From the NCBI GenBank assembly GCA_001819435.1, contig MHMT01000003.1:5797-69796 (forward strand): a DNA stretch of 64,000 nucleotides. Direction: 5' to 3'. The notes below the pieces were generated by a model. The model was not told the origin of the DNA, did no database searches, and saw only the letters and a list, made by a program, of their open reading frames with translations. Of this stretch, positions 1 through 64,000 are shown one piece after another. The position numbers and the translations under genes are program-made. This stretch comes from Candidatus Portnoybacteria bacterium RBG_13_40_8. GTDB taxonomy: Bacteria > Patescibacteriota > Minisyncoccia > RBG-13-40-8-A. Positions within the stretch are counted from its first letter, which is position 1. Every line of letters begins with the position of its first letter.

Positions 1-342
1 GGCACGGAAGATGTGGCTAAAATCTATAATCAATCTAAAATTTTCGTAATGCCGTCTTTTAATGAAGGTGGGCCAAGGGTAGTTTTGGAGGCAATGGCGT
101 GCAAGGTGCCGATAATAACAACCAGAGTTGGAGCAATGATTGACATTATAAAAGACAAAGAAAACGGCATATTTATAAATTGGGACGCTGAAGATATTAC
201 GCAGAAAGCTTTAGTATTATTACAAGACGATGAATTAAGAAAAAAAATTGCCGAAAACGGCTATCAAACCGTTCAGCAATTTGAAAGAAGGAAAACCATT
301 AGAGATTACGCGGATAATTATCTTAAATTGGCAAATCGCTAG
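1..342 (+). CDS. GT4-family glycosyltransferase, C-terminal fragment (gene starts upstream of the window)
   Basis: Open frame from nt 1. Motif EGGPRVVLEAMACKVPIITT is the GT4 (E-x7-E) C-terminal core. Tail RKKIAENGY is shared with the GT at 12253-13371, so the two are paralogs. Confidence 0.6.
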   Translation, partial: GTEDVAKIYNQSKIFVMPSFNEGGPRVVLEAMACKVPIITTRVGAMIDIIKDKENGIFINWDAEDITQKALVLLQDDELRKKIAENGYQTVQQFERRKTIRDYADNYLKLANR

Positions 343-1067
343 ATAACTTTATTCTTTTCAAAAACACACACCAGGGCTTGTCCATAATTTTTAAGAACCG
401 GGATTTTACAGAAAAAATTGGTAATTTTATAAATTATATTATTAGTGAACCAAAACTTGGGGAACCCATAGAGATGCAGTGGCGGGAACAAAGTATTTGC
501 CCGTGACTTCAAGAGTTTGAATCCGCACCTTTCTACTAGGGCGATCCATTGTTTTGGAGAATGACTTTGATTGTGCGCATCGGGATTCCATTTATAACCT
601 TTTTCGTTTTTATTTTTTATCCATGGTTTAAAATGTTTAATCATCGAGGCAAGATTTCTGTATTTGTCATACATGGTTGAGAAGGTTATTAAAAATTTAC
701 CGTCACCCTTTAATAATCTATTTGCTTCAAGGCATAATTTTTCGGGATTTTGGACGTGTTCTATAACATCTATCGCTATTGCCTTATCAAAACTTTTGTC
801 GGGAAAGGGGATTTCTTCAATATTTGCACAAAGCGTTTCGTAATTATCAATATTATAAATTTTCATTATTTCTTTTGATTTTTCGAGCCTTTCCTTGCTG
901 ATGTCAACTCCAATCATTTTTTTATAATGTCCAGCATAAACAATGGCCTGTGGACCTTCTCCGCATCCAATATTTATAACTAAATCATTTTTATCAAAAG
1001 GAAACAAATCCAAATAAACCCTTCCAGAAATAATTTTACTTTTTAAAAACTTAAATTCATCTTCCAT
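339..1067 (-). CDS. class I SAM-dependent methyltransferase
   Basis: Motif I VINIGCGEGPQA and post-motif II DVIEHV are typical of Methyltransf_11/23 family. Confidence 0.65.
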   Translation of the reverse strand: MEDEFKFLKSKIISGRVYLDLFPFDKNDLVINIGCGEGPQAIVYAGHYKKMIGVDISKERLEKSKEIMKIYNIDNYETLCANIEEIPFPDKSFDKAIAIDVIEHVQNPEKLCLEANRLLKGDGKFLITFSTMYDKYRNLASMIKHFKPWIKNKNEKGYKWNPDAHNQSHSPKQWIALVERCGFKLLKSRANTLFPPLHLYGFPKFWFTNNIIYKITNFFCKIPVLKNYGQALVCVFEKNKVI

Positions 1068-1106
1068 AAATTTACAGTATAATCAATAGTAATAATAACA
1101 AAATCA

Positions 1107-2177
1107 ATGAAAATTTGCTACATTCTTCCCGAATATAATCAAAATACGGATTCGCATTTTTATCACCATTATGAACGCCTGGAAAAACTTTCCGATAGAT
1201 TGGATGTTTTTTTAATTGCCGAAAAAGGCAGCCATACAAAAGGAAAAATCTTAAACATGAAGCGATTTTATATTCAAAAATTTAAATTTCTACCCTTTAG
1301 ATTTTTGGAAAACTTTTTTATAATTTTGCGGGCCAGGATGCTTGGCTATAAGAAATTTTATACTCATATTTCCTATATTAGTGCTATTAATGCCGCGATT
1401 ATTTCCAGGTTATTTGGCGGGACATCTTATTATTGGAATTGTGCGATGAATTGGTTATTTAAACAAAGAACATTATCTGGTTGGGGATACAAATTGAGCA
1501 TGAAATTGTCCCATTATCTAGTAACCGGAAGCGAAGAAATGAAAAAGGGATACGCTGAACATTATAATTTGTCTTTGAATAAAATTAAGGTTTTGCCGAA
1601 TTGGATTAACCTTAATAGATTTAAAGTTAAAGAACAAATCCCGAAAGTTAAAAACACTTTATTGTTTGTTCATTGGTTGTCAAAAAGGAAAGGAGCAGAT
1701 ATGCTGGTCCCAATCATGAATAATTTAAAATTTAAAATTAAAAATTTAAAATTAATGGTCATCGGTGAGGGACCCTATAAAAACAAATTGATAGACGAGA
1801 TAAAAGACAATGGATTGGAAAAACAAATAAATGTGTTGGGAATGGTGCCCAATAAAGAAATAGCAGATTATTATAATCGAACCGATGTCTTAATCATGCC
1901 TTCAATGGAAGAAGGATTCCCTAGGGTTTTATTGGAAGCAATGGCCTCCGGTATTCCTTATGTTGCTTCTGACGTTGGTGCGGTAAGAGAAATATCTCCG
2001 GAGATCGCCCAAAGATTTTTGGTTAAGGCGGGGGATACGGAAATGTTTGCCCATAAGATAGAAAATCTGATTTTAGACGAAGAGTTGTACCTTAATTTTA
2101 GAAAAGACGGGCTCGAAAAAGTTAAAGAATTTTCTTTGGATAACGCAATTAACAAATTTATTGAATTTTTTGTATGA
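1107..2177 (+). CDS. GT4-family glycosyltransferase
   Basis: C-terminal EEGFPRVLLEAMASGIPYVASDVGA matches the GT4 retaining-GT signature. Stop overlaps the next start (ATGA). Confidence 0.7.
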   Translation: MKICYILPEYNQNTDSHFYHHYERLEKLSDRLDVFLIAEKGSHTKGKILNMKRFYIQKFKFLPFRFLENFFIILRARMLGYKKFYTHISYISAINAAIISRLFGGTSYYWNCAMNWLFKQRTLSGWGYKLSMKLSHYLVTGSEEMKKGYAEHYNLSLNKIKVLPNWINLNRFKVKEQIPKVKNTLLFVHWLSKRKGADMLVPIMNNLKFKIKNLKLMVIGEGPYKNKLIDEIKDNGLEKQINVLGMVPNKEIADYYNRTDVLIMPSMEEGFPRVLLEAMASGIPYVASDVGAVREISPEIAQRFLVKAGDTEMFAHKIENLILDEELYLNFRKDGLEKVKEFSLDNAINKFIEFFV

Positions 2178-3595
2178 AAATCATACTTACAACCTCGCCG
2201 AGAGCTGAAGGAGACGTAGAGAGAAAGGGTTTGCCCTTTTTAGGCATCGGCTATATTGCTGGTTATGTGGAAAAATTCAGTCATCATCAGATTGAGATTT
2301 TCGATGCCCATACTTACGGATTGAACGCTTCTCGGGCAGCAGAAAAAATATTAGAGAGAAAACCGGACGTGGTTGGGATTCACTCGATTACCGATAATAG
2401 ATTTAAAGCCATAGCCCTGGCAAAAGAACTAAAAAAAAGAAATAAAAATGTTATTGTATTGATGGGTGGTCCGCATTTTTCTCTGACCGCGAAAAATGCC
2501 CTAGAGATTGTTCCGGAAATAGATTTTATAATCAAAGGAGAAGGAGAAAAATCGGTTGTCCAATTTCTCAATATTTTGGAAAATAAAGGCGATATTTCCG
2601 AGGTTTCGGGATTGGCTTACAGAACAAAAAGCGGCGAAATTATGGAAAAGCCTTTAACCGATTTGATAATGAATCTCGATGAACTTCCAATGCCCGCCTG
2701 GCACCTGTTTGATTTAAAGGAATATAATAAGCCCATAGATGGTACAAATGTTCGTTCTATAGGCGTTTTAAGCGCCAGGGGATGTCCAAATGTGTGCGTT
2801 TACTGTGCTAATGCTAGATCAGTATTAAGATTAAGAAGCCCGAAAAATTTTGTTGACGAAGTTGAATATTTGTACAAGACATATGGCTATAAGGGTTTTG
2901 ATTTTTGGGATGATACTTTGACCATGGTTAACATTCATGTGGTTGAAATTTGTAAGAAAATTATAGAAAGAAAACTGGATATTGTCTGGTATGCCCGAGC
3001 CAGAGTAAATACGGTTGATAAAAAATTATTAGAGTTAATGAGAAAAGCTGGGTGCATCAGAATTAGTTTTGGCGTTGAGTCGGGAAGTCCGAGAATTTTA
3101 AAAATCATCAAGAAAAATATCACTATTGATCAGGTCAAAAATGCGGTTAGATGGTCCTCCGAAGCGGGCATGGCCGTGATGACTAATTTTATGGTCAACT
3201 TACCAGACGAAACACTTGATGATTTGAAACAGACAATCGACTTAATGAAATGGCTTAGACAAATTAAAAATTCTTATCCTGCCTACGGTTTTACGGTTAT
3301 TTATCCGGGCACAGAATTGGAATTAATGGCAAAAGAAAAAGGATTAATGCCCAAGGATTTTTCCTGGAACAGTCCCTATGAGTCTCCGAAATACAAGGTA
3401 ACCGGTACCGACCCTTCCTTATTTTATATGGAATGGCCGGGCGCCGAACTGGAAAAAATTAAAGCAATAATGACAAAAGAATTGGGAATCAGGGGCAACA
3501 TAATGAAAAAAGGATTTAATAAATTGATAAAAATAAGGTCTATCAGAGAATTAAAAGAATTACTCAGAGCGGGAGTAAATTATTTTAAAAAATGA
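2174..3595 (+). CDS. B12-binding-domain radical SAM enzyme (class B rSAM)
   Basis: N-terminal Rossmann-like B12-binding region (VVGIHSITDN...VLMGGPHFS). Radical-SAM cysteine triad GCPNVCVYC. Also FGVESGS motif. Confidence 0.75.
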   Translation: MKIILTTSPRAEGDVERKGLPFLGIGYIAGYVEKFSHHQIEIFDAHTYGLNASRAAEKILERKPDVVGIHSITDNRFKAIALAKELKKRNKNVIVLMGGPHFSLTAKNALEIVPEIDFIIKGEGEKSVVQFLNILENKGDISEVSGLAYRTKSGEIMEKPLTDLIMNLDELPMPAWHLFDLKEYNKPIDGTNVRSIGVLSARGCPNVCVYCANARSVLRLRSPKNFVDEVEYLYKTYGYKGFDFWDDTLTMVNIHVVEICKKIIERKLDIVWYARARVNTVDKKLLELMRKAGCIRISFGVESGSPRILKIIKKNITIDQVKNAVRWSSEAGMAVMTNFMVNLPDETLDDLKQTIDLMKWLRQIKNSYPAYGFTVIYPGTELELMAKEKGLMPKDFSWNSPYESPKYKVTGTDPSLFYMEWPGAELEKIKAIMTKELGIRGNIMKKGFNKLIKIRSIRELKELLRAGVNYFKK

Positions 3596-4728
3596 AAATT
3601 ATTTATATTGCCAATATTCGAATACCGACTGAAATGGCTCACGGTCTTCAGGTGATGAAAATGTGCGAAGCTTTTTCAAAACATGATAACAAACTGGAAT
3701 TGGTCGTTCCTTGGCGTTTTGGAATTTCCGATTTAATCAAAAAAGACCCATTCGAATATTACCAAGTTGATAAAAATTTTAAAATTAAGAGAATTTTTTG
3801 TTTTGACTTAACCCCGCTGAATAGGTTTTTGGGTCCGATTTCGTTTTTAATTCAGGCTATTTCTTTTGCCTTTTTTGCATCCATCTATTTACTGTTTAAA
3901 AAGTCGGATATTATTTATTCTCGCGACAGATTCAGTTTGTTTTTCATAGCTTTTTTAAAACAAAACATTGTTTCGGAGGTTCATCAACTGCATAGAACTT
4001 TATTCACCTTTTTGTTGAAGAGAGTAAAGAAAATTATTGTTATTACTCAGGGCCTAAAACAATCACTAATAAACAAGGGGATTGGAGAGGAAAAAATTTT
4101 AGTGGCGCCAGACGGGATAGAATTAAAAGATTTCGAGATTAATACCAGCAAAGAAGAATGTAGAAAAAATTTAGGCTTGCCCCGAAACAAAAAAATAATT
4201 CTTTATACTGGCCATCTTTATAAGTGGAAGGGAGTTGAAACCCTGGCTTTGTCTTCTAAATTTTTAGACCCTAGCGCATTGATAGTTATTGTTGGGGGGA
4301 TAAAGTGGTATTTGTCCAGTTTTAAGAAATTTGTTAAAAAAAATAATCTGGAAAAATTACTCGTTTTGGGCCACAAGGAGTATAGTCAAATTCCGTTTTA
4401 TTTAAAAGCGGCTGATTGTTTGATTTTGACCGGAACCCAAAATTACGAGACGTCAAAGAGTTACACTTCACCAATGAAAATGTTTGAATATATGGCCTCT
4501 AATCGGCCGATTGTTGCTTCGGAACTACCGTCATTTAAAGAAATTTTAAATGAGAATAACTGTATTTTTGTTGAACCAGATAATCTCGAATCAATGGCCA
4601 TCGGTATCCAAAAAGCATTGAATGATTCTGTTTTATCCGAAAGCATTTCCAATCAAGCATATCAAGATGTCCAAAAATATAGTTGGAATGATCGTGCGAA
4701 AGCAATTTTAGAATTCATTAAGACTTAA
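3592..4728 (+). CDS. GT4-family glycosyltransferase
   Basis: Translationally coupled to the upstream gene. C-terminal FEYMASNRPIVASELPSFKEIL is a GT4-like nucleotide-sugar binding region. Confidence 0.6.
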   Translation: MKIIYIANIRIPTEMAHGLQVMKMCEAFSKHDNKLELVVPWRFGISDLIKKDPFEYYQVDKNFKIKRIFCFDLTPLNRFLGPISFLIQAISFAFFASIYLLFKKSDIIYSRDRFSLFFIAFLKQNIVSEVHQLHRTLFTFLLKRVKKIIVITQGLKQSLINKGIGEEKILVAPDGIELKDFEINTSKEECRKNLGLPRNKKIILYTGHLYKWKGVETLALSSKFLDPSALIVIVGGIKWYLSSFKKFVKKNNLEKLLVLGHKEYSQIPFYLKAADCLILTGTQNYETSKSYTSPMKMFEYMASNRPIVASELPSFKEILNENNCIFVEPDNLESMAIGIQKALNDSVLSESISNQAYQDVQKYSWNDRAKAILEFIKT

Positions 4729-4782
4729 GGCATCGGGATTTGGTTAGAAATTAGAATTTAGAAATTAGAAATTTTATATATT

Positions 4783-6582
4783 ATGTGTGGAATAAATGGA
4801 TTTTCCGCCCTGGGCGGATCGGCCTCGGGCCGAAATAAAGAATTGATTGAAAGAATGAATAAAAAAATCCAGCATCGGGGGCCGGATGATGAAGGGTTTT
4901 ATTTAGATAATTATATTTCGTTGGGACATCGACGACTTTCAATTATTGATTTATCCGAAAAGGGACGACAACCGATGTTCAATGAAGACAAATCGCTCGT
5001 CCTGATTTTTAATGGTGAGATTTACAATTTTCAGGAGTTACGCAAGGAATTGGAAAATAAAGGTCATAAATTTTGTTCTAAAAGTGACAGCGAAGTTATT
5101 CTTCATCTTTATGAAGAACACAAAGAGGATTGCCCAAAATTTTTAAATGGAATATTTGCTTTTGCGGTCTGGGATAAGCGGAAAAAGGAACTGTTTTTGG
5201 CACGAGACAGAATCGGTGTTAAGCCCCTATATTATTATTTCAAAGATAATAAATTCATCTTTTCGTCTGAAATTAAGGCTATTTTAGAGCACGACATTAA
5301 GCGAGAAATTGACCTAGAAGCATTTAATCATTATTTTAGACTAATGTACGTCCCGGCGCCGTTAACGATGTTTAAAGGCATTTATAAGCTCCCACAGGCA
5401 CATTATTTGAGGTTGCGGGGCGAACAGATAGAAATCAATAGATATTGGAATATTCAAGATTTCAAGGAAATAAACTCTAAACAAGAAATTATTGACAAAA
5501 TTCAAGATTTAATGAGAAAATCAGTCCAAGGTCAGCTTTTGTCAGATAGGCCGGTTGGAGTGTTTTTGAGCGGTGGCATTGATTCAACTTCTGTTTTGGG
5601 AATTGTTAAAGAATTGACGCAAGGTAAAATTAAAACATTCTCGGTGGGTTTTGACATAGAAGATCCTAATAATAAATTCAATGCTGATCTAAAAATAGCC
5701 CGAGAAACAAGCAAATTTTACAATACCGAACATCATGAGCTTATAATTAAAAGTGAAGATATTTTAAATAATTTGGAAAAAGTAATTTATTATTTGGATG
5801 AACCGATTGCCGAGCCCACGCAAACTGCGACCTTTTTGCTTTCGGAAATGGCAAAAAAAGAAGTAGCGGTAGTTTTGGGCGGAGACGGGGGAGATGAATT
5901 ATTCGGCGGATATAAAAGATATTATTATAGTTATTTTTTAGATAAGTATAAATTTATAAGATTTTTTCCATTTTTAAAAACAAAAGTTTATTTTAAATTT
6001 ATGTCGCAAAAAGAGAAAGAAGTCGGTAAGATTTTAAATAAGGGCATAAACAACAAAAAAATAACTCAGCAATATTTTAAAAGAAACTATTTCAAAAATA
6101 GTAAATCAAAATATACAAATCAGTTTATGTTAACAGATTTAAAAACCTGGCTTGCGGACGAATCATTAATGCGTTCTGATAAAATGGCGATGGCTAATGG
6201 TTTAGAGGAGCGAGTTCCTATTTTAGACCATCAATTAGTAGAATTATCCGTAAAAATACCCAGCAGGTATAAAATGTTGAACAAGGATCAGGGCAAGGCG
6301 ATTTTTATTGAGGCAATGAAAAAATATTTGCCAGAACACGTACTGAGATCAGAGAGAAAAAAGGTTTGGATGACTCCAGCCTCGCAATGGTTAAGGGGGA
6401 ATCTAAATCAAAAAGCAAGGGAAATTCTATCTTCGGATTATTTCCTGGAAAATAAAAAATATTTTAATTTCGACGGCGTTCAAAAAATGTTTAATGATCA
6501 TATTGAAAAAAGAAAATATAACCTTAATTTGATTTGGGCTCTAATTACTTTTCAAATCTGGTCCAAAAATACTCACAGATGA
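4783..6582 (+). CDS. asparagine synthase (glutamine-hydrolysing) family amidotransferase
   Basis: N-terminal MCGI nucleophile (Ntn-GATase class II) and the SGGIDS PP-loop. In glycan loci this family amidates uronic acids (WbpS-like). Confidence 0.8.
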   Translation: MCGINGFSALGGSASGRNKELIERMNKKIQHRGPDDEGFYLDNYISLGHRRLSIIDLSEKGRQPMFNEDKSLVLIFNGEIYNFQELRKELENKGHKFCSKSDSEVILHLYEEHKEDCPKFLNGIFAFAVWDKRKKELFLARDRIGVKPLYYYFKDNKFIFSSEIKAILEHDIKREIDLEAFNHYFRLMYVPAPLTMFKGIYKLPQAHYLRLRGEQIEINRYWNIQDFKEINSKQEIIDKIQDLMRKSVQGQLLSDRPVGVFLSGGIDSTSVLGIVKELTQGKIKTFSVGFDIEDPNNKFNADLKIARETSKFYNTEHHELIIKSEDILNNLEKVIYYLDEPIAEPTQTATFLLSEMAKKEVAVVLGGDGGDELFGGYKRYYYSYFLDKYKFIRFFPFLKTKVYFKFMSQKEKEVGKILNKGINNKKITQQYFKRNYFKNSKSKYTNQFMLTDLKTWLADESLMRSDKMAMANGLEERVPILDHQLVELSVKIPSRYKMLNKDQGKAIFIEAMKKYLPEHVLRSERKKVWMTPASQWLRGNLNQKAREILSSDYFLENKKYFNFDGVQKMFNDHIEKRKYNLNLIWALITFQIWSKNTHR

Positions 6583-7250
6583 AAATACTTCCTAAAATTT
6601 TAGAAAAAACAGGATTAGATTCCAAGATTACCAGACGACATCTGGATGATTTTATTAAAAATCACCGAAGTAACGGTCTAACCCTGGATATTGGTTGTGG
6701 AAATTCTCCTTATGCCGATTATTTTCCAAATAGAATTGGATTAGACACGGCAAAGAGAGAAAAAGTTGATATTGTGGCCAGTGTTTATAAACTGCCCTTT
6801 CCTGATGAAAAATTTGATAATATTTTATGCACAGAAGTTTTAGAGCACTTACATTCTCCCAGGGAAGCTATCGAAGAAATGGCGCGGGTTTTAAAAAAGG
6901 GAGGAATTTTAATATTATCCACCAGGTTTTTATTTCCTCTTCACGATATTCCGGATGATTATTATAGATTTACCAAATACGGCTTGAGATACCTATTCAG
7001 AAATTGGGAAATTTTGGAGTTGAAGGAAGAAGCGAAAACATTAGAAACTATTGCCGTTTTGACGCAAAGGATCGGTTATCAATGCAGAGGCCCAATTTTA
7101 AAGCCATTAAAACTATTAATATTCGGTATAGCAAAAATCATTCCATTATTTTCTTTTTTGATTAAAAAGGAGTATGGAGATATAAGTAAAACAAAATTAG
7201 AGAAAAATATAATGACCTCTGGTTATTATTTAGTCGCTAAAAAGAAATGA
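6579..7250 (+). CDS. class I SAM-dependent methyltransferase
   Basis: Motif LDIGCGNSPY plus EVLEHL. Start chosen at the ATGA overlap with the asnB-like stop (MKILPK...). Confidence 0.65.
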   Translation: MKILPKILEKTGLDSKITRRHLDDFIKNHRSNGLTLDIGCGNSPYADYFPNRIGLDTAKREKVDIVASVYKLPFPDEKFDNILCTEVLEHLHSPREAIEEMARVLKKGGILILSTRFLFPLHDIPDDYYRFTKYGLRYLFRNWEILELKEEAKTLETIAVLTQRIGYQCRGPILKPLKLLIFGIAKIIPLFSFLIKKEYGDISKTKLEKNIMTSGYYLVAKKK

Positions 7251-7300
7251 AGAAGGAAAATAAAAAAAATTGCTATTTCGGTTTCTATGAATAACGGTTT
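7137..7300 (+). repeat. copy A of a duplicated gene-junction segment (MT 3' end + GT 5' start)
   Basis: About 105 bp near-identical to 9023-9127, then decaying similarity for ~60 bp more. Confidence 0.8.
7247..7294 (+). pseudogene. 15-codon remnant of a glycosyltransferase N-terminus (MKKENKKNCYFGFYE*)
   Basis: ATGA overlap with the methyltransferase stop. CYFGFYE matches the N-terminus (CYFGFYEPDF) of the intact GT at 12253. Confidence 0.5.
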
Positions 7301-7325
7301 GGGCTTGGTTCGTAGTTTTAAAATA

Positions 7326-7352
7326 AAAAGACAGCAATTACTGTCTTTTTAT
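7326..7352. terminator. bidirectional intrinsic terminator
   Basis: AAGACAG-caatta-CTGTCTT hairpin flanked by an A-run and a T-run, between convergent genes. Confidence 0.65.
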
Positions 7353-7387
7353 TGTTTGTCAGCGCTGAGCTTGATTATTGTTTTTTC

Positions 7388-8908
7388 TTAAGAAAATTTG
7401 AGAACCTTGTTTTTTAGGAATAAACGGAATCGATTCAGCTTTATTAATAGACGGAGTAAAAATCGACTAAAAATATTTTCCTCATAGCAGACCTGAAATA
7501 GTGGATAAAGTATTTCGGAGTAATGTAAGTAAAAATAGCTCATTTTCCTAATGCCATTCAATTCTTTTTGACTTATTTGAGGCATTTTTAAAATCGTTTT
7601 TGACATATCACTTCGCGCAGGTTTGATTTCTTCTTCAGATGCATAACCTTCTTTGACGGCCGTATCTCCCAATGGCGTGCCTCGATAAGGGAAAAACATT
7701 GAGATATTGGCAAGAGAAGGCCTTGCCTTTTTTAAGAGACGGAAGGTATCAAAAATCATCTCTTTCGTTTCGTAGGGCATCCCCATCATGTTAAGTGCTG
7801 CGACTCTGATTCCTTCTTCTTTCAGGATTCTTACCTTTTCGATATAGGTCTCGTCTGTATAGTCCCTTTTGAGTATGTTTTTCCTGAACTCGTAATTTCC
7901 CGATTCGAGAGCCATCGAGATGCTTGCACAGTTCATTTTCTTTAATAATTTAGCCTTTTCTCTAGTCACAGTATGGGGATGAGCATGGGAAGTAAATGGC
8001 ACATTTACTTCTTTTTGGTAAAGTTCTGACAGTCGGGCAAAATCATCAACATTTCTTAGGAGCATGTCTTCAGAAAATATCTTAAAAAATTTCAGGTCAT
8101 AGGTCTTTGTTAGAAATTTCATCTCTTCGACAAATCTTTCGGGAGAGAAAAATCTAACCCTTCCTATGGGGTATAGTTCATTAAGCACCGAGTTTGCGCA
8201 GTAAGGACATCGCCGTGGACACCCTCTGATATCTTGGACATCGCCACTTTTAATAATTTTTCCTTCAAAGGGTCGTAAAAACTGCCTTGGATCATAGATG
8301 GAATAGTCTAAAAATGGCAGTTTATTGATATCTTTTAGCGGTCTTACGGGGTTCTTGTGTACAATGTCATTCTTTTTTATCCATAAATTTTGGATGTCCG
8401 TTCGCGTGATATTACTACCTGAGATGGCATCGACAAATTCTAGGATTGCTTCTTCACCTTCGCCAACACAGAGTGCGTCAATACAATCTTCCGCAATTAC
8501 CTCATCTGGTAAAGTCGTTGCATGAATTCCCCCCATGATAATGGGAATGTCGTAATTATCCTTGGCAATCTTGAGAAAGTCGATAGTGTGAGAATACATG
8601 TCTGACATGCAGCTTGCAGCAATAAGATCTGGGCGCTCTTTTTTAATCAGGTTCAGAAAGACTGATTTGGCATTGATGCTTTTATCTCTCACAAGGTTGT
8701 ATTTTCCCCAATCAACCTTTTTATACTGCATGACCGAATCCGAGACTTCACCGTCTAGGGGAAAGCCGAGGTCCATGAATGTGGTGTCAAAATAGACCAC
8801 TTCGTGACCTTTCGACTTAAGGATAGCCGACAATAATGAGGTGGCAAGGGGCTTGGCACCTGCCGATGACCCCCCAATCGATGTGAGTAATACTTTTTTC
8901 ATAATCAT
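7388..8908 (-). CDS. B12-binding-domain radical SAM enzyme
   Basis: CPRRCPYC radical-SAM motif with an N-terminal B12-binding-like domain. Close paralog of the enzyme at 32822-34399. Confidence 0.75.
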   Translation of the reverse strand: MIMKKVLLTSIGGSSAGAKPLATSLLSAILKSKGHEVVYFDTTFMDLGFPLDGEVSDSVMQYKKVDWGKYNLVRDKSINAKSVFLNLIKKERPDLIAASCMSDMYSHTIDFLKIAKDNYDIPIIMGGIHATTLPDEVIAEDCIDALCVGEGEEAILEFVDAISGSNITRTDIQNLWIKKNDIVHKNPVRPLKDINKLPFLDYSIYDPRQFLRPFEGKIIKSGDVQDIRGCPRRCPYCANSVLNELYPIGRVRFFSPERFVEEMKFLTKTYDLKFFKIFSEDMLLRNVDDFARLSELYQKEVNVPFTSHAHPHTVTREKAKLLKKMNCASISMALESGNYEFRKNILKRDYTDETYIEKVRILKEEGIRVAALNMMGMPYETKEMIFDTFRLLKKARPSLANISMFFPYRGTPLGDTAVKEGYASEEEIKPARSDMSKTILKMPQISQKELNGIRKMSYFYLHYSEILYPLFQVCYEENIFSRFLLRLLIKLNRFRLFLKNKVLKFS

Positions 8909-9004
8909 AGATTAACAATTTATATTCAAAGGGTCAATATAATTGAAGCTTAAAAAGATAAAGGGTATAATAATTATTGAGTTTCAGAAGAAAGAAAAAA
9001 TAAC

Positions 9005-9136
9005 ATGAAAAAGCTATCTATTATCATTCCATTATTTTCTTTTTTGATTAAAAAGGAGTATGGAGATATAAATAAAACAAAATTAGAGAAAAATATAATG
9101 ACCTCAGTTTACTATTTAGTCGCTAAAAAGAGATGA
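9005..9136 (+). pseudogene. 43-codon remnant of a methyltransferase C-terminus
   Basis: IIPLFSFLIKKEYGDINKTKLEKNIMTSVYYLVAKKR is ~90% identical to the C-terminus of the methyltransferase at 6579-7250. Lies within the duplicated segment. Confidence 0.55.
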
Positions 9137-9205
9137 ATAAAAGCAAGGAAAATAAAAAAAATCAAAATCTGTTATTTTGGTTTCTACGAACCCGGGTTCT
9201 CTAGA
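9023..9205 (+). repeat. copy B of the duplicated gene-junction segment
   Basis: Direct repeat of 7137-7300. Together the two copies bracket the minus-strand radical-SAM gene at 7388-8908. Confidence 0.8.
9133..9204 (+). pseudogene. frameshifted remnant of a glycosyltransferase N-terminus
   Basis: ATGA overlap with the methyltransferase remnant. An alternate frame encodes KICYFGFYEPGFSRNEVYIKGLRENG, homologous to the N-terminus of the GT at 12253. Confidence 0.5.
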
Positions 9206-9268
9206 AACGAAGTATACATTAAGGGCTTGAGAGAAAATGGATAGGAAATATATAAAATAAATTTTTAT

Positions 9269-10651
9269 ATGAAAATTTTTATATTAAATCCACCGATTTA
9301 TTCTAAGAAAAAGTCAATAATGAACGTTAGGCCAAGACAACCGCTAAGTTTGGCTTATATTACTAGCTTACTTTTAAAAAAAAGCTACGAAGTTAATTTG
9401 TTTGACGCTAATGTCATGGGTTATAAAACGGACCGGACTATAAAAGAAATTGAAGATTATCATCCAGATATTTTAATTTTAACCTCAACCCCAATTGATA
9501 GGTGGGAATGCCCAAATTCTCATATAGATTCGATTTTCGAGATTATTAATAAAAGTCGGATAAATCCGACAATTTTAACTGGTTCCCATGGTTCATTGAC
9601 CCCTGATTGGATTTTTAAAAAATGTAGTGTTCAGTATATTGTTCGGTGCGAACCAGAAATGACGGTTTTAAATCTAATAGAAGCTCTGGTAAAAAAAGAA
9701 GACATTAAAAAGATTAGAGGGATTTCTTATAAGATTGGTAGTAAGGTCATTAACAATGAAGATGCTGCCCGGATAGAAAATTTAGATAATTTACCCTTGC
9801 CAGCTTACCATTTATTGCCAATGAATAAATACAGATACGGTTTTCCCGAACTGTCTCCGCCATTTACAATTATGTTAACTTCGCGAGGCTGTCCATTTAA
9901 TTGCATTTTTTGTTTGAAAGTAATGTCTAAAGGAAAATATATTACCAGAAGTTCGGAGAACGTCATCAAAGAAATAGAATACTTGATTGATAATTTCAAA
10001 ATTAAATCAATTTTCTTTCAGGACTGGGAATTTACAATTAATAAAGAGAGGGTAAAAAAAATTTGTGATTTGATTTTAAAGAAAAATTTAAGAATTATTT
10101 GGGGTTGTAATGCTCGGGCAAATGATTTATCATATGAATTAGTTGAAAAAATGAAGAAAGCTGGTTGCGTTAGAGTTAATATTGGATTTGAGTCGGGCTC
10201 GCAGAAGATTTTAGACAATATTAATAAAGGTATTAAAGTTGGGGACCTGGAGAATGCAGTGGAAATTTGCAGAAAAAATAATATTAATATTGGAATGTAT
10301 GCTATGTTAAATTTGCCTGGAGAAAACAAAGAAACGATAAAAGAAACCGTTGATTTTTTTGCCCAAAATAAGATTGAGTCAATGACACTAAATTTAGCAA
10401 TTCCTTATTTTGGAACTCCACTTTTTGAGAGATTAAAAACGGCTAATAAAAAAACCAATTTTAATTGGGACAATATTGAGGAATATGCCGGGAAAATAGA
10501 TGTCGAACAAAGCCCAAGGGCAGCCCGTTTATATTATCGGCATTTTAAATTTAAGAATAAATTTGGCTTTTTTTATTTTTTCCACCCAGGATTTTGTAAG
10601 TGGGCAATAAGATTTATAAAGAACAAAATTAAGAAATATATAAAAAAATAA
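9269..10651 (+). CDS. B12-binding-domain radical SAM enzyme
   Basis: GCPFNCIFC motif, IGFESGS motif, and an N-terminal B12-binding-like domain. Confidence 0.75.
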   Translation: MKIFILNPPIYSKKKSIMNVRPRQPLSLAYITSLLLKKSYEVNLFDANVMGYKTDRTIKEIEDYHPDILILTSTPIDRWECPNSHIDSIFEIINKSRINPTILTGSHGSLTPDWIFKKCSVQYIVRCEPEMTVLNLIEALVKKEDIKKIRGISYKIGSKVINNEDAARIENLDNLPLPAYHLLPMNKYRYGFPELSPPFTIMLTSRGCPFNCIFCLKVMSKGKYITRSSENVIKEIEYLIDNFKIKSIFFQDWEFTINKERVKKICDLILKKNLRIIWGCNARANDLSYELVEKMKKAGCVRVNIGFESGSQKILDNINKGIKVGDLENAVEICRKNNINIGMYAMLNLPGENKETIKETVDFFAQNKIESMTLNLAIPYFGTPLFERLKTANKKTNFNWDNIEEYAGKIDVEQSPRAARLYYRHFKFKNKFGFFYFFHPGFCKWAIRFIKNKIKKYIKK

Positions 10652-10660
10652 ATAGATAAC

Positions 10661-12106
10661 ATGATTGTTTTACTTCAAATCAATTATTCTAAATATCAGT
10701 CCGAGATAGATTTTCCTTTGGGGATTTTGTCTGTTGGAAGCGCCTTGAAAAAGGCAGGTTTTGAGGTAAAATTGTTTAATATTACTGAAAATAATATTAA
10801 TGAAACAGTTGATGAAATTATTACCTTATCCCCAGAATTTTTAGGTGTATCTGTAATGACTGGTATCCAAACTAAACATAGCGCTGAGTTTTGTCAGAAA
10901 ATAAAAAAGAAGAAAAATAATCTCACAATTGTTTGGGGGGGGATTCACCCATCACTGTTGCCAGAACAATGTTTGCAGGAAAGTTATATAGATTATGTTG
11001 TTATAGGAGAAGGGGAAATAACAATTATAGAATTTATCAGGAGATTAAGGAATGGCGATGGCTTTGATGATGTGGCTGGTTTGGGTCATAAAAAAAATGG
11101 AAAAGTCATAATTAACAGATCTCGAGACCTTATAGAGAATTTAGATAAATATAGATTAGATTTTAGCCTTATTGATGTTGAAAAGTATATCTTTAAACCA
11201 AGGGGCGCTAAGCGAACAATGGTCTATAAGGCGAGTAGGGGCTGTACTTTTAATTGCGCCTTTTGTTATAATAAGATTTTTAATAGGGGTCGTTGGCGAG
11301 CTTGGTCAGTTGATGCAGTGGTTGAAGATATTGATTTTTTAAAGAAAAATTACGGAGTGAACGCCATTCAATTTTATGACGACAACTTCTTCATTAATCA
11401 ACAGAGGGCCTTAGAGATCTTAGAGAGGGTTGATTTGCCAAGTCACGTAGAAATCAGGATAGATATGATTACTGACGACCTGGCTCAGAAGCTAAAGAAA
11501 TTAAAAGTTGACAAGCTTCTAATTGGTATAGAGTCAGGTAGCAATAGGATGTTGAAGTTGATTAATAAGGGCTATACAGTAGATAGGATTCAAAAAGGTA
11601 TAAAGATTTTGGCAAAATACGATCTTTACACCACTTATTCTACAATTGTGGGTTTGCCCACAGAAACCAAAGAAGAGTTTAATAAAACACTTGATTTAAT
11701 ATATTGGATTCGCAAAATACATCCGCGGTCCGGATTCAATTTGGGTACTTACTTGCCTTATCCTGGCTCTTTAATGTATCAGTTTGCTATTGAACAAGGG
11801 TTTAAGCCACCGCAAAGAACAGAGGACTGGGGAAGTATTGATAGATTTAGAAAAGATTTTTCATCTCCTTGGGTAGATAGTAAAAAAGTTTGGTGGATCA
11901 GGGAGTATTTAAAAATTTTTAATTATAAGATTGGTTTATTGAATAAATGGTTAGAATTCAGGATAAAAAGCAGATTTTTTAGTTTCCATTTGGATGCTTA
12001 TATCATTAAGCGTTTGGCGGGATTGGCCATTGAAGAAAAGGGGATTATTGGTAAGATTTTAAGGAAAATTCATTCTCTAATTAAAAAATTCAAATCAGGT
12101 CCATAA
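10661..12106 (+). CDS. B12-binding-domain radical SAM enzyme
   Basis: GCTFNCAFC motif, IGIESGS motif, and an N-terminal B12-like domain (VIGEGE). Confidence 0.75.
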   Translation: MIVLLQINYSKYQSEIDFPLGILSVGSALKKAGFEVKLFNITENNINETVDEIITLSPEFLGVSVMTGIQTKHSAEFCQKIKKKKNNLTIVWGGIHPSLLPEQCLQESYIDYVVIGEGEITIIEFIRRLRNGDGFDDVAGLGHKKNGKVIINRSRDLIENLDKYRLDFSLIDVEKYIFKPRGAKRTMVYKASRGCTFNCAFCYNKIFNRGRWRAWSVDAVVEDIDFLKKNYGVNAIQFYDDNFFINQQRALEILERVDLPSHVEIRIDMITDDLAQKLKKLKVDKLLIGIESGSNRMLKLINKGYTVDRIQKGIKILAKYDLYTTYSTIVGLPTETKEEFNKTLDLIYWIRKIHPRSGFNLGTYLPYPGSLMYQFAIEQGFKPPQRTEDWGSIDRFRKDFSSPWVDSKKVWWIREYLKIFNYKIGLLNKWLEFRIKSRFFSFHLDAYIIKRLAGLAIEEKGIIGKILRKIHSLIKKFKSGP

Positions 12107-12252
12107 AGACGTTCAAAAATACACTCAAATGATTAAAAAAGTTTTTTCGAGAGAAGTATTTTAGAAATATACCCACTTAATAAAAATTTTGAGCTATCCT
12201 TGATTTATGTTTTTAAAAAGCAGTAATAGAAATTTATAAAATAAATCATTAA

Positions 12253-13371
12253 ATGATAAATAAAGAAAACAATCCCAAAAAACTAACAGTTTGTTATTTT
12301 GGATTTTACGAACCTGACTTTTCCAGAAACCAGGTTTATATTGACGGATTAAAGAAAAACGGAGTCGAAGTAGTTGAATGTAATGACTTTTCTAAATCTA
12401 AATTTTTGAAATACCGGAATCTCTATCGCGAACACTGGAAAATTAGAAAAAAATATGACTTAATGATTGTAAGCCACATATGGAGAACTACAAATCTTTC
12501 AGACCACTTTGCTGTTCCTTTTGCGAAATTGATCTCTAGAAAAAAAATTATCCACAACGCAATGTGTTCGAACTATGAAGCCGCTATTTTATGTCGCGAG
12601 GTGGCAAAACAAGGTTCTTTTAGGGCAAAACTATACTGGATGGCCGATTATCTGGCTTGTCACTACGCCTCCCTGATTTTAGTCGAAACTGAAGAACAAA
12701 AAAAATTCTATATTAAGAATTTTAAAATCAATGAAAAAAAATGTATAAGAATGTGGACCGGAGCAAACGATAAAGATTTCTTTATTGAGCCAGTTAATAA
12801 AAACGAAAAATTTACAGTTGTACTTAGGGGTGGGCTTTTGCCAGAAACAGGCATCGAATACGTGCTTAAGGCTGCTAAAAAATTAGAAGACGAAGGTGTT
12901 AATTTTTTGATATTGGGCTGGGCAAAAACAGAAAAAATTGAAAAAAATATTGAAGAAATTATGAGAAACAAAGGCCCTAAAAATTTAAAATTTATTACCG
13001 AATATCTCCCACTTGAAAATTTAAGAAAAACCATGCTATCCCATCATGCTAGTTTGGGTCAATTTGGAAATCATGAAAGAATTGAAAGAACAATTCCCCA
13101 CCGAGCATTTGAAAGCCTGGCTCTCGGCTTACCATATATAACTGCTGAGGCGGCTGGAGTTAAAGAATTACTAACCAATAGAGTAAATTGTTTGTTTGTC
13201 AAACGAGCTAACCCCAACGATCTTGCTGAAAAAATACTAGAACTAAGGGATAGCCCAGAATTAAGAAAAAAAATAGCCGAAAACGGCTATAAATTGTATA
13301 AAGAAAAATTAACTCCCAAGGTTCTGGGAGAAGAATTATTGAGTATTTGTCATCGCCTTATTAAAAACTAA
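12253..13371 (+). CDS. glycosyltransferase (GT4-like C-terminal domain)
   Basis: ESLALGLPYITAEAAGVKELL and RKKIAENGY. Its N-terminus matches the two remnant fragments. Confidence 0.55.
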   Translation: MINKENNPKKLTVCYFGFYEPDFSRNQVYIDGLKKNGVEVVECNDFSKSKFLKYRNLYREHWKIRKKYDLMIVSHIWRTTNLSDHFAVPFAKLISRKKIIHNAMCSNYEAAILCREVAKQGSFRAKLYWMADYLACHYASLILVETEEQKKFYIKNFKINEKKCIRMWTGANDKDFFIEPVNKNEKFTVVLRGGLLPETGIEYVLKAAKKLEDEGVNFLILGWAKTEKIEKNIEEIMRNKGPKNLKFITEYLPLENLRKTMLSHHASLGQFGNHERIERTIPHRAFESLALGLPYITAEAAGVKELLTNRVNCLFVKRANPNDLAEKILELRDSPELRKKIAENGYKLYKEKLTPKVLGEELLSICHRLIKN

Positions 13372-14538
13372 CAAAGTTTTTTTAGCTGTATTCTCCCAGG
13401 TAAAAGTATCTGCTTTTTGCCGGCCCTTACTTATCAATTGTTCTCGTAAATCGTAATTTAAGAGAACTTTTTTTATACATTCAACAAGTTTTTCTAAATT
13501 ATTGGTCTCGAATAATAATCCGGCATCTCCCACAATCTCGTCGATGCTGGTATTGTTAGCCGCCACAACAGGTAATTCGTGCTCGAATGCTTCTACGATA
13601 GGCAAGCCAAAACCCTCAAAAGAGGAGGGGAAAACCAGCGCTCCTGCTTTTTGATAAATGTAATTTAATTGTTTATCCGGTATATAGCCCAAAAATAATA
13701 CTTTTTTTGACAATCCATAGAGTTTGATTAAGTCGTCAATTTCTTTTTTTACTTTTTCATTTTTTATTATCCCCGTAAGCACTAAGTTCAAATCAGGAAA
13801 TTCATATTTTAATTTATTTAGGGCTTCTATTAATATTTTGTGGTTTTTGTGTGGCCAAAATGTGGCCGGATAAAAGATAAAATTCTTGGGTAGCGAAATA
13901 GCGCCTTTTTCATTTTTTTTATTATCAGCGCCCAAATAAATAGTGGTAATCTTGTTGGGATTAATTTTATATTTTTCTATAATGGTTTTTTTAGTGTAAT
14001 CGGAAATTGCAATAATGTGATTTGAATTTAAAACAGAATATCGATATTCTGTTTTTCTGTGTTCTAGTATATTGCTGGAAAAATTCTTTGGAAAATATTC
14101 ATGCTGCAAATCATATATTGTGGTAATTATTTTAACGTTCTTTATTCCCTTGGGATAAATAATCATTGCCGGGAAAAATAATATATCTATATTTTTTTTA
14201 TTTATCAAAGATTGAATTTCCTTTGTCATTATTTTTTCTTTGGCTAAGTCATTGTTTTTTATTTTTGTAATCAATTTCAAAAAAGCCCTTACAGGATTGA
14301 ATATAAAATCGCGGCGGATATCAATAATTTTTAGTTTAACATTTTTATTTTTTCTGTATCTTTTTTTAAGATATTTATAATTGTATAAATTTATTAAGAG
14401 ACAGTATTTACTGTCTTTATCAATATTAAAAAGATTATCAAGAAGGTTCTGTATATAAACAAAACTACCCGTGCCATTCGGGCGCAATACCCACAAAAGA
14501 TTAATGGCTATATTTTTATTTTTAATATGATCTTTCAT
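13336..14538 (-). CDS. GT4-family glycosyltransferase
   Basis: EGFGLPIVEAFEHELPVVAANNTSIDEIVGDAG is a GT4 signature. Confidence 0.7.
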   Translation of the reverse strand: MKDHIKNKNIAINLLWVLRPNGTGSFVYIQNLLDNLFNIDKDSKYCLLINLYNYKYLKKRYRKNKNVKLKIIDIRRDFIFNPVRAFLKLITKIKNNDLAKEKIMTKEIQSLINKKNIDILFFPAMIIYPKGIKNVKIITTIYDLQHEYFPKNFSSNILEHRKTEYRYSVLNSNHIIAISDYTKKTIIEKYKINPNKITTIYLGADNKKNEKGAISLPKNFIFYPATFWPHKNHKILIEALNKLKYEFPDLNLVLTGIIKNEKVKKEIDDLIKLYGLSKKVLFLGYIPDKQLNYIYQKAGALVFPSSFEGFGLPIVEAFEHELPVVAANNTSIDEIVGDAGLLFETNNLEKLVECIKKVLLNYDLREQLISKGRQKADTFTWENTAKKTLLVFNKAMTNTQ

Positions 14539-15773
14539 TGATTTTTAACAAACTTATTCATAATTTCTTTGTACACTCTTTCAGAAGAATTTGAGTCAAC
14601 ATATTTATGGATTAATTTTTGGCAATTACTAATTTTTTTTGAGCATTCCTTCATAAAATCCTCTTTGTTGTTCATATAATTATCTAGGGCATTCAATAAA
14701 GCATCAAAAGTTTTTACTATCGGTCCAAGCACCAGGTTTTCAAAATCTTCATATAACGTCCGGTGTTCTGTTTTGTATTCCTTCAGATCATACCAATAGA
14801 AAATAATCGGCTTTGAACATAAAAGAAAATTATAACATACCGTGGAATAATCCGTTATAAGAATATCAACGTATTTTAAGGCTGGAAAAATATCATTTAA
14901 ATTATTTGGGGTTAGAATGTTTTTACAAGAATAAGGAATCTGCAAGGTTGATTCTTTAACAGGATGTAATTTTACAATAAAAACACTGTTATTTTTTTCT
15001 AAAAATGAATTCAGCTTTTCCCAATTAATTGGAACATCCATTGATTTCGACTCATAAATTCTGACGTCTCTATAGGTTGGCATATATAGGATGACTTTCT
15101 TTTTATGTGCTTTAAGGCTCTTGATTAATTTTAAGTCCTCGTCGATAAAAGGGTTTTCAACGTTTTTTAAGAGCGTATCATTACATGGATACCCCGTCAC
15201 AACAACATCTCCTGCCCTTTTGCCGAAGGCGCTTTTCATGCATTTTTTTGTCATTTCTGAAATGCAAATCATCATATCATATTTTTCATATTCCCAGGGA
15301 TTAAAAAATCTATTTCTTAACCGCTGTAAGATATCGTCGTGATACAATTTATAGAAATAGTTATTTTTTAAATCCGAATCCAATCCAATTTTCTTAATCC
15401 CTACGCCGTGCCATAAATTTATCTTCTTAGCCCCACGAGAAAGAAAATAACTGATATCGTAATTTGTATGTACATTAAAAATATATATTCCCCCTCGCAC
15501 AGCATAATAATAACCTTTCGGAGAATTTAAATAATATGCTTCAAATCCTTTTGCTTGCAACATTTCGACAATTTTTTTAGTTCTTGATATCCAAATTTTC
15601 CTAATATTCTTTTTATTAGAATTATGTAAATATAAAAATAACCATTTTGAATTACCAAAAAAAGTTTTATTCCTTGAACCAAAAATCCAGATTTTCCGGT
15701 CCCTTGGAATAAATCCTACAAAAAAATATATCATATGCAACAAAAGATGTTTTATTATAGTTTTTATGCGCAT
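14535..15773 (-). CDS. CDP-glycerol glycerophosphotransferase family (TagB/TagF-like)
   Basis: ILYMPTYRD and LITDYSTVCYNFLL match conserved TagF-family motifs. Start trimmed to MRIKT (TAATG overlap with the upstream stop). Confidence 0.55.
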   Translation of the reverse strand: MRIKTIIKHLLLHMIYFFVGFIPRDRKIWIFGSRNKTFFGNSKWLFLYLHNSNKKNIRKIWISRTKKIVEMLQAKGFEAYYLNSPKGYYYAVRGGIYIFNVHTNYDISYFLSRGAKKINLWHGVGIKKIGLDSDLKNNYFYKLYHDDILQRLRNRFFNPWEYEKYDMMICISEMTKKCMKSAFGKRAGDVVVTGYPCNDTLLKNVENPFIDEDLKLIKSLKAHKKKVILYMPTYRDVRIYESKSMDVPINWEKLNSFLEKNNSVFIVKLHPVKESTLQIPYSCKNILTPNNLNDIFPALKYVDILITDYSTVCYNFLLCSKPIIFYWYDLKEYKTEHRTLYEDFENLVLGPIVKTFDALLNALDNYMNNKEDFMKECSKKISNCQKLIHKYVDSNSSERVYKEIMNKFVKNQ

Positions 15774-17320
15774 TATATTTTGCTGGTTAGTTTTTTGAAC
15801 CCGGGTTTTCTCACGGCTTCGATATAACAACTTAGCTCTTTTAGGATGGTATTTTTTTTAGTAGAGTATTGATTAAGGATTTCATTCCAGTACCAATCAT
15901 TAATGGCTTTGTCCTTTAATTGGGAAAATGATAGGAGGGGACAGGCAGTAAGATCTATGCGAGAAATTTTATGAATATAGATATAAACTGCTTTAGCTAT
16001 ATTTTGAGCTTCGGCAGGTAATTTTTCAATTTCATTGGCCCTGTTTAAAATTTCAAAATATTCTTTTTTTGTTTCGGGCTCTAAAACAAAGCCTAATTTA
16101 GTATAACGATTATCGCCAGCTGTAATTGAAGGAATGGCCCCCATTGCGGGTAATTCAAAGCCAGCTGAACCAGTGCATGTAACAATTAAATCAGCGCAAT
16201 AAATTAAACTCCGGGTATCTATTTGATTGTTTTCATCAATGTAAATAACATTATTAGAACATTCGGAGAATAATTTTTTAAAGTTTACGTCTTTTGTGAT
16301 GTACCATTTAATTGAAGGGTGTTGTTTAAAGATCCAATTAATTTTATTATTTTTTTTTGCGAATTCAAGCGTTTGAATAAACCAATCATAGTAATCTTTA
16401 AAAACCATCCATTTGAAAGTAGTGTGTGGGTGGTCATTAAATGCATGGAGCATGATAAAGACATTTTTTTTGTCCGGATTAAGTTTAAAGTCTTTATTAA
16501 AAAAAGTTCGGTCGGTATAATATTTTTTATTTTTCGAGAAGGCATTTGGGCCGTCAAGACTGCCCTTGCCAGAAACTTCTTTTCTAAAAACTTCCAAGAA
16601 AACATTTTTGAGTCTTGGTCCCAGCTGGTTGATGATTTTTTGGGTGTCAGATTGAGAAGATTTATTGGGATGAACAATTTCTTTTAAGCTCTTGAAAGAT
16701 CGTAATGTTGCCTGATGATGACCAGTATGCAGATATCCTTGATAACCATAGCGTAGAGCAGAGCGCAACATAACGCCACCGATGATTCCTTGTTGATGAG
16801 AAACCAGAACACCGGCATAGTTCCCATTTTGTAGAATGTTTTTAATTTTAAGGTGCCGAAAAATACAGAGAGCGGTAATCTTAAAAATTTTAAAGTCGAT
16901 TTTTTTAATTGTTGCAACGTGGTTCTCGTGTAGGTAGGTGTCATAAACAATATCGCCATATTTTACCCCATCATAGCGAATCCCGAGAATATCTTTAGTA
17001 AAAAGAACCTTAAGAAATTTTAAAAGAGCAATAACTATAGCGCGTAGTTTTCGCAATTCTCGGACCAGTGATTTTTTTCGAGTCGTTACTATTTCAATAT
17101 CGGGAAAGTATGATTGTAAGAACTGACGCTCTAAGCATCCCTTTTTACAAAGCCAGGCAGGGGTATAACCTTTTGCCTGGTTTATAATCATGGCAAAAAT
17201 CGCACTTGTGTGAATAATCATTGCCCGCCTTGGTTCTTCAATGAGTATTTTTTTGCCACTATCTTTAATAGTAAATTGCGACCAAAATTTTCTATTTTCT
17301 TTAATGAATCTATTAATCAC
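15773..17320 (-). CDS. hypothetical protein, possibly a capsule-polysaccharide-synthesis (KpsC/KpsS-like) transferase
   Basis: Weak family resemblance only (KQHP motif region and a Gly-rich TCTGSAGFE segment). Confidence 0.3.
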   Translation of the reverse strand: MINRFIKENRKFWSQFTIKDSGKKILIEEPRRAMIIHTSAIFAMIINQAKGYTPAWLCKKGCLERQFLQSYFPDIEIVTTRKKSLVRELRKLRAIVIALLKFLKVLFTKDILGIRYDGVKYGDIVYDTYLHENHVATIKKIDFKIFKITALCIFRHLKIKNILQNGNYAGVLVSHQQGIIGGVMLRSALRYGYQGYLHTGHHQATLRSFKSLKEIVHPNKSSQSDTQKIINQLGPRLKNVFLEVFRKEVSGKGSLDGPNAFSKNKKYYTDRTFFNKDFKLNPDKKNVFIMLHAFNDHPHTTFKWMVFKDYYDWFIQTLEFAKKNNKINWIFKQHPSIKWYITKDVNFKKLFSECSNNVIYIDENNQIDTRSLIYCADLIVTCTGSAGFELPAMGAIPSITAGDNRYTKLGFVLEPETKKEYFEILNRANEIEKLPAEAQNIAKAVYIYIHKISRIDLTACPLLSFSQLKDKAINDWYWNEILNQYSTKKNTILKELSCYIEAVRKPGFKKLTSKI

Positions 17321-18075
17321 ATTCTTATTCTTATATATCTTACACTTTTTCTAATTAAGTCTTTAAATTCCTTAAATGATTTAACTTTTTTAAAGTTTTC
17401 TAAATACTTTTTTAGAATTCTCTCGCGTCCTTTTACCAGGTGGAAAGACTCTACAAGTTCGAAGGTAGTTACATGGGCATTTGCATTGCTCTTGATAACC
17501 CAGTTTCTTTGTAAATTATTGGCTAGAAATCGGCCGTTGTTAGTTCTGCCGTCAACTACTATGAAAGTTCTTTCTGTCAGGGTCGGCTCCATCAAAAGAA
17601 TATCAGCAGCCACTAAACTTCTTTTATTTTGCCAGGATAAGCCATTTATATTTTCTTGAACATCTTTTGGGTCTGGACCGTCAAGGTAAATAAAGTCAGG
17701 AATTATATCCGGAAGGCTTTTGTAAAAATGGCACATTCTTCCGTTAAATGTTCCTGCCCTTACCTCCGAATAACAAAGTTCAACATACTCTTTTAATTCG
17801 GGTGGAATTAGTTTGTTAGCAACATTAATCCACTTCTTTGAAGCATCAACCGAAAATACCTTGCCATTATTAACTCGTGAAGCATCAGCTAAAATTATAG
17901 TCGTCCATCCTACGCCAAATTCAAGTATCTTGATTGCTTTTCTTTCAAGAATCAGTTTGTGTAAATGGGCTAAATCAGGGTAGTCTGGTTTTTTTTGACC
18001 TTCTACTCCGTCCTGTAAGTATTTCATCAACCCGTGTTTTTCCAAGTATTTTTTAGATTTTTTTAGTTTGTTCAT
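17317..18075 (-). CDS. putative SAM-dependent (O-)methyltransferase, TylF/MycF-like
   Basis: ILEFGVGWTT motif-I-like segment and FIYLDGP. Confidence 0.4.
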   Translation of the reverse strand: MNKLKKSKKYLEKHGLMKYLQDGVEGQKKPDYPDLAHLHKLILERKAIKILEFGVGWTTIILADASRVNNGKVFSVDASKKWINVANKLIPPELKEYVELCYSEVRAGTFNGRMCHFYKSLPDIIPDFIYLDGPDPKDVQENINGLSWQNKRSLVAADILLMEPTLTERTFIVVDGRTNNGRFLANNLQRNWVIKSNANAHVTTFELVESFHLVKGRERILKKYLENFKKVKSFKEFKDLIRKSVRYIRIRM

Positions 18076-18085
18076 AAAATATAAT

Positions 18086-19021
18086 TTAATTCTCTTTATT
18101 TTTTAATAATACTTTTCTTAACTTATTGGCTAAGAAAATCTCAGTTTTTGCCATGGATTCATATGTTGCCCCTCCAATATGGGGAGTTAATATAAAATTT
18201 CTATTTTTTGTTAAGTGAATGAATTTGTTTAAATTATTTTTACCATTTTCGTCAGTAATAACATCCAAAGCAATGCCTTTAAAAAAGTTATTTTTAATTT
18301 TTTTAATAAGATAATCTTCGTCTAATAATTCGTTTCTTGCTGTATTAATAAAGTATTTATCTTGCAATAAGTCTATGTAATTTCTATTTAAAAATTTAGA
18401 ACCCTCATAAGAAGCACATAATAATACAATTTCACATTTTTTTATTAATTTTTTTAAATTGGTTATTTTTTTTGCACCATAACACGGCTTTATATTGAGC
18501 CTTACATCATAGAAGAACACATTGGCGCCGAATTCCGAGAAGTATTTTGCCAAAATTTTACCAATCCTGCCAAAGCCAATTATGCCAATATTTTTATTAT
18601 AAATTTCATGTCCTTTAAACTTATCTCTATTCCATTCTTTATTGTTTTTATTTAAAAAAGCATCTTTATAATTTCTTAAGAGCGACAAAACCAGGCCAAA
18701 AGCATGTTCGGGAGTTGCTCTTATGTTAGATAAAAATTTATTTTCATCTTTTAAAGAAATTAATAAAATATTTCTTTTTTTTATTTCTTCCAAATCTAAG
18801 TGATTAAGTCCAGTAGTAGGGGTGCAAATAAATTTCAATTTTTTAGCAGATTCTAATACCTTTTTGCCAATAAAATAATTAAGTCTAATAAAAATAATTT
18901 CTTTATTTCTGATAAAAGACTTCAAATTTTTACCATCAAAAAATTCAACACCACCAATTTTATTGAGAGAGTTAAGAGCTTTTTGTGAAAAATCCCCCTT
19001 TTCCAAAATTCCTATTCGCAT
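18086..19021 (-). CDS. D-isomer-specific 2-hydroxyacid dehydrogenase family, NAD-binding
   Basis: GIIGFGRIGKILAKYF dinucleotide-binding motif and the overall 2-HADH architecture. Confidence 0.65.
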   Translation of the reverse strand: MRIGILEKGDFSQKALNSLNKIGGVEFFDGKNLKSFIRNKEIIFIRLNYFIGKKVLESAKKLKFICTPTTGLNHLDLEEIKKRNILLISLKDENKFLSNIRATPEHAFGLVLSLLRNYKDAFLNKNNKEWNRDKFKGHEIYNKNIGIIGFGRIGKILAKYFSEFGANVFFYDVRLNIKPCYGAKKITNLKKLIKKCEIVLLCASYEGSKFLNRNYIDLLQDKYFINTARNELLDEDYLIKKIKNNFFKGIALDVITDENGKNNLNKFIHLTKNRNFILTPHIGGATYESMAKTEIFLANKLRKVLLKNKEN

Positions 19022-19722
19022 AGAGTTTTACGTAGTGTTTTTAAGTCTTTTTGTGTATCTATGTCTAGGGCTCTGTTTTTAGATATTTCGAAAAGTAATG
19101 GAGTATTAGAAATAATCCGATGGCATTTTTTAATATGCTTGACAGATGAAATATATATTGTGCCATCTCGAACAAAAATATTTTTTAACTCTTGTCTCCT
19201 TATCCCTTTATTGTGATTAAAAGATAACGGAATACCAAAGTTTTTTTCCTTATGGTAAAGCTCCGTTTCATCAATTTCGTCTTCACAATAAGCAGAAATT
19301 AACGATTCATTTTTATTTTTAAGATAAAGCTTTATCGCTTCTTTTATGTCTTTATATTTTCTTAGGGGTGAAGTCGGTTGCAGTATAACAACACAGTCAT
19401 AAAAAATTCCTTTTTTCTCGAAATGATTTATTGCGTGTACAACAAAATCAATCGGCTTCGCCTTATCTCCGGAAATCTTTTTGGGTCTTAAAAACGGCAC
19501 ATGCGCCCCTAGTCTTTGAGCAATATCTGCAATTTTTCGGCTATCGGTTGAGACAATAACCTCATCCACTAATCTATCTTTCTTAATTCTTAGAGCTGGA
19601 CCTATCGTGTAAGCAACTAAAGGCTTATTGCAAACATTAGTAATATTTTTATTTTTTATTCCTTTTGAACCACCTCGAGCGGGGATAATAACTAAAATTT
19701 TTTTGTTTTTATACATTATCAT
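19012..19722 (-). CDS. acylneuraminate cytidylyltransferase (CMP-nonulosonate synthetase family)
   Basis: ILVIIPARGGSKGIKNKNI is the N-terminal signature of CMP-NeuAc/CMP-Kdo synthetases. Confidence 0.75.
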   Translation of the reverse strand: MIMYKNKKILVIIPARGGSKGIKNKNITNVCNKPLVAYTIGPALRIKKDRLVDEVIVSTDSRKIADIAQRLGAHVPFLRPKKISGDKAKPIDFVVHAINHFEKKGIFYDCVVILQPTSPLRKYKDIKEAIKLYLKNKNESLISAYCEDEIDETELYHKEKNFGIPLSFNHNKGIRRQELKNIFVRDGTIYISSVKHIKKCHRIISNTPLLFEISKNRALDIDTQKDLKTLRKTLCE

Positions 19723-20881
19723 CGTTAAATTTTTTCTGAATATAGAGATTTATATTACTAAGAATATCTACGATCTTTTTACTAGAATTTGGTTTATAAT
19801 AGATATCTGATGACGGATATGGTCCGTGCGAAATTTGTTTAAGAATGGCTTTTTTGATTTTTCTTCTGTCATAGTCAACATCAATAACATTTTCAGCTCT
19901 CATTCTGCCATCTTGTCTAGTGCCAATATTAACTACCGGGATTTTCAGATAAGAACATTCTTTTATACCGGCCGATGAATTACCCACCAAACAAGAAGTT
20001 TTTTTCAATAAACTAATAAATTCTTCAGGTAGCAAAAACTTAATAAAGAGAACACTTCTGTCAAGATTATGTTTCTCTCTGTAACGTCGTAACATTCCAG
20101 AAATTCTATCTGTTCCAGCATCAACGTTTGGCCAGAACCAGATCGTAGGAATATTCAGTTCTGATATTGATTTTATTGTTTCAATAATATTTTTTTCGTT
20201 CATCTCTATCTCGGTGGTAACGGGATGCTGTGTTACAATCAAAAAATTCTTATTAATATCAACCCTAGCTCCCAATCCCATATTATTAATTATTCTATTG
20301 GTAATTTTAAAATTATTTTTAGCAGCAATTTCCAACCCAGGGCAGCCAACATTAAAAACATAATCAGGTCTTTCTCCCATTTGAATAATTCTTTTCTTGG
20401 AATCTTCATTGGTAGCAAAATGAATATGAGCTAATTTCGTAATAGCATGCCTGACGCTTTCATCAATATTGCCGCTTACATCCCCGCCTTCAATGTGGGC
20501 TATTGGAATATTTAGGTAGGCAGCTGCTATGGCAGCAGAAAGCACTTCGTATCTATCGGCTCTTAATACAACAATGTCCGGCTTTAATTTCTCAAAAGTT
20601 GAGGTAAATTCAATTACACCCAAGCCCGCTGTTTTTGCCATGGATACATTGTTTCCTCCTTCTAGGGTTATAGAAACGACGGCACTAACATCCAATCCAT
20701 CGTGCTTTAACCATTTATCAACTTCACCGTATTTGCTAAGTATGGCAGAGCCGCCAATAACGATCTGTAAATCCACATCATCCCTTTTTTTCAATTTTAC
20801 TAAAATCAGTTTACTCCTGGCATAATGAATTGTGCTCGTTATAACAAAACAAATTTTTCTTTTTTTGGTTTGATTCATCAT
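19709..20881 (-). CDS. UDP-N-acetylglucosamine 2-epimerase (hydrolysing, NeuC-type)
   Basis: HIEGGD and ITKLAHIHF motifs. Paralog of the gene at 34414. Confidence 0.75.
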   Translation of the reverse strand: MMNQTKKRKICFVITSTIHYARSKLILVKLKKRDDVDLQIVIGGSAILSKYGEVDKWLKHDGLDVSAVVSITLEGGNNVSMAKTAGLGVIEFTSTFEKLKPDIVVLRADRYEVLSAAIAAAYLNIPIAHIEGGDVSGNIDESVRHAITKLAHIHFATNEDSKKRIIQMGERPDYVFNVGCPGLEIAAKNNFKITNRIINNMGLGARVDINKNFLIVTQHPVTTEIEMNEKNIIETIKSISELNIPTIWFWPNVDAGTDRISGMLRRYREKHNLDRSVLFIKFLLPEEFISLLKKTSCLVGNSSAGIKECSYLKIPVVNIGTRQDGRMRAENVIDVDYDRRKIKKAILKQISHGPYPSSDIYYKPNSSKKIVDILSNINLYIQKKFNDDNV

Positions 20882-20882
20882 A

Positions 20883-21995
20883 TTATTCTAAATATTCAAG
20901 CTTAATTGGATTATATTTATTTAAATCTTTTTTGGTTTTTTTACCAACGACGTCCCCGAACTTATCAGAGGGTAAACCATTAATATACTTTTTTGGTCGC
21001 ATGGCAAAAATCATCTCTTTAGTTATAACTGTACCAGCTGGTATGTTGGCTCCGGCTACCAATGACTTATTAAAATATGGCCTGAATTTATTATTGGCGC
21101 CTTCAAGTTCTTTTTCTTTTATTCCATAAAAAGTACTCTCGTCCATATTTTTATATTCATTATTGCGGATAGCGCTTACCATTTTTTTCATTTCTTCTGG
21201 TGTGATAGAAGCCTTATGATCGGGTCCCCATAAATCCCTTGAAAAAGAAAAATGCTTTTCAATAACCTTGGCGCCAAGTTTCACTGCCGACAACGAAGCA
21301 TTGGGACCCAAAGAATGATCGGAAAATCCAACAACTATATCCGGATATTTTTCTTTCAAATATTCTATGGTAGATAAATTAAAATCTTCGGCTGGGCAAG
21401 GATACTGACTGACGCAATATAAAACCGCAAGTGGCACTCCTTTGGACTGGATGTATTTTATAATTCTATCCAATTCGTCCAAGCTGACCATTCCGCTTGA
21501 AATAATAATCGGTTTACCTGTTTCAATCATATAATCAAGCATCACATAATCCTGTACATCGCCAGAGCCGACTTTCCAAAAAGGAACCTCAAGTGCATCC
21601 AATGTTACAGCTGCCTTACGACTCATGGGCGTAGAAAAGAAAATAATTCCTTTTTTGTCGCAATATTGTTTTAATGGTTTCCAAAATTCTTCAAAGGGGG
21701 TAGCATTGGTGTTTCTTTTAACCCAGGAATACCTATCGCTCTCCTTAAAATGTGGCGAGACGATATTAATGTTCATTTGTTCATCTTCAAGATTATGAGT
21801 TTGAAATTTTACCGCATCAGCCCCTGATTCCTTAGCTAATTTTATTAACTTTTTGGCGTTTTCTAAATATTCTTCTGTTTTTTTTTCTTCTTCTGACTGA
21901 ATAAAGTTCTTGCCGATTTCGGCAATAATAAAAACTCCTTTTTGAATTTTTCCCCAAATATATTCTTCGTTAAAATTATTTTTATTTTTATGCAT
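20883..21995 (-). CDS. NeuB-family nonulosonate synthase homolog (divergent)
   Basis: NeuB-fold motifs (AEIGKNF..., ADAVKFQTH, GFSDHS) plus a C-terminal SAF-like domain. The canonical N-H-N motif is replaced. Confidence 0.6.
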   Translation of the reverse strand: MHKNKNNFNEEYIWGKIQKGVFIIAEIGKNFIQSEEEKKTEEYLENAKKLIKLAKESGADAVKFQTHNLEDEQMNINIVSPHFKESDRYSWVKRNTNATPFEEFWKPLKQYCDKKGIIFFSTPMSRKAAVTLDALEVPFWKVGSGDVQDYVMLDYMIETGKPIIISSGMVSLDELDRIIKYIQSKGVPLAVLYCVSQYPCPAEDFNLSTIEYLKEKYPDIVVGFSDHSLGPNASLSAVKLGAKVIEKHFSFSRDLWGPDHKASITPEEMKKMVSAIRNNEYKNMDESTFYGIKEKELEGANNKFRPYFNKSLVAGANIPAGTVITKEMIFAMRPKKYINGLPSDKFGDVVGKKTKKDLNKYNPIKLEYLE

Positions 21996-22051
21996 AACTT
22001 TCTTTCGGTTGCCCTTGAAGACCAGTCGAAATTTTATTACTGGGTATAATT

Positions 22052-23488
22052 TTAATTATTATTTTTTTCTATTTCTAATAAAATTCCTTGAAGGATATTA
22101 TTTAGGCTTTCTTGTTTGGTGAGTTTAGAGGTTTTTTCAAGATCGGGACAGATATATCCATGGATGGTTGCGTTGTCAAAACATTTTAAATAATTGATAA
22201 TTTTTTGCTGGTTTACAACAAAACCACTTGCGATTTTTTTAAAAGCATTTTTGCATGATTCAACGTCTTTAACTTTAAATATTTCCGAGCAGTCCCTATA
22301 CCAGGGATAACCAAAAACCAAGCTTGGTTTCGACCTTAAAATTGCCTCCCATGCAGCTGTTCCGGTAACTGTAGCAACTGCCTGAGATTTATTAATTAAG
22401 GTATACGTATTAATTTCAACCGGGATTACTTGAACATTTTTTAATTCGGCTATTTTTTTGTAATAACCTTGATACCGGTAGTAGAAAAACCTTATTCCTC
22501 GACGAATCCATTGGATTGGATGCTCTTTTACATAAATAATCCAACCCGGAGGGAGCGAGGCGGATAAGGTTTCAATCATTAAAACTTGGTCAACAAATAC
22601 GTCTCCTTGAGGAGAGGTGGTGCATTCGGGTTGGACTTGAAGCGCTACATAAATAAATTTTTTATTAAAATCAGGTTCAATTTGAATGCTTTTATATTCT
22701 TTTTTAAGGTTTTGTTCAAGTCTGCTGTTTATGCTTTGCATTATTAGTTTTAAAAGAGATTCTTCTTTAAGGTATTTTTTCAGTCGTTTTAATCTGTGCA
22801 CCAATGAATTAGATTTAGAATATCGATTCCTTATTATGTCCATGGATACTATTGTCCCGTTTGGCGCAGAGTTACGGTTAGGGTCTGTTTGTAATTTGTA
22901 GTATTCTTGTAGGTCATTACTTAAATCTTTTAAGGAAAAATTTTTATCCTGATTTTTTTTAAGCTCTTTATGTAAATTATCGCTTCCTTGCCAAAAATCA
23001 GTATAAATTAATGTTCTGTCAGTGGTTTCTGCGTCTTCAAGCACAATTGTTTTGATATTTAATAAGTGTCCTAATTCATAAACAAGATAACTACTAATAT
23101 CGTGCGGAATGGTTTGATTAATAATTATATCCGGTTTGTATTTTTTGAGGACACCGTACCAGTATTGCAGCATATTATAATATAAATGTTTGCGTTCATC
23201 TGTTTGCAGCTTGCCAGTTTTAGCCCTGTTCATCATTGTTAAAATTAAGGATTCGACTTTGTGTAATCGCTCAATCAAATCCTTTCCCGGTGGTAGAAAT
23301 CCAGACATATCAATGCCCTTGGCTGGTATTCCAGATAGGGCATCCAAAAGATTATGGAAAATAGTTTCCGAGGGTTTATATTTTTCTCCCCTGTTAGCCA
23401 GCCAGTAAACAATCTTATTTGATTGTCCCTTTAATGTTGAAAGGATTATTTCTGGATCTGAGCTGTTCCATGTTAAAAATATTTTCAT
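22052..23488 (-). CDS. hypothetical protein, polysaccharide-biosynthesis context
   Basis: No confident family assignment. Possibly a TagF/capsule-synthesis-like transferase. Confidence 0.25.
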   Translation of the reverse strand: MKIFLTWNSSDPEIILSTLKGQSNKIVYWLANRGEKYKPSETIFHNLLDALSGIPAKGIDMSGFLPPGKDLIERLHKVESLILTMMNRAKTGKLQTDERKHLYYNMLQYWYGVLKKYKPDIIINQTIPHDISSYLVYELGHLLNIKTIVLEDAETTDRTLIYTDFWQGSDNLHKELKKNQDKNFSLKDLSNDLQEYYKLQTDPNRNSAPNGTIVSMDIIRNRYSKSNSLVHRLKRLKKYLKEESLLKLIMQSINSRLEQNLKKEYKSIQIEPDFNKKFIYVALQVQPECTTSPQGDVFVDQVLMIETLSASLPPGWIIYVKEHPIQWIRRGIRFFYYRYQGYYKKIAELKNVQVIPVEINTYTLINKSQAVATVTGTAAWEAILRSKPSLVFGYPWYRDCSEIFKVKDVESCKNAFKKIASGFVVNQQKIINYLKCFDNATIHGYICPDLEKTSKLTKQESLNNILQGILLEIEKNNN

Positions 23489-23500
23489 ATACGTTCTTAT

Positions 23501-25330
23501 TTATTTTCTAATATTATAAATCTTATAAAAATAAGATTTTTTATCTTTTAATAATTCACCTGGTATACCTTGTTCAATAATTTTACCTTTTTCTAATATT
23601 AACAACTTATCGCAATTAATTACAGTGGATAATCTATGGGCAATCGCTAAAACTGTAATTTTACCCTTAAGATTTTCGATTATTTTCTGGATTCGTATTT
23701 CTGATTCGTTATCAAGAGCGCTGGTTGCTTCATCTAATATTAGAAATTCTGGATTTCTGGCCAGAATTCTGGCTATAACGATTCTTTGTCGCTGGCCGGC
23801 CGACAAGAATATTCCTCTTTCTCCAATAATAGTAGAAAATTTCTTTGGTAGGGTTTGTATAAAATCATATATATTAGCCTTTTTTGCTGATTGTTCTATT
23901 TCTTCTTTATTAATAGTATCATCATAAAACCTAATATTATTAGTAATAGTATCATTTATCAAAAATATGTCTTGGGGAATATAACCAATATTTTTTCTCC
24001 ATTGTTTTATATCAATTTTTGAAATATTCTTTCCATTCATTAAAATTTCACCCTTACTAAGAGGGAATAGCCGTAAAATTAAATCAACAATAGTAGTTTT
24101 CCCGACCCCAGAGGGGCCGATTAAACCGACCATTTCTCCTTTTTTAATATTAAAACTTAGATTGTTTAAAATTATTGCACTTCTATTATAGGAGAAATTT
24201 ACATTTTTAAGTTCTAAATCATTATCAAACTTGAAATGACCTGAGCCCTTGATTTTTTCTCTATTTTTGTCAACCTCTTTTTCAAAGATTAATACATCCT
24301 CCAAATGGGGGACTAATTCATTTGCCGTGTGCAGTCCTTGTTGCAGATCTTGAATATATTGAAAGATTTTATAGATTAGATATGTTATTGGAATAAAGGC
24401 GGCAAAACTGAAATTCGGAGATTTATATGCGAATAAGAATACAATGCAAACAAAAATTAAACTAGTTGGTTGAAAAAAAAGGTGGGCGCAGTTTTTTAAT
24501 AAGAAAATTTTTACTTTAATTTTTTTTAGTTTGTTAAAATATTTTTTTCCAATTTCAATAATTTTATCGTTAACAAACATCGTTTTTACTGTTTTTATTC
24601 CTATAATATTTTCATTAACAAAATGAGCAACCTGCTTATTTGTGGTGGCTACTTTTTGAGCAGCTATTCTTGTTCTATACATCAGGGGTTTAAAAGAAAA
24701 GAACAGAATACTCCCCATGACAAGAGCAAATAGTGTGATACGGGATGAAATATTGATTGCTACTGTTGTATAAATTATTAGACCCGTTAATGTCATTACG
24801 GCCGCGCTAATGGTATTTAAAAGGCTCGTACTATTTGCTATATCCACTTTTAAAATAGTCTCTAAATAGCCCAATTTTTGTTTTATTAGATAGGACCAAT
24901 TAGCGTTTATGGTTTTGCTGAACAAATTATTTCTGGTTTGTTCTTCATAATTTGCGCTAATTTTAATTCTAATATAGTTGCAAAAAACTAAAGCGATGGC
25001 TTTGAAAACAAATAATAAAACAATAAAGACAAGTAAATATTTTAAACTGAAATCAATATTAAAATACAAAAAAGCTTTTTCAATGGTTTGAGATATTATA
25101 TCAGCCTCGCCAAGCCCTTCTTCTGTGGCAAGAGAAATTACGGGAATTGCAGCATTAATTCCAATGCCTTCTAATGTACCAGTTACAAATCCTAATATTA
25201 TTAAAAGGAAAATTTGTAACTTGTATCTACCAAAAGCTTGTTTTGATAATTTTGTTATTGTTGTTAATCTATTTTTTGACATAATGTCTCGCACCCCTGA
25301 AATTAATTTTTTCTTTAAAGTATAAATCAT
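23501..25330 (-). CDS. ABC transporter, fused permease-ATPase (MsbA/PglK-like exporter; candidate lipid-linked glycan flippase)
   Basis: Six-TM N-terminal half; Walker A GPSGVGKTT, signature LSAGQRQRIVIARIL, Walker B ILDEATSALD. The true start is probably internal (MSKNRL) to avoid overlap. Confidence 0.8.
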   Translation of the reverse strand: MIYTLKKKLISGVRDIMSKNRLTTITKLSKQAFGRYKLQIFLLIILGFVTGTLEGIGINAAIPVISLATEEGLGEADIISQTIEKAFLYFNIDFSLKYLLVFIVLLFVFKAIALVFCNYIRIKISANYEEQTRNNLFSKTINANWSYLIKQKLGYLETILKVDIANSTSLLNTISAAVMTLTGLIIYTTVAINISSRITLFALVMGSILFFSFKPLMYRTRIAAQKVATTNKQVAHFVNENIIGIKTVKTMFVNDKIIEIGKKYFNKLKKIKVKIFLLKNCAHLFFQPTSLIFVCIVFLFAYKSPNFSFAAFIPITYLIYKIFQYIQDLQQGLHTANELVPHLEDVLIFEKEVDKNREKIKGSGHFKFDNDLELKNVNFSYNRSAIILNNLSFNIKKGEMVGLIGPSGVGKTTIVDLILRLFPLSKGEILMNGKNISKIDIKQWRKNIGYIPQDIFLINDTITNNIRFYDDTINKEEIEQSAKKANIYDFIQTLPKKFSTIIGERGIFLSAGQRQRIVIARILARNPEFLILDEATSALDNESEIRIQKIIENLKGKITVLAIAHRLSTVINCDKLLILEKGKIIEQGIPGELLKDKKSYFYKIYNIRK

Positions 25331-26693
25331 AAAAGCTCTTTATTAATCTGTTGGCATTATTCATATCTTTTGTCGTGTGCATAAAATGATCAGTTATTAA
25401 TTCTTTATTTGCTTCGTATAATAATTTATAAAATTTTTCTTTCGGAATATCGGTGAAGTTGACGGTTAACAAATCCGAATTCTTGAACTTATTGAAGAAA
25501 TCTTCTGGTCCGGACAATAAACCTCTGTCTATTGCTTCGTAATATAGGTCGCTTCCGGGATAAGGAGTTACGGGTCTAATTGTTCTGATTTGATCGTATA
25601 AATTATATTTTTTGATTAGTTTTACATTATTCTTCAAGGATTCTTCGGTATCTCCTTTATTGCCCCAAATAAAATTTAATCCGAGTCCCACTCCCGCTTT
25701 GTTTGTGATCTCTGCGGCCATTATATTTTGTTCAACTCTAGTGTTTTTATTCATCAAATCCAACACCCTTTGGTCTGAAGATTCCATTCCAAAATTAATA
25801 AATTGACAGCCGGATTCTTTTAAGCTGTTAACGATTTCCTCGTCAAAAATATCTACCCTTGCATTACATGAAAATTTGATTTTAAGATTATTTTTTTTTA
25901 AAGCGTCCCGAAATTCAAAAATCCTCTTTTTTGAAAAAACGAATAATTCATCACCCATGAGAAAATAATTGACACCATATTTACTGTTTAAAAGCAGAAT
26001 TTCTTTTATGACATTTTTTACGCTTCGAAACCGTATTCCTTTTTCCATCCTGTAGCAAAAATTACATCTGTTAATACATCCTCTGCCAGTTAGAATGTCT
26101 AACGTTTTATCATCTTTGGTTCCCCTGAATAGTTTTAGGCAGGTAGTATATTTATCCATTGGGAATAGCGACCAGTCTGGAAAAGGAATGGAATCTAAAT
26201 CTCTGATAGGTTCTCTTCTTTCATTAATTATTATCTTTCCATTTTTACGATAAGCAATGCCTTTTACCTTAGAAAGATCCGAACCATTTATTTTACATTT
26301 TAACAAATCAACAATGGTTTCTTCTGCCTCTCCTATTGCAATAATATCTGCTTTAGTTTCTTTCAGCACATATCCGGGTATAGGAGATGGTCCGGGGCCG
26401 CCCAAAACTAACCAGGCATTTTTTTTGTATTTATTTATTGTGTTGCAGAGTCCAAGCACAGTTTCCTTGAATCTTGCCGCCAAAAAACCAACGCCAATCA
26501 AATCGTAGTCTTCATTTTTCAAAAAAAGATTAGCCAGTTCTTCATTTGAATAATGGAAAACATCTTGACAACATATCCCTACATTAAATCCTTCTTTTTT
26601 AAGCACGGCAGCCATATACGCATATCCCAGTGGTAAATAGTTGTCTTCTTGATATATGTCGTGAACAATTAATAATACCTTTCCTTCTCGCAT
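25269..26693 (-). CDS. B12-binding-domain radical SAM enzyme (candidate Fom3-like C-methyltransferase)
   Basis: GRGCINRCNFCY motif, FGMESS motif, and an N-terminal B12-like domain. Immediately adjacent to the phosphonate genes. Confidence 0.7.
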   Translation of the reverse strand: MREGKVLLIVHDIYQEDNYLPLGYAYMAAVLKKEGFNVGICCQDVFHYSNEELANLFLKNEDYDLIGVGFLAARFKETVLGLCNTINKYKKNAWLVLGGPGPSPIPGYVLKETKADIIAIGEAEETIVDLLKCKINGSDLSKVKGIAYRKNGKIIINERREPIRDLDSIPFPDWSLFPMDKYTTCLKLFRGTKDDKTLDILTGRGCINRCNFCYRMEKGIRFRSVKNVIKEILLLNSKYGVNYFLMGDELFVFSKKRIFEFRDALKKNNLKIKFSCNARVDIFDEEIVNSLKESGCQFINFGMESSDQRVLDLMNKNTRVEQNIMAAEITNKAGVGLGLNFIWGNKGDTEESLKNNVKLIKKYNLYDQIRTIRPVTPYPGSDLYYEAIDRGLLSGPEDFFNKFKNSDLLTVNFTDIPKEKFYKLLYEANKELITDHFMHTTKDMNNANRLIKSFYDLYFKEKINFRGARHYVKK

Positions 26694-26732
26694 AATTTAA
26701 TTAGATTACCGTTACTATATTAATATTGATGA

Positions 26733-27896
26733 TTAATAAATCTTTTCTAATAATTTTCTTAAAATTTTCTTTGTTACAAAACGAGGATTATTAGCCACTT
26801 TATTTGAAGTAAGGCCATGTTTAATTATTGTTTCAACATCAGTAATCCCGACCTTACTTAATGAAGTTTCTAATCCGATTGATTTCATAACGCCATTGAT
26901 TTTATTACAGGCTTCATTAACAGTATTGCAACCGAGATTTTTGACAACTTCCATAATTTTCTTTTTTACAAATTCCGGACCTCTTTTATCATTACAGTCC
27001 TTACCCGTCACGTCATAGTTGTATTTTAAAAACATTGATAAGGTTAAAGCGCAGGCATGTCCGTGAGGAATATTAAAAAAGGCAGTCATTGGATAAGAGA
27101 CAGAATGTACGGCCGTAGTAGCGGTCTGACTGAAGGCTTGACCGGTTTCAATAGTAGCTAGCATCATTTGTTCACGATAAAATAATTCTTTTGGTTTTTT
27201 GACTGCGTTTTCTAAATTATTAATAGCTAATGACATGCCTTGAGCTGCATGAATATCAGAAAATGGAGTTGAATGAATTGACCAATAAGCCTCTGTAGCT
27301 TGAGATAGAACATCCAGTCCTGTACAGGCCGTGAGGAAAGGGGGCATACTTAAAGTTAATCTCGGATCACATATGGCCGCCAAAGGAAACATCAATGGAG
27401 AACTAAGGGAGTATTTTATTTTATTTTCTCCCCAAATTGTTGCCCAAGGAGTAACTTCGCTGCCAGTTCCTGCTGTTGTGGGAATTGCTATAAAAGAAAT
27501 TCCTTTTTTATTTAATTTTCTTTTTTTTGTAAGAAAATCAATCAAGGTCCCCTTATTATTAGCAAGTATTGCTGCAGATTTTGCTGTATCTAAAACACTA
27601 CCTCCCCCTATAGCAATAATTAAATCAGTTCCGAAGTCTCTAATTAAATGTCTTACATTTTCTATTTGGGTTACATTTGGTTTTGGGGGAATTTTACTAA
27701 AAACTTTGATTTTTATTTTTGGAAAAGAGTCTTTTACCTTTTTAAATGTTTTGTCTTTCAAAACATGTTTACCTACAACTAAATAAACCCTTTCCCCTTT
27801 TGTTTCTAAAATATCGGGTAGGTATTTTAAAATTCCTGAACCAAAATATATTTTTGTGGGAAGATAATATTTATTAAATTTTTTTAATTTGAGCAC
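26733..27896 (-). CDS. iron-containing alcohol dehydrogenase (candidate phosphonoacetaldehyde reductase, FomC/PhpC-like)
   Basis: GGGSVLDTAK signature of group III Fe-ADHs. Gene context. Confidence 0.7.
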   Translation of the reverse strand: MLKLKKFNKYYLPTKIYFGSGILKYLPDILETKGERVYLVVGKHVLKDKTFKKVKDSFPKIKIKVFSKIPPKPNVTQIENVRHLIRDFGTDLIIAIGGGSVLDTAKSAAILANNKGTLIDFLTKKRKLNKKGISFIAIPTTAGTGSEVTPWATIWGENKIKYSLSSPLMFPLAAICDPRLTLSMPPFLTACTGLDVLSQATEAYWSIHSTPFSDIHAAQGMSLAINNLENAVKKPKELFYREQMMLATIETGQAFSQTATTAVHSVSYPMTAFFNIPHGHACALTLSMFLKYNYDVTGKDCNDKRGPEFVKKKIMEVVKNLGCNTVNEACNKINGVMKSIGLETSLSKVGITDVETIIKHGLTSNKVANNPRFVTKKILRKLLEKIY

Positions 27897-27906
27897 GAAC
27901 GGTTCT

Positions 27907-29034
27907 CTATTTATTTTGAAGAAATTTCATAAATGCGATTTTGTTTTCTTGGGGTGTTTTGGTCGGTCTTCCTAAATTCTTTCTTGAGCCTCTTTTTATT
28001 TTTACAATCAGCATACTAGGACATTTTTGAAATTTTATTGTTTTAACAAAATTAACTAATTCTTTTTGCGTCGTTGCAATTTTAGCGCTTTTATATCCGC
28101 AAGCTAATGCAATTCTACTGAAATCAGCAGAATTAGAAACAGTTTTTTGGCCGCCGGTTGAATCGTAAGTATTATTGTCGAAAATTATATGAAAGAGATT
28201 CTTGGGCAAGAAATGACCTATGGTAGCCAATGTGCCCATTTTCATTAAGACAGAGCCGTCGCCATCAAAAATAAAAATTTTTTTTCTGGGCTTGGTCAAG
28301 GCAATGCCCAGGGCAATACCAGCAGAACAGCCCATTGAGCCAACTACATAAAAATCAGTACGATGGTTTTGTTTTTTTATTTCTCTGCATTCAAATAATT
28401 CTCTTGAGGTTTTGCCGGTTGTAGAGATTATTGCTTCATCACCTTTTAGATTAGCAAGTATGATCTTAATGGCTTCTTCTCTTGTTAATGAATAAATGTT
28501 TTTTTCTTCTGCCTTAGATTGGCAGGATTCTATTGTTTCTTTTTTGACGATGATAGCGTAGGGTGAGCCGTTTTTTTTCAAGTATAGTTTGGCTTTTTCA
28601 ATTTCTTTTGCTGCCTTTACCTGATCTGGGGGAAGAAAGCTAAAGGGGATGCTTAAGGTTTTTAGCAATTTTAAAGTGATTCTGCCCATTTTAATGTGTT
28701 GCGGTTCGTCTTTTTTCCCTGGTTCGCCACGCCAGGAAATTAAAAGCAAAGCCGGAATACCATAAATAGCTTTATCCAATAATGAGGTTAGGGGATTGAT
28801 GGAATTTCCCAAGCCGGAATTTTGCATATAAACCATCGGAATTTTTTTGGTAGCTAAATAATAACCAGAAGCAATGGCGCACGCTTCACCTTCGCTGGTA
28901 GCAGGAACATGATTAAGTTTGCCAGTATCATTTATATAAATCAAAAAATCCTTAAATATACTGCAAGGAACTCCCGTAACGAAAGTTAAATCTTTCTTTA
29001 TTAATAAACTGATTAATTCATTGTTTTTAAGCAT
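27907..29034 (-). CDS. ppd: phosphonopyruvate decarboxylase (thiamine-diphosphate dependent)
   Basis: TPP-enzyme N-terminal and C-terminal halves with a GDGS Mg/TPP-binding motif. About 375 aa, typical for Ppd. Directly downstream of pepM. Confidence 0.75.
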   Translation of the reverse strand: MLKNNELISLLIKKDLTFVTGVPCSIFKDFLIYINDTGKLNHVPATSEGEACAIASGYYLATKKIPMVYMQNSGLGNSINPLTSLLDKAIYGIPALLLISWRGEPGKKDEPQHIKMGRITLKLLKTLSIPFSFLPPDQVKAAKEIEKAKLYLKKNGSPYAIIVKKETIESCQSKAEEKNIYSLTREEAIKIILANLKGDEAIISTTGKTSRELFECREIKKQNHRTDFYVVGSMGCSAGIALGIALTKPRKKIFIFDGDGSVLMKMGTLATIGHFLPKNLFHIIFDNNTYDSTGGQKTVSNSADFSRIALACGYKSAKIATTQKELVNFVKTIKFQKCPSMLIVKIKRGSRKNLGRPTKTPQENKIAFMKFLQNK

Positions 29035-29035
29035 A

Positions 29036-30382
29036 TTATTCTATGGTTGGAATTAGTTCTAGAATTTCTTTAATAGACAGACAAAACTTATCTGCTTCAT
29101 GGGCTCTATTGTGTTTTAATATTAATTTTGCTGTTTTTACCATAGCAGGATAAGCGCTCCTTAACAGCTGATTTGCATATATTACAATTCTGACTCCTGC
29201 TTTGATTAATTCTTTTTCCGTTATTTGGTTGTATGTTGAAGGCACAACCACAAGAGGAACTTTATATTTAAATTTCTTATATTCTTTGCAAAATTCGAGT
29301 ATTTCCTTCGGGTCTTTTTCTTTACTATGTATCATTATGCCGTCAGCCCCTGCATTTATGTAGGCTTTTGCTCGTTTAAGGGCATCTTTTAGCCCTGCTT
29401 TTAAAATCAAGCTCTCAATTCTAGCTATAATCATAAAATCATCTGTCACTTGAGCTCTTTTACCCGCAGAAATTTTATTACAAAAACCCTTTATAGTATC
29501 TTGGGCTTGTTTAACGCCTGTTCCAAAAAGAGAATTTCTTTTAGCGCCGATTTTATCTTCTATAATAACGGCGGAAACACCAAGCCTTTCAAGAGATTTA
29601 ACCGTAAACATAAAATGCTCAGGCAGTCCTCCGCTGTCTGCGTCAACAATCATTGGCTTGGTTGTTACCTCTAATATTTGTTCAATTGTTTGGATTCTGG
29701 ATGTAATGTCTACTGCGGCTATATCTGGCTTGCCTTTTGATATTGAATCAGTTAAACTGCTTTCCCACATACCATCGAATTCACGAACTTTTCCGTTTTT
29801 ATTGATCTTTGTTTTTTCAACTATGAGTCCGGTTAGTCCATTATGAACTTCCATAATTCTCACTAATGGCTTAAGCTCCAATAACCTCCTAAGCATTTTT
29901 AATCTGTAAGCAGGAGTAACCCCTACTGCAACTACAGAACTAATAAGTTGTGTTGATGATATTCCTGGAACAAATTTGCGTTCAACTAATTTACCATGCC
30001 ATTCTTTAAGCGCTTGAATAACTCTTTTTCTTGTTTCTCGTTGAATACCTGTTTTCCAATCATCTCCGTGAACAACATAATCTGGCTTGATTTTTCTCAA
30101 ATTCGGAACATAATCTAGGGTTGTCTGGGCTACTATATTCTTTACTCCTGCAATATTCTCCACTATTTTTTTTCTTTGCTCATATGTCAAAAACGGCACC
30201 CTTTTATAACTAGCTATGGCTTTATCTGTTAGTAAGCCAACCACTACATCTCCTAATTCTTTTGCTTTTATTATGGTATTTATATGCTCCGTATGAATAA
30301 GGTCAGCGCACATTCCTATATATACTATCTTTGGTTTTTTTTGTTTATGTTTCATATTACTTATTTTTTTACTTATTTTCAA
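29036..30382 (-). CDS. pepM: bifunctional cytidylyltransferase / phosphoenolpyruvate phosphomutase (Fom1-like)
   Basis: N-terminal domain: [11 protein letters not shown] is a cytidylyltransferase H-x-x-H-type motif. C-terminal domain: [16 protein letters not shown] is the PEP-mutase EDK(x5)NS signature. Confidence 0.8.
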
Positions 30383-30942
30383 AAGATTTCTTTATGAATC
30401 ATGTCCTTTAGTCTTCTTTTTGGAACATGTAAAATGCCTTTTTTATCAAGCCAGTATTTTATATCTTTTTTAAATTTATCCTCAACAGATTTCTGTTTGG
30501 GATAGCCGAGAGCTATTGCCAATTCAATCATGTAATCTTTTGGAATATTTAAATATTTGATCAACTTGTCTCTGTTTAGCGAACCAATTATACAGCTTGC
30601 TATTCCTTTCTCTAGTGCAGTTAATAATATGTTTTCTATCGCTAAACCCACATCATATTTAGCATTAGTACTTATTTTAGTGTTAGAGATTATTAAAATA
30701 TAAGCAGTGGGCCTTTCTCCTGTTTTTGGAGCTCCATTTTTCAAATAACCTGCCCAATTGGTGCATTCAAAAACTCGGTCAAGATTCTTGGTTATCAAAA
30801 TATATTCTAAGGGTTGAAGATTGGCAGAGCTTGGTGCAAGTCTGGCCGTATTTATGCATGAAAGAATGTCAGATTTTTTAATTTCTTTTTGAGAAAATTT
30901 TCTTATCGTCCTTCTTTTTAGAATTAATTTATATGTATTCAT
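30379..30942 (-). CDS. nitroreductase-family flavoprotein
   Basis: N-terminal RRTIRKF...APSSANLQP matches the nitroreductase fold signature. Confidence 0.6.
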
Positions 30943-30943
30943 T

Positions 30944-31663
30944 TTAATCTGTGGTTAATTTTTCTTTTATACCGCTTCCCAGGGATTTTTTTAATTTTTT
31001 TAATGTTTTTACAAGATTATCTACATTATCTATAATTATTGCATGTTCGTCATCGGGAAATTTTTCTTGTGAATTATCTTTTACGTAAAAAAAGATATCC
31101 GATGGCTCAAATGCTACCGACAGATAGAGTATATTGTGTTCTGAACAATGCAATCCAAAAGCTATTTTTTTGTTTGTAAGTCTTCTGAGTCTGTCAATGG
31201 CTTTTAGATTGGTATCTTCTATTTTTCGTGATAACTGAGTATGAATAAATTTTATATTTTTTAATTTTTTACTCATTTTAATTATTTCTTTTTCACTTGA
31301 GATGCCGGTAGATACAAAAATAGGCTTATTTGTTTTCTGTAGTTTGCTTAGAAGGGCATCATCTAAAATAGAAGTACTCAAAGATTTCCAGAAATCAGCC
31401 CCGGCCGAATTAAGAAAAGAAATCATTTTTTTATCCGTAATCGCAAAGCCTATTAACTTGTTGTTTTTGTGAACAAAATCTATCGCATTTTTATAAAAAT
31501 TTTTGCTAAGTGGCCCTCCCCATTTTTTTATTTTGTCATAATACGTAGGTTCTACAACTTGAAAAGTAATCGCATCAATATCTGTACTAATCAATTTCTT
31601 AAGCATTTTGAATGCCCTCGTTTCACTACCTTTATAATTTTTACCTATTTCCGAAATAAACAT
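30944..31663 (-). CDS. short NeuB-like (TIM-barrel only) protein lacking the catalytic motif and SAF domain
   Basis: ISEIGKNYKGS...AITFQ aligns to the NeuB N-terminus, but the N-H-N motif is absent and the protein is only 239 aa. Confidence 0.4.
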   Translation of the reverse strand: MFISEIGKNYKGSETRAFKMLKKLISTDIDAITFQVVEPTYYDKIKKWGGPLSKNFYKNAIDFVHKNNKLIGFAITDKKMISFLNSAGADFWKSLSTSILDDALLSKLQKTNKPIFVSTGISSEKEIIKMSKKLKNIKFIHTQLSRKIEDTNLKAIDRLRRLTNKKIAFGLHCSEHNILYLSVAFEPSDIFFYVKDNSQEKFPDDEHAIIIDNVDNLVKTLKKLKKSLGSGIKEKLTTD

Positions 31664-31690
31664 TTTATTTTTCTAATATATTTTAAGTTT

Positions 31691-32812
31691 TTACTGAACT
31701 TCTTTTTTTAATCTCCAAACCCCATTTCTTTTTTCCAGAATTTCTTTATTGGCAAACTTGTCTGCTATTGCCCAAAACTTTTCTTCTGGATACTCAATAA
31801 AGTCAAGAAAATCTTTTAACATCTTTCTGTCTAGTTTATAATCTTCTTCATTCACCAATTTCACTGCTTCCTCTCTGGTTAGTCTGCCTTCTCTTATCAA
31901 GACGCTGCTGGTTGCCGTGGTGTAGCAAAAACCGAACTTGAGAAACTTAAACCAGGCATCAGTAAGGTATCCTACTGTGTCAATCTGATTATATTGTTCT
32001 ATGTAGCCTTCTCTTTTCCATTCACCAGTATCATCGAGCGTCTTAAACCCCTTACTTCTGGCAAACTCCATGTGTTTATATTGGCTCCACGGAACAAAAT
32101 AACTTAAATAAATTGGGTCTAATTTGGCTCTTTTTATTTCTTCTGCCGAAGGATAGATACAAGGATTAAAGTCTTTCATAGAGAGAGATGGATCTTCTTT
32201 TAGCCAAACACTCCAATCTATTGGCTTAATAACATCATTGTTGATCTGTTCAAGGGCGCTATATGTCTCTTTGTCTCCTAACGTTCCGCCGTATTCATAG
32301 CTAGTATTCTCGCCATAAACAACTAAAGGTATGCCGAGTTTAATAGCCATTTGAATAGGATAAGCATAAATAGCAAGATCAAAATACCATCCTGGTTTAC
32401 CAATTTTCTCTAACCCCATTCGAAACATTTTCTTACATACCTTTGGGTTTAACGACATTATATGGGCATCTACTCCAAACTTTTGTAAAAGATTACTCCA
32501 GTTTTGCTTGCCGGTCTTGGTCCAACTAAAATTATCAATATTTATCAAAAGCGGATTCATTCCTAACTTCTCTTTTAAGATATAGGTTTGATAATAGCTA
32601 TCTTTTCCAGCGCTAACAGTATTAATACAATCATAATAATTACCATTTGAGCCACGGTATTTATCTGCCAATTTTTCCAATTCTTGCCATCGTTTATTCC
32701 AGTCAGTTTTGGCCTTGGTTTCATGATGTCGGCACGGATAACAAACTCCTTCATCATCGAATTTTATGCCAGGCCTAGTGTCTGGCATGACGCATTTTTT
32801 ACAATATCTCAT
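31691..32812 (-). CDS. N-acetyl-sugar amidotransferase (PP-loop ATPase, WbuX/PseA-like)
   Basis: N-terminal CxxC pairs, SAGKDS PP-loop, and similarity to the family that adds acetamidino/amide groups to nonulosonic or uronic sugars. Confidence 0.6.
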   Translation of the reverse strand: MRYCKKCVMPDTRPGIKFDDEGVCYPCRHHETKAKTDWNKRWQELEKLADKYRGSNGNYYDCINTVSAGKDSYYQTYILKEKLGMNPLLINIDNFSWTKTGKQNWSNLLQKFGVDAHIMSLNPKVCKKMFRMGLEKIGKPGWYFDLAIYAYPIQMAIKLGIPLVVYGENTSYEYGGTLGDKETYSALEQINNDVIKPIDWSVWLKEDPSLSMKDFNPCIYPSAEEIKRAKLDPIYLSYFVPWSQYKHMEFARSKGFKTLDDTGEWKREGYIEQYNQIDTVGYLTDAWFKFLKFGFCYTTATSSVLIREGRLTREEAVKLVNEEDYKLDRKMLKDFLDFIEYPEEKFWAIADKFANKEILEKRNGVWRLKKEVQ

Positions 32813-32821
32813 ATTTTTATT

Positions 32822-34399
32822 TTAATTGTTAATTTTTTTATTATATATATTTTCTAAAGCCCTTATATATTTCTTTGTTTTTCCGTTATCGTTCCAAACG
32901 CCATCGTGAGCAAATACACATTCTTCATGTATTTTATATAATTCTTCTGTTAATTTTTTTCCGATCTCGTCATCCTTTTCCGATCGTTCTATATATTTAT
33001 AAAAAAGACGGGGCATTTTTATATACAATACAAATCGTTCCCGAAGAGCTATAAGCTCTTTTTGGGGAATATCGGGGAAAGTCAAGGCCGGTCTGTCATT
33101 TTGGAATACTGCATCGGAGTTTTCGTCAAAGAAGCCATTTTTTACGGCAATCTCTCTTAGCTCAGTTTTTTCTAAAGGAAAGAAGAATCCCGCATTCGGA
33201 TATCGAACCTCTGCCTTTCTATTCAATTCGATAGTTTCCATAACGGTTTTTCTATTTTCAAATGGAACACCCAGCATATTGAAAGCAGAAGTGCGAATGC
33301 CGGCGTCATTAAATAATTTAGTTGCCTCTATGATTTCTTCTTCGGTTTCAATCCTTTTGAACATTTCCTTTCTTAATTTATGATTTCCTGTTTCAATGCC
33401 TAGGCTTACACTGACACAGTTCATTTTTTTAAGAAGTTCTACTTTTTCTCGGGTTACATTTCGGGCATTAGCCATAATAACAAACGGAACTCCGACTTCT
33501 TTTTTATATTTATCAGCCAATTCATTGAAATAATCCAGTGATTTGAGACAAAAATCTTCATCGTGAAATTTAAAGAATTCCAAATCCCATTTATCAACCA
33601 GATATTTTAATTCCTTAATAATTCTATCTATGTTGTAATATCTTAAGAAAGGACCGGCTCCTGGCCCATAAAGTTTACGGTAAGCGGCATTAATGCAATA
33701 TGTGCATTGATTTGGACAGCCCCAGTATATCATGTGGTCGCCGCCTCTATATATTTTGCCGTCAAATGGTTTAAGGAAATGACGTTTGTCAAAAATTGAC
33801 CAATCAAAAAATGGCAGAGAATCCAGGTTCTGAAAATATGGTCGCAAGGGATTTTTTTTAATCCCCCCATTATCATCCTTATATGCGATATTATTAATTG
33901 TCTTAGGATTACAATTTTTAGCAATACATTCAACAAACTCTGGCATAAATTCTATTCCCTCGCCAACGCAAGCAAAGTCTATATGATTACAATCAAGAAT
34001 CTTTTCGGGTACCATTGTTGCTGCTTTGCCTCCCCATATAACTATGGTGTGGTTATTCCATTCCTTGACAATCCTTGAAATCTCGAAACCAATGTATATC
34101 TCATCTGACAAAGCAGAAATTCCGATTATATCGGGATTAAATTCGTTTAATTTTTTCAACAATTCTTCTTTTAAATTAACTTTTTTCTTGGCCACATCGT
34201 ATTTACTGAAATCAACATCTTTGAAAATTTTTATCTTACTACGGACTTGAGTATTGTTTTGAAAGTTAAAATCTATAAAAGTGGTATCGAATAAATCAAC
34301 CTCGTGTCCTTTGTTTTTTAAGATACCGAATAATAAAGATAGGCTCATTGGTTTAAAGCCAAATTGATCTTTATTGGGCCATACAAATAATATTTTCAT
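32822..34399 (-). CDS. B12-binding-domain radical SAM enzyme
   Basis: WGCPNQCTYC motif and GIETGN motif. Paralog of the enzyme at 7388. Confidence 0.75.
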   Translation of the reverse strand: MKILFVWPNKDQFGFKPMSLSLLFGILKNKGHEVDLFDTTFIDFNFQNNTQVRSKIKIFKDVDFSKYDVAKKKVNLKEELLKKLNEFNPDIIGISALSDEIYIGFEISRIVKEWNNHTIVIWGGKAATMVPEKILDCNHIDFACVGEGIEFMPEFVECIAKNCNPKTINNIAYKDDNGGIKKNPLRPYFQNLDSLPFFDWSIFDKRHFLKPFDGKIYRGGDHMIYWGCPNQCTYCINAAYRKLYGPGAGPFLRYYNIDRIIKELKYLVDKWDLEFFKFHDEDFCLKSLDYFNELADKYKKEVGVPFVIMANARNVTREKVELLKKMNCVSVSLGIETGNHKLRKEMFKRIETEEEIIEATKLFNDAGIRTSAFNMLGVPFENRKTVMETIELNRKAEVRYPNAGFFFPLEKTELREIAVKNGFFDENSDAVFQNDRPALTFPDIPQKELIALRERFVLYIKMPRLFYKYIERSEKDDEIGKKLTEELYKIHEECVFAHDGVWNDNGKTKKYIRALENIYNKKINN

Positions 34400-34413
34400 A
34401 ATATCCTCATCTT

Positions 34414-35571
34414 TTAAATAGTAATTTTCTTCTGGATAATGTTATCTAATTCTATAGTAGACAATATATTAACGATTTTCTTGCTAGTATTTCCTTTTCC
34501 ATATATATATTCGGGCGGATACTTGCCATGTTGAATAGATTTTAAGATAGCTTTTTTGATTTCGGCTTTATCATAACCAACATTAATAACATTTTTTCCT
34601 CTTTCTCTTCCATTTTGTCTGGTTCCAATATTTATAGTCGGAGTACCAAAATAACAAGATTCCCGAATACCGCTGCTAGAGTTACCAACCATACAAGTAG
34701 CCTTGGCAAGTAATGAAATGTAATCTTCGAATACGATATTCTTGCCCATGGTAACATGCCCGAGTTTCTTGGCAATATCAAATAATCTTATTTCTCTGAC
34801 CATGTCTTTTGAACCAGCATCCACATTTGGGAATAGCATAATTGTTTTAATTTTTAACTCAGAAATTGCCTTGAGGGTTTCTCGGATTTGTTGCCGGCAA
34901 TATTGATATTCGGTTGTTACCGGATGTTGAACAACTATTAAAAACGGCTTATTTTTGTCTAAATTATATTTTCTATAAATTTCGCTCCTGGGTTTATTTT
35001 TCTTTGATAAAATAATATCTACAGCAGAACAGCCAACGTTAAAGACCATATCGGGTCTTTCTCCCATTTTTATTATTCTTTCAGCGCTTTTGGCTGTAGC
35101 CGGAAAATGAATATGAGCAAGTTTTGTTATCGCATGACGAATACTTTCATCTATTGAGCCAGTAGTTTCGCCTCCTTCCATATGAGCTATTGGTATATTC
35201 ATAAAAGCAGCAGATACCACCGTTCCTAAAATATCAAAACGGTCGCCTGATACAAAAACCATATCTGGTTTATATAAGCTCAAAAGCGTTGGAATTTCTA
35301 ATGCGCATAAACCAACTGACTTAGCCATTGAAATCAAATCTTCTCCCGCTGCTATGGTTCTTGCAACAGCATTTATTTTAAAGCCGTCGTCTCTTATTGC
35401 ATTGATTGTTTTGCCAAAATCATCAAGAAGATGTGATGCCGTTACAATCAATATCAATTTTAGTTTGGGATTTTTTTTGATTGCCCTCATTACGGGTTTA
35501 AGCTTGCTGTATTCAGACCGATTTCCAGTAACAACGCAAATTTTTCTTATTTTAGCTTTAGATTTTCCCAT
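34414..35571 (-). CDS. neuC: UDP-N-acetylglucosamine 2-epimerase (hydrolysing)
   Basis: HMEGGE and ITKLAHIHF motifs. Confidence 0.75.
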   Translation of the reverse strand: MGKSKAKIRKICVVTGNRSEYSKLKPVMRAIKKNPKLKLILIVTASHLLDDFGKTINAIRDDGFKINAVARTIAAGEDLISMAKSVGLCALEIPTLLSLYKPDMVFVSGDRFDILGTVVSAAFMNIPIAHMEGGETTGSIDESIRHAITKLAHIHFPATAKSAERIIKMGERPDMVFNVGCSAVDIILSKKNKPRSEIYRKYNLDKNKPFLIVVQHPVTTEYQYCRQQIRETLKAISELKIKTIMLFPNVDAGSKDMVREIRLFDIAKKLGHVTMGKNIVFEDYISLLAKATCMVGNSSSGIRESCYFGTPTINIGTRQNGRERGKNVINVGYDKAEIKKAILKSIQHGKYPPEYIYGKGNTSKKIVNILSTIELDNIIQKKITI

Positions 35572-36581
35572 TTTATTAATTGATTGGCCTTTATGCTTTT
35601 TTTGGCTCTCAGGCCAACTATTTTATTTAAATATTTTGCCGGGATGCCTGTCCCGGGGCGTTTAACCCAGACCATATTTTTCTTTATCGTCGCTCCGTTT
35701 GGTATATCAACAAGAGAGACCACGCTTTCCCGAGCCATTTTTTTAACTGGCAACTCATCCGAAGTTATTTTTTTGGTAGAGCCCAGGGCTTTTTCTACGG
35801 CCCTCACTCCTTGAACCAATTCCTTTAACTCTTTTGGCTCAATAGATGCTTTTTGGTCGGGGCCTGGCCATTTTCTGCTTATGGTAAAGTGTTTCTCTAA
35901 AACACAAGCGCCGAGAGCAATTGCTGTCAGGGCAGTATAGATGCCTATCGAATGGTCGGATAAACCAACGGGTATTTTAAGTTCTTTCTTCAGTCTTTCT
36001 ATGACTCTTAGATTCAAATCCTCATACTTTGCCGGATATGAAGATGTGCAGTGAAGAATTATAAATTTATTATTAAATCTCTTAACAAAATTGACCGTTT
36101 CCCGGACTTCCCTAAAAGTGCTCATGCCTGTTGAAATAATCATAGGTTTTCCTTTTCGGACTATATGTTCCAATAATGGAAGGTTTGTCATTTCTCCAGA
36201 CCCAACTTTATACGCCTTAACTCCTATTTTTTCTAATAAATCAGCTGCCTCTCTGCTAAATGGTGTTGATAAAAATAAAATTCCTTTCTTCTCAGCGTAT
36301 TTTTTAAGATTAATATGGTCTTTTTTAGACAGTTCAACCTTTTTAAGAAGATCGAAAAGGGAGCTTTTTACATATTCGGCAGTAAAACCATCCTTGAGCA
36401 TCTCTTTTTCTGGCAGATGGGTTTGAAATTTTATAGCGTCGGCTCCGGCTTCGGCTGCCTTTTGAATCAAAAGCATTGCTTTTTCGATATTACCATTGTG
36501 ATTTATTCCAGCTTCAGCAATGATAAAGCAGGGTTGATTTTCCCCAATTAATTTTTCCCCAATTTTAATTTTATTTATCAT
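35547..36581 (-). CDS. neuB: N-acetylneuraminate (nonulosonate) synthase
   Basis: Canonical IIAEAGINHNGN, ADAIKFQTH and GLSDHS motifs, plus a C-terminal SAF domain. Confidence 0.8.
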   Translation of the reverse strand: MINKIKIGEKLIGENQPCFIIAEAGINHNGNIEKAMLLIQKAAEAGADAIKFQTHLPEKEMLKDGFTAEYVKSSLFDLLKKVELSKKDHINLKKYAEKKGILFLSTPFSREAADLLEKIGVKAYKVGSGEMTNLPLLEHIVRKGKPMIISTGMSTFREVRETVNFVKRFNNKFIILHCTSSYPAKYEDLNLRVIERLKKELKIPVGLSDHSIGIYTALTAIALGACVLEKHFTISRKWPGPDQKASIEPKELKELVQGVRAVEKALGSTKKITSDELPVKKMARESVVSLVDIPNGATIKKNMVWVKRPGTGIPAKYLNKIVGLRAKKSIKANQLIKWENLKLK

Positions 36582-37272
36582 ATTTTTTTATTTGTTTAGT
36601 TAGCCAAAAATCAAATTCTGTATCAATTTCAAGGGAATTTTTTTCTGGCATAATATATAATCCAATTTTCCCATTTAGTATGTTGTGTTTTTTTATAAAG
36701 TTTTCATACTTTGTGATATATATTGCTCCATTTTCTTTATATTCAGGTTTTCTATCTTGTCTTCGAGCTTGTTTTCGAGTTCTTTTTTTAAAATCGTAGT
36801 TTATGCAAATCGCTGTGCTCCGATTAATTTTCCATATAAATGCATGTGAAGGACAGACGCTTAATAAGGAATCGTATTTTTCTTCTAAAAATTTATTTAT
36901 CGCTTCATCTATATGATGAGCAGCGCGAAGAGGAGAGGTGGGTTGAAGCAAAACAATAATATTTGGTTTATAATTTCCGTGTTTTTTCAAATAACTAATA
37001 ATATGTTCTAATACCGATTGCATTGGAGTAGTGTCCCCTGATAACTTTTTTGGTCTTTTTACCACCTCGGCTTTATATCTTTTTGAAATTTCCTTTATTT
37101 CTTTATCTTCCGTAGAAACAATTACTCTGTCTAATAATTTGCTTTTTAATGCCGCTTCTATGGTGTAGGCAATCAATGGTTTGTTTGTTAAAAGCCTAAT
37201 ATTTTTCTTGGGAATTCCCTTAGATCCTCCCCGAGCTGGAATTATTGCTAAAATTTTTTTATTTTTATACAT
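36571..37272 (-). CDS. neuA: CMP-nonulosonate synthetase (acylneuraminate cytidylyltransferase)
   Basis: ILAIIPARGGSKGIPKKNI motif. Confidence 0.8.
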   Translation of the reverse strand: MYKNKKILAIIPARGGSKGIPKKNIRLLTNKPLIAYTIEAALKSKLLDRVIVSTEDKEIKEISKRYKAEVVKRPKKLSGDTTPMQSVLEHIISYLKKHGNYKPNIIVLLQPTSPLRAAHHIDEAINKFLEEKYDSLLSVCPSHAFIWKINRSTAICINYDFKKRTRKQARRQDRKPEYKENGAIYITKYENFIKKHNILNGKIGLYIMPEKNSLEIDTEFDFWLTKQIKKYDK

Positions 37273-37291
37273 GATTTATTGCTTAATAAAA

Positions 37292-38257
37292 TTAATTTGA
37301 TTTATTTATTTCAACTTGATCCTTAATCCAAGAATATGTTTTAGTCAGGCCGTCACGCAGAGAAAACTGAGAAATCCAGCCCAGGGAAGAAATGCGGTCA
37401 ATGCGGAAATTTCTGGCTTTTACTCCTACGGGTCCTTCTATGTGCTTAAGGTTTATTTTCTTGCCGGAAATTTCGGCAATTGTTTTTGCTAATTCATCTA
37501 CGCTCACGTATTCCTGGCGACCGATGTTGACACCGTTTTCTATATCTGAATCCATAAGCATTCGGATTCCCTCGATCATGTCGTCGATATAAGTGTAGGC
37601 GCGCATGGCCGTGCCGTCGCCCCAAATTTCAATGGTATCATTATCCTTGGCTTCAGCAATCTTGCGGCAGAGCGCTGCAGGGGCCTTTTCCCGTCCGCCT
37701 TTCCACGTGCCCTCCGGCCCATAGCAATTCTGGAATCGAGCCAATCGGATAGTCAGACCAAAACGACGGCCATAAGCCATAGCCATACGTTCAGCATAAA
37801 GTTTTTCCCAGCCGTATTCATTATCCGGTAAGGCGGGATAGGCATTCTCTTCAGATAATTCGAGTTCATTATACTCCATATCCCTATAAACACAGGCAGA
37901 AGAAGAAAAGAAATAGCGCTTAACCCCTGCGTTAGCACTAGAATGAATCATATGGATATTTATCAAGGCGCTGTTGTGCATAATTTCGCATTCAGCCGCA
38001 TGGATGAATCCCATGCCGCCCATGTCAGCTGCTAATTGGTAAACCTCGTCAAAGCTTTCATGATTTGGTCCAAGAATAGCTGTCTGGCAGTTCTTTTCTT
38101 CTCTCAAATCCAGAATTAAGAATTCATCCGCAGCGCTCGGAGAGAATTCTGGTTTTTTTAAATCAACTCCGCGCACCCAATAACCTTCTTTTTTAAGTTG
38201 CCTTACCAGATGGCCGCCAATAAAACCTCCTGCTCCGCAGACTAAGGCTTTTTTCAT
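37292..38257 (-). CDS. NAD-dependent nucleotide-sugar epimerase/dehydratase (SDR family)
   Basis: GAGGFIGGHL Rossmann motif. GC noticeably higher (~44%) than neighbouring genes. Confidence 0.65.
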   Translation of the reverse strand: MKKALVCGAGGFIGGHLVRQLKKEGYWVRGVDLKKPEFSPSAADEFLILDLREEKNCQTAILGPNHESFDEVYQLAADMGGMGFIHAAECEIMHNSALINIHMIHSSANAGVKRYFFSSSACVYRDMEYNELELSEENAYPALPDNEYGWEKLYAERMAMAYGRRFGLTIRLARFQNCYGPEGTWKGGREKAPAALCRKIAEAKDNDTIEIWGDGTAMRAYTYIDDMIEGIRMLMDSDIENGVNIGRQEYVSVDELAKTIAEISGKKINLKHIEGPVGVKARNFRIDRISSLGWISQFSLRDGLTKTYSWIKDQVEINKSN

Positions 38258-38267
38258 AGTGATTATA

Positions 38268-38516
38268 TTACCACTTTTTGATTTTGTTTTTTATATTCTT
38301 TTTCAGTTTTTGATAAACTGCCACTGCCTTCCTTTCAACTTTAGGAGAGACCAGTCTCAGGATTTCTTTCCCTAAAATCCTGTATTGCCCCCCGACTTTA
38401 TTTGCCTTGATAATGCCATTCTTAAGAAGGCGTTTTATGGTGCTGTCGCTCACTTTCAAAATTTCTTTAGTTTCGTTGGTGGTATATATTGAGTTTGGAT
38501 TTACTTCTTTTTCCAT
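38268..38516 (-). CDS. small helix-turn-helix DNA-binding protein (excisionase/MerR-type HTH_17)
   Basis: ILKVSDSTIKRLLKNGIIKANKVGGQYRI resembles the Xis/MerR N-terminal HTH. 82 aa. Confidence 0.5.
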   Translation of the reverse strand: MEKEVNPNSIYTTNETKEILKVSDSTIKRLLKNGIIKANKVGGQYRILGKEILRLVSPKVERKAVAVYQKLKKNIKNKIKKW

Positions 38517-38522
38517 ATTAGT

Positions 38523-38577
38523 TTAATTGTACGGCAGTTAAAATACTGGTGTCAATAGGTGTCAAAAGGTGTCAAGC
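38523..38577 (-). promoter_or_regulatory. sigma70-like promoter with three 10-bp-phased TTGACACC repeats (nested -35 elements / operator) for the HTH gene
   Basis: Plus strand carries GGTGTCAA at 38548, 38558 and 38568. On the minus strand: TTGACA-N18-TACAAT, then 9 nt to the ATG at 38516. Confidence 0.55.
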
Positions 38578-38629
38578 ATATTCCCGTGGATAAACAAAAA
38601 AAGAGCAATCTTGCGCTTTTTCTATTTGA

Positions 38630-40042
38630 TTATCTTCCTCCTCCGCGGAGAACAATGTTAATTGTTTTTAAAATAATACCTAAATCTAAAACAAAAGAAC
38701 GATTTTTAACATAAAAAAGGTCATACTGAAGCTTCTCAAAATTGCCTTCTATTGATGATGTGTAGCCGTGTTTAATTTGGGCCCAACCGGAAAGACCCGG
38801 TTTTATCAAGTATCTTTCCTGATAGAATGGTATTTTGGATTTAAGTTCTTGATGGAATTCCGGTCTTTCTGCTCGGGGTCCGACAAAACTCATTTTCCCT
38901 TTAATTATATCCCAAAGCTGTGGCAGTTCGTCTAGCCTGGCTTTTCTTAGAAATTTTCCGAATTTGGTTATTCTGGGGTCGTTTTTCTGGGCCATTTTCG
39001 GTCCATCTTTTTCTGCATCTATAATCATTGAACGGAATTTAAAGAGATTAAAGGGTCTTCCGCCTTGACCCACTCTGGTTTGTTTGTAAAATATCGGTCC
39101 AGGTGATTCGAATTTTATAATCAGCGCAATTATAGTCCAGAAAGGAAGTGACAAAATCAAAAATAAAAAAGCAAAGAAAAAATCAAAAATCCTTTTACTA
39201 ATTTCATAGAGATTTTTTTCTCTTTGAGATATATTTTCCAGAAACCAGACCTGATTAATGGCGGTCAAGGGAATTCGTTGGGCGACTTTTTCATAAAATT
39301 CCGAAAGATTTACAAAATCAATTTTATAACGAATACACTCGAAAAGATTTTGGATTAAATCTGGAGAATGATATATCTCTGGAGCTACTACGACCACGGC
39401 AATTTTTTCTTGTTCCAATAACTCTTTTAAGTTTTTTATTCCCTCGGTTATTTTAATTTCTGGAAAATCGGTTTTATCTATTTCCTCATGGTTTTTAATA
39501 ATTAGTTTTAACCTATATCCAAGTTGCGGATTTTTGATTATTTCTTTTGCCAATTCTATTGCCTGAAGATTATAGCCGACAATGGCAGTATTCATCCTAA
39601 GTTTTATGGATCCGGCCAAGAAATTAAACAGATGTCTCCAAGTATAAAACAGAACAATGAATACCAGAACATTTAAAAATAAATTTGTTTTAGGCGTGAT
39701 TGCGCCAAAAGCAAAATTTGGAACAAGGTAGAAGAATATTACCGAAATCAGGCCGCTAATTATCAGAGCGCGAATAAGGGCAGAGGAGAATTCTACATTA
39801 TTTTTAGCAATATCTAATTCATAAAGATTATGAATATAGAATATAATTAACCAGATAATGTAGATTATCGAAAAGGGTAAAAGATGTTTTTCAAAAATAT
39901 TAAAATCAAATGCTCGATAACGAATTGTCAAAGCAATAACCAAAGAAGCATACAAAATAAGTATGTCTCCAATTAAAAGAATGAATTTTTTGATTTTCAT
40001 TTTCTTAATTTTAATGATATTATATTTATACGTAATTGACAA
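38630..40042 (-). CDS. polyprenyl-phosphate sugar phosphotransferase (WbaP/PglC/EpsL 'bacterial sugar transferase' family), initiating enzyme
   Basis: C-terminal domain KRIFDFFFAFL...SPGPIFYKQTRVG...PFNLFKFRSM is the family signature. N-terminal TM segments. Confidence 0.8.
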   Translation of the reverse strand: MSITYKYNIIKIKKMKIKKFILLIGDILILYASLVIALTIRYRAFDFNIFEKHLLPFSIIYIIWLIIFYIHNLYELDIAKNNVEFSSALIRALIISGLISVIFFYLVPNFAFGAITPKTNLFLNVLVFIVLFYTWRHLFNFLAGSIKLRMNTAIVGYNLQAIELAKEIIKNPQLGYRLKLIIKNHEEIDKTDFPEIKITEGIKNLKELLEQEKIAVVVVAPEIYHSPDLIQNLFECIRYKIDFVNLSEFYEKVAQRIPLTAINQVWFLENISQREKNLYEISKRIFDFFFAFLFLILSLPFWTIIALIIKFESPGPIFYKQTRVGQGGRPFNLFKFRSMIIDAEKDGPKMAQKNDPRITKFGKFLRKARLDELPQLWDIIKGKMSFVGPRAERPEFHQELKSKIPFYQERYLIKPGLSGWAQIKHGYTSSIEGNFEKLQYDLFYVKNRSFVLDLGIILKTINIVLRGGGR

Positions 40043-40077
40043 GGATCTTAAAGTTAAAGTAATATTAATATATTAAT
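40040..40077. promoter_or_regulatory. divergent promoter region
   Basis: TTGACA-N18-TAATAT lies between the divergently transcribed sugar transferase and Wzy_C genes. Confidence 0.35.
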
Positions 40078-42309
40078 ATGAATCCATCTTTAACCTATGT
40101 AAAAATACTCCGCTGGGGGATTTTTATTTCCCTATTTTTGCCGTTGGTTATTTTTTCCCAATATATTTCACCATTCCATTTTGGCAAAATGGTTGTTTTT
40201 CGGGTCATTGTGGAATTTCTGGCGGTTTTTTATATTCTTTTGATTATAGTTGATAGAAATTATCGTCCTAAGTGGACTTTTCTTTTAATCGCTTTTTCGG
40301 TTTTTACGGCCCTCTATTTTTTAACTGGCGTTATCGGAGTTAATTTTTATAACAGTTGGTGGGGTTCTCTCGAAAGGATGGGTGGTATTTTCAGTTTTCT
40401 GCATTTCTGGGTTTATTTTATTATTTTGACTAGCGTAATTAAAAATATAGAAGATTGGAATAAAATTTTGAAAATATCGGTTGGAGTTGGTTTTTTGTCT
40501 ATCTTATTTGCTTATGGTCAGCGCTTAAGACTGGGAGACTTTTTTGTTGGTTGGCAGCACGGAGAAAGGGTAATTGGCACAATTGGTAATCCGGCCCTTT
40601 TTGCCGGTTATCTTCTCTTTATTCTTTATTTGGCTCTTTTATTTTTATTGAAAAAAGAAACCAAGATACAGGAAAAAGGATTTTTTACGGCAGTGATTAT
40701 TTTGGGCATCCCGGTTTTATTGATGACCGCAGTAAGAGGGGCAATACTTTCTTTTCTGGGCTCTATTTTTCTCTTGGCCATATTTTTTATTTTTACCTTG
40801 AAGAATCGGAAGATTAAAATTTCTCTATTAATTGCGGTAATTATTTTTATAATTTTGACCGTCTTTATTTTATTGAACAAAGATCAGGCCTGGGTGAGAG
40901 GCGTTAGTTGGTTAAGCAGAATAACAGACATCTCTAAAGATACTTCTACCATTCAGACCAGATTATGGTCTTGGACAAGTGCAATTAATGGATGGAAGGA
41001 AAAACCAATCTTTGGTTGGGGCCCAGAAAATTTTATGTTTCTGCATATGAAATATTTTGATGCTCGTCACTTTACTGGTCTGGGCTCGGAGACGATCTGG
41101 GATCGGGCTCATAATATATTTTTGGAAATGCTGTCTACCGAGGGCGTGGCGGGTCTTATAAGTTATTTATCTATTTTTGGTATTGCTTTTTATTTTTTGA
41201 TTAAAAAGCTAAAAACAGGAGCCATTGATGGGTTGACTTTTGGAGTTTTATCGGCAGCCCTGATTGCTTACATCGGTCAGAATCTTTTTATTTTTGATAC
41301 TTTTGCTAATTATTTCTTATTCTTTTTGGTGTTGGGATATATTAATTTTTTGCTTTTTAAAAAGGATCAGGCCGAGATTCCTGTTTCGGGGCCCGCTCAA
41401 AGTCCTTCTCTTTTTTTAATATCCATCCTTTTAATATTGGTAGCCTTTATTGTTTATCAAACAAACATAAAGCCGGCTCGAGCTAATTTTGCCTGTACCC
41501 GGGCGATTATCGCTGGTCAGGGTGGCAATGCCCAAAGGGCATACGACAAATACGTAGAGGCCCTTAATTATAATACCCCTCAAGGAGCCTATGAAATAAG
41601 ACATAAATTAGCCACTTTTGCCATTCAGGTTTCAGAATCCCAAAGACAAAAGAATGGGGATTTTAATCCAGAGCTACTTCGCTACGCAATAAAAGAAACG
41701 GAGAAAAATATAGATAAGTATCCACTTGATACAACTCCCTATCTTTATGTCGGGAGAATGCATATTCTTCTCATCAATAAGGACTCCGGGGCTGGCAATA
41801 GAGCAGAAGAATATATTAACAAAGCCATTGCTCTTAATGATAAGAATCCCAGAATCTGGTATGAATTGGGACAGGCTCAAATGTCTGAAAAGAAATACCA
41901 AGAATCGTACGAGAGCTTTAAAAAGGCGCTTGAACTCAATCCCAGTGTTTCCCTGTCTTGGTGGTTTTTGGGGGTAGTTGCCCTTCAGGTCGGACATTAC
42001 GATGAGGCGGTTTACGACGTTGAAAAGGCGATAGCAATGGGTTATTCGGATTACAAGAACAGCATCGCGGATTTAATGCGTTTGGTAAATATTTATGAAA
42101 AAGTCGGAAATATCCCGAAAGTTACAGAATATTATCTTTTGGCAATAGCCGAACAGCCGGGAAATCCTCAATTTTACGCCTCTTTAGCGGCTGCCTATGC
42201 CAAAACGGGGGATTATAATAAGGCAAAAGAAACGGCTTTAAAAGCGGTGGAAATAGATCCTAAATTTAAAGAAGAAGCAGAAAAATTTATTAATTCCTTG
42301 CCGAAATAA
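40078..42309 (+). CDS. O-antigen ligase/Wzy_C-family membrane protein fused to a C-terminal TPR domain (candidate O-oligosaccharyltransferase or polymerase)
   Basis: About 12 TM helices. WSWTSAINGWKEKPIFGWGPENF is a Wzy_C motif. The last ~190 aa carry TPR-like repeats (AYAKTGDYNKAKETALKAVEIDP). Confidence 0.7.
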   Translation: MNPSLTYVKILRWGIFISLFLPLVIFSQYISPFHFGKMVVFRVIVEFLAVFYILLIIVDRNYRPKWTFLLIAFSVFTALYFLTGVIGVNFYNSWWGSLERMGGIFSFLHFWVYFIILTSVIKNIEDWNKILKISVGVGFLSILFAYGQRLRLGDFFVGWQHGERVIGTIGNPALFAGYLLFILYLALLFLLKKETKIQEKGFFTAVIILGIPVLLMTAVRGAILSFLGSIFLLAIFFIFTLKNRKIKISLLIAVIIFIILTVFILLNKDQAWVRGVSWLSRITDISKDTSTIQTRLWSWTSAINGWKEKPIFGWGPENFMFLHMKYFDARHFTGLGSETIWDRAHNIFLEMLSTEGVAGLISYLSIFGIAFYFLIKKLKTGAIDGLTFGVLSAALIAYIGQNLFIFDTFANYFLFFLVLGYINFLLFKKDQAEIPVSGPAQSPSLFLISILLILVAFIVYQTNIKPARANFACTRAIIAGQGGNAQRAYDKYVEALNYNTPQGAYEIRHKLATFAIQVSESQRQKNGDFNPELLRYAIKETEKNIDKYPLDTTPYLYVGRMHILLINKDSGAGNRAEEYINKAIALNDKNPRIWYELGQAQMSEKKYQESYESFKKALELNPSVSLSWWFLGVVALQVGHYDEAVYDVEKAIAMGYSDYKNSIADLMRLVNIYEKVGNIPKVTEYYLLAIAEQPGNPQFYASLAAAYAKTGDYNKAKETALKAVEIDPKFKEEAEKFINSLPK

Positions 42310-42317
42310 TCGAATCC

Positions 42318-43328
42318 ATGAACGAGAAATTAAAAATAGGAATCATTGGCATAGGTATGGTGGGTGAATCGCTGAGAAGGTGGTTTGAAGAAATTTTAGG
42401 ATATAAGCGCGGAAAAGAACTATTTTGCTATGATACAGATCCCAAAAAGGGTTATTCCGATGATTTTAATAAAGCCGATATTGTATTCGTTGCTGTTCCC
42501 ACTCCATCTAACCCCGATGGAAGTTGCAATATTTCGATAGTTGAAAGCGCCATAGACTCAATAAAAAATGGGAAAATCATAGTTATAAAATCGACAATTC
42601 CTCCGGGTACGGCCGAAACAATACAGAAGAAACACAGAAAGAAAAGGATTATTTTTAATCCCGAGTTTCTTACCGAAGCTCAGGCTTGGATAGATTTTAT
42701 TAGTCCCGACAGGCAGATAGTTGCGCATACGGCAGAGAGCATAAGCGATGCATTGGAGGTTCTTTCCGTTTTGCCCAAGAAGCATTTTATCAGACCGTGG
42801 GCAAGTGATTATACCAAGAGGAGCGTAAACGCCTCGGAAGCCGAATTGAGCAAATATGCCAGTAATATTTTCGGTTACATTAAAGTAATCTTTGGAAATA
42901 TATTAGCCGATATTTGTCATGCCCTGAATTTAAAGTTTAAACAGGAGAAAATTCCGACAAAGACTGACTACGAGAACGTAAGAGAAATTATTTCAGCCGA
43001 TTTAAGAATTGGTCCGTCTTGGCTTAATATCGAGCACGGGAATTATTGTGGCGTGGGAGGTTATTGTTTTCCCAAAGATATGAATGCTTTTATTTTTTTT
43101 GCCGAAGATTTGATTGAATTTTTGAAAAAATCCCCCCCAAAATCGGGAGTAGATGTCGGACAGGTTAAGACCCTGGAAAAGGGGATAGGCGTTTTACGCG
43201 CAGTAAGAGTTTATAATGAAGAATTACTCAAATGGCAGGGATTAAACGCCGAAGATGTGACAAAACATGAAAAAGAGATAATAATCAATAAGAGAAAAAA
43301 AATCAGAACTCATTCCAAAAACCATTAA
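42318..43328 (+). CDS. UDP-glucose/GDP-mannose dehydrogenase-family protein (short, possibly lacking the C-terminal domain)
   Basis: IGIIGIGMVG NAD motif, VFVAVPTP, and NPEFLTEA (cf. NPEFLREG). Only 336 aa. Confidence 0.5.
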   Translation: MNEKLKIGIIGIGMVGESLRRWFEEILGYKRGKELFCYDTDPKKGYSDDFNKADIVFVAVPTPSNPDGSCNISIVESAIDSIKNGKIIVIKSTIPPGTAETIQKKHRKKRIIFNPEFLTEAQAWIDFISPDRQIVAHTAESISDALEVLSVLPKKHFIRPWASDYTKRSVNASEAELSKYASNIFGYIKVIFGNILADICHALNLKFKQEKIPTKTDYENVREIISADLRIGPSWLNIEHGNYCGVGGYCFPKDMNAFIFFAEDLIEFLKKSPPKSGVDVGQVKTLEKGIGVLRAVRVYNEELLKWQGLNAEDVTKHEKEIIINKRKKIRTHSKNH

Positions 43329-43378
43329 AAGAAATAGAATTATTTGACAATAAATTTAAAAGGGTTTATTAGATAGTT

Positions 43379-44953
43379 ATGGATCAAAAAAGCAAAAAAG
43401 TATTAGTAACCGGCGGAGCCGGTTTTATTGGTTCTAATTTGGTTGATGCCCTTATCGAGAGAGGTTTTGATGTTGTTGTGATTGATAATCTTTCAACCGG
43501 CAATAAGGAGAATATAAAAAATTTTTTGAACTACGGGAAATTTAAGTTTATTAATGGCAGCCTTACTGATTTGAATGTTTGTCGTCAAGCGGTAAAAGGT
43601 ATTGATTATATTTTCCATTTAGCAGCCATTCCTTCGGTTTTTCGCTCGGTCGAAAATCCATTAGCCACCAATGAAGCCAATATATCGGGTACCTTAAATT
43701 TATTGATTGCTGCGCGAGACGAGGGAAGTATCAAAAAGTTTGTCTACTCTTCTTCGTCTTCGGTCTACGGCGATTCGCCGAAATTACCCAAACAAGAAGA
43801 CGATCCAGTAAACCCGATTTCGCCATACGCTCTTTCTAAGTATACGGGCGAAAGATACTGTCAGATTTTTAATAAAATTTTTGGTTTACCGACAATTTGT
43901 CTTCGCTATTTTAATGTTTTCGGGCCTCGTCAAAACCCCCTTTCTCAATACGGAGCAGCCATTCCGAAGTTTGTTTTTTCCATGATTCAGAATAAGTCCC
44001 CGATTATTTACGGAGACGGCGAGCAGACCAGGGATTTTACCTATGTTGATAATGTTGTCGAGGCCAATGTGCTGGCCGTCCAATCAAAACATTCCGGCGA
44101 GGTAATTAATGTTGCATGCAATCAAAGAATTTCACTTAATCAGATTATAGAATTGATTAATGGATTTTTGAAAACAAACATTAAAGCCCTTTATTATTCA
44201 CCACGGCCCGGCGATGTAAGACACTCCCTAGCAGATGTTTCTAAAGCCAAAGAGTTACTTTCATATCATCCCAAGGTTTATTTTGAAGAAGGCCTAAGAG
44301 AGACAATTAATTGGTTTAAGGGACTGAAAATTTACGAAATTACTGAGCGATTCGCATCCATTCGTCCGGCCGAAGAAAGAGATATTAATCAAATTTCCGG
44401 ATTATATCAAAAAGAAATAAAAACCGGATTTTTAAGTTCTTTTGGGCCGCCATTTTTAAACAAATTGTTTCAGGCAATCATCAGATTTGATGACACTTTT
44501 TGTATCGTGGCCGAGCTTGATAATCAATTAGCCGGATTCATTGTTGGAGTAGTTAATGCTAATAAATTTTATAGAGATTTTACTAGAAAATATTCTTTAA
44601 GAGCCGGATTGTCTATTTTGTTAAAATCCTTGAAAGCCAAAAATTTAAAGAAAATTTTAGAAACCATTTTTTATCTAAGAAAAGAAGGAGATTTACCGCC
44701 GGCAGAATTATTTGTAATTGTAGTTGGTGAAAGATTCCAAAGACAAAAACTAGGTACCGCCCTATTGGAAAATTTTATAGCCGAAATGAAGCGATTGGGG
44801 GTTAAGTCTTTTAGGAGTACGGTTAGTGAAAAATTTAAACCAACCATTGCATTTTACACAAAAATGGGATTTAAATTTCATCAACCTACAGAGGTTCACA
44901 AGGGCCAACCATCAAAAACCTTTACATATAACGTCTTGACAGATAAAGATTGA
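43379..44953 (+). CDS. fusion of a UDP-sugar 4-epimerase (SDR, WbpP-like) with a C-terminal GNAT-like acetyltransferase domain
   Basis: N-terminus: VLVTGGAGFIGSNL, YxxxK region, YGDGEQTRDFTYVDNVVEAN. C-terminal ~200 aa has an acyl-CoA N-acyltransferase-like pattern. Confidence 0.6.
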   Translation: MDQKSKKVLVTGGAGFIGSNLVDALIERGFDVVVIDNLSTGNKENIKNFLNYGKFKFINGSLTDLNVCRQAVKGIDYIFHLAAIPSVFRSVENPLATNEANISGTLNLLIAARDEGSIKKFVYSSSSSVYGDSPKLPKQEDDPVNPISPYALSKYTGERYCQIFNKIFGLPTICLRYFNVFGPRQNPLSQYGAAIPKFVFSMIQNKSPIIYGDGEQTRDFTYVDNVVEANVLAVQSKHSGEVINVACNQRISLNQIIELINGFLKTNIKALYYSPRPGDVRHSLADVSKAKELLSYHPKVYFEEGLRETINWFKGLKIYEITERFASIRPAEERDINQISGLYQKEIKTGFLSSFGPPFLNKLFQAIIRFDDTFCIVAELDNQLAGFIVGVVNANKFYRDFTRKYSLRAGLSILLKSLKAKNLKKILETIFYLRKEGDLPPAELFVIVVGERFQRQKLGTALLENFIAEMKRLGVKSFRSTVSEKFKPTIAFYTKMGFKFHQPTEVHKGQPSKTFTYNVLTDKD

Positions 44954-44997
44954 TATGATAGAATATAATTACTACTGAAATCTAAAAGGAGGAGAAA

Positions 44998-45777
44998 ATG
45001 TATCTTAAAAACATTGTGGCGATTACACCGGTTTGGAATGAGCCACTGGGATTAATTCAGAAATTTCTTAGTGGTATTAAAAGAGTCCGGAGCATTTTAG
45101 CCGAGAAAGAGATCGGTTTCCGACATTTTTTTCTTGATGATGGGGCGCTTCATTTGCCCGATGAGTGTTCGATTCTGGTTCGTCATAAAGAAAACCTGCG
45201 ACTCGCAAAGACTTTAGTGGATGGTTATGAGGCGGTACTGAATCTTAAATCGGTTCCCGATCTTGTTATTCGGTTGGATTGCCAGGAACATGATCCGGAG
45301 AAAATTCCTTTCGTTATTGATCACTTCTCGCATGCATCTCAGCTTCAAGCTCTTTTTCTTCCTGTATGGTACTGGGTCAAGGGCGAAGATAGGCCGTTGA
45401 TGAAAGATATTACCATGATGATTACAAAATTCATTTCCGGCATATCGCCAGTCAACAGACAGGCTGTGCTTGAAGTGTACAATCAGAAATTTCCCCTCGG
45501 ATACCAGGCGTTCAGGATCGCGGCACTTAGAAAGTTGATGAACCCACTAAAGAAAGGTCTCGTGCTTTTTCAGCAGAAATTTAACACTTCTGCTTCGTGG
45601 GGCTTGGATCTCTTGGTTATTCTTTTGGCGGCAAAAGAATATCCAGAGGGCGTTGATTTTATCTTTGGGGGCTGGTCAGAGCCATGGCAAGAGAATCGGT
45701 CTCCGGAAAAAATCGATGCTCAGCGCGTGAAAGCAGAGGCCATGGTAGAATTAGCAGAAGAATTAGATTATCAGTAA
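44998..45777 (+). CDS. hypothetical protein, GT2-like N-terminus (ITPVWNE..., FFLDDGA)
   Basis: Weak GT-A motifs only. GC (~42%) is clearly above the locus average. Confidence 0.3.
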   Translation: MYLKNIVAITPVWNEPLGLIQKFLSGIKRVRSILAEKEIGFRHFFLDDGALHLPDECSILVRHKENLRLAKTLVDGYEAVLNLKSVPDLVIRLDCQEHDPEKIPFVIDHFSHASQLQALFLPVWYWVKGEDRPLMKDITMMITKFISGISPVNRQAVLEVYNQKFPLGYQAFRIAALRKLMNPLKKGLVLFQQKFNTSASWGLDLLVILLAAKEYPEGVDFIFGGWSEPWQENRSPEKIDAQRVKAEAMVELAEELDYQ

Positions 45778-45784
45778 GAAGAAC

Positions 45785-45823
45785 TTGGGCAAGCTTCGTA
45801 TGGCTTGCCCAATTTTTATTTTT
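45785..45823 (+). terminator. intrinsic terminator
   Basis: TTGGGCAAGC-ttcgtatg-GCTTGCCCAA 10-bp stem followed by TTTTTATTTTT. Confidence 0.75.
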
Positions 45824-45861
45824 AAAATCTTACAAAAGACAAGATAAATAGGAGGCATCTC

Positions 45862-45977
45862 TTGACAACTAATTTTTGATTTGCTAATATAAAAGTACGT
45901 TGAGTGGGGAATGTCGTAAGACAAACCTCTTACTACGGGAAGAGAGACCTCTGGCTATATGTCGAGGCCTCTTTTCT
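45862..45977 (+). ncRNA. candidate small RNA: promoter (TTGACA-N17-TAATAT) followed by an ~80-nt structured transcript ending in an intrinsic terminator
   Basis: -35 at 45862-45867 and -10 at 45885-45890. Internal hairpin GTAAGA/TCTTAC. Terminal hairpin AGAGACCTC...GAGGCCTCT followed by TTTT at 45972. Confidence 0.4.
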
Positions 45978-45979
45978 AT

Positions 45980-46120
45980 TTGACACTTTTATTTTATGAA
46001 TTTATACTAAGAAATGTATCGTGATTACGCTTCGCGATCCGAAAGGGAGTCAGAACAAGTACCCATTCAACACGTAGTATTGGGGTTTAACTTTCTGGCT
46101 CCCTTTCGTATCAATTTTTA
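45980..46120 (+). ncRNA. second promoter-to-terminator structured RNA element (sRNA or leader attenuator) upstream of the metalloprotease gene
   Basis: TTGACA-N17-TATACT at 45980-46008. 15-bp stem GAAAGGGAGTCAGAA/TTCTGGCTCCCTTTC (46041-46107) with a 37-nt loop, then a T-run at 46114. Confidence 0.4.
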
Positions 46121-46146
46121 GATGTCTGTGGTATAATTTATTTAGA

Positions 46147-47955
46147 ATGATTTCTTTATCTAAAAAAGGAAAAATTTTTTTGACCCTGCTGATTTCGGGC
46201 GGGCTTTTTATTTCTTTATGTTCCTTCGCCTCGGCCTTTGAAGCGGGGGATAAAGACACTTTTTATATCGATCCTTTCTATGATACAAGCGGGAGAAATC
46301 AGGTATCGGCTACCCTGAAGAATATTTCCGAAAAAGTATATTTTTACATAGAAGACGAATATTGGAGCGCACTTTCAAGTAATGACCAAAATTCTTATCT
46401 TGTTTTGATCGATAACATTGCCAAAGAATTTGATAACACGATTTATTCTTCGCTTCATTATATTTTTGGTTCCGAGTGGAGTCCGGGCATTGATAATGAT
46501 GAAAGAATAACCATCCTTTTAACCGATATTAAGGCTACGGCCGGAGGATATTTCAATTCAAAAGATGAATTTACAAAAAGCGAAGAATCTACCTCTAACG
46601 AACGAGAAATGCTTTATATAAACGCCACCCAGATTAATAATCCTTTAATGAAAAGTTTCATTGCCCACGAGTTTCAACACCTGATAACCTGGAACGAAAA
46701 AGAAAGAACGCAAGGATTGTTGGACGATGTTTGGTTAAATGAGGTGAGAAGCGAATATGCTCCAACAGCTGCCGGATATGACAGCGTTTTTTCCGGTACA
46801 AACCTGGAAAGAAGGATAGGCGATTTTTTGGCTAATCCCTTCGATTCTTTGACCGAATGGAAGGGGGATAGGTTTGATTATCCTCCGGTTAATATCTTCG
46901 GCCACTATTTAGCCGAACAATTTGGTGAAGATATTTTTTCTTTAATGCTTAAAAATAATAAAGTCGGGATTTATAGCGTAGAACAGGCCATAAAAGACAA
47001 AGGATTCAATTTTAATTTTTCTCAAATTTTCAATAATTGGACGATTGCCAACTATTTGAATAATTCTTCTTTAAGCGATGGCCGTTACGGCTATGAGAAC
47101 CCCTATCTTAAGGGCGCGATAAATGTTTCGCCCATAAATTATAGCATCGTTTCTACCAGCGTTATTAGTATTGCGCAAAACATAAAAGATTGGGCTCCTT
47201 ACTGGTATAGATTTATCAACAAACAAGATGCCGGAACGATTGCCGGAGATTTGGAAATAGAATTTGAAGGAGGCGTTGAAAGGGGAAATTTTAATGTTTT
47301 TTATATTATTGAATATTTTTCAAGGCCAACCCTAATTAACTCTCTTGTCCTATCTAATCAGAAAGGAGTTTTAAAAATTCCGGATTTCAAGAATGATATT
47401 GATTCGGTAACGATTATTGTTTCTAATCAGTTTAAAAAAAGCGGTTTTAACAGCAACGGAGAATCAAATAATTTTGTATTGTCTGTGGCCACCACTATTT
47501 TTGGAGAAGAGGTGCCGGAACCTCAGCCTCAACCAGAACCAAATCCCAATAAATTAGCCCGTCCAGAAGATTATGGTCTTAAAGAAGGAGATCTAATCAG
47601 GGCAGAAGGAGATTTTGACATTTTTATCATTAATCAGTACGGCTACAAGCGATTATTCCTTAATCCGACTATTTTCAATATGTATGGACATCTTACGGGC
47701 GGCTGGAAAGCGGTGAAAACCGTTAGCCCATCAACTCGAGACGCTTTTGTAACTTCCGGTCTTTACCGTTACGTAGATTCGCCCAAAGTCTATTTTCTGG
47801 AAGTCACCGGCGGAGATACGGGAATGCTTCACTGGGTTAATATAACCGCGAATAGCTTTCTGACCCAAGGCGGTAAATCCGAATCGATATTTACTGTCAA
47901 TAAATCCGAATTCAATTGGTATCCCAAGGGAGTAGATAAAAATTCACTGCAATGA
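46147..47955 (+). CDS. secreted zinc metallopeptidase-like protein (gluzincin HExxH...NExxSE)
   Basis: N-terminal signal peptide (LTLLISGGLFISLCSFASA). IAHEFQHL with NEVRSE 24 aa downstream. PEPQPQPEPNP linker precedes a C-terminal domain. Confidence 0.5.
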   Translation: MISLSKKGKIFLTLLISGGLFISLCSFASAFEAGDKDTFYIDPFYDTSGRNQVSATLKNISEKVYFYIEDEYWSALSSNDQNSYLVLIDNIAKEFDNTIYSSLHYIFGSEWSPGIDNDERITILLTDIKATAGGYFNSKDEFTKSEESTSNEREMLYINATQINNPLMKSFIAHEFQHLITWNEKERTQGLLDDVWLNEVRSEYAPTAAGYDSVFSGTNLERRIGDFLANPFDSLTEWKGDRFDYPPVNIFGHYLAEQFGEDIFSLMLKNNKVGIYSVEQAIKDKGFNFNFSQIFNNWTIANYLNNSSLSDGRYGYENPYLKGAINVSPINYSIVSTSVISIAQNIKDWAPYWYRFINKQDAGTIAGDLEIEFEGGVERGNFNVFYIIEYFSRPTLINSLVLSNQKGVLKIPDFKNDIDSVTIIVSNQFKKSGFNSNGESNNFVLSVATTIFGEEVPEPQPQPEPNPNKLARPEDYGLKEGDLIRAEGDFDIFIINQYGYKRLFLNPTIFNMYGHLTGGWKAVKTVSPSTRDAFVTSGLYRYVDSPKVYFLEVTGGDTGMLHWVNITANSFLTQGGKSESIFTVNKSEFNWYPKGVDKNSLQ

Positions 47956-47973
47956 GATTTTATTAAAGAGATT

Positions 47974-50382
47974 ATGCTTTATAAGCTTTTTGGCGATCCG
48001 AATAAGAAATACTTGCAGAAAATCCAGCCGATTGTTGAAGAAATAAACAAGCTCGAATCAAAATTCGAGCGTTTTTCTAATGAGGGGCTAAAAAATTTAA
48101 CCACTGAATTTAAAGCCAGACTAGAAAAAGGAGAATCGCTCGACAATATTTTGCCCGAAGCTTTTGCCGCGGTCCGCGAAGCAGCCAAAAGAACTTTGAA
48201 ACAACGCCATTTTGATGCTCAGTTGATAGGGGGAGTCGTTTTACATCAGGGGAAAATTGCCGAAATGAAAACCGGAGAAGGAAAAACCCTGGCCGCCACC
48301 TTGCCATTATATTTAAATGCTTTAACCAATGCGGGTGCTCATTTGGTAACGGTCAATGATTATTTAGCCAGGCGTGATACGGTTTGGATGGGACAAATTT
48401 ATAATTTACTGGGATTGTCGGTTGCCTGTATTAATCACGAAAATTCATATATTTACGATCCAGAATATAGCAGTCAAGAAAAAGATCAAATCAGAGATGA
48501 CCTGGGGAGCTTTAAGGTAGTTGAAGATTATTTAAGGCCGGTTTCGAGAAAAGAAGCTTATTTGGCCGATATTCTTTATGGCACAAACAATGAGTTTGGC
48601 TTTGATTATCTCCGAGATAATATGGCTTATGGCAAAGACGAATTGTCACAGAGAGGATTCAATTATGCGATTGTTGATGAAGTTGACAGCATTTTAATTG
48701 ATGAGGCGAGAACACCGCTGATTATTTCTGCCCCGGATATTGAATCAGCTGATTTGTATAAAAAATTCGCCAAAATTGCTCCTCAGCTGAAAGGAAATAT
48801 TGATTATACCATTGATGAAAAAATGAGAGCAGTAACCTTGACTAATGAGGGGATGGATAAAATTGAGAAAATTTTGGGCATGGGGAATATTTATCAGGAG
48901 AAAAGTATTCAGGTTATCCATCACCTTGAACAAGCCTTACGAGCCGAAGTTTTATTTAAGAAAGACAAAGATTATGTAGTAAGAAATGGCGAAGTAATCA
49001 TCGTGGATGAATTTACTGGTCGTTTAATGCCTGGCAGACGCTATTCCGGCGGATTACACCAGGCGATTGAAGCCAAAGAAGGAGTTGAGGTTCAGAAAGA
49101 ATCAAAAACCTTAGCCACGATTACATTTCAGAATTTTTTCAGAATGTATAAAAAATTAGCCGGTATGACCGGAACCGCCCTAACCAATGCTGAGGAATTT
49201 GATAAAGTTTATAAATTAGATGTAATTAGCATTCCAACCAATAAACCAATGATTAGAGAAGATTTAGCCGATTTAATCTACAAAAATGAAGCCGGGAAAT
49301 TTAAAGCAGTAGTTGAGAAAATAAGAGAATCTTATCAAAAAGGACAGCCAGTTTTAGTGGGCACGGTTTCCATAGAGAAGAACGAACATCTGGGGAGTTT
49401 GCTTAAAAGAGAAGGCATACCTTGCAATATTTTAAATGCTAAAAATCACGAAAAAGAAGGAGAAATAATTGCGCAGGCAGGCCAATCAAAAGCAGTAACC
49501 GTGGCCACGAATATGGCTGGTCGAGGAGTGGATATAATTTTGGGAGGAAATCCGCCGGATGAAAATAATGCCAAAAAAGTCAAAGAACTTGGCGGTTTAT
49601 TTGTTCTTGGCACCGAAAGACACGAAGCGAGAAGAATAGACAATCAATTGCGCGGTCGTTCCGGTCGTCAGGGCGACTCGGGGATGAGTCAATTTTTTGT
49701 TTCTCTGGAAGACGAATTAATGCAAAGATTTGGTTCAGACCGAATAAAGAACCTAATGGACACTTTCAAGATTCCCGAAGACCAGCCGATTCAGAATAAA
49801 CTGATTTCCAATGCCATTGAAAAGGCCCAGGCCAGAATTGAGGGATATAACCTGGATATCCGACATCATGTTTTGGAATATGATGAAGTGATGAATAAAC
49901 AAAGGCAGGCAATTTATAAAATGAGAAAAGACATCTTGTTTGCCAGCGACGAGGAAATACATAATCAAGTAAATGAGTTGATGAACGATGGGGAAATGAA
50001 AAATTATCAGGAAAAGCATAAACAAATTTCTGATAATGACAAAGCAAATTTAGAAAGATTTATAATGCTGAGAACTATTGATATGCTTTGGATGGAGCAT
50101 TTGGAGACAATGGAATGTCTGCGTGATAGTGTTAGATTGCGTGCTTATGGCCAGCGCGATCCGTTGGTAGAATATAAAAATGAAAGCCGAAGATTATTCG
50201 GCCAGATGATGGATGAAATTAATAATGCAATTGTAAATATATTAATCGGCGCAGAAATTCAAAAAAATCCAGCATCCCGGCAAAGGATTTCCGAAGTTAA
50301 ACCCACCAAAAACAAGGTTGGCCGCAACGACCCCTGTCCGTGTGGTTCAGGGAAAAAATATAAGAAGTGTCATGGAAAATAA
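47974..50382 (+). CDS. secA: preprotein translocase ATPase SecA
   Basis: GEGKTL Walker A, DEVDSILIDEARTPLIIS, TNMAGRGVDI, and the C-terminal zinc-binding CPCGSGKKYKKCHG. Confidence 0.95.
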   Translation: MLYKLFGDPNKKYLQKIQPIVEEINKLESKFERFSNEGLKNLTTEFKARLEKGESLDNILPEAFAAVREAAKRTLKQRHFDAQLIGGVVLHQGKIAEMKTGEGKTLAATLPLYLNALTNAGAHLVTVNDYLARRDTVWMGQIYNLLGLSVACINHENSYIYDPEYSSQEKDQIRDDLGSFKVVEDYLRPVSRKEAYLADILYGTNNEFGFDYLRDNMAYGKDELSQRGFNYAIVDEVDSILIDEARTPLIISAPDIESADLYKKFAKIAPQLKGNIDYTIDEKMRAVTLTNEGMDKIEKILGMGNIYQEKSIQVIHHLEQALRAEVLFKKDKDYVVRNGEVIIVDEFTGRLMPGRRYSGGLHQAIEAKEGVEVQKESKTLATITFQNFFRMYKKLAGMTGTALTNAEEFDKVYKLDVISIPTNKPMIREDLADLIYKNEAGKFKAVVEKIRESYQKGQPVLVGTVSIEKNEHLGSLLKREGIPCNILNAKNHEKEGEIIAQAGQSKAVTVATNMAGRGVDIILGGNPPDENNAKKVKELGGLFVLGTERHEARRIDNQLRGRSGRQGDSGMSQFFVSLEDELMQRFGSDRIKNLMDTFKIPEDQPIQNKLISNAIEKAQARIEGYNLDIRHHVLEYDEVMNKQRQAIYKMRKDILFASDEEIHNQVNELMNDGEMKNYQEKHKQISDNDKANLERFIMLRTIDMLWMEHLETMECLRDSVRLRAYGQRDPLVEYKNESRRLFGQMMDEINNAIVNILIGAEIQKNPASRQRISEVKPTKNKVGRNDPCPCGSGKKYKKCHGK

Positions 50383-50383
50383 T

Positions 50384-50806
50384 ATGCCTCAAAAGGGAGC
50401 AATGTTCATAATCTTGAGACCGGATGGCACGGTTCTTATGCAATTGCGTGACGCAAAAAGTAAATTTTATCCCAACATGTGGTGTTTTCCCGGAGGAGGA
50501 TGCAGTGGCGATGAAGAACCGATTGATACAGTGATACGCGAAGCGAAAGAAGAGTATGGTTTAAATTTAGAAAAAAGCACTTGCCGTTTTTTGATGGAGT
50601 ATCAACTACTTTTGCCGGAGAACTATTGCCCAACGGCTTATATATTTATTTGTCCCATCGATTTGGAGCAAGAACCAATACTAAACGAAGGCGTAGATAT
50701 GAAATGGATGAAAATTAACGAGATTAAAAAGATAGAATTAGGTTTTGAACAGAAAATTATTATCCCTAAATTAGAAGAATTTTTGCGGTTCAGGGAAAAA
50801 GTTTAA
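50384..50806 (+). CDS. Nudix hydrolase
   Basis: Nudix box GGGCSGDEEPIDTVIREAKEEYGL. Start set just after the secA stop (MPQKGAM...). Confidence 0.7.
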   Translation: MPQKGAMFIILRPDGTVLMQLRDAKSKFYPNMWCFPGGGCSGDEEPIDTVIREAKEEYGLNLEKSTCRFLMEYQLLLPENYCPTAYIFICPIDLEQEPILNEGVDMKWMKINEIKKIELGFEQKIIIPKLEEFLRFREKV

Positions 50807-50882
50807 AAAGCACCATGGAAAATAAAAAAAGCCACATGGTTTACCGGGTATTGCGTGGGTCCCGGGCCACATGGCTTTTTAA

Positions 50883-50908
50883 GATGTACGAGAATTATCT
50901 CGTACATC
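50883..50908. promoter_or_regulatory. perfect 10-bp inverted repeat (candidate operator) upstream of the dipeptidase-like gene
   Basis: GATGTACGAG-aattat-CTCGTACATC. A TTGTCA -35-like hexamer follows at 50931. Confidence 0.4.
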
Positions 50909-50966
50909 CATTATAGCAAGCCCACAGGATTTGTCAAGTCCCGTGGTAAGAAAATCAAAAAGCATC

Positions 50967-51548
50967 ATGAAAAGTAGAAAAACAAAAATAAAATTTGTTG
51001 ATGTGAAAAAATACGGGTTTATTACAGAACCGAGGTATTATTTTTGGGGATGGAGTAATTTTTCGAAAATTTTAGCACGGGATTCAGCTGTAAAAGCATT
51101 GGTCAAGGCAAAACGATTTTTACCAAAAGGACACAATTTTAAAATCTGGGACGTAAAAAGGACGTATAATATCCAAGCTGAAATGATAAAAAGCTTCAGA
51201 CGGAGATTAAAATTATTGCATCCCAAATTATCTAAAGCCAAGTTGGAGAAATTAGTTTTTAAATTCAGCGGCGGGCTGGGTAAATCAGTAAAGCGTTTGG
51301 ACACACACAGAAAAGGCGGTTCATTTGACCTGACAATTATTGATAAAAAATGTAATGAATTGTATATGGGAACTGACCACGATGATTTGACCAAAAAAGC
51401 AGCAACCGATTATTATGAAAATAAGCTACAGCTCAATTCATTGGAAAAGCAAGCCAAAAAGAATCGCAGATTGCTAAAGAGGGTTATGAAAAAAGCGGGA
51501 TTCGTTAATTATGCGGCTGAATGGTGGCACTGGAGCTACGACAAATAA
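50967..51548 (+). CDS. M15-family D-Ala-D-Ala dipeptidase/carboxypeptidase-like protein (VanX-like)
   Basis: DTHRKGGSFD (H-x-x-G-x-x-D zinc ligands) and C-terminal EWWHWSY as in VanX/DdpX. Start placed at the first ATG (MKSRKT). Confidence 0.5.
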   Translation: MKSRKTKIKFVDVKKYGFITEPRYYFWGWSNFSKILARDSAVKALVKAKRFLPKGHNFKIWDVKRTYNIQAEMIKSFRRRLKLLHPKLSKAKLEKLVFKFSGGLGKSVKRLDTHRKGGSFDLTIIDKKCNELYMGTDHDDLTKKAATDYYENKLQLNSLEKQAKKNRRLLKRVMKKAGFVNYAAEWWHWSYDK

Positions 51549-51553
51549 GCTTT

Positions 51554-51601
51554 ACCCTACACCAAAATTTTTGGTGTAGGGTTGCCAAATATTTTTTTTT
51601 G
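51554..51601 (+). terminator. intrinsic terminator
   Basis: ACCCTACACCA-aaatttt-TGGTGTAGGGT 11-bp stem with a T-run shortly downstream. Confidence 0.6.
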
Positions 51602-51635
51602 TTTTATACTAAAAAATCAATCTTGAATTAATTCC

Positions 51636-53048
51636 ATGGGGATTTTTTTAAAACGACAAAAATCAACTGAACGAGAAGGATTTCATGACCGACAAAAGAG
51701 TAAAATCCGGCTGATTATGCTGGGGATTTTTATTTTAACCATTGTCGCCGGCAGCTTAAATTATCCGAATTTATGGGATAAAGGAGTTGATTGGATAAAT
51801 TCCAATATTGGTATCAAAATTCCTCATTTTTATAAATTGCCATTTAAACTCGGCTTGGATTTACAAGGCGGTACGCATTTAATTTATGAGGCCAATCTTT
51901 CAACCATAGAAGCGGGCGAAAGAGATGCGTCTCTTGACGGGATTAGAGACGTGATTGAAAGAAGGGTTAATATTTTTGGAGTAGCCGAACCAACCATTCA
52001 AATAAATAAATCCGGTGATTCCTATCGTTTGATAGTCGATTTGCCGGGAGTAACCGATATTCATCAAGCAATTGAAATGATTGGAGCCACGCCTTATCTT
52101 GAATTCAAAGAACAAAGAGAACAAGCAGAGACCGATGAAATTTTAAAAAGACAACAAGAAGGCGACGAAGAAGCCCAAAAAATTGACCCTTATTTCACAT
52201 CAACTCAATTAACTGGTCGATATCTGAAAAAATCTCAACTGGCCTTTGACCAAACCACCAGCAAGCCTCATGTGGGTTTGGAATTTACCGATGAAGGTGG
52301 AAAAATTTTTGCCGAATTAACCAAGAATAATGTTGGTAAGATATTGGCGATTTATTTGGACGGGTTTCCGATCAGCGCTCCCCGGGTCCAAGAGGAAATT
52401 ACTGGCGGCAATGCCCAAATTACGGGCAGTTTCACAACGGAAGAAGCCAAAGAATTGGCTCAGCGTTTAAATGCCGGAGCTTTGCCCGTGCCGATTAATT
52501 TAATCAGTCAGCAAAATATCGGCGCCTCTCTCGGGCACGATTCATTGATTAAAAGCTTAAAAGCGGGGCTTATCGGCTTTTTGGCCATCCTTCTTTTTAT
52601 GGTTGTGTCTTATAGATTAAGCGGTTTTTTTGCTTCTCTTTCTTTGATTATTTATGTAATAGTTCTTTTGGCTTTATTTAAATTGATACCCGTTACCCTG
52701 ACCTTGGCCGGTATTGCCGGGTTTTTACTTTCTATGGGTATGGCAGTTGATGCCAATATTTTAATATTTTCAAGAACCAAGGAAGAAGTAAGGGAAGGAA
52801 GAGGTTTTTTTGATGCCCTGAATGTCGGAATTAAGAGAGCCTGGCCATCGATTAGAGACGGCAACTTTACTACAATTTTAGTCGGTTTGATTCTGTTTAT
52901 GTTTGGAACGGGTTTCGTCAAGGGTTTCGCCCTCACCTTGATTATTGGTAATTTGATTAATATGTTTTCAGCCATAGTTATAACAAACTATTTAATAAGA
53001 TTCTTTATAAAGGGTGGCGCAGGAGGTCATAAAAAAATTTGGTTATGA
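51636..53048 (+). CDS. secD: protein-export membrane protein SecD
   Basis: LGLDLQGGTHLIYEA SecD periplasmic-domain motif and a C-terminal 6-TM domain. Confidence 0.9.
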   Translation: MGIFLKRQKSTEREGFHDRQKSKIRLIMLGIFILTIVAGSLNYPNLWDKGVDWINSNIGIKIPHFYKLPFKLGLDLQGGTHLIYEANLSTIEAGERDASLDGIRDVIERRVNIFGVAEPTIQINKSGDSYRLIVDLPGVTDIHQAIEMIGATPYLEFKEQREQAETDEILKRQQEGDEEAQKIDPYFTSTQLTGRYLKKSQLAFDQTTSKPHVGLEFTDEGGKIFAELTKNNVGKILAIYLDGFPISAPRVQEEITGGNAQITGSFTTEEAKELAQRLNAGALPVPINLISQQNIGASLGHDSLIKSLKAGLIGFLAILLFMVVSYRLSGFFASLSLIIYVIVLLALFKLIPVTLTLAGIAGFLLSMGMAVDANILIFSRTKEEVREGRGFFDALNVGIKRAWPSIRDGNFTTILVGLILFMFGTGFVKGFALTLIIGNLINMFSAIVITNYLIRFFIKGGAGGHKKIWL

Positions 53049-53938
53049 ATATCTCATTTATAAAATATCATAAGATTCATTATTTTATTGTTGGGGCATT
53101 AATTATCGCCAGCGTAATTTGTTTGGTTGTTTTTGGTTTAAATTTGGGAATTGATTTTCTTGGCGGGAGTATTTCGGAGGTTAATTTCGAAAATAGACCG
53201 GCCAATACCGTAATTCAGGAAAAATTAAATAGTTTAAATTTAGGCGAAATTACCGTTCAGCCAACCGGCGAAAGAGGAGTCATTTTAAGATTAAAAAATA
53301 TCGACGAAAACACTCATCAGGAAATTCTTTTTAAATTAGGCGAAATTTCAAAAATTGAGGAAAAAAGATTTGAAAGTATCGGACCGACGGTGGGTAAAGA
53401 GTTAAGAGAAAAAACCATAATTTTAATAACCGTTTCACTAATTGCCCTGCTTATTTATATTGCCATTGCTTTTAGAAAGTTGAAATGGCCAATTTCAAGT
53501 TGGCAGTATGGCGTTGTATCGGTTATAACTTTATTTATAGATATTCTTATACCGTTTTTGGTTCTGGTAATTTTGGGCAAATTTTACAATGTTCAGTTCA
53601 ATATCCCGATTATCTCTGCCCTATTAACGATTTTGGGTTACACCATTAACGATAAAGTAATTATTTTTGACAGGGTTAGGGAAAATATTCTCAGAACCAG
53701 GTCTGATAATTTTTCTGATACCGTTAATTCCAGTTTAAATCAAATACTCGGCCGTTCCCTCGGTACGGGCCTTTGTACGCTTTTGGTATTATTTTCCATA
53801 TTTTTCCTCGGTGGAGAAACTTTAAAATATTTTTCTCTGACACTGATTATCGGGGTAATTGTCGGCACTTATACTTCTTTATTCATTGCCAGTTCTTTAT
53901 TGGTAACCTGGAATAGATTTAAAACAAAAGGTGCTTGA
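53039..53938 (+). CDS. secF: protein-export membrane protein SecF
   Basis: LGIDFLGGSISEV motif, 6 TM helices, overlaps secD. Confidence 0.9.
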   Translation: MVMNISFIKYHKIHYFIVGALIIASVICLVVFGLNLGIDFLGGSISEVNFENRPANTVIQEKLNSLNLGEITVQPTGERGVILRLKNIDENTHQEILFKLGEISKIEEKRFESIGPTVGKELREKTIILITVSLIALLIYIAIAFRKLKWPISSWQYGVVSVITLFIDILIPFLVLVILGKFYNVQFNIPIISALLTILGYTINDKVIIFDRVRENILRTRSDNFSDTVNSSLNQILGRSLGTGLCTLLVLFSIFFLGGETLKYFSLTLIIGVIVGTYTSLFIASSLLVTWNRFKTKGA

Positions 53939-54006
53939 CATTGTTTTTTTAGTATGATATATTAATTTATTGATAAAAATTAAATTCAATTTAACAGGGT
54001 AAAATT

Positions 54007-55059
54007 ATGGCAAAATCAACATCCACAAAAAATATTAATAAAACCTTATCTACCAGAACAGAAAAGGCATTATTGTTTTTGACAAATCCGCGAGTCAGAG
54101 ACGTAATTGAAAGAAGGTTTGGAATTAAAAACGGTAAAATTGAAACTCTTGAGGCAATTGGTCATGGTTATGGTATTACCCGAGAACGGGTCCGTCAAAT
54201 CGAAGAAAATGGCCTAAGAGCTTTAAAATCAGAAAGAGTTTTACCGTTGTTTGAGCCAGTTTTTGCATATTTGAATGATTTCTTTAATGAACACGGTAAT
54301 TTGGCCGGTGAAGAATATTTGTATTGTACTTTGACCAATACAAATGAATTTCATCCTCTGAGAGGCCAGCTTTATTTGGTTTTAACTATTGGTGACCCCT
54401 ATCAAAGAATAATTAATGATGAACGTTTTAACCCTTACTGGATAACCGATAAATCAGTCAGAAATGTAGCCGGGAAAGTGGTTGACTTTTTAATCGACCA
54501 TTTCACCAAGCAGAATAAAGTTTTTCACGAATCAGATATTTTAGATGTTTTGTCTCAAAAGCATTCGAATCTGTCACAAAAGATGCTTTGCGTTATATTG
54601 GATATTTCCAAAGAGATAAATAAAAATATCTTTGGTCAACTGGGCTTAACCTATTGGCCGGAAATTTCTCCTCAAGGAGTAAAAGACAGGGCTTATTTGA
54701 TATTAAAGAAAGAAGGGAAGCCACTTCATTTCACCCTGATAACCGAATTGATAAATAAAAGTGATTTTGGCGATAGATTGGCCCATACCCAGACCGTTCA
54801 TAATGAATTAATAAAAAGCCCCAAATTTGTCTTAACTGGTCGAGGTACTTACGCTTTGGCTGAATGGGGTTATGAGCCGGGAACTGTAGAAGAGACAATA
54901 GAGAAAATTTTAAAAACCAATAAAAGACCGATGACCAAAGAAGAAATATTGGAAGCGGTCTTATTGCAGCGTCAAGTTAAGCCAACTACGATATTGCTTA
55001 ACCTTCAGAGATCTCCCAAGACCAAGAAATTAGGTGATGGGAAATATGCTTTGGTTTAA
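54007..55059 (+). CDS. sigma-70 region-4 (HTH) domain protein with a ~270-aa uncharacterised C-terminal extension
   Basis: RVRDVIERRFGIKNGKIETLEAIGHGYGITRERVRQIEENGLRALK matches sigma70 region 4.2. No regions 2 or 3 are present. Confidence 0.5.
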   Translation: MAKSTSTKNINKTLSTRTEKALLFLTNPRVRDVIERRFGIKNGKIETLEAIGHGYGITRERVRQIEENGLRALKSERVLPLFEPVFAYLNDFFNEHGNLAGEEYLYCTLTNTNEFHPLRGQLYLVLTIGDPYQRIINDERFNPYWITDKSVRNVAGKVVDFLIDHFTKQNKVFHESDILDVLSQKHSNLSQKMLCVILDISKEINKNIFGQLGLTYWPEISPQGVKDRAYLILKKEGKPLHFTLITELINKSDFGDRLAHTQTVHNELIKSPKFVLTGRGTYALAEWGYEPGTVEETIEKILKTNKRPMTKEEILEAVLLQRQVKPTTILLNLQRSPKTKKLGDGKYALV

Positions 55060-55101
55060 TAATTAACATTAACAATCATATTTTTAGATAACGGTTATAA
55101 T

Positions 55102-56388
55102 ATGACTGGCGGATTGCCTGACATTTTCAATATTTATAAGGTAATACTCCTGGGCTATTGGTGGATTTGGCTACCGGTGGCTCTTTTTTTTATTTTAAGA
55201 ATGATGTGGCTGGATTATATCCGTTCCGAATATTTGAAAAGCATCGAGTGGACACTTTTGGAGATAAGCTTTCCAAGAGAGGCGATAAAAAGTCCCAAGG
55301 CGATGGAGCAGATTTTTAGCGGATTGCATGTCACAGAGAGAAAACTTAAATTTAAGGACAAATATATAAAAGGTGAACTTCCAACATGGTTTAGCATTGA
55401 AATAGTGGGCGATGGTGGAAGAATCAGAATATTATTAAGAACACCAGAGAAATATAGAAATTTAGTAGAGTCCCAAATCTACGCTCAGTATCCGGATGCC
55501 GAAATTTCGGAAACCCAGGATTATGTTAATGATTTACCATTCGGTATTCCCAATAAAGATTACGATATCTGGGGAACTGAGTTGATTTTAACTCAACCCG
55601 ATGCTTATCCAATCCGAACCTATCCTTTCTTTTTTCAGGAAAAAGAAATTGAAGAAAGAACCGATCCGATGGCTGGTCTTTTTGAGTTTTTAAGCAGTCT
55701 GAACTTCCAAGAACATCTTTGGCTGCAAATTTTGATTAGCCCTGTTGACGATGAATGGAAAAAAGAAGCAGAAAAGGTGGTTGGAAAAATTCTTGGCAAG
55801 GAAGTAAAAAGTTCCAAGAAGAGCGGGTCATTGATTATTAAAGAAGTTAGCGGTTGGCTTGACGCATTTTTAAAAGGAGTTACTGATTTTTTCACCGGAC
55901 CATCGACCAAGGCCGAGACCAAAGAAGAGAAAAAGGTAGAAAATTTAGCTGCTTATTTAAGCCCCGGTCAGAAAGAAGTGGTTTCGGCCATTGAAGCCAA
56001 TATTGCCAAATTAGGATTTAGAACAATGATTAGAGAAATGTATTGGGCCCACAAAGATGTTTTTTCCAAAGACAAGACAGCAGCGGTTGGCGGATTTTTT
56101 AAACAATTTAACACCCAAAACCTTAATGGTTTTAAGCCGAATAAATTGGTCACTCCGGGGCGGAGCAAAATATTCAAAAAACGTCGAGAACCGGGTCAAA
56201 AAAGATATATCTTAAGGTTATATAAAAACAGGCAATTTATTTTCCATAGACCCAGAAGAGGGTTCGTATTCAATACCGAAGAACTGGCTACTGTTTTTCA
56301 TATTCCTCTCAAATACGTTAAAGTGGAAAGAATTCCCAGAATTGAGGCCAAGAAAGGCGGACCACCCACCAGTTTACCCACTATTTAA
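55102..56388 (+). CDS. hypothetical membrane-anchored protein
   Basis: N-terminal TM segment (ILLGYWWIWLPVALFFIL). Immediately upstream of the coupling-ATPase gene. No family assignable. Confidence 0.3.
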   Translation: MTGGLPDIFNIYKVILLGYWWIWLPVALFFILRMMWLDYIRSEYLKSIEWTLLEISFPREAIKSPKAMEQIFSGLHVTERKLKFKDKYIKGELPTWFSIEIVGDGGRIRILLRTPEKYRNLVESQIYAQYPDAEISETQDYVNDLPFGIPNKDYDIWGTELILTQPDAYPIRTYPFFFQEKEIEERTDPMAGLFEFLSSLNFQEHLWLQILISPVDDEWKKEAEKVVGKILGKEVKSSKKSGSLIIKEVSGWLDAFLKGVTDFFTGPSTKAETKEEKKVENLAAYLSPGQKEVVSAIEANIAKLGFRTMIREMYWAHKDVFSKDKTAAVGGFFKQFNTQNLNGFKPNKLVTPGRSKIFKKRREPGQKRYILRLYKNRQFIFHRPRRGFVFNTEELATVFHIPLKYVKVERIPRIEAKKGGPPTSLPTI

Positions 56389-56398
56389 TCAATGAATT

Positions 56399-57988
56399 AT
56401 GGACAATAACGATATAACAATTTTTGCCGAGACAAATTTCCGCAACAGGAAAACAAAATTTGGCATTAAAACCGATGATCGCCGACGCCACGTGTATATT
56501 GTGGGAAAAACCGGAACTGGCAAGACCGCCCTCTTGGAGAATATGGCTGTTCAAGATATTCAAAAAGGATATGGTGTGGCGGTTGTTGATCCCCACGGCG
56601 AATTTGCCGAGAAAATGCTTGATTTCGTTCCGTCTAATCGGGTAAATGATGTGGTTTATATTAATCCGGCAGATATCGAACATCCAATCAGTTTTAATAT
56701 TATGGAAAAAGTCGGACCGGAATATCGCCATTTGGTCGCTTCCGGATTAGTCGGTGTTTTCAAAAAAATCTGGTTTGATATGTGGAGCTCCAGAATGGAA
56801 TATATAACCTATAATACTGTTTTAGCTCTTTTGGAATATCCCGGCAGTACATTAATGGGCATTAACAGAATGTTAGCTGACAAGGATTATCGTCAAAGAG
56901 TAGTCGAAAAAATTACCGACCCGACTGTTAAGGGATTTTGGAATAACGAGTTCGCCAAATACCCGGATAGATTCAGGGAAGAAGCAGTGGCGCCAATCCA
57001 GAATAAAATTGGCCAGTTTATTTCCAGTCCTTTAATCAGAAATATTATTGGCCAAGTTAAGTCCTCTATAGATATGAGAAAAATAATAGATGAAGGCAAG
57101 ATTCTGATAGTTAATCTTTCGAAAGGAAGAATAGGGGAGGATGCCAGTAATCTTTTGGGTGCTTTGGTTATAACCAGACTGCAATTAGCCGCCATGACCA
57201 GAGTTGATGTTCCGGAAGAAGAGAGAAGAGATTTCTATCTTTATGTTGATGAATTTCAGAACTTTGCCACTGAAGCTTTTGCCAACATTCTGTCCGAGGC
57301 CAGAAAATACCATCTCTGCTTGATTTTGACTCATCAATATATTGCCCAGCTTGACCAAATGACTGATAAGGGAAAAAGCACCAAGGTGAGAGACGCAGTT
57401 TTTGGCAACGTTGGAACGTTAATTACTTTTCGTGTTGGCGCATCCGATGCCGAATTCCTGGAAAAAGAGTTTGTACCGGAATTTACGATTGACGATTTGG
57501 TTAATTTGGATAAGTATAATATTTATTTGAAATTAATGATTGATGGAGCGGCTTCTCGGGCATTCAGCGCAACCACACTGGCGCCATTTCCCAAACTGGA
57601 AAAGTCATATCGGGATAAAATTATTAAAGCCTCCAGAGAGCACTACAGTGTGCCCAAGAAAGATATTGAAGAAAAGCTGATTAAGTGGAGTGAGTCGGTC
57701 CAACAGGAAGAAGACAAGAAGAAAAAATATGATGCCACTTGTTCTCAGTGCGGAAAAAAGACAAAAGTCGCTTTTCAGCCAGACGGAGTAAGGCCGGTTT
57801 ATTGTCCGGATTGTTTAAGAAAAACAAGAGAGGTGGTAACCAAGCCCGCAACAGAAGCCAAAAAAGAAACGATTTCTTTGGAAGAGGCAATAAAGCAATC
57901 CCCCCAATCTTTTAAAAAGATCAAAAAAGAACCCGATTTAGAGGAAGTCCGTAAAGCAATTGAAGAGGCAATGAAAGAAAAAGAGTAG
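56399..57988 (+). CDS. VirD4/TraD-like (type IV secretion coupling protein family, DUF87-like) P-loop ATPase with a C-terminal zinc ribbon
   Basis: Walker A GKTGTGKT, Walker B YLYVDEFQNF, and C-terminal CSQCGKK...YCPDCLRK. Confidence 0.55.
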   Translation: MDNNDITIFAETNFRNRKTKFGIKTDDRRRHVYIVGKTGTGKTALLENMAVQDIQKGYGVAVVDPHGEFAEKMLDFVPSNRVNDVVYINPADIEHPISFNIMEKVGPEYRHLVASGLVGVFKKIWFDMWSSRMEYITYNTVLALLEYPGSTLMGINRMLADKDYRQRVVEKITDPTVKGFWNNEFAKYPDRFREEAVAPIQNKIGQFISSPLIRNIIGQVKSSIDMRKIIDEGKILIVNLSKGRIGEDASNLLGALVITRLQLAAMTRVDVPEEERRDFYLYVDEFQNFATEAFANILSEARKYHLCLILTHQYIAQLDQMTDKGKSTKVRDAVFGNVGTLITFRVGASDAEFLEKEFVPEFTIDDLVNLDKYNIYLKLMIDGAASRAFSATTLAPFPKLEKSYRDKIIKASREHYSVPKKDIEEKLIKWSESVQQEEDKKKKYDATCSQCGKKTKVAFQPDGVRPVYCPDCLRKTREVVTKPATEAKKETISLEEAIKQSPQSFKKIKKEPDLEEVRKAIEEAMKEKE

Positions 57989-58023
57989 ATGGTATTTGGT
58001 ATTCAGTATTCAGTATTTAACAT

Positions 58024-58056
58024 ATTGCTATTGAATTTTCAGTAGCAATTTTTTTA
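58024..58056 (+). terminator. intrinsic terminator
   Basis: ATTGCTA-ttgaattttcag-TAGCAAT followed by TTTTTTT. Confidence 0.55.
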
Positions 58057-58080
58057 TAAAAGTGATATTATTAAGGAGGT

Positions 58081-59439
58081 ATGAAAAATTTGGAAGAAAT
58101 TCGAAAAAATCGGCTGAAAAAGTTGGCCAATTTGATAAAAGCCGGGATTAATCCCTATCCGGCCGAGGTTTTGCGTACTCATACCAATCAGGAAGCGCTG
58201 GATAATTTTAATAAATTACAAAATAAGAAAATCATTTTAGTCGGTCGAATTCGTTCAATCAGAGAACACGGCGGCTCGACTTTTTTTAATATAGAAGACG
58301 AGACAACACAGATTCAGGCATATTTGAAAAAAGATGAGGCGGGAGACAAGAATTATAAATTATTTTTGGAAAATATCGATATTGGAGACTTTGTTGAACT
58401 TGGTGGCATTTTGTTCAAAACCAAAAAAGGCGAGAAGACGGTCAAAGTTTCTAAATGGCGAATCATTGGTAAATCACTTTTGCCTTTACCGAGCGAATGG
58501 TATGGCTTGGAGGATATTGAGGAAAGATTCAGAAAAAGATATTTGGATTTGATTTTAAACAAAGAAATTCGGGATAAATTTATCAAACGTTCGGAAATTA
58601 TCAAGAAAATCCGAAAATTTTTGGACGAAAACGGATTCTTGGAAGTGGAAACTCCGATGTTACAGACAATAGCCGGTGGCACTATTGCCCGTCCTTTCAA
58701 AACCCATCTTAATGCTTTGGATATGGATTTATATTTGCGAATCGCGCCTGAACTTTATTTGAAAAGATTATTGGTTGCCGGATTTGAAAAAGTTTATGAA
58801 TTGAACCGTAATTTCCGAAATGAAGGCATGGACAGGGAGCATAATCCGGAATTTACCATGCTTGAATTTTACGCTGCTTATTGGGATTATCAACAAATGA
58901 TGGATTTTACCGAGAAATTATTGAAATCTTTGGATAATAAAGTTTTCGGAAAAAAGTTCGAGCGCGTTGAGTATGATAAGTTGATTCACCCCGTTAAATC
59001 CCGCAAAGCGGGAGCTGCGAAGCAGCAATTTAACGGGGCAAGCGATAAAGAAGCTTTTGCCAAAATTAAAGCACCGACATTTGTCATAAATCATCCAGTA
59101 GAAATCTCACCCTTAGCCAAGAAATTAGATAATAGTTCCAAAAAAGTAGCCAGATTTCAGCTAATTGCCGATGGCCTCGAAATCGCCAATGGTTGGTCGG
59201 AAATCAATAGCCCGCTTGACCAGGCAGAAAGATTTGAAGCCCAGGAAATAAAGAGGAAAAAAGGCGACCAGGAAGCGCATCAATATGATAAAGATTATAT
59301 TGAAGCCTTGGAATATGGTATGCCGCCAGCCGCCGGAATCGGCATCGGCATCGACAGATTGGCGGTTTTGTTAACCAATTCTAAAACATTAAGGGAAATA
59401 ATTTTATTCCCCACAATGAGACCGAAGAGTAATAAATAG
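58081..59439 (+). CDS. lysS: lysyl-tRNA synthetase, class II
   Basis: N-terminal OB-fold region. Motif 2 FRNEGMDREHNPEFTMLEFY, motif 3 GIGIDRL. Confidence 0.85.
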   Translation: MKNLEEIRKNRLKKLANLIKAGINPYPAEVLRTHTNQEALDNFNKLQNKKIILVGRIRSIREHGGSTFFNIEDETTQIQAYLKKDEAGDKNYKLFLENIDIGDFVELGGILFKTKKGEKTVKVSKWRIIGKSLLPLPSEWYGLEDIEERFRKRYLDLILNKEIRDKFIKRSEIIKKIRKFLDENGFLEVETPMLQTIAGGTIARPFKTHLNALDMDLYLRIAPELYLKRLLVAGFEKVYELNRNFRNEGMDREHNPEFTMLEFYAAYWDYQQMMDFTEKLLKSLDNKVFGKKFERVEYDKLIHPVKSRKAGAAKQQFNGASDKEAFAKIKAPTFVINHPVEISPLAKKLDNSSKKVARFQLIADGLEIANGWSEINSPLDQAERFEAQEIKRKKGDQEAHQYDKDYIEALEYGMPPAAGIGIGIDRLAVLLTNSKTLREIILFPTMRPKSNK

Positions 59440-59584
59440 CTCAGATTTATTTTACATGTCGACACGTGTCGCCGCTTCCAGCGAAGCGTCGCACTAATTC
59501 TCGGCCAAAATTTTGCCTTCGGCAAAAACCATGCTTTTGGCCTCCGAAATTGTCTCAGTGTAAAACAAATCTTCGCTAAAAGTT

Positions 59585-60166
59585 ATGAATAGAGAAGAAG
59601 GACTAAAATTAGTTCAGGAAAAAATTCAGAACCAGAATTTAGTAAAACATTGTCTGGCAACAGAGGTATGTATGAGAGAATTGGCGAAACATTTTGCAAA
59701 AGACCCCTCGACTTCGCTCGGGGCAGGAGACCTGGAAAAATGGGGATTGACTGGATTGCTTCACGATATTGATTACGAAGAAACAAAAAATGACCCGGAT
59801 AAACATTCTATTCTGGCCGCGGAAATTTTGGAAAAAGCAGGATTAGAAAAAGATATTGTCGATGCAGTAAAAACCCATAACGAAAGACACGGCATTGCGC
59901 CGGAATCCAAAATGGCAAAAGCCATATTTACGGTTGATCCCTTGACTGGCTTGATTGTTGCCGCAACTTTGGTTTTGCCGTCTAAAAAAATTGCTGATTT
60001 GACCGCGGAAAACGTTATTAATCGCTTCGGAGAAAAAAGTTTTGCCAAAGGCGCCAATCGGGAAATTATTTCCCAATGCCAGGAATTATTAGATATAAAT
60101 TTAAAAGAATTTATAGAAATTGGGCTAAAAGCAATGCAGGGTATTAGTGGAGATCTTGGCTTATAA
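59585..60166 (+). CDS. HD-domain phosphohydrolase
   Basis: H...HD motif (LLHDIDY). About 190 aa. Confidence 0.6.
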   Translation: MNREEGLKLVQEKIQNQNLVKHCLATEVCMRELAKHFAKDPSTSLGAGDLEKWGLTGLLHDIDYEETKNDPDKHSILAAEILEKAGLEKDIVDAVKTHNERHGIAPESKMAKAIFTVDPLTGLIVAATLVLPSKKIADLTAENVINRFGEKSFAKGANREIISQCQELLDINLKEFIEIGLKAMQGISGDLGL

Positions 60167-60288
60167 GTTCAAATTTCAAAACTCAAACTATTTCAAATCA
60201 AGTTCAAATGACTAAACTTTTAAACATTCGGTTTTCGGGATTTGATTTGGAATAATTTGGATTTTGAGATAATTTGGATTTTAAATAT

Positions 60289-61509
60289 ATGATAGACATT
60301 AAACTTCTAAGAGACAATCCGGAAAAAGTGAAAAAAGCTTGCGAGAATAAGCAAGTTAAAATTGACATTGATAAAATCTTGGAATTGGACAAAAAGAAAA
60401 GGGGATTGATTCAGGAAATTGAGGGAATGAAAGCGGAACAAAAGAAACTGGGAAAAGATAAAATAGAAAAAGCAAAAGAATTAAAAGAAAAAATCAAAAA
60501 ACTTGAGCCGGATTTGAAAAAAGCGGAAAAAGAATTTAATGAATTATTTTTGCAGATTCCCAATTTACCCTTGGATGATGTGCCGGTCGGGAAAGGCGAA
60601 TCGGAAAATAAAATTATCAGAGAGATTGGCAAGAAGCCGAAATTCAGTTTTAAGCCGAAAGATTATATGGAACTGGCCAAATGCGACGATATTATTGACA
60701 TGGAAAGAGCGGCCAAGGTTTCTGGAGCCCGATTCGGATATTTGAAGGGCGGAGCAGTTTATTTGGAATTTGCCTTAATTCAATTGGCTTTCAATACTTT
60801 GGTTAAAGAAGGATTTTGCCCGGTGATTCCGCCAGTAATGATAAAAACCGAAATGATGAAAGCTATGGGTTATACGGAGAGAGGTAGTGAGGAAATTTAT
60901 CAATTTCTTAAAGATAATTTAGTTTTAGTCGGTACTTCAGAGCAGTCAATCGGTCCAATGCACGCTGGCGAGGTTTTTAATGAAAAAGAATTGCCCAAAA
61001 GATATGTGGCTTTTTCACCATGTTTCAGGCGAGAGGCGGGTTCTTACGGTAAAGACACCAAAGGAATTTTCAGGGTGCATCAGTTTTATAAAGTAGAGAT
61101 GTTCAGTTTTTGCCATCCGGAAAAATCCAAGCAAGAACACCAGTTTTTCCTGAAAATGGAGGAGAAATTAATGTGGGTATTAAAAATTCCCTACCGCGTG
61201 GTAGAGATGTGTACCGGTGATTTAGGCGATCCTGCTGCGGCAAAATACGATATTGAAGCCTGGTTGCCGAGCGAAAATCGTTATCGGGAAACCCACTCAA
61301 CCTCAAATTGCACCGACTTTCAAGCTCGAAGATTGAATATCAGATATAAAGCAAAAGACGGGAAAATGAATTTCGTGCACACTTTAAACGGCACGGCTTT
61401 TGCTACGGGCAGAATAATTATCGCGATTTTAGAAAATTATCAGCAAAAAGACGGAAGCATAAAAATTCCAGCTGCTTTACAGAAATATACAAAAATGAAA
61501 GAAATATGA
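60289..61509 (+). CDS. serS: seryl-tRNA synthetase
   Basis: MIDIKLLRDNPE N-terminus and a class II core (FRRE, motif-3 region). An alternative upstream ATG at 60274 is possible. Confidence 0.9.
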   Translation: MIDIKLLRDNPEKVKKACENKQVKIDIDKILELDKKKRGLIQEIEGMKAEQKKLGKDKIEKAKELKEKIKKLEPDLKKAEKEFNELFLQIPNLPLDDVPVGKGESENKIIREIGKKPKFSFKPKDYMELAKCDDIIDMERAAKVSGARFGYLKGGAVYLEFALIQLAFNTLVKEGFCPVIPPVMIKTEMMKAMGYTERGSEEIYQFLKDNLVLVGTSEQSIGPMHAGEVFNEKELPKRYVAFSPCFRREAGSYGKDTKGIFRVHQFYKVEMFSFCHPEKSKQEHQFFLKMEEKLMWVLKIPYRVVEMCTGDLGDPAAAKYDIEAWLPSENRYRETHSTSNCTDFQARRLNIRYKAKDGKMNFVHTLNGTAFATGRIIIAILENYQQKDGSIKIPAALQKYTKMKEI

Positions 61510-62285
61510 AAGCGGTTTATTATCGGAAAAGAAAAAAGAAGAAAATTAGGGGACTGATATTTATAATTTGTCTCTTTTTTTTAATTTTAGCCGGGATATT
61601 CTTTGTTCTATTTCGATTTAAAATAAAGACAATAGAGATTTCCGGCAATAGAGAAATAGGTACAGAAGAGGTTAGAAGTGTTTTAAATTATAAAAATATT
61701 TTTTCCGCTACCGAAGATAAAATAAGAAATGATTTATTTAAAAAATTCCCCCAAATTTTAGAATTGGAGGTAATTAGAGACATGGCAAAAAGAGGAATCG
61801 AAATTAAGATAAAGGAAAGAGAAGAATTTGGGATTATTTGCCGGGCGGCAAAAATAAAACAAGAAAATATTGAGATAGATCAGACCCAAAATTGTTTTTA
61901 TATTGATAAAAATGGAGTTATTTTTAAAGACGCGCCCCAAACCAGCGGTTCCTTGGTAATACTGATAAAAGATTACTCGAACAGAGATTACAAACTCGGA
62001 GAGAAAATTTTTGAAGAAAAAATAATGAATTTTATTTCAGAAACAAAGGATTTTTTGTCTTCCGAAGTTGATTTGAAGATTGTTGATTTTAATATTCTAT
62101 CTTTTCCGCCGGATGACTTAAAAGTTGTTATTGACGAAGGATGGTATATTTTCTTCAATTTACAAAAAGAGGCCGGAGACCAGCTCACGGCCCTAAAAGC
62201 GGTTTTAGATGAAAAAATAAAAGATAAGAGGAACGAATTGGAGTATATAGATTTAACAATTGAGAATAGGGTGTATTACAAATAA
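61506..62285 (+). CDS. ftsQ: cell-division protein FtsQ/DivIB-like (POTRA domain)
   Basis: N-terminal TM segment followed by IKTIEISGNREIGTEEV (POTRA). Confidence 0.5.
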   Translation: MKAVYYRKRKKKKIRGLIFIICLFFLILAGIFFVLFRFKIKTIEISGNREIGTEEVRSVLNYKNIFSATEDKIRNDLFKKFPQILELEVIRDMAKRGIEIKIKEREEFGIICRAAKIKQENIEIDQTQNCFYIDKNGVIFKDAPQTSGSLVILIKDYSNRDYKLGEKIFEEKIMNFISETKDFLSSEVDLKIVDFNILSFPPDDLKVVIDEGWYIFFNLQKEAGDQLTALKAVLDEKIKDKRNELEYIDLTIENRVYYK

Positions 62286-63965
62286 CTAAGGAATATAGTA
62301 TACAAAAATTGAATTGCCGATGACCGTGACTGGTTGGTAGCGATCGAGCCACATATAAAAATCAGTCTGTTTACTGAAACCTTTTGTCGGGACAGCTTGG
62401 TTCTGCTGTTTGAAAGTGGCGGAGATTGCCAGCCAACTGCCCCTGGCTTCTTTGGGATCGCGATCTGCCCACCAACGTTCAAATTTATCGCCTAAATAGT
62501 ATTCAGCCGTTGCTCCACCAAAATAATCGACTTTAATTTTTCTGATTTGTTGCTCGTCAACCCATTTGGCGAGTCTTTTTAAATCTTGCCCCCAATCAAG
62601 GTTAGAATCGGTGACATAAATATAACCGTTTTTTGCTCCGCCAATTATTTCATTAAAATGAGTTAAATAGTAAGGAAAAATATTCAAGGACGATAAGACA
62701 TACCAAAAAAGCAGAAATCCAACAAGAATTTTTATATAAGTTGCTTTTTGGGTATTTTTAACATATTCAAAAATTCTTTTAATTTGCCCCGAAATAAGAA
62801 TATAGACAAACGGAAAAGTCGGTAAAATATGGCGAACACCGATATTTAAGTTGCTTCTGATGCTTACGAACCAATAAACAGCCAAAAATATAAGCATAGC
62901 GATTTCAGGAAAATACTTTTTCAATATCGGGCCAAATGAGCTAAAAATCCTACGAGTGAAACCTTTCGGAACTTGCCAGGCCAAGAACAACAAGGCAATA
63001 ATAGTAAAAATATGAAGAGCCAGAGGCGGCTTTATTGCATAGACAATGGGAAAATAACTGAACCAACCCACATTATTTACCTCTCCCAAAAAATAGGTCG
63101 TATTTCCGCCAGTCGCTCTTTGAAAAACCATAAATAATCCAAGCAGATATTGGGCATAGGGTCTCAGTATTGGTTTTTTGACTATCCAGTCAACCAGTTT
63201 AGCCGCTGGTCGGAATGGAAAATGAGATGAGTGATATTGGGTATCGGAAATCTGTTTTTCAGCCGGATAACCGGCAACATGGAAAAGATAAATCGGATAA
63301 ACCAGAACATAACCGATAATCATTATTAGGGCAAATTTTAGACAATAATTTATAAGGGGCTTTAATAGATTTTTATTTTCGCGCCATTTAATATAAATCC
63401 AGATTAAAATTAAAAGACCGAAATAGGGGACGAGCAAGAATAAAGAAAATTTAATCAATTGAGCTAAGCCGAAAAATATTCCGGCTAAAATAAGATTCTT
63501 TTTGGTCGGTAATTGTAACCATTTTACAAAAAAATAGATAGCAATAAAGAAAGCCGCGGCCGCACCGACATCGGTAGTGACGTATCTTCCGTGGGCAATA
63601 AAAGTCGGAGAAAAAGAAAACAGAAAAATAGCGAATAAGGCTGGCCATTTACCGTATAATTCTTTTGTCCATTTATAAATAAAAAAGCCCAAAGCAATCA
63701 GGAGTAAAAGCATGGGCAAGCGGGACCAGAATATAATTTTATCGGCGTCATTATTGGAATAATATAAAAAAGAAAATCCAAAGTCCCATTGACTGTTAAC
63801 TTCGTCTTTCCAGGATTTAAGCTGAGAAGGAAAATTTATACCATTGATAAATAAAAGAGGAATGGCCGAAAGGTCTTTCAAAAGAGGTGGATGTTCGGGA
63901 TTAAGACGCATATCCTGCTGGGTTAAATATGAATAACCGGCCGGAATATGAGCCACTTCATCCAT
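62286..63965 (-). CDS. GT-C glycosyltransferase, GT39 (protein O-mannosyltransferase)/ArnT-like
   Basis: N-terminal MDEVAHIPAGY resembles the PMT DE-motif (DEVHFG). More than 10 TM helices. Confidence 0.6.
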   Translation of the reverse strand: MDEVAHIPAGYSYLTQQDMRLNPEHPPLLKDLSAIPLLFINGINFPSQLKSWKDEVNSQWDFGFSFLYYSNNDADKIIFWSRLPMLLLLIALGFFIYKWTKELYGKWPALFAIFLFSFSPTFIAHGRYVTTDVGAAAAFFIAIYFFVKWLQLPTKKNLILAGIFFGLAQLIKFSLFLLVPYFGLLILIWIYIKWRENKNLLKPLINYCLKFALIMIIGYVLVYPIYLFHVAGYPAEKQISDTQYHSSHFPFRPAAKLVDWIVKKPILRPYAQYLLGLFMVFQRATGGNTTYFLGEVNNVGWFSYFPIVYAIKPPLALHIFTIIALLFLAWQVPKGFTRRIFSSFGPILKKYFPEIAMLIFLAVYWFVSIRSNLNIGVRHILPTFPFVYILISGQIKRIFEYVKNTQKATYIKILVGFLLFWYVLSSLNIFPYYLTHFNEIIGGAKNGYIYVTDSNLDWGQDLKRLAKWVDEQQIRKIKVDYFGGATAEYYLGDKFERWWADRDPKEARGSWLAISATFKQQNQAVPTKGFSKQTDFYMWLDRYQPVTVIGNSIFVYYIP

Positions 63966-64000
63966 AATCGCCGATTCCTGTTTTTGGGAAATCGTAGCTA

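Follow-up and report, generated by a model that had tools for sequence, protein, structure and literature searches.

Introduction

The aminoglycoside class-B radical SAM (rSAM) C-methyltransferases GenK, GenD1 and Fms7 combine a B12 domain with a radical-SAM core and act on amino-sugar carbons. Together with MoeK5 and Fom3, they set a precedent for class-B methylases that act on sugars and phosphonates (PMC9204698, PMC12931638). GenK methylates C-6' of a glucosamine-derived ring, MoeK5 is the class-B rSAM methylase of moenomycin biosynthesis, and the substrate of Fom3 is CMP-HEP (PMC9204698). Two members of the B12-rSAM similarity network, ArsL and the sugar diol dehydratase AprD4, do not bind cobalamin (PMC12931638). 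In full-text searches of papers on nonulosonic-acid pathways, we found no B12-type rSAM enzyme reported.

Here we analyze a chromosomal stretch of 64,000 nucleotides (the window, to whose positions all coordinates refer) from the CPR bacterium Candidatus Portnoybacteria RBG_13_40_8. The host is a groundwater bacterium with a tiny genome. An earlier note on this DNA had described six B12-binding rSAM enzymes interleaved with glycosyltransferases in a glycan locus. Our analysis favors, with a probability of roughly 0.6 for the reading as a whole, a six-enzyme glycan supercluster in which methylcobalamin-dependent C-methylation is the likeliest chemistry. This chromosomal supercluster of ~45 kb would direct the synthesis of a complex cell-surface glycoconjugate, and a seventh enzyme of the class probably belongs to it just outside the window.

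Results

The six open reading frames were present exactly at 2174, 7388, 9269, 10661, 25269 and 32822 (hereafter R1 to R6), and their class-B architecture was borne out by Pfam, NCBIfam, a structural model of R5 and profile alignment. All six matched PF04055 Radical_SAM (74-101 bits) and PF02310 B12-binding, five of them above the PF02310 gathering score of 32.1 bits (42-79 bits), with the N-domain of R3 alone falling under it. Each carries a single CxxxCxxC motif at residues 195-230. The AF2 model of R5 (pLDDT 90) adopts a class-B fold that matches whole chains of TsrM, OxsB, AprD4, QCMT, CysS and TokK. By the same domain, structure and profile comparisons, R1-R6 are neither activases nor DUF4070-only proteins. 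None of the six reached a curated NCBIfam cut-off (best matches 100-217 bits vs. cut-offs of 480-580), and function therefore cannot be transferred by homology.

It is possible, albeit a good deal less probable than cobalamin-dependent methylation, that the Rossmann domain is vestigial in part or all of the set and that the enzymes concerned work without cobalamin, catalyzing AprD4-like dehydration or deoxygenation, epimerization, or HpnJ/OxsB-like ring contraction of sugars. AprD4 (PDB 6FD2), whose length class (~455 aa) and sugar substrate also recall the present enzymes, is the top PDB sequence match for R1, R5 and R6; its TM-scores with the R5 model (0.73/0.76) exceed those of the other structures compared, and as noted above it and ArsL sit in the network without binding cobalamin. 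However, the sequence similarity to AprD4 does not extend beyond the radical-SAM core: the family profile does not align with the AprD4 N-domain (0.3 bits), and AprD4 family scores of R1-R6 are 26-95 bits against a cut-off of 500. The N-domain of the profile aligns instead with the cobalamin binders OxsB, QCMT, TokK, CysS and TsrM, including the GG.h.P and D..v.GEGE motifs, and R1, R2, R4, R5 and R6 share N-domain motifs with cobalamin-bound structures. R3 fits the cobalamin-independent alternative in its sub-threshold PF02310 match (23.1 bits), its degenerate motifs (GS-HGS and CEPE) and its top NCBIfam match, HpnJ (202 bits vs. a cut-off of 578). The host lineage is likewise not known as a B12 maker and, to our knowledge, CPR bacteria generally lack cobamide synthesis; against this, methanogens have enzymes of these families and make cobamides themselves.

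The earlier note had also regarded R2/R6 and R3/R4 as two pairs of close paralogues. Pairwise identity across R1-R6 is 21-37%; R2 and R6 share 37% over their full length, every other pair shares 21-30%, and R3/R4 (29%) are no closer than R1/R3 (29.5%) or R3/R5 (30.1%). Rather than locally duplicated paralogues, the six represent anciently separate families: R1, R3, R5 and R6 have orthologues at 50-89% identity elsewhere (ranges 57-89% for R1, 40-76% for R3, 66-87% for R5 and 50-88% for R6), and R4 has a relative at 71-73%. A sibling metagenome-assembled genome (MAG; L073), whose other proteins are 100% identical to those here, shows that R4 does have a close paralogue (71%), encoded immediately before the first position of the window. 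Judged from these identities, R1-R6 are not recent paralogues, and they would act as separate tailoring enzymes, not as duplicated copies. Nor is the presence of six class-B rSAM genes within 32 kb due to chance; other loci also contain four to six such genes within 21 kb.

Neighborhood surveys divided the enzymes into two groups, one in GT4 arrays (R1, R3 and R4) and the other in nonulosonic-acid cassettes (R5 and R6). Interleaving with glycosyltransferases holds for 1.1-13.4 kb of the window only, where GT4 genes flank R1 on either side and follow R4; R5 and R6 are set among nonulosonic-acid and phosphonate genes. R1 (2174-3595, plus strand; PF04055 91 bits, PF02310 63 bits; cysteine motif CPNVCVYC at residue 204) is translationally coupled between two GT4 genes in a plus-strand block at 1107-7250 assigned with Pfam. 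The block comprises GT4_a (1107-2177), GT4_b (3592-4728), an AsnB-type amidotransferase (4783-6582; TIGR01536 516 bits, cut-off 267) and a SAM methyltransferase (6534-7250). R1 orthologues occupy the same GT4-R1-GT4-AsnB-methyltransferase block in L040, which is syntenic at 88-95% identity, and in L042, while L041 lacks the downstream GT4. A GT4 gene directly before R1 and AsnB at most two genes downstream were found in L040-L042, L054 and L073, with GT4_b between R1 and AsnB in most of them. In gene content, this block matches the glycosyltransferase/AsnB/rSAM trio of moenomycin biosynthesis, where MoeK5 acts alongside glycosyltransferases on a lipid-linked uronic-acid sugar and its pathway partners include the AsnB-like amidotransferases MoeF5/MoeH5; moenomycin differs in being an antibiotic phosphoglycolipid.

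R2 (7388-8908, minus strand; PF04055 88.5 bits, PF02310 56.6 bits) is the sole clear paralogue of R6 and, in sampling confined to this population, has the same position in the sibling MAG. R3 (9269-10651, plus strand; PF04055 101 bits) has a divergent N-terminal domain, and its orthologues reside in multi-rSAM loci rich in GT4 genes (GT4 in 8 of 12, NeuB in none of 12), some of which, like R1 loci, also carry AsnB. R4 (10661-12106, plus strand; PF04055 101 bits, PF02310 79 bits) is followed by GT4_c (12253-13371, plus strand; PF00534), and a 90.6% orthologue of its upstream paralogue lies between GT4 genes in L040. On the minus strand, GT4_d (13336-14538; PF00534) and a TagF/TarF-like glycerophosphotransferase (14535-15830; PF04464 223 bits, TarF/TarL matches below cut-off) come next. 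R1, R3 and R4 would modify sugar residues between glycosyl-transfer steps; the GT4 arrays of R1 loci and some R3 loci contain SAM methyltransferases as well as the AsnB-type amidotransferase.

The nonulosonic-acid genes form two sets, both on the minus strand. The first, assigned with Pfam together with export genes (15773-25330), encodes a 515-aa protein with weak, distant resemblance to Capsule_synth, a methyltransferase, a 2-hydroxyacid dehydrogenase, CMP-synthetase_a, NeuC_a (381 bits, cut-off 236), NeuB_a, a KpsC/S-like Capsule_synth protein and a fused ABC exporter closest to HepA, MsbA and PglK types. The second (34414-38257) encodes NeuC_b (422 bits, cut-off 236), NeuB_b (396.3 bits vs. 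a cut-off of 399.65), CMP-synthetase_b and an NAD-dependent epimerase/dehydratase. Between the sets, Pfam identified a nitroreductase-family protein, a short NeuB-family protein (239 aa) and a WbuX-type N-acetyl sugar amidotransferase (TIGR03573 338 bits, cut-off 203) at 30379-32812 on the minus strand. BluB was rejected as an identity for the nitroreductase (46.7 bits vs. a cut-off of 150).

R5 (25269-26693, minus strand; PF04055 74 bits, PF02310 42 bits) is a member of a family that is highly conserved (>120 clusters at 66-87% identity) and associated with genes for nonulosonic acids. Among 27 R5-anchored loci, each from a different species, across CPR, DPANN, methanogens, Omnitrophota and Planctomycetes, 21 carried NeuB, 21 a CMP-synthetase, 11 NeuC and 10 a WbuX-like gene; in 7 of 33 loci, R5 and a CMP-synthetase gene were directly adjacent. 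R6 (32822-34399, minus strand; PF04055 86 bits, PF02310 47 bits) lies 14 nt downstream of NeuC_b. Each of its three sampled contexts (L043, L044 and L045) places it next to a NeuB, NeuC or CMP-synthetase gene, and a natural protein (P0349) fuses an R6-like rSAM to a NeuC-type epimerase. In L043, both enzymes recur at 87-88% identity in the order Epim-CMPsyn-NeuB-NeuC-R6-...-R5. Nonulosonic-acid biosynthesis, rather than glycosyltransferases, is the most informative context for R5 and R6. R6 would take UDP-hexosamine or free hexosamine as its substrate, at the NeuC step or adjacent to it, and R5 would come in where the intermediate is a nonulosonic acid or CMP-nonulosonic acid. Canonical NeuC/NeuB/NeuA, Leg and Pse clusters resemble the locus in NeuC, NeuB, CMP-synthetase and a WbuX/PseA-type amidotransferase, of which two sets exist here. 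Our searches found no paper reporting a B12-type rSAM enzyme in those pathways, whereas the cassettes of this genome and of dozens of others have one to three as integral members.

Next to R5 is a minus-strand phosphonate module (26733-30382) consisting of an Fe-ADH (26733-27896; best match Phn_Fe-ADH, 246 bits, below cut-off), a phosphonopyruvate decarboxylase (Ppd; 27907-29034; TIGR03297 472 bits, cut-off 312) and a cytidylyltransferase-PEP mutase (Ppm) fusion (29036-30382; TIGR02320 402 bits, cut-off 320). With the EDKxxxxxNS motif in its PEP mutase, and with PEP mutase and Ppd both passing equivalog cut-offs, the module is by its sequence a genuine Fom1/Fom2/FomC-like one that would make CMP-2-hydroxyethylphosphonate. 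The phosphonate substrates suggested earlier have a real pathway in the window. That R5 is a Fom3-type enzyme, converting CMP-2-hydroxyethylphosphonate to CMP-2-hydroxypropylphosphonate for subsequent glycan decoration, is nevertheless improbable. The order cytidylyltransferase-PEP mutase, Ppd, Fe-ADH, R5 mirrors fom1-fom2-fomC-fom3 of fosfomycin biosynthesis, Fom1 exemplifies the PF01467-Ppm fusion (PMC6697681), and Fom3 works on a CMP-activated substrate. Yet none of the 27 loci, whose R5 orthologues share 41-75% identity, carried a Ppm or Ppd homologue, and L043 retains R5 (87%) and R6 (88%) in the same nonulosonic-acid cassette without the module, which indicates that R5 is not a Fom3 orthologue. 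Two SPASM rSAM genes take the place of the module in L043, so that the module looks like a swapped-in segment. Homologues of HppE and FomD were absent among the window ORFs scanned. It is more likely that the module supplies CMP-HEP for glycan decoration, by analogy with Pnt-type pathways (PMC6697681), with the TagF-like enzyme as candidate transferase probably attaching the CMP-activated phosphonate to the glycan. If R5 does act on a CMP-nonulosonic acid, Fom3 would still offer a useful mechanistic parallel.

Assembly genes occupy 38630-44953 and encode a polyprenyl glycosylphosphotransferase (38630-40042, minus strand; TIGR03025 383 bits, cut-off 296) and, on the plus strand, a Wzy_C/O-antigen-ligase-like protein with TPR repeats (40078-42309; Pfam), a truncated nucleotide-sugar dehydrogenase (42318-43328; Pfam) and a TviC-like epimerase-GNAT fusion (43379-44953; best match TviC, 263 bits, below cut-off). 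The last two are the only genes pointing to a possible uronic-acid substrate at this locus.

Discussion

Methylcobalamin-dependent C-methylation of unactivated carbons in sugar intermediates is the likeliest chemistry for R1-R6, in which a 5'-deoxyadenosyl radical would take the hydrogen and methylcobalamin would give the methyl group. No cobalamin riboswitch or transporter was found in the window; the cobamide that R1-R6 probably use may be scavenged from the community. The reaction of GenK, which shares the domain architecture and acts on an amino-sugar carbon, is the kind of step that the R6-NeuC pairing would suggest, although GenK, GenD1 and Fms7 serve actinomycete secondary metabolism, and the pathway here is a primary cell-surface glycan/nonulosonic-acid one in CPR, DPANN and methanogens.

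It is very improbable that R1-R6 modify membrane lipids, peptides or other non-glycan molecules and merely share a location with the glycan genes: archaeal lipids are modified by B12-rSAMs, and there are weak matches to lipid-related families (rSAM_ladder_B12, 115 bits for R6; HpnJ/HpnR), but these all fall far below cut-offs, the locus yielded no genes for precursor peptides or lipid synthesis, and the GT4 translational coupling, NeuC fusion and cross-phylum recurrent neighborhoods favor sugar-pathway roles.

The earlier note knew of no described system of this kind, and our full-text literature searches agree, having found no description of an association of B12-type rSAM enzymes with such glycan genes. 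The families to which R1-R6 belong are conserved and uncharacterized; in many uncultivated anaerobes their members again neighbor genes for sialic-acid-like sugars or for glycosyltransferases.

Architecture and distinctness of the six radical SAM enzymes

An earlier note on this stretch, made from the sequence alone, described six paralogous B12-binding radical SAM (rSAM) enzymes set among glycosyltransferases, and its ORF coordinates matched exactly in all six cases: R1 (2174-3595, + strand), R2 (7388-8908, - strand), R3 (9269-10651, + strand), R4 (10661-12106, + strand), R5 (25269-26693, - strand) and R6 (32822-34399, - strand). Our Pfam scan detected the radical SAM core in every one of them (PF04055, 74-101 bits). 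The B12-binding-like N-terminal domain was recovered in five: R1 (62.8 bits), R2 (56.6), R4 (79.4), R5 (42.3) and R6 (47.0) exceed the PF02310 (B12-binding) gathering score of 32.1 bits, whereas R3 (23.1 bits) falls below it. Each enzyme carries a single CxxxCxxC motif within residues 195-230, the cysteines of which are invariant across a 46-sequence alignment. A class-B-type domain architecture is thus almost certain for the six, all of which bear hypothetical or generic annotations on the 79.4-kb contig to which exact sequence matching assigned the window (Candidatus Portnoybacteria bacterium RBG_13_40_8, CPR/Patescibacteria).

The two close paralogue pairs proposed earlier fared differently. 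R2 and R6 show 37% full-length identity and can be called a paralogous pair, but R3 and R4 share only 29% identity, which lies within the 21-30% seen for every pair except R2/R6. Each of five enzymes has far closer relatives elsewhere: R5 at 66-87% identity in more than 120 clusters, R1 at 57-89%, R6 at 50-88%, R3 at 40-76%, and R4 at 73% in L040, a 522.9-kb contig from a relative. For R2, orthologue context was recovered from the same population alone (L073, a contig of a sibling MAG). These comparisons indicate that R1-R6 are old enzymes, each separately maintained, rather than local duplicates. The one recent duplicate that we found lies outside the window, just upstream of its position 1: a seventh class-B rSAM (L073:9282-10694) with 71% identity to R4 and 90.6% identity to the L040 copy, followed by another GT4 gene. 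The other L073 proteins are 100% identical to those of the window, and the presence of the seventh rSAM shows that the glycan locus runs past the window's 5′ end.

Layout of the glycan locus

Pfam and NCBIfam scans resolved the locus into four parts. The first (1.1-13.4 kb, mostly + strand) contains GT4_a, R1, GT4_b, an AsnB-type amidotransferase, a SAM methyltransferase, R2 on the opposite strand, R3, R4 and GT4_c. The second (13.3-25.3 kb, - strand) encodes GT4_d, a TagF/TarF-like phosphotransferase, a distant Capsule_synth-like protein, a methyltransferase and a 2-hydroxyacid dehydrogenase, together with the first CMP-synthetase/NeuC/NeuB set, a KpsC/S-like Capsule_synth protein and a fused MsbA/PglK-like ABC exporter. 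The third (25.3-38.3 kb, - strand) comprises R5, an iron-dependent alcohol dehydrogenase (Fe-ADH), phosphonopyruvate decarboxylase (Ppd) and a cytidylyltransferase-PEP mutase (Ppm) fusion; a nitroreductase-family protein, a short NeuB-like protein and a WbuX-type amidotransferase; and R6, the second NeuC/NeuB/CMP-synthetase set and an epimerase. The fourth (38.6-45 kb) encodes a polyprenyl glycosylphosphotransferase, a Wzy_C/ligase-like protein with TPR repeats, a dehydrogenase fragment and a TviC-like epimerase-GNAT fusion. Because the 3′ third of the window carries the housekeeping genes secA, secDF, a sigma factor gene, two aminoacyl-tRNA synthetase genes and ftsQ, the locus is chromosomal. 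Its G+C content is 0.29-0.36 (window 1-40000), compared with 0.35-0.40 in the housekeeping portion (40000-64000), consistent with a horizontally exchanged, modular locus.

Several further features were observed. The Wzy_C protein (40078-42309, + strand; O-antigen ligase/PglL-like) is fused to C-terminal TPR repeats, and its gene is transcribed divergently from that of the initiating phosphotransferase; it may attach the completed glycan to its protein or lipid acceptor. The adjacent nucleotide-sugar dehydrogenase (42318-43328, + strand; 336 aa) aligns to its family model only from position 70 onward and has no C-terminal domain; it may be truncated or its start mis-called. The distant Capsule_synth-like protein, a 515-aa ORF at 15773, has no Pfam, NCBIfam or PDB sequence match and shows just a weak 26% stretch to the Capsule_synth protein of the locus, and three + strand ORFs (44998-45777, 259 aa; 46147-47955, 602 aa; 55102-56388, 428 aa) have no Pfam match. 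A TrwB/TraG-like coupling-protein ATPase with a treble-clef zinc finger (56399-57988, + strand) lies amid the housekeeping genes.

Evidence on cobalamin use

None of the six enzymes reached the curated NCBIfam cut-offs for BchE, HpnJ, HpnR, BzaD, PhpK, Sden_1168, QCMT, KedN5, TsrM-type, AprD4, ArsL or ladderane rSAM proteins. The best equivalog scores were 217 bits for R1 against BchE (cut-off 481) and 202 bits for R3 against HpnJ (cut-off 578), and the rest were lower. The best PDB sequence match of R1, R5 and R6 is AprD4, which is regarded in the field as a non-binder of cobalamin (PMC12931638). Against the AprD4 family model NF033070, R1-R6 score 26-95 bits over the core only, compared with a full-length cut-off of 500. 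A Foldseek search with the AlphaFold model of R5 (pLDDT 90) matched whole chains of TsrM, OxsB, AprD4, QCMT, CysS and TokK about equally, AprD4 having the highest TM-scores. Since AprD4 and cobalamin binders score alike, the fold alone cannot settle cobalamin binding.

In profile A1, built on the R1, R5 and R6 families, the N-terminal domain aligns with those of the structurally proven cobalamin binders OxsB, QCMT, TokK, CysS and TsrM, and the alignment takes in the GG.h.P and D..v.GEGE motifs, whereas AprD4 aligns over the core only and its N-terminal domain has no significant match. The GG.h.P and GEGE-type motifs are kept in R1, R2, R4, R5 and R6 and are degenerate in R3. We therefore infer that the former five are likely to use cobalamin and that its use by R3 is doubtful. 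The window contains no B12 transporter, and an RNA search of it detected no B12 riboswitch, tRNA or other RNA. The nitroreductase-family gene was considered as a BluB candidate for lower-ligand synthesis and rejected, as it scores 46.7 bits against a cut-off of 150 and matches at residues 3-56 only.

Probable association of R5 and R6 with nonulosonic acid synthesis

Both window copies of NeuC exceed the 236-bit cut-off for hydrolysing UDP-GlcNAc 2-epimerases (NeuC_a, 381 bits; NeuC_b, 422 bits). NeuB_b is marginal, with 396.3 bits against a cut-off of 399.65, and NeuB_a (261 bits) is under the cut-off with a strong PF03102 match. The window also encodes two PF02348 cytidylyltransferases. A scan of a genome collection for R5 returned 34 loci with 41-75% identity. 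Their bacterial hosts include Nealson-, Staskawicz-, Falkow- and Saccharibacteria, Omnitrophota, Planctomycetes, Thermodesulfobacteriota, Dehalococcoidales and Nitrospirae, and their archaeal hosts Woese-, Pace- and Nanoarchaeota, Methanoregula and Methanosarcinales. Among the 27 loci having at least 8 kb of flanking sequence, over which neighbours were counted, 21 encode NeuB, 21 a CMP-nonulosonate synthetase, 11 NeuC and 10 a WbuX-like amidotransferase. When the neighbours were clustered de novo, a DegT aminotransferase, a PglF/PseB-type dehydratase and HisH/HisF-like partners also emerged. This set corresponds to the classical legionaminic/pseudaminic acid toolkit. The immediate neighbour of R5 is a CMP-synthetase in 7 of 33 loci.

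The gene order of the window itself invites a different view of R5. The succession of Fom1-like, Fom2-like, FomC-like and R5 genes resembles the Fom3 system, in which case R5 would be a Fom3 orthologue that methylates CMP-2-hydroxyethylphosphonate. The first three R5-orthologue loci fetched were without Ppm, and Ppm/Ppd homologues occur in none of the 27 orthologous loci; of the loci compared, the window alone shows the linkage. Nor are they present in L043, a 9.5-kb contig with close relatives of R5 (87%) and R6 (88%), which encodes the epimerase, CMP-synthetase, NeuB, NeuC, R6, two SPASM rSAMs and R5: the cassette of the window with its phosphonate block replaced. The conserved context of R5 and the L043 arrangement thus argue against a Fom3 orthologue, and indicate that the phosphonate module is a swapped-in segment and that R5 belongs to the nonulosonic acid cassette.

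R6 is tied to the same pathway. In the window it starts 14 nt after NeuC_b, and P0349 (L044:2359-5118) is a naturally occurring protein of 919 aa in which an R6-like B12-rSAM is fused to a NeuC-type UDP-GlcNAc 2-epimerase; its gene is flanked by a Capsule_synth gene and a CMP-synthetase gene. An Omnitrophica R6 orthologue directly follows NeuB, and R2/R6-like genes adjoin NeuB in several R5 loci. We put the probability that R5 and R6 are associated with nonulosonic acid synthesis at roughly 85%.

Related architectures were seen in other loci. P0278 (865 aa) is an R6-family rSAM fused to a class-I SAM methyltransferase domain. At about 7870-9990 in loci L005 and L006, a 705-aa fusion of an R2/R6-like rSAM and a SIS_2 sugar-phosphate-binding domain lies between a short NeuB and the R5 orthologue. 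Next to the R5 orthologue in L003 and L004 (4746-9678) are genes for a GmhA-like SIS protein, an HldE-like kinase/adenylyltransferase, an HldD-like epimerase and another B12-rSAM of 560 aa, a possible sign that a NeuB-type condensation draws on heptose intermediates. In the window, the short NeuB-family protein (30944-31663, - strand; 239 aa) lacks a SAF domain, and its match to the NeuB model, at 55-62 bits, is confined to the model's C-terminal two-thirds; the protein is an aldolase that is either truncated or divergent. The neighbouring WbuX-type N-acetyl sugar amidotransferase (31691-32812, - strand), of the kind involved in acetamidino formation, is without the HisH/HisF-like partners that accompany WbuX in 8-10 R5 loci.

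R1, R3 and R4 in GT4 arrays

R1 orthologues with 89%, 79% and 57% identity have GT4 immediately upstream and AsnB within two genes downstream. The full order GT4-R1-GT4-AsnB is kept in L040 and L042, and a methyltransferase follows AsnB in L040 and L041. Upstream of the R1 block lie further GT4 genes, a polysaccharide deacetylase, a FemAB-like acetyltransferase and DegT. Of 12 R3-orthologue loci, 8 are GT4-rich and none contains NeuB. R3-type loci often hold many class-B rSAMs: L062, L063 and L066 each have six within 21 kb, and L061 and L067 have four each; multi-rSAM glycan loci are thus recurrent and not peculiar to this genome. In the three six-enzyme metagenome loci, the rSAM genes are denser than in the window and are interleaved with GT4 and methyltransferase genes.

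The phosphonate module

The PEP mutase (TIGR02320, 402 bits; cut-off 320) and the phosphonopyruvate decarboxylase (TIGR03297, 472 bits; cut-off 312) both passed their equivalog thresholds. The mutase has the Ppm-specific EDKxxxxxNS motif at residue 275 and is fused to a PF01467 cytidylyltransferase (residues 25-147), a Fom1-type fusion described by Rice et al. (PMC6697681). Judged by these family matches, the phosphonate module is genuine. The complete module (26733-30382, - strand) consists of the Fom1-type fusion, the decarboxylase and the Fe-ADH, and has no aminotransferase; it predicts decoration with 2-hydroxyethylphosphonate, not aminoethylphosphonate, in a CPR bacterium.

Proposed chemistry and implications

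Most of the known class-B enzymes whose substrates are sugars or CMP-activated compounds are C-methyltransferases, namely GenK, GenD1, Fms7, MoeK5 and Fom3 (PMC9204698). We rate C-methylation as the chemistry of the enzymes studied here at close to even odds. In the pathway that the evidence supports best, R6 would modify a hexosamine or UDP-hexosamine around the NeuC step, R5 would modify the nonulosonic acid or its CMP ester, and R1, R3 and R4 would act on residues of the glycan as it grows, in the intervals between GT4 steps. For R1, this is probably accompanied by AsnB amidating a uronic acid, by analogy to MoeK5 with the amidotransferases MoeF5/MoeH5 in moenomycin biosynthesis. CMP-hydroxyethylphosphonate would be supplied independently by the phosphonate module, with the TagF-like transferase as its probable user. 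The phosphotransferase would begin assembly on polyprenyl phosphate, the ABC exporter would act next, and the Wzy_C/TPR ligase-like protein would complete it.

In Magnetospirillum, a 2026 preprint reported CMP-activated ulosonic acids of a "higher-carbon" (C10) kind, whose masses form a CH2-spaced series and to which no genes were assigned (bioRxiv 10.64898/2026.04.20.719630). Such species are exactly what C-methylation by enzymes of the R5/R6 type would yield. A more speculative and, in our estimate, unlikely extension is that the R5 and R6 families lengthen or branch the nonulosonic acid skeleton at the nucleotide-sugar stage, yielding higher-carbon ulosonic acids, the C10 species among them, by methylcobalamin-dependent, possibly iterative C-methylation. 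If this were true, such acids would occur widely on the cell surfaces of anaerobes, including CPR bacteria, DPANN archaea and methanogens, and symbionts with reduced genomes would depend on scavenged cobamide for their coats.

A targeted full-text literature search turned up no account of B12-type radical SAM enzymes in pathways to nonulosonic, legionaminic, pseudaminic or sialic acids or in glycan pathways of CPR/Patescibacteria. The superfamily itself is known, chiefly from the biosynthesis of antibiotics, cofactors, lipids and peptides; the present families, their conserved placement with surface-sugar genes in both prokaryotic domains and the NeuC fusion appear to be undescribed. Here, distinct and strongly conserved families are integral to surface-sugar pathways in dozens of uncultivated lineages of both domains. 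The R6-NeuC fusion and the compact NeuC-R6-NeuB-CMP-synthetase-R5 cassette offer directly testable substrates. If nonulosonic acids or lipid-linked glycans are C-methylated by these enzymes, the products would define a new class of surface sugars, and the origin of the C10 ulosonic acids could be explained. The surface of CPR symbionts is their interface with hosts, and if C-methylation is true, these ultra-small symbionts would spend a large share of a roughly 1-Mb genome, together with a scavenged vitamin, on decorating it.

Follow-up and report, generated by a model that had tools for sequence, protein, structure and literature searches.

The window analyzed here is a 64,000-nucleotide stretch of contig MHMT01000003.1 from Candidatus Portnoybacteria RBG_13_40_8, an uncultured groundwater bacterium. 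The Pfam content of the locus includes several Glycos_transf_1/GT4 genes, Glyphos_transf, Bac_transf, Wzy_C, epimerases and CTP_transf_3. The presence of glycosyltransferases together with an initiating sugar transferase and a protein of the polymerase/ligase type indicates that the locus probably encodes glycan biosynthesis. The features relevant to this study, which include a methyltransferase gene (MT), an intact glycosyltransferase gene (GT12253), fragments of related genes and three radical SAM genes (rSAM1 to rSAM3), are the following:

4783-6582, plus strand: asparagine synthase of the AsnB type (Pfam Asn_synthase and GATase); conserved left flank
6579-7250, plus strand: MT, an intact predicted class I SAM methyltransferase of 223 aa (Pfam Methyltransf_11/23)
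7137-7291, plus strand: repeat copy A, with the last 37 MT codons and stop, the ATGA overlap and a glycosyltransferase (GT) leader through CYFGFYE
7247-7294, plus strand: GT stub A, 15 codons translating as MKKENKKNCYFGFYE, with a TAA stop at the breakpoint
7322-7353, no strand assigned: palindromic hairpin
7388-8908, minus strand: rSAM1, predicted class B radical SAM protein of 506 aa (Pfam B12-binding and Radical_SAM)
8943-8971, plus strand: sigma-70-like promoter match (TTGAAG-17-TATAAT), the best in the region; a consensus match only
9005-9136, plus strand: stranded MT C-terminal remnant, a 43-codon open reading frame translating as MKKLSIIIPLFSFLIKKEYGDINKTKLEKNIMTSVYYLVAKKR, with its own ATG at 9005
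9023-9190, plus strand: the part of repeat copy B that can be aligned with copy A
9133-9244, plus strand: GT stub B, an MT-coupled leader of the type found in locus L095, a +1 frameshift, then CYFGFYEPGFSRNEVYIKGLRENG, with a TAG stop at the breakpoint
9245-9268, plus strand: short duplicate of the tail end of a gene for a 609-aa membrane protein (EIYKIN..., coding stretch 9245-9262), directly 5' of the rSAM2 ATG
9269-10651, plus strand: rSAM2, predicted class B radical SAM protein of 460 aa (Pfam)
10661-12106, plus strand: rSAM3, predicted class B radical SAM protein of 481 aa (Pfam)
12220-12252, plus strand: fossil 3' end of the 609-aa membrane-protein gene (AVIEIYKINH and TAA), abutting the GT12253 ATG
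12253-13371, plus strand: GT12253, intact glycosyltransferase (Pfam Glycos_transf_1) of the same family as the stubs
13336-14538, minus strand: GT4-family glycosyltransferase, convergent with GT12253; conserved right flank

Self-blastn of the window returned 7137-7291 and 9023-9190 as its top non-self match (E 2e-53), two direct copies with 86.9% identity over 168 columns, 13 of them gap columns. A repeat search aligned 7137-7269 with 9023-9155 over 133 ungapped nucleotides at 90% identity. In the MT-coding part (7137-7250 and 9023-9136), 109 of 114 nucleotides are identical, leaving five mismatches, and the longest exact run shared by the two copies is 49 nt. A sequence-only reading of this DNA had described a direct duplication of about 170 bp bracketing rSAM1, each copy holding an MT tail, an ATGA stop/start overlap and a GT head, and both the repeat and its gene content are confirmed. 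Translation also agrees with its view of copy A as the true 3' end of MT followed by a 15-codon stub, the two sharing the ATGA at 7247-7250. Copy B had been read as an MT remnant plus a frameshifted GT stub, which stands with one refinement, in that the frameshift can be placed at a single extra A (+1) in the A8 run at 9154-9161. The bidirectional terminator that the same reading had noted at 7326-7352 corresponds to the hairpin at 7322-7353, a self-blastn palindrome of 93.8% with a predicted fold of -23.7 kcal/mol (z -4.2). Situated between the convergent MT and rSAM1 genes and flanked by an A-run and, on the opposite side, a T-run, this hairpin is terminator-like in both directions and would presumably act as such.

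The two copies differ in how they have aged. Within the remnant at 9005-9136, homology to MT starts at 9023, and the ATGA is retained at 9133-9136. The GT head of copy B runs to 9244, its frame shifted relative to the ATG at 9133, and comprises about 37 codons, so that stub B extends some 22 codons deeper into the GT than stub A. In copy A, the GT leader is 12 nt shorter than that of the relatives described below, and a 7-nt difference between the copies is a deletion in copy A. Outgroup comparison placed all five tail substitutions in copy B as derived changes, although these are small numbers; three of the five change the protein, including a Gly-to-Val replacement (G215V) at a residue invariant in 27 members of the MT family alignment. 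On these few changes, copy B appears to be a remnant evolving without constraint.

The three radical SAM genes downstream of MT are 21-29% identical to one another at the amino acid level (rSAM1 to rSAM2 and rSAM3, 21-26%), and rSAM1, the module bracketed by the repeat, has a GC3 of 41%, the highest among 17 locus genes. Mutual divergence and composition together suggest that the three genes have separate origins. Immediately before the window begins, there is a paralogue of rSAM3 (L001 1274-2686; 71% aa identity), accompanied by a GT, and a homologue of rSAM2 in L085 is joined straight to MT by an ATGA overlap (76% nt, 69% aa identity). None of the four radical SAM proteins reached a subfamily cutoff in an NCBIfam search, and an Rfam search over the window matched no RNA family, so the scar holds no riboswitch or other known element of that kind. 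The promoter-like site at 8943-8971 lies within the inserted segment, upstream of copy B and of rSAM2-rSAM3. Together with the hairpin, it may help keep the split operon expressed. Neither an rSAM1 donor nor an rSAM1-bearing relative was present among 96 fetched loci, and the inserted state is thus seen in one genome only; likewise, the insert flanks (7292-7387, 8909-9022 and 12107-12225) gave no blastn match in any fetched locus.

Downstream of these genes, GT12253 had been taken by the sequence-only reading for the intact version of the GT represented by the stubs. Our comparison argues against this. GT12253 belongs to the same family and occupies the position of the relatives' MT-coupled GT, but it is only 74.7% identical to stub B at the nucleotide level and 72% at the amino acid level over 29 residues, and it is preceded by the fossil of a different upstream gene. 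The fossil peptide AVIEIYKINH matches the C-terminus of the L092 protein at 10 of 10 residues, nucleotide alignments to L092, L093 and L094 begin at 12219-12221, and the arrangement fits the context of L092 and L093, in which the 609-aa gene precedes a GT. Given its low identity to the stub and its foreign upstream fossil, GT12253 was probably imported and is not the likely source of the stubs, the original MT-coupled GT having apparently been lost. The segment directly before rSAM2 carries the same 609-aa tail: among 1,851 ATG-upstream segments in the window it is the best match (21/28; next best, 18/28). A second, smaller junction duplicate, made of the last codons of the 609-aa gene, therefore brackets rSAM2-rSAM3.

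Related genomes provide the undisturbed arrangement. The sequence-only reading had proposed that an ancestral MT-ATGA-GT junction might survive in relatives, and it is present uninterrupted in three close ones, L088, L091 and L095. Removing one A from the stub B leader gives theirs (MNK[NS]KE[NK]KKIK[IV]C...), and the alignments with these relatives each break off exactly at 7291. L095 has the order AsnB, MT, GT and reverse GT4, collinear with the window minus about 5 kb (7292-12276) that holds the three radical SAM genes. Its GT4 gene and GT overlap at their 3' ends by 36 nt, as they do in the window, and its GT4 is 86% identical to ours at the amino acid level. On the left, the AsnB-type gene, whose stop overlaps the MT start in a further ATGA, is 92-99% identical at the nucleotide level to L091 and L095 over most of its 3' part. 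The closest relatives have one MT-GT pair only. In more distant MT relatives, the same ATGA is followed by an rSAM2 homologue, a SPASM-type radical SAM gene, GT4-type GTs or an HTH_17 gene, and L084-L090 and L096 carry other partners at the same junctions. The docking of different genes at one ATGA, coupled with the collinearity of L095 minus about 5 kb, upholds the earlier claim that this locus evolves by modular gene swapping. A wider scan with an MT profile, taking one genome per species, retrieved 80 loci (best, 69% aa identity), none of which had the GT-head motif after MT.

Sliding profiles against the closest relatives show a mosaic. Identity of 92-97% drops to 77-81% at about 6950, within MT, stands at 65-83% across GT12253, and returns to 89-98% from about 13220, still within that gene. 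We interpret these two positions as the probable left and right crossovers of an exchanged block. The drop in identity between them suggests that the whole block is a swapped allele. The heads of seven GT family members are 72-83% identical to stub B at the nucleotide level; the nearest to its body is the L092-type GT (83%, over only 72 nt) rather than the L095 type, so a simple picture with one ancestor is approximate.

Collectively, a glycan locus, truncated copies of genes that are intact elsewhere, shared flanks around different content, abrupt changes of identity and a remnant that seems to be free of constraint suggest that the duplicated MT tail, ATGA and GT head are very probably a recombination scar in a mosaic cell-surface glycan cluster. 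The order of events that we propose starts from an ancestor with AsnB-MT-ATGA-GT followed by a convergent GT4 gene, an arrangement that close relatives keep. In the lineage studied here, the original MT-coupled GT would have been destroyed, with a replacement GT now separated from MT by three unrelated class B radical SAM genes. The rSAM1 module (7292-9022), comprising the hairpin terminator, the opposite-strand gene and its promoter region, may have entered through non-reciprocal or illegitimate recombination, with about 155 nt of the junction becoming duplicated in the process. A DNA circle with a piece of the junction could have integrated by a single crossover, or two alternative alleles that each started with MT-ATGA-GT-head could have been joined unequally. 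After the join, selection would have held copy A as the real 3' end of MT while copy B decayed. Another such event might account for the duplicated 609-aa gene tails before rSAM2 and before GT12253. The divergent block from about 6950 to 13220 would be swapped between strains by homologous crossovers in the conserved MT and GT genes. The breakpoints show no microhomology and no mobile-element signature, so either route to the duplicative join is tentative. Two other courses were rejected. Loss of 5 kb from the relatives by deletion between GT heads, as the primary direction, conflicts with the fact that the fragments presuppose an earlier intact junction and that GT12253 has a foreign upstream fossil, and tandem duplication of a 1,886-bp unit conflicts with copy B running deeper into the GT than copy A and not into the terminator.

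It is tempting to extend this scheme, speculatively and with considerable doubt on our part, to the idea that glycan modules in CPR bacteria may travel with the last tens of bases of a former upstream neighbor (an MT tail with its ATGA, or a 609-aa tail), and that these tails serve as homology patches for the next insertion. The idea draws on the three such tails found within 5 kb and on the four unrelated genes docked at the identical MT stop/start in relatives. If true, it would describe a homology-driven cassette system that is precise at gene boundaries and works without an integrase.

Other histories could leave a similar arrangement. Segmental duplication followed by decay, which we consider unlikely, would have a larger segment with a complete MT-GT pair duplicated in tandem, genes accumulating between the copies, and later deletions leaving just the tail of the second MT and a stub of each GT, without rSAM1 ever having been inserted into the junction. 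Deletions would indeed leave a 5'-truncated MT and a 3'-truncated GT as in copy B, and the locus holds other paralogue pairs, such as the rSAM3 paralogue with its GT upstream of the window. However, this course requires at least three independent deletions ending near gene boundaries, the second repeat pair (the 609-aa gene tail) is likewise confined to a short junction, rSAM1 is unlike its neighbors in composition and lies on the opposite strand, and the closest relatives carry a single MT-GT pair. Co-option of copy B, which would now either supply rSAM2-rSAM3 with a 5' leader and translation-coupling ramp or encode a 43-aa peptide, for example a substrate of the adjacent B12-radical SAM enzymes, seems to us distinctly improbable. 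Some natural-product (RiPP) pathways rely on class B radical SAM enzymes for peptide modification, and weak, sub-threshold NCBIfam similarities to such enzymes, the remnant's own ATG at 9005, its retained ATGA overlap and the promoter-like site just upstream all accord with a retained function. Against this, all post-duplication substitutions fall in copy B, three of five altering the protein and one striking an invariant Gly, the GT head after the remnant is frameshifted, the rSAM2 homologue in L085 is preceded by a full MT instead of a peptide gene, and the neighboring genes are those of glycan synthesis. A RiPP cluster as such was rejected on related grounds: the 43-codon frame is a decaying MT tail, the L085 homologue follows a full MT, and no NCBIfam RiPP-family cutoff was reached.

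The possibility that the repeat is an assembly artefact, whether a mis-joined repeat, a chimera of co-existing strains or a free 1.9-kb circle threaded into the chromosome, deserves attention in a metagenome-assembled genome whose NCBI contig ends within rSAM1 (window 8545), and in formal terms a chromosome accompanied by a circle could also yield a segment flanked by repeats. Nevertheless, we regard it as highly improbable. Between the copies there are 5 substitutions and 13 indel positions, and no exact match exceeds 49 bases. Because the final MEGAHIT graph used a larger k (contig prefix k141), their pairing was set by spanning sequence. An ENA MEGAHIT contig (L002) is 100% identical over 15.9 kb spanning both copies, and the NCBI contig independently connects the MT body to copy A and rSAM1. 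In addition, a Logan contig (L003) corresponding to 7190-9052 covers both novel junctions, and its ends coincide with the points at which reads containing both copies would force a k=31 graph to branch. The three agreeing assemblies may all come from one sample.

Among known systems, Campbell-type integration offers a model for a recombination scar of this kind, in that a single crossover with circular DNA duplicates the homologous segment on either side of the insert. As in that model, direct target repeats flank the module, the event would be reversible by recombination between them, and a repeat of about 155 nt fits homology-driven and not transposase-driven insertion. In contrast to the model, no circle, integrase or donor was observed here, and the truncation of the GT that follows copy B calls for at least one additional event. 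Direct target repeats also flank transposon and IS insertions, but a transposable element with target-site duplication was rejected because the repeat measures about 155-168 nt where 2-15 nt would be usual, the insert ends at 7292 and 9022 carry no terminal inverted repeats, and the sole gene of the insert is a radical SAM gene. The row of single-gene modules with repeated elements between them recalls integron cassettes; here, the repeats between modules derive from coding genes rather than from attC sites, rSAM1 is inverted, and no integrase was identified beside the array, and this candidate was likewise discarded.

The closest parallel lies in the O-antigen clusters of Salmonella and E. 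coli, where gene remnants, partial gene duplications, sharp junctions and divergence gradients have been described (Reeves et al. 2013, PMC3715488; Liu et al. 2019, PMC7685785). Relative to O-antigen and capsule clusters, our locus differs in its host, an uncultured member of the CPR/Patescibacteria, in its swapped units, which are class B radical SAM genes, in crossovers that fall inside MT and GT genes rather than in flanks of the galF/gnd type, and in junctions at which no IS or H-repeat was seen. It reveals no new mechanism; gene-module shuffling is a familiar process in the corresponding clusters of cultured bacteria, and this would be an ordinary scar of it. The case is useful for reading metagenome-assembled CPR genomes where strains vary or assemblies break, and the units traded here are predicted to be B12-dependent radical SAM tailoring enzymes. 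It also provides base-level evidence, with the ancestral state taken from relatives, that surface-glycan loci of CPR/Patescibacteria may diversify by block swapping of the O-antigen/capsule type. As in those clusters, a surface-glycan locus has conserved flanks and a swapped center, its junctions are sharp with divergence highest beside them, non-functional remnants and a partial gene duplication stand as footprints of recombination, and relatives carry alternative gene sets.

A methyltransferase (MT)-glycosyltransferase (GT) gene junction occurs twice in the window as a direct repeat, at 7137-7291 (copy A) and 9023-9190 (copy B), on either side of the class B radical SAM gene rSAM1.

Features of the duplicated junction
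6579-7250, MT gene, 223 aa, its TGA overlapping the ATG at 7247
7247-7294, stub A, the GT-head fragment of copy A, translated as MKKENKKNCYFGFYE and a stop
7322-7353, hairpin, a near-perfect palindrome (fold -23.7 kcal/mol, z -4.2)
7388-8908, minus strand, rSAM1, with B12-binding and Radical_SAM domains
from the ATG at 9005, MT remnant of copy B, 43 codons, translated as MKKLSIIIPLFSFLIKKEYGDINKTKLEKNIMTSVYYLVAKKR and a stop

A repeat search of the window aligned 7137-7269 with 9023-9155 (133 nt, 90%, ungapped), and self-blastn extended the match to the full copies at 86.9% over 168 columns (E 2e-53), making the pair the top non-self match in the 64 kb. In the MT-coding part (7137-7250 and 9023-9136), 5 of 114 positions differ and the longest shared exact run is 49 nt. 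Copy B retains the ATGA at 9133-9136, and its GT head (stub B), CYFGFYEPGFSRNEVYIKGLRENG and a stop, extends to 9244 in a frame shifted relative to the 9133 ATG. The self-alignment thus recovered the direct repeat described in the sequence-only reading, and translation confirmed that each copy comprises an MT tail, an ATGA and a GT start.

At all five differing sites, judged against seven relatives, copy A carries the nearest-outgroup state and copy B the derived one. Three of the five copy B changes alter the protein, including G215V, in a tail that is conserved across the 27 members of the MT family alignment and in which G215 and Y216 are invariant; copy B also falls 3-4 points below copy A in similarity to every relative. 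Collectively, these observations identify copy A as the working MT 3' end and copy B as drifting. Compared with intact relatives, the GT leader is damaged in both copies: copy A lacks 12 nt, in frame up to a TAA at the breakpoint, and copy B is frameshifted by +1 because its A run at 9154-9161 is one base longer. Site polarity and this extra A agree with the earlier proposal that copy A is the real MT 3' end and copy B a stranded, frameshifted remnant.

An origin of the repeat as an assembly artefact is unlikely, because the assemblers' largest k exceeds the length of the exact repeat and the copies bear distinguishing variants. Contigs of Candidatus Portnoybacteria bacterium RBG_13_40_8 (GCA_001819505.1; Patescibacteria/CPR) match the window without differences. 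An ENA MEGAHIT contig matches at 100% over 15.9 kb and spans both copies, and the NCBI contig joins the MT body via copy A to rSAM1. A Logan contig corresponds to window 7190-9052, its ends falling on the exact branch points expected of a k=31 graph with both copies present, one end 30 nt into copy B's 49-nt run of exact match, the other a single base into the 33-nt run at 7187-7219 in copy A. The three agreeing assemblies may share one sample.

The search of related genomes found the uninterrupted MT-ATGA-GT junction in three close relatives, L088, L091 and L095. L088, a Logan contig with the closest MT homologue (86% aa), reads NIMSSGYYLVVKKK and a stop with ATGA, then MNKNKENKKIKICYFGFYEPNAFRDEVYIEGLKRNG, open as far as the contig end. 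JGI metagenomes scanned with the pattern 'MT tail, gap, CYFGFYE' gave one matching locus, L091, on a 522.9-kb contig; it shares 88.8% identity with window 5670-7291, and its ATGA leads into an intact GT. In L095 the order is asparagine synthase gene (AsnB)-MT-ATGA-GT (367 aa), then a convergent GT4 gene, with a GT/GT4 3' overlap of 36 nt, as in the window. Alignments to all three relatives break off at precisely 7291, where copy A ends. The L095 match falls in two parts, 1-890 on window 6414-7291 and 855-3100 on 12277-14540, so the window equals L095 plus ~5 kb (7292-12276). A sliding comparison gave the following profile.

Nucleotide stretches and their identity to L095
6414-6950, 92-97%
last third of the MT gene, 77-81%
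GT12253 (the intact GT at 12253-13371) as far as ~13220, 65-83%
13220-13900, 89-98%
13900-14200, 71-79%

The drop at ~6950, which recurs against L091, and the recovery at ~13220 imply a divergent, swapped block that holds both copies and is bounded by homologous crossovers within the conserved genes for MT and GT. The two copies are mutual closest relatives (96% versus at most 86% to anything else); the junction duplication therefore arose inside the lineage of this block. Adjoining the right-hand crossover is a 36-nt patch (13258-13293), 94% identical to 232-267, that two GT paralogues with 23% protein identity share at their 3' ends; it encodes ELRKKIAENGY, and either a micro-conversion or biased codon use in a conserved motif may account for it. 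A 26-nt palindrome without mismatches and a hairpin sharing 85% identity with the terminator at 7323-7348 lie within the GT4 ORF (14030-14055 and 14393-14418), in a 25% GC part near the 13900-14200 stretch.

A second fossil pair concerns rSAM2 (9269-10651, plus strand) and rSAM3 (10661-12106, plus strand). The 33 nt before GT12253 (12220-12252) encode AVIEIYKINH and a stop. In L092, L093 and L094 an intact gene for a polytopic membrane protein of 609 aa lies 5' of the GT; the L092 protein ends in exactly these residues and those of L093 and L094 in similar ones, and nucleotide alignments of the window to such loci start at 12219-12221. The 24 nt before rSAM2 (9245-9268) encode EIYKIN and match the 12220-12252 segment with the ATG in register. 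When the GT12253 leader was compared with the 28 nt 5' of each of the 1,852 window ATGs, the segment before rSAM2 scored highest (21/28; runner-up 18/28). Like rSAM1, rSAM2-rSAM3 are thus bracketed by a duplicated gene tail, and GT12253 derives from a '609aa-GT' context and is not the original MT partner. GT12253 shares 71% aa identity with the L095-type GT and 77% with the L093-type, and its head is 74% identical to stub B in nucleotides. The sequence-only reading, whose interpretation is otherwise supported, is therefore corrected where it took GT12253 as the intact version of the stub GT.

Genes at the MT stop vary among relatives, bearing out the view that this locus evolves by modular gene swapping. 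Directly 3' of MT lie an rSAM2 homologue (L085, ATGA overlap, 76% nt), a SPASM-type rSAM (L084), GT4-type GTs (L086 and L087, ATGA overlap) or an HTH_17 gene (L089/L090), and the upstream neighbour of the GT family member is MT (L088, L091, L095), Bac_transf (L096) or the 609-aa gene (L092-L094). The identical ATGA overlap joins MT to at least four unrelated partners (L085, L086, L087; window 7247 and 9133), and the AsnB-MT junction at 6579 is also ATGA. The window to ~45 kb is a single glycan-biosynthesis region, in which a small HTH_17 gene (38268-38516, minus strand) follows an initiating sugar transferase gene (Bac_transf, 38630-40042, minus strand). Homologues of this HTH_17 gene lie 3' of MT in L089/L090 and 3' of the rSAM2 homologue in L085, and the GT comes straight after Bac_transf in L096, so that relatives differ in how the locus is ordered and oriented at large scale.

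The three rSAM proteins share only 21-29% aa identity, so their genes are not recent duplicates; no rSAM of the locus scores above a curated NCBIfam subfamily cutoff. The locus contains five or more radical SAM genes of class B (B12-binding) (2174-3595, 7388-12106 and L001 1274-2686, the last just upstream of the window and 71% identical in aa to rSAM3). The GC3 of rSAM1 (41%) is the highest of 17 locus genes (22-37% in the rest), and its GC is 39.5%. The bin name RBG_13_40_8 may point to a genome GC of ~40%, in which case the whole glycan locus would be AT-rich relative to the genome.

We propose an AsnB-MT-ATGA-GT ancestor followed by a convergent GT4 gene, in which the MT-coupled GT would subsequently have been broken and modules gained via joins that were non-reciprocal and duplicative. 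Hairpin, gene and promoter region make up the rSAM1 module (7292-9022), which has ~155 nt of duplicated junction at either side. It could have entered as a circle bearing a junction fragment, integrated by a single crossover, or through an illegitimate join between two alternative alleles, each starting MT-ATGA-GT-head. The differing truncation of the stubs (codon 15 in A, ~codon 37 in B) slightly favours the allele join. Repeat analysis of the window found no diagnostic microhomology or mobile-element signature at the breakpoints, and the fetched loci include no donor or rSAM1 relative. The hairpin would stop transcription arriving from AsnB-MT on one side and from the converging rSAM1 on the other, and transcription of rSAM2-rSAM3 would start anew from the best promoter-like site (8943-8971). 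That carried-along upstream-gene tails serve as reusable homology adaptors for module exchange seems to us improbable.

Several other systems were considered. A transposon target-site duplication is ruled out by the ~155-nt length of the repeat and the absence of inverted repeats and transposase, and an integron array by repeats that are coding fragments and by one inverted module. Nor is the copy B ORF a RiPP precursor, since it is a decaying MT tail and lacks conservation beside the rSAM2 homologue. In the O-antigen clusters of Salmonella and E. coli, remnants of genes, partially duplicated genes, sharp junctions and divergence gradients beside a swapped central block are read as marks of recent recombination (PMC3715488, PMC7685785). 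The scar in the window behaves alike in all testable features, and is a well-documented case of a known event type in a little-studied lineage.

Follow-up and report, generated by a model that had tools for sequence, protein, structure and literature searches.

A Patescibacteria glycan operon with two nonulosonic acid gene sets, one carrying a divergent NeuB and a dehydrogenase linked to NeuA

Why a single locus should hold two gene sets for nonulosonic acids, one of them with an unusual NeuB and an adjoining 2-hydroxyacid dehydrogenase, is the question raised by the 64-kb stretch of DNA (the window) analysed here, which comes from Ca. Portnoybacteria RBG_13_40_8, an uncultured Parcubacteria (CPR) bacterium. 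Both sets lie inside a 24-gene, minus-strand glycan operon (40042 to 13336, 26.7 kb), whose genes are all co-directional with a widest intergenic gap of 113 bp; all features described below are on this strand, and the 50–64 kb part of the window contains housekeeping genes. The seven ORFs assigned to the two sets in a first-pass annotation were found in place and confirmed with Pfam and TIGRFAM models, each set comprising a full NeuB, NeuC, and NeuA. An assembly artefact was excluded for this arrangement, since a contig from an independent assembly (Logan SRR4030043_18, 40.4 kb) holds NeuB1 and NeuB2 together and the part running from set 2 as far as the PEP mutase gene recurs in a second sample. 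Two NeuB sets in one locus were also observed in distant Parcubacteria (loci L002, L007, L009, and L011).

Set 2 (34414–37272) is composed of enzymes that pass or approach curated models. NeuC2 (34414–35571), a hydrolysing UDP-HexNAc 2-epimerase, scored 422 bits against TIGR03568 (cut-off, 236) and 106 bits against wecB. NeuB2 (35547–36581) is a near-canonical nonulosonate synthase with a TIM barrel (PF03102, 1.7e-89) and a SAF domain, scoring 396.3 bits against TIGR03569 (cut-off, 399.65) and 247 bits against N. meningitidis NeuB (1XUU). Its GINHNG motif reads AEAGINHNGN, as the first-pass annotation had described, and the catalytic, metal, and PEP residues are all retained, with N74 replaced by Y and F288 by M. 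The CMP-nonulosonate synthetase NeuA2 (36571–37272) matched PF02348 (2e-31) and, below the cut-off, the PseF model (158 bits). Directly upstream of the set lies an SDR epimerase-type enzyme (37292–38257; PF01370, 8.5e-40), whose top NCBIfam match, GDP-fucose synthase, was far under its cut-off at 129 bits and whose SSSACVY...YGWEK motif is epimerase/reductase-like, unlike that of a 4,6-dehydratase. A B12-binding radical SAM enzyme (32822–34399; PF04055 and PF02310), which reached no NCBIfam equivalog cut-off, is a candidate methylase for the set 2 sugar.

NeuB1 of set 1 (20883–21995) matched PF03102 (2.3e-69) and SAF, and scored 261 bits against TIGR03569. Its motif region reads AEIGKNFIQSEEEKK, with insertions, again as described; the conclusion drawn earlier, that NeuB1 lacks the N-H-N metal/substrate motif, did not hold, since GINHxG is not the metal motif and the metal, PEP, and N-acetyl (Arg314) ligands are intact. 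In N. meningitidis NeuB, the metal is bound by His215 and His236 (PMC11339185), both of which are kept in NeuB1 and NeuB2; NeuB1 further retains E25, E234, K53, K129, S132, S154, S213, Q55, Y186, D247, and R314. Its sugar pocket carries a signature consisting of I28K, H30F with a 9-residue insert, N74F, F112M, E134D, and F288Y. Among the 120 closest homologues, mostly from Patescibacteria, K28, F74, M112, and D134 were each present in 120/120, F30 in 119/120, and Y288 in 116/120. NeuB1 is a member of this large conserved "GKNF clade" and no one-off; the size of the clade is an observation beyond the first-pass annotation. Because its aldose pocket is rebuilt, NeuB1 should accept another aldose or stereoisomer. 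In related loci, a GKNF NeuB was always followed by NeuC, which is represented here by NeuC1 (19709–20881; hydrolysing UDP-HexNAc 2-epimerase, TIGR03568, 381 bits, cut-off 236), and the order NeuB1-NeuC1-NeuA-dehydrogenase was kept in five other Patescibacteria loci.

Pairwise identities between the two sets were 36% for NeuB, 46% for NeuC, and 41% for NeuA, and a residue alignment showed that the sugar-pocket residues of NeuB1 and NeuB2 are unlike, which bears out the earlier proposal of two different CMP-sugar lines. The same annotation had taken identical active-site and pocket residues in both NeuBs as the mark of simple redundancy; since the pockets differ, the two sets are not simply redundant. 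Asn74 of N. meningitidis NeuB contacts the C6-OH of ManNAc (PMC11339185), and in its place NeuB1 has Phe and NeuB2 has Tyr; the position falls in the beta2-alpha2 loop, whose alignment is uncertain.

The remaining genes of set 1 encode NeuA1, a CMP-nonulosonate synthetase (19012–19722; PF02348, 1.8e-22), and a D-2-hydroxyacid dehydrogenase of the type III PGDH-like kind (18086–19021; PF02826, 1.3e-33, and PF00389), and the two genes overlap by 10 nt. The Arg229/Glu258/His281 triad, the GxGxxG motif, and Asp172 are invariant in the dehydrogenase, and the triad is kept across both dehydrogenase subfamilies. A profile built from this enzyme retrieved 80 metagenome loci, 61 of which had enough upstream sequence; NeuA lay immediately upstream of the dehydrogenase in 55/61, overlapping it or within 30 bp in 53. 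The remaining loci include NeuA-dehydrogenase fusions, and a 538-aa NeuA::2HADH fusion (P0180) is preceded by a GKNF NeuB, NeuC, and a methyltransferase. This coupling, together with the fusions, rules out a chance neighbour and upholds the linkage to the pathway noted in the first-pass annotation; the CMP-sugar synthetase has a dedicated partner in the dehydrogenase. A NeuB with a PGDH domain has been reported in Leptospira santarosai (PMC4758666). The NeuA-dehydrogenase module spans many phyla, occurring in Aliarcobacter, Thermincola, and CPR, a distribution that, like the fused forms, the first-pass annotation had not covered. NeuA1 shares 50–52% identity with NeuA from the Aliarcobacter and Thermincola cassettes and only 33–38% with that of other CPR cassettes, and co-varies with the dehydrogenase, not with NeuB. 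With type III PGDH and glyoxylate/hydroxypyruvate reductases (e.g., P. horikoshii 1WWK), the dehydrogenase shares the fold, the Arg-Glu-His triad, the GxGxxG/Asp NAD site, and a length of ~300 aa without regulatory domains. However, it scored 146 bits against a PGDH cut-off of 454, and its genomic context is always that of NeuA/NeuB/NeuC and never that of serine biosynthesis.

No aminotransferase was matched in the 64-kb window by tblastn with two DegT proteins as queries. Both SDRs of the window carry SSSxVY...YxxxK, which we take to be the epimerase-type motif, without TDE, which we take to be the dehydratase motif. NCBIfam, tblastn, and SDR motifs thus agreed with the earlier statement that PseB/PseC/LegB-type enzymes are absent from the window, neither a DegT aminotransferase nor a dehydratase-type SDR being found there. 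Given the absence of an aminotransferase and a 4,6-dehydratase from the window, Neu-type backbones are most likely.

We propose that in both sets NeuC would convert a UDP-HexNAc to a free 2-acetamido aldose, NeuB would join this aldose and PEP into a 5-acylamino-3,5-dideoxy-nonulosonate, and NeuA would activate the product as a CMP-sugar. All three enzyme families are common to both sets and N. meningitidis SiaA/SiaC/SiaB, whose Neu5Ac synthase (1XUU/1XUZ) is the nearest solved structure for both NeuBs; the TIM barrel and SAF architecture is kept as well. The differences from the N. meningitidis pathway are the NeuB1 pocket, rebuilt clade-wide in an apparently undescribed synthase variant, the dehydrogenase coupled to NeuA, and the CPR host. 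Set 2 closely resembles the Neu5Ac pathway, and the adjacent WbuX amidotransferase (acetamidino group) and the B12 radical SAM enzyme probably re-tailor what it makes. In set 1, the catalytically intact NeuB would start from a different aldose or stereoisomer, and the dehydrogenase, translationally coupled to the synthetase, would act with NeuA as an NAD-dependent tailoring oxidoreductase on the nonulosonate or CMP-nonulosonate, giving a keto or epimeric derivative. To this explanation as a whole, in which the operon makes two different CMP-activated nonulosonic acids, we assign a probability of roughly 0.55; the completeness of both sets was counted in its favour.

The best analogy for the NeuA-dehydrogenase module would be ElaABC of A. 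baumannii KL49 and V. vulnificus and EpaAB of Acinetobacter prophages, in which a cytidylyltransferase and NAD(P) oxidoreductases epimerise CMP-legionaminic or pseudaminic acid at C8 (PMC13656337, PMC12053666). There, too, one or more oxidoreductase genes adjoin the synthetase gene or are fused with it, and their products remodel the sugar around or after its activation (ElaA/ElaC with ElaB), and EpaA, a CTP_transf_3::reductase fusion, resembles the synthetase::oxidoreductase fusion P0180. However, those systems use two redox enzymes of the GFO/IDH/MocA, SDR, and AKR families on 5,7-diamino-tetradeoxy sugars, whereas here there would be one, a D-2-hydroxyacid dehydrogenase. Also counted against the tailoring proposal, enzymes with the 2-hydroxyacid dehydrogenase fold normally require a carboxylate beside the reacting carbon, and in a nonulosonate none adjoins the hydroxyls at C4, C7, and C8; NeuB2 likewise lacks Asn74, in the loop whose alignment is uncertain; and the 64 kb covered is part of a genome in which Leg/Pse-type genes could lie elsewhere.

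It is possible, if unlikely, that the product or substrate of the dehydrogenase is a small D-2-hydroxyacid (glycerate, lactate, glycolate, or phospho forms) that later becomes a substituent of the nonulosonate or glycan, known substituents of this kind being N-glyceroyl groups, O-lactyl groups, and glycerate phosphate. Its nearest relatives, the type III phosphoglycerate dehydrogenases and glyoxylate/hydroxypyruvate reductases, agree with this, as do its intact carboxylate-binding triad, an invariant PGDH-like W-x-R132 motif whose Arg presumably binds an anion, and the methyltransferase or AsnB-type amidotransferase genes that often adjoin it. However, the minimal NeuB-NeuC-NeuA-dehydrogenase cassette lacks a de-N-acetylase, an acyl-activating enzyme, and an acyltransferase with which to attach such a group, glycolysis already supplies 3-phosphoglycerate and glycerate, and the fusions to NeuA, along with the one reported for NeuB, indicate that the joined enzymes act one after the other on the sugar. 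The hydroxyacyl derivative suggested in the first-pass annotation is thus one of several readings and not the best supported. Another view is that set 1, or both sets, form the end of a Leg/Pse-type (5,7-diamino, 9-deoxy) or trideoxy (fusaminic-like) pathway for which the genes of the dehydratase, aminotransferase, and acetyltransferase are located in another part of the genome. Replacement of the C6-OH ligand in both NeuBs is what 6-deoxy substrates would predict, amidotransferases of the WbuX type typically go with acetamidino sugars of the Leg/Pse/Fus kind, F. nucleatum has a 5-acetimidoylamino-3,5,9-trideoxy nonulosonate, and some homologues are labelled legionaminate synthase by JGI. We consider it quite improbable: besides their absence from the window, DegT and dehydratase genes were missing from the ~17–21 kb flanks of most related loci, DegT occurring in only a few, where it lies downstream and is separate from the cassette, and CPR genomes are small and the locus otherwise looks self-contained.

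That both sets yield the same CMP-Neu5Ac as a gene-dosage or regulatory duplicate, with an unrelated dehydrogenase such as SerA, would fit the shared nearest structure, the passing of TIGR03568 by both NeuCs, and the lack of an extra precursor-modifying dehydratase or aminotransferase in the window. It is nevertheless highly improbable, as the paralogues are just 36–46% identical, each set has its own NeuA, the pocket differences are fixed clade-wide, several distant Parcubacteria likewise hold two sets, and the dehydrogenase is coupled and even fused to NeuA. The least probable alternative is a uronic-acid route, in which UDP-GlcNAc is oxidised to UDP-GlcNAcA and NeuC and NeuB then build a dicarboxylic "nonulosaric" acid, whose C8-OH/C9-COOH end would be a true 2-hydroxyacid substrate and so explain the use of this dehydrogenase. 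A TviB-like UDP-GlcNAc 6-dehydrogenase (429–603 bits) lies directly upstream of NeuB in 8/34 loci by script count, in non-CPR cassettes, and within ~8 kb in ~30/80 loci on maps read by eye, and Lys/His/Arg residues occur in the beta1-alpha1 and beta2-alpha2 loops of NeuB. Nevertheless, many dehydrogenase loci have no TviB while NeuB, NeuC, and NeuA are always present, a TviC-like epimerase often accompanies TviB, suggesting a separate GalNAcA monomer, nonulosaric acid was not found in the searchable literature, and the configuration at C5 of a D-hexuronate is that of an L-2-hydroxyacid.

For assembly of the glycan, the operon begins with an initiating phosphoglycosyl transferase (Bac_transf, 38630–40042; PF02397, 3.6e-67) and ends with a GT4 glycosyltransferase (13336–14538; PF00534, 3.9e-37). 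An ABC exporter/flippase with fused TMD-NBD (23501–25330; PF00664 and PF00005) has homologues adjoining NeuB cassettes in L007, L013, L017, and L022. KpsC/KpsS beta-Kdo transferases (GT107) use CMP-activated ulosonic acids, and a 478-aa Capsule_synth protein (22052–23488; PF05159, 4e-11), weakly similar to KpsC structures (E ~1e-3), is a candidate CMP-ulosonate-dependent glycosyltransferase; a gene of this family directly follows the dehydrogenase in many related loci. A 515-aa protein (15773–17320), with a faint Capsule_synth match (E 0.061) and similarity to the 478-aa protein across the HP-motif region (BLASTP, E 0.007), may be a second such transferase, and its homologues adjoin NeuA-dehydrogenase cassettes in L082, L091, L094, and L096. 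These weak similarities suggest that KpsC-like transferases may add the sugars to the glycan, although, unlike in KpsC/KpsS systems, the donor would be a nine-carbon sugar and the host a CPR cell, which has neither an outer membrane nor a group 2 capsule system. A probable SAM methyltransferase (17317–18075; sub-threshold Methyltransf_24 only, 22 bits) has a similar 250-aa counterpart preceding NeuB1 in L013, and a TagB/TagF-family phosphotransferase (14535–15830; PF04464, 6.9e-66) may act on a CMP-activated phosphonate.

Several genes between the sets had gone unremarked in the first-pass annotation. A Fom1-like cytidylyltransferase::PEP mutase (29036–30382; TIGR02320, 402 bits, cut-off 320; N-terminal domain, 193 bits against the Fom1 CyTase domain 5X3D), a phosphonopyruvate decarboxylase (27907–29034; TIGR03297, 472 bits, cut-off 312), and an Fe-alcohol dehydrogenase (26733–27896; PF00465/PF25137; top NCBIfam match Phn_Fe-ADH, 246 bits, under cut-off), probably a FomC/PsrA-like phosphonoacetaldehyde reductase, are predicted to form a CMP-hydroxyethylphosphonate (HEP-CMP) module. 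A neighbouring B12-binding radical SAM enzyme (25269–26693; PF04055 and PF02310), with only weak matches to PhpK/Sden_1168 P-methyltransferase models (~101–103 bits), is a candidate Fom3-like C- or P-methylase. The arrangement resembles fosfomycin Fom1-Fom2-FomC(-Fom3), but general Pfam and NCBIfam scans of the window ORFs returned neither the epoxidase (HppE) nor a FomD-like family. Unlike in the fosfomycin cluster, the module belongs to a glycan operon and has a TagF-like transferase nearby, so that its CMP-phosphonate probably serves as the donor with which the glycan is decorated, not as an antibiotic intermediate, and the glycan would also bear hydroxyethyl(propyl)phosphonate. The N-acetyl sugar amidotransferase of the WbuX type (31691–32812; TIGR03573, 338 bits, cut-off 203), an enzyme that turns N-acetyl into acetamidino groups, is followed by a third NeuB-like gene (30944–31663; PF03102, 7e-15), encoding 239 aa with the TIM barrel only and no SAF. 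This ~240-aa family retains E25, Q55, K129, S132, S154, H215, and D247, carries K53T, Y186L, S213G, E234F, and H236Y, and is catalytically remodelled. The short gene is always followed by a reductase gene, here a nitroreductase-fold flavoenzyme (30379–30942; PF00881, 8.8e-23), and the pair occurs alone in a Daviesbacteria genome (L098).

CPR bacteria (Patescibacteria) are seen as metabolically minimal episymbionts whose cell surface mediates host attachment, and the wider lineage of Candidatus Portnoybacteria is usually regarded as biosynthetically minimal. The system encoded here is not of a new kind, and for a CPR bacterium the glycan locus is unexpectedly elaborate, representing a heavy investment in sialic-acid-like sugars, with two CMP-nonulosonate lines, an acetamidino-forming enzyme and a CMP-phosphonate line. 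Its core is a minus-strand run from 40042 to 13336 of 24 co-directional genes, and the overlaps or gaps of at most 113 bp between them suggest that they likely form a single transcription unit. In transcription order, the run encodes a Bac_transf initiating transferase, a small HTH protein, an SDR epimerase, NeuA2, NeuB2 and NeuC2, followed by a B12 radical-SAM enzyme, a WbuX amidotransferase, a 239-aa NeuB-like protein and a nitroreductase. The middle portion encodes a cytidylyltransferase::PEP-mutase fusion, a phosphonopyruvate decarboxylase, an iron-dependent alcohol dehydrogenase (Fe-ADH) and a second B12 radical-SAM enzyme; then come an ABC exporter, a Capsule_synth protein, NeuB1, NeuC1, NeuA1 and a 2-hydroxyacid dehydrogenase, and finally a probable methyltransferase, an unknown 515-aa protein, a TagF-like transferase and a GT4. 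NeuB1 and NeuB2 were found together on one 40.4-kb contig of an independent Logan assembly, and a second sample reproduced part of the operon arrangement, indicating that the locus is not chimeric.

The first-pass annotation had described two nonulosonate gene sets, set 1 with the dehydrogenase (18086-21995, minus strand) and set 2 (34414-37272, minus strand), and all of the ORFs as well as both NeuB motifs matched that description. Both NeuC proteins passed the 236-bit cut-off of the TIGR03568 hydrolysing-epimerase equivalog (NeuC1, 381 bits; NeuC2, 422 bits), with 64 and 106 bits, respectively, on the non-hydrolysing wecB model. The PF03102 barrel and the PF08666 SAF domain were present in both NeuB proteins, neither of which reached the TIGR03569 Neu5Ac-synthase equivalog cut-off of 399.65 bits (NeuB1, 261 bits; NeuB2, 396.3 bits, a shortfall of approximately 3 bits). 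NeuA1 and NeuA2 both carry CTP_transf_3 (PF02348), and the NeuA proteins scored 149 and 158 bits on the PseF equivalog versus a cut-off of 206.

The two synthases were then compared with N. meningitidis NeuB by alignment to 1XUU (sequence verified for residues 5-319), an alignment that is uncertain in the Asn74 loop. In the meningococcal enzyme, the metal is bound by His215 and His236, PEP by Lys53, Lys129, Ser132, Ser154 and Ser213, and ManNAc by Gln55, Tyr186, Asp247, Asn74 (C6-OH) and Arg314 (N-acetyl carbonyl, SAF domain), with Glu25, Glu134 and Glu234 as catalytic residues (PMC11339185, PMC8208679). NeuB1 retained every one of these residues except for N74F and E134D; further changes were I28K, H30F, F112M, N184S and F288Y, together with a 9-residue acidic insert after the GKNF motif. 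NeuB2 was canonical apart from N74Y and F288M, so that Asn74, the strict criterion of ManNAc specificity, is Phe in NeuB1 and Tyr in NeuB2 as far as the uncertain loop alignment goes. GKNF had been taken for the loss of a metal motif, a reading ruled out by the conservation of His215 and His236 in NeuB1. The possibility that the two NeuBs share an identical active site and pocket was checked by the same alignment, and their pocket composition differs, which by the test set out in the first-pass annotation speaks against simple redundancy. The earlier observation was confirmed, and its interpretation was partly right.

NeuB1 is a member of a clade and not an oddity. The best 120 database matches were 62-79% identical to it, and the named ones among them belonged to Pace-, Kaiser-, Lloyd- or Portnoybacteria or to unclassified Patescibacteria. 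Lys28, Phe74, Met112, Asp134 and Arg314 were each present in all 120 (Arg314 also in NeuB2), Phe30 in 119/120 and Tyr288 in 116/120, and a sequence signature is now defined for a large NeuB clade without prior characterisation. The GKNF signature extends to a gammaproteobacterial MAG (locus L005) and a sediment contig (L016). The order NeuB1-NeuC1-NeuA-dehydrogenase was kept in the Patescibacteria loci L002, L004, L006, L007 and L011, and a second NeuB set occurred within one locus in L002, L007, L009 and L011. Genes for Wzy_C-TPR and SecA commonly flank the Patescibacteria NeuB loci, which look like a conserved yet variable surface-glycan island.

In the window, the Wzy_C gene (40078-42309, plus strand) diverges from the operon and encodes an O-antigen ligase/O-oligosaccharyltransferase-like domain fused to TPR repeats; the NeuB loci L004, L006, L007, L009 and L017, from other Parcubacteria and Thermincola, are flanked by homologues. 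It is followed, in the region 42318-44953 (plus strand), by a shortened nucleotide-sugar dehydrogenase of 336 aa, without the C-terminal domain and 59% identical to its L006 homologue, and after it by a 524-aa TviC-like 4-epimerase::GNAT acetyltransferase fusion. The related Parcubacteria loci L011 (14020-21107) and L013 (17586-21116) encode sulfotransferases and the PAPS-synthesis enzymes ATP sulfurylase and APS kinase, where the window has a phosphonate module instead, which suggests that sulfate and phosphonate genes provide alternative anionic decorations on one glycan scaffold.

The dehydrogenase of set 1 is a two-domain (PF00389 and PF02826), type III PGDH-like D-2-hydroxyacid dehydrogenase. 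Its NAD site and Arg229/Glu258/His281 triad are intact, and Gly146, Gly149, Gly151, Asp172, Arg229, Glu258 and His281 were invariant across 25 homologues and both subfamilies. It was 32-37% identical to the dehydrogenases of other CPR cassettes and 55-73% identical to proteins of Aliarcobacter butzleri, Thermincola, a Promethearchaeota MAG and many metagenomes. Since a single-protein search of genome contigs yielded 7 loci, a metagenome search with a profile of the family was used in its place and gave 80 loci, 61 of which had enough upstream sequence. NeuA was the immediate upstream neighbour of the dehydrogenase in 55/61 loci, overlapping it or lying within 30 bp in 53 of those 55; in the window, the NeuA1 and dehydrogenase genes share 10 nt. 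Among the remaining loci are fusions and cases in which a single gene has been inserted; the 538-aa NeuA::dehydrogenase fusion P0180 adjoins a GKNF-type NeuB. A housekeeping SerA was ruled out by this NeuA/NeuB/NeuC context and the fusions, and the protein scored 146 bits against the 454-bit cut-off of the SerA equivalog.

The A. butzleri L355 and Thermincola cassettes read NeuB-NeuC-methyltransferase-NeuA-dehydrogenase, with a Capsule_synth or ABC gene next. Variable tailoring genes, encoding a methyltransferase, an AsnB-type amidotransferase or WbuX with HisH/HisF-like proteins, were inserted between NeuC and NeuA, and the sole insertion between NeuA and the dehydrogenase was a 329-aa ORF in two near-identical loci (L045 and L046). 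Judged by sequence identity, NeuA1 co-varies with the dehydrogenase, being 50-52% identical to NeuA of Aliarcobacter and Thermincola and 33-38% identical to NeuA of other CPR cassettes. This co-variation, together with the occurrence of the NeuA-dehydrogenase pair with at least three NeuB types, indicated that the dehydrogenase works with NeuA, whatever the type of aldose pocket. The dehydrogenase is identified as an obligatory partner of CMP-sugar synthetases across many phyla, of which we found no mention in the searchable literature. The only precedent found for nonulosonate synthesis involving a 2-hydroxyacid dehydrogenase or a phosphoglycerate dehydrogenase was the remark, in a comparative study of Leptospira, that a NeuB of Leptospira santarosai carries a PGDH domain (PMC4758666), and the literature search returned no function for such enzymes and nothing relevant on nonulosonates in Patescibacteria or on a nine-carbon ulosaric acid. 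A tblastn search of 72,556 plasmids with the dehydrogenase gave no match at E ≤ 1e-40.

A third NeuB-like gene (30944-31663, minus strand) encodes a protein of 239 aa with the TIM barrel only. Its conserved family, of approximately 240 aa, retains Glu25, Gln55, Lys129, Ser132, Ser154, His215 and Asp247 and lacks the SAF domain, Lys53, Glu234 and His236; the copy in the window departs from the catalytic and ligand residues of NeuB at K53T, S213G, E234F and H236Y. In every context examined, a reductase gene immediately follows (window, 30379-31663, minus strand; L098, a Daviesbacteria genome locus, 9001-10286; L099, 9001-10563; L100, 9001-10376). The window and the Daviesbacteria genome have a nitroreductase in this position; a marine Leg-type cluster has an SDR, as does an archaeon, in which the pair lies after NeuB-SIS-NeuA. 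A role of the short protein in the phosphonate pathway was ruled out, because elsewhere it occurs without phosphonate genes and always with a reductase. The pair usually lies within nonulosonate clusters, standing alone in the Daviesbacteria genome, and is probably another nonulosonate-tailoring pair. The locus encodes nonulosonate biosynthesis with three conserved uncharacterised elements, namely the GKNF NeuB clade, the NeuA-coupled dehydrogenase and the short NeuB-like/reductase pair.

A tblastn search with two DegT proteins found no DegT aminotransferase in the 64-kb window, and the two SDRs of the window scored 54-185 bits on dehydratase models with cut-offs of 408-475 and carry epimerase-type SSSxVY/YxxxK motifs. 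These results bear out the first-pass claim that the 64-kb window holds no PseB/PseC/LegB-type dehydratase or aminotransferase; the Leg/Pse pathway set of LegB/PseB dehydratase, LegC/PseC DegT and N-acetyltransferase was not found within the window, and the related loci mostly also lack DegT and dehydratase-type enzymes. The retention of Arg314 and the NeuC equivalog scores indicated 2-acetamido substrates. Most economically, both sets would build Neu-type backbones (5-acylamino-3,5-dideoxy), distinguished from each other by stereochemistry and/or tailoring. One sugar would then come from set 2 together with the upstream epimerase, the acetamidino-forming WbuX and the radical-SAM enzyme, and the other from set 1 with the dehydrogenase and the probable methyltransferase. 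Substrates of the 6-deoxy type for both synthases would fit the loss of Asn74 from NeuB1 and NeuB2, and F. nucleatum has a 5-acetimidoylamino-3,5,9-trideoxy nonulosonate, but the dehydratase required for a 6-deoxy/9-deoxy route was not found in the 64 kb examined. A 9-deoxy (fusaminic-like) product made via the window SDRs was not supported, given their epimerase motifs and scores far below the cut-offs of all dehydratase models.

For the Neu-type sugar of set 1, we propose redox tailoring by the dehydrogenase, which, by analogy with the Ela system as its best precedent, would oxidise, reduce or epimerise the nonulosonate at or around CMP activation. The CTP-transferase ElaB, together with ElaA and ElaC, yields 8-epi-legionaminic acid; ElaA, of the GFO fold, is proposed to oxidise CMP-Leg at C8, and the NAD(P)H-dependent ElaC to carry out the reduction step (PMC13656337). 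In ElaABC/EpaAB, as in the present cassettes, a cytidylyltransferase is adjacent or fused to an NAD(P) oxidoreductase. However, those systems have an oxidase and reductase pair of GFO/SDR/AKR types and demonstrated C8 epimerisation, whereas the present module has a single enzyme of the 2-hydroxyacid dehydrogenase family. That the cassette holds just one redox enzyme argues against redox tailoring, as does the fold, which normally requires a carboxylate beside the reacting carbon. The dehydrogenase could plausibly supply a glycerate- or lactate-type substituent instead, although the minimal cassette is without attachment enzymes. The carboxylate would be provided if the substrate were a uronic-acid-derived dicarboxylic ("nonulosaric") sugar, whose C8/C9 end is a true 2-hydroxyacid, and in non-CPR cassettes the gene immediately before NeuB often encodes a TviB-like UDP-GlcNAc 6-dehydrogenase scoring 429-603 bits (for example, L015, 5018-6280; also L019, L041, L045 and L095). 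We regard this substrate as improbable, as the TviB-like gene is non-obligatory and often paired with a TviC-like epimerase and no such sugar was found in the searchable literature; the role of the TviB-like enzyme may be to provide a partner sugar (GlcNAcA/GalNAcA) or, with lower probability, the nonulosonate precursor.

Overall, we put at roughly 0.3 the probability that the GKNF NeuB and the NeuA-coupled dehydrogenase make a new kind of nonulosonate, widespread on Patescibacteria surfaces and present also in Campylobacterota, Firmicutes and archaea, with the short NeuB-like/reductase pair as a second tailoring system, independent of the first and likewise new. Such a sugar would be a keto or epimeric Neu-type made via a new CMP-level enzyme family, or one built from a non-ManNAc aldose, and could add to the known bacterial mimics of sialic acid and to the enzymes available for making them. 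The chemistry is directly testable, because the NeuA-dehydrogenase module occurs in cultured A. butzleri L355.

The phosphonate module (25269-30382, minus strand) comprises a Fom1-like cytidylyltransferase::PEP mutase, a phosphonopyruvate decarboxylase, the Fe-ADH and a B12 radical-SAM gene. The PEP mutase scored 402 bits on TIGR02320, with 193 bits for its N-terminal domain to the Fom1 cytidylyltransferase structure 5X3D, and the decarboxylase scored 472 bits on TIGR03297; the best match of the Fe-ADH was a phosphonate-type model, below its cut-off. The identity of the module is firm, and the fusion, the decarboxylase and the Fe-ADH reductase of the Fom1/Fom2/FomC pathway are all present. The product predicted from these assignments is CMP-2-hydroxyethylphosphonate, to which the neighbouring radical-SAM enzyme, a match to no specific model, may add a methyl group. 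Fosfomycin proper would also call for a Fom3-type methylase and the epoxidase HppE; general Pfam scans of the window ORFs found no epoxidase-like family. The module lies two operons' worth of genes upstream of the TagF-like enzyme (14535-15830), a candidate transferase for the CMP-phosphonate. The Capsule_synth protein resembles KpsC-type CMP-ulosonate transferases and the 515-aa protein weakly so, and two candidate transferases would match two CMP-sugar donors. The 515-aa protein (15773-17320, minus strand) had no significant Pfam/NCBIfam match, its faint KpsC/Capsule_synth similarity lying around an HP motif, and its homologues adjoin NeuA-dehydrogenase cassettes in L082, L091, L094 and L096.

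Several further genes were recorded. The 64 kb contain six B12-binding radical-SAM genes (2174-3595, 7388-8908, 9269-10651, 10661-12106, 25269-26693 and 32822-34399), two of them inside the operon and none reaching a curated family cut-off. An AsnB-type glutamine amidotransferase (4783-6582, plus strand) lies in the upstream glycan genes, and the insertion of the same family between NeuC and NeuA in the metagenome cassettes L026, L054 and L077 hints at amidation of a sugar carboxylate. The small HTH_17 (excisionase/MerR-like) gene at 38268-38516 (minus strand), which in the operon separates the initiating-transferase gene from the SDR gene, could encode a regulator or be a mobile-element remnant. 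Amid housekeeping genes (SecDF, tRNA synthetases) is a gene (56399-57988, plus strand) for a TrwB/TraG-like coupling ATPase whose C-terminus carries a treble-clef zinc finger.
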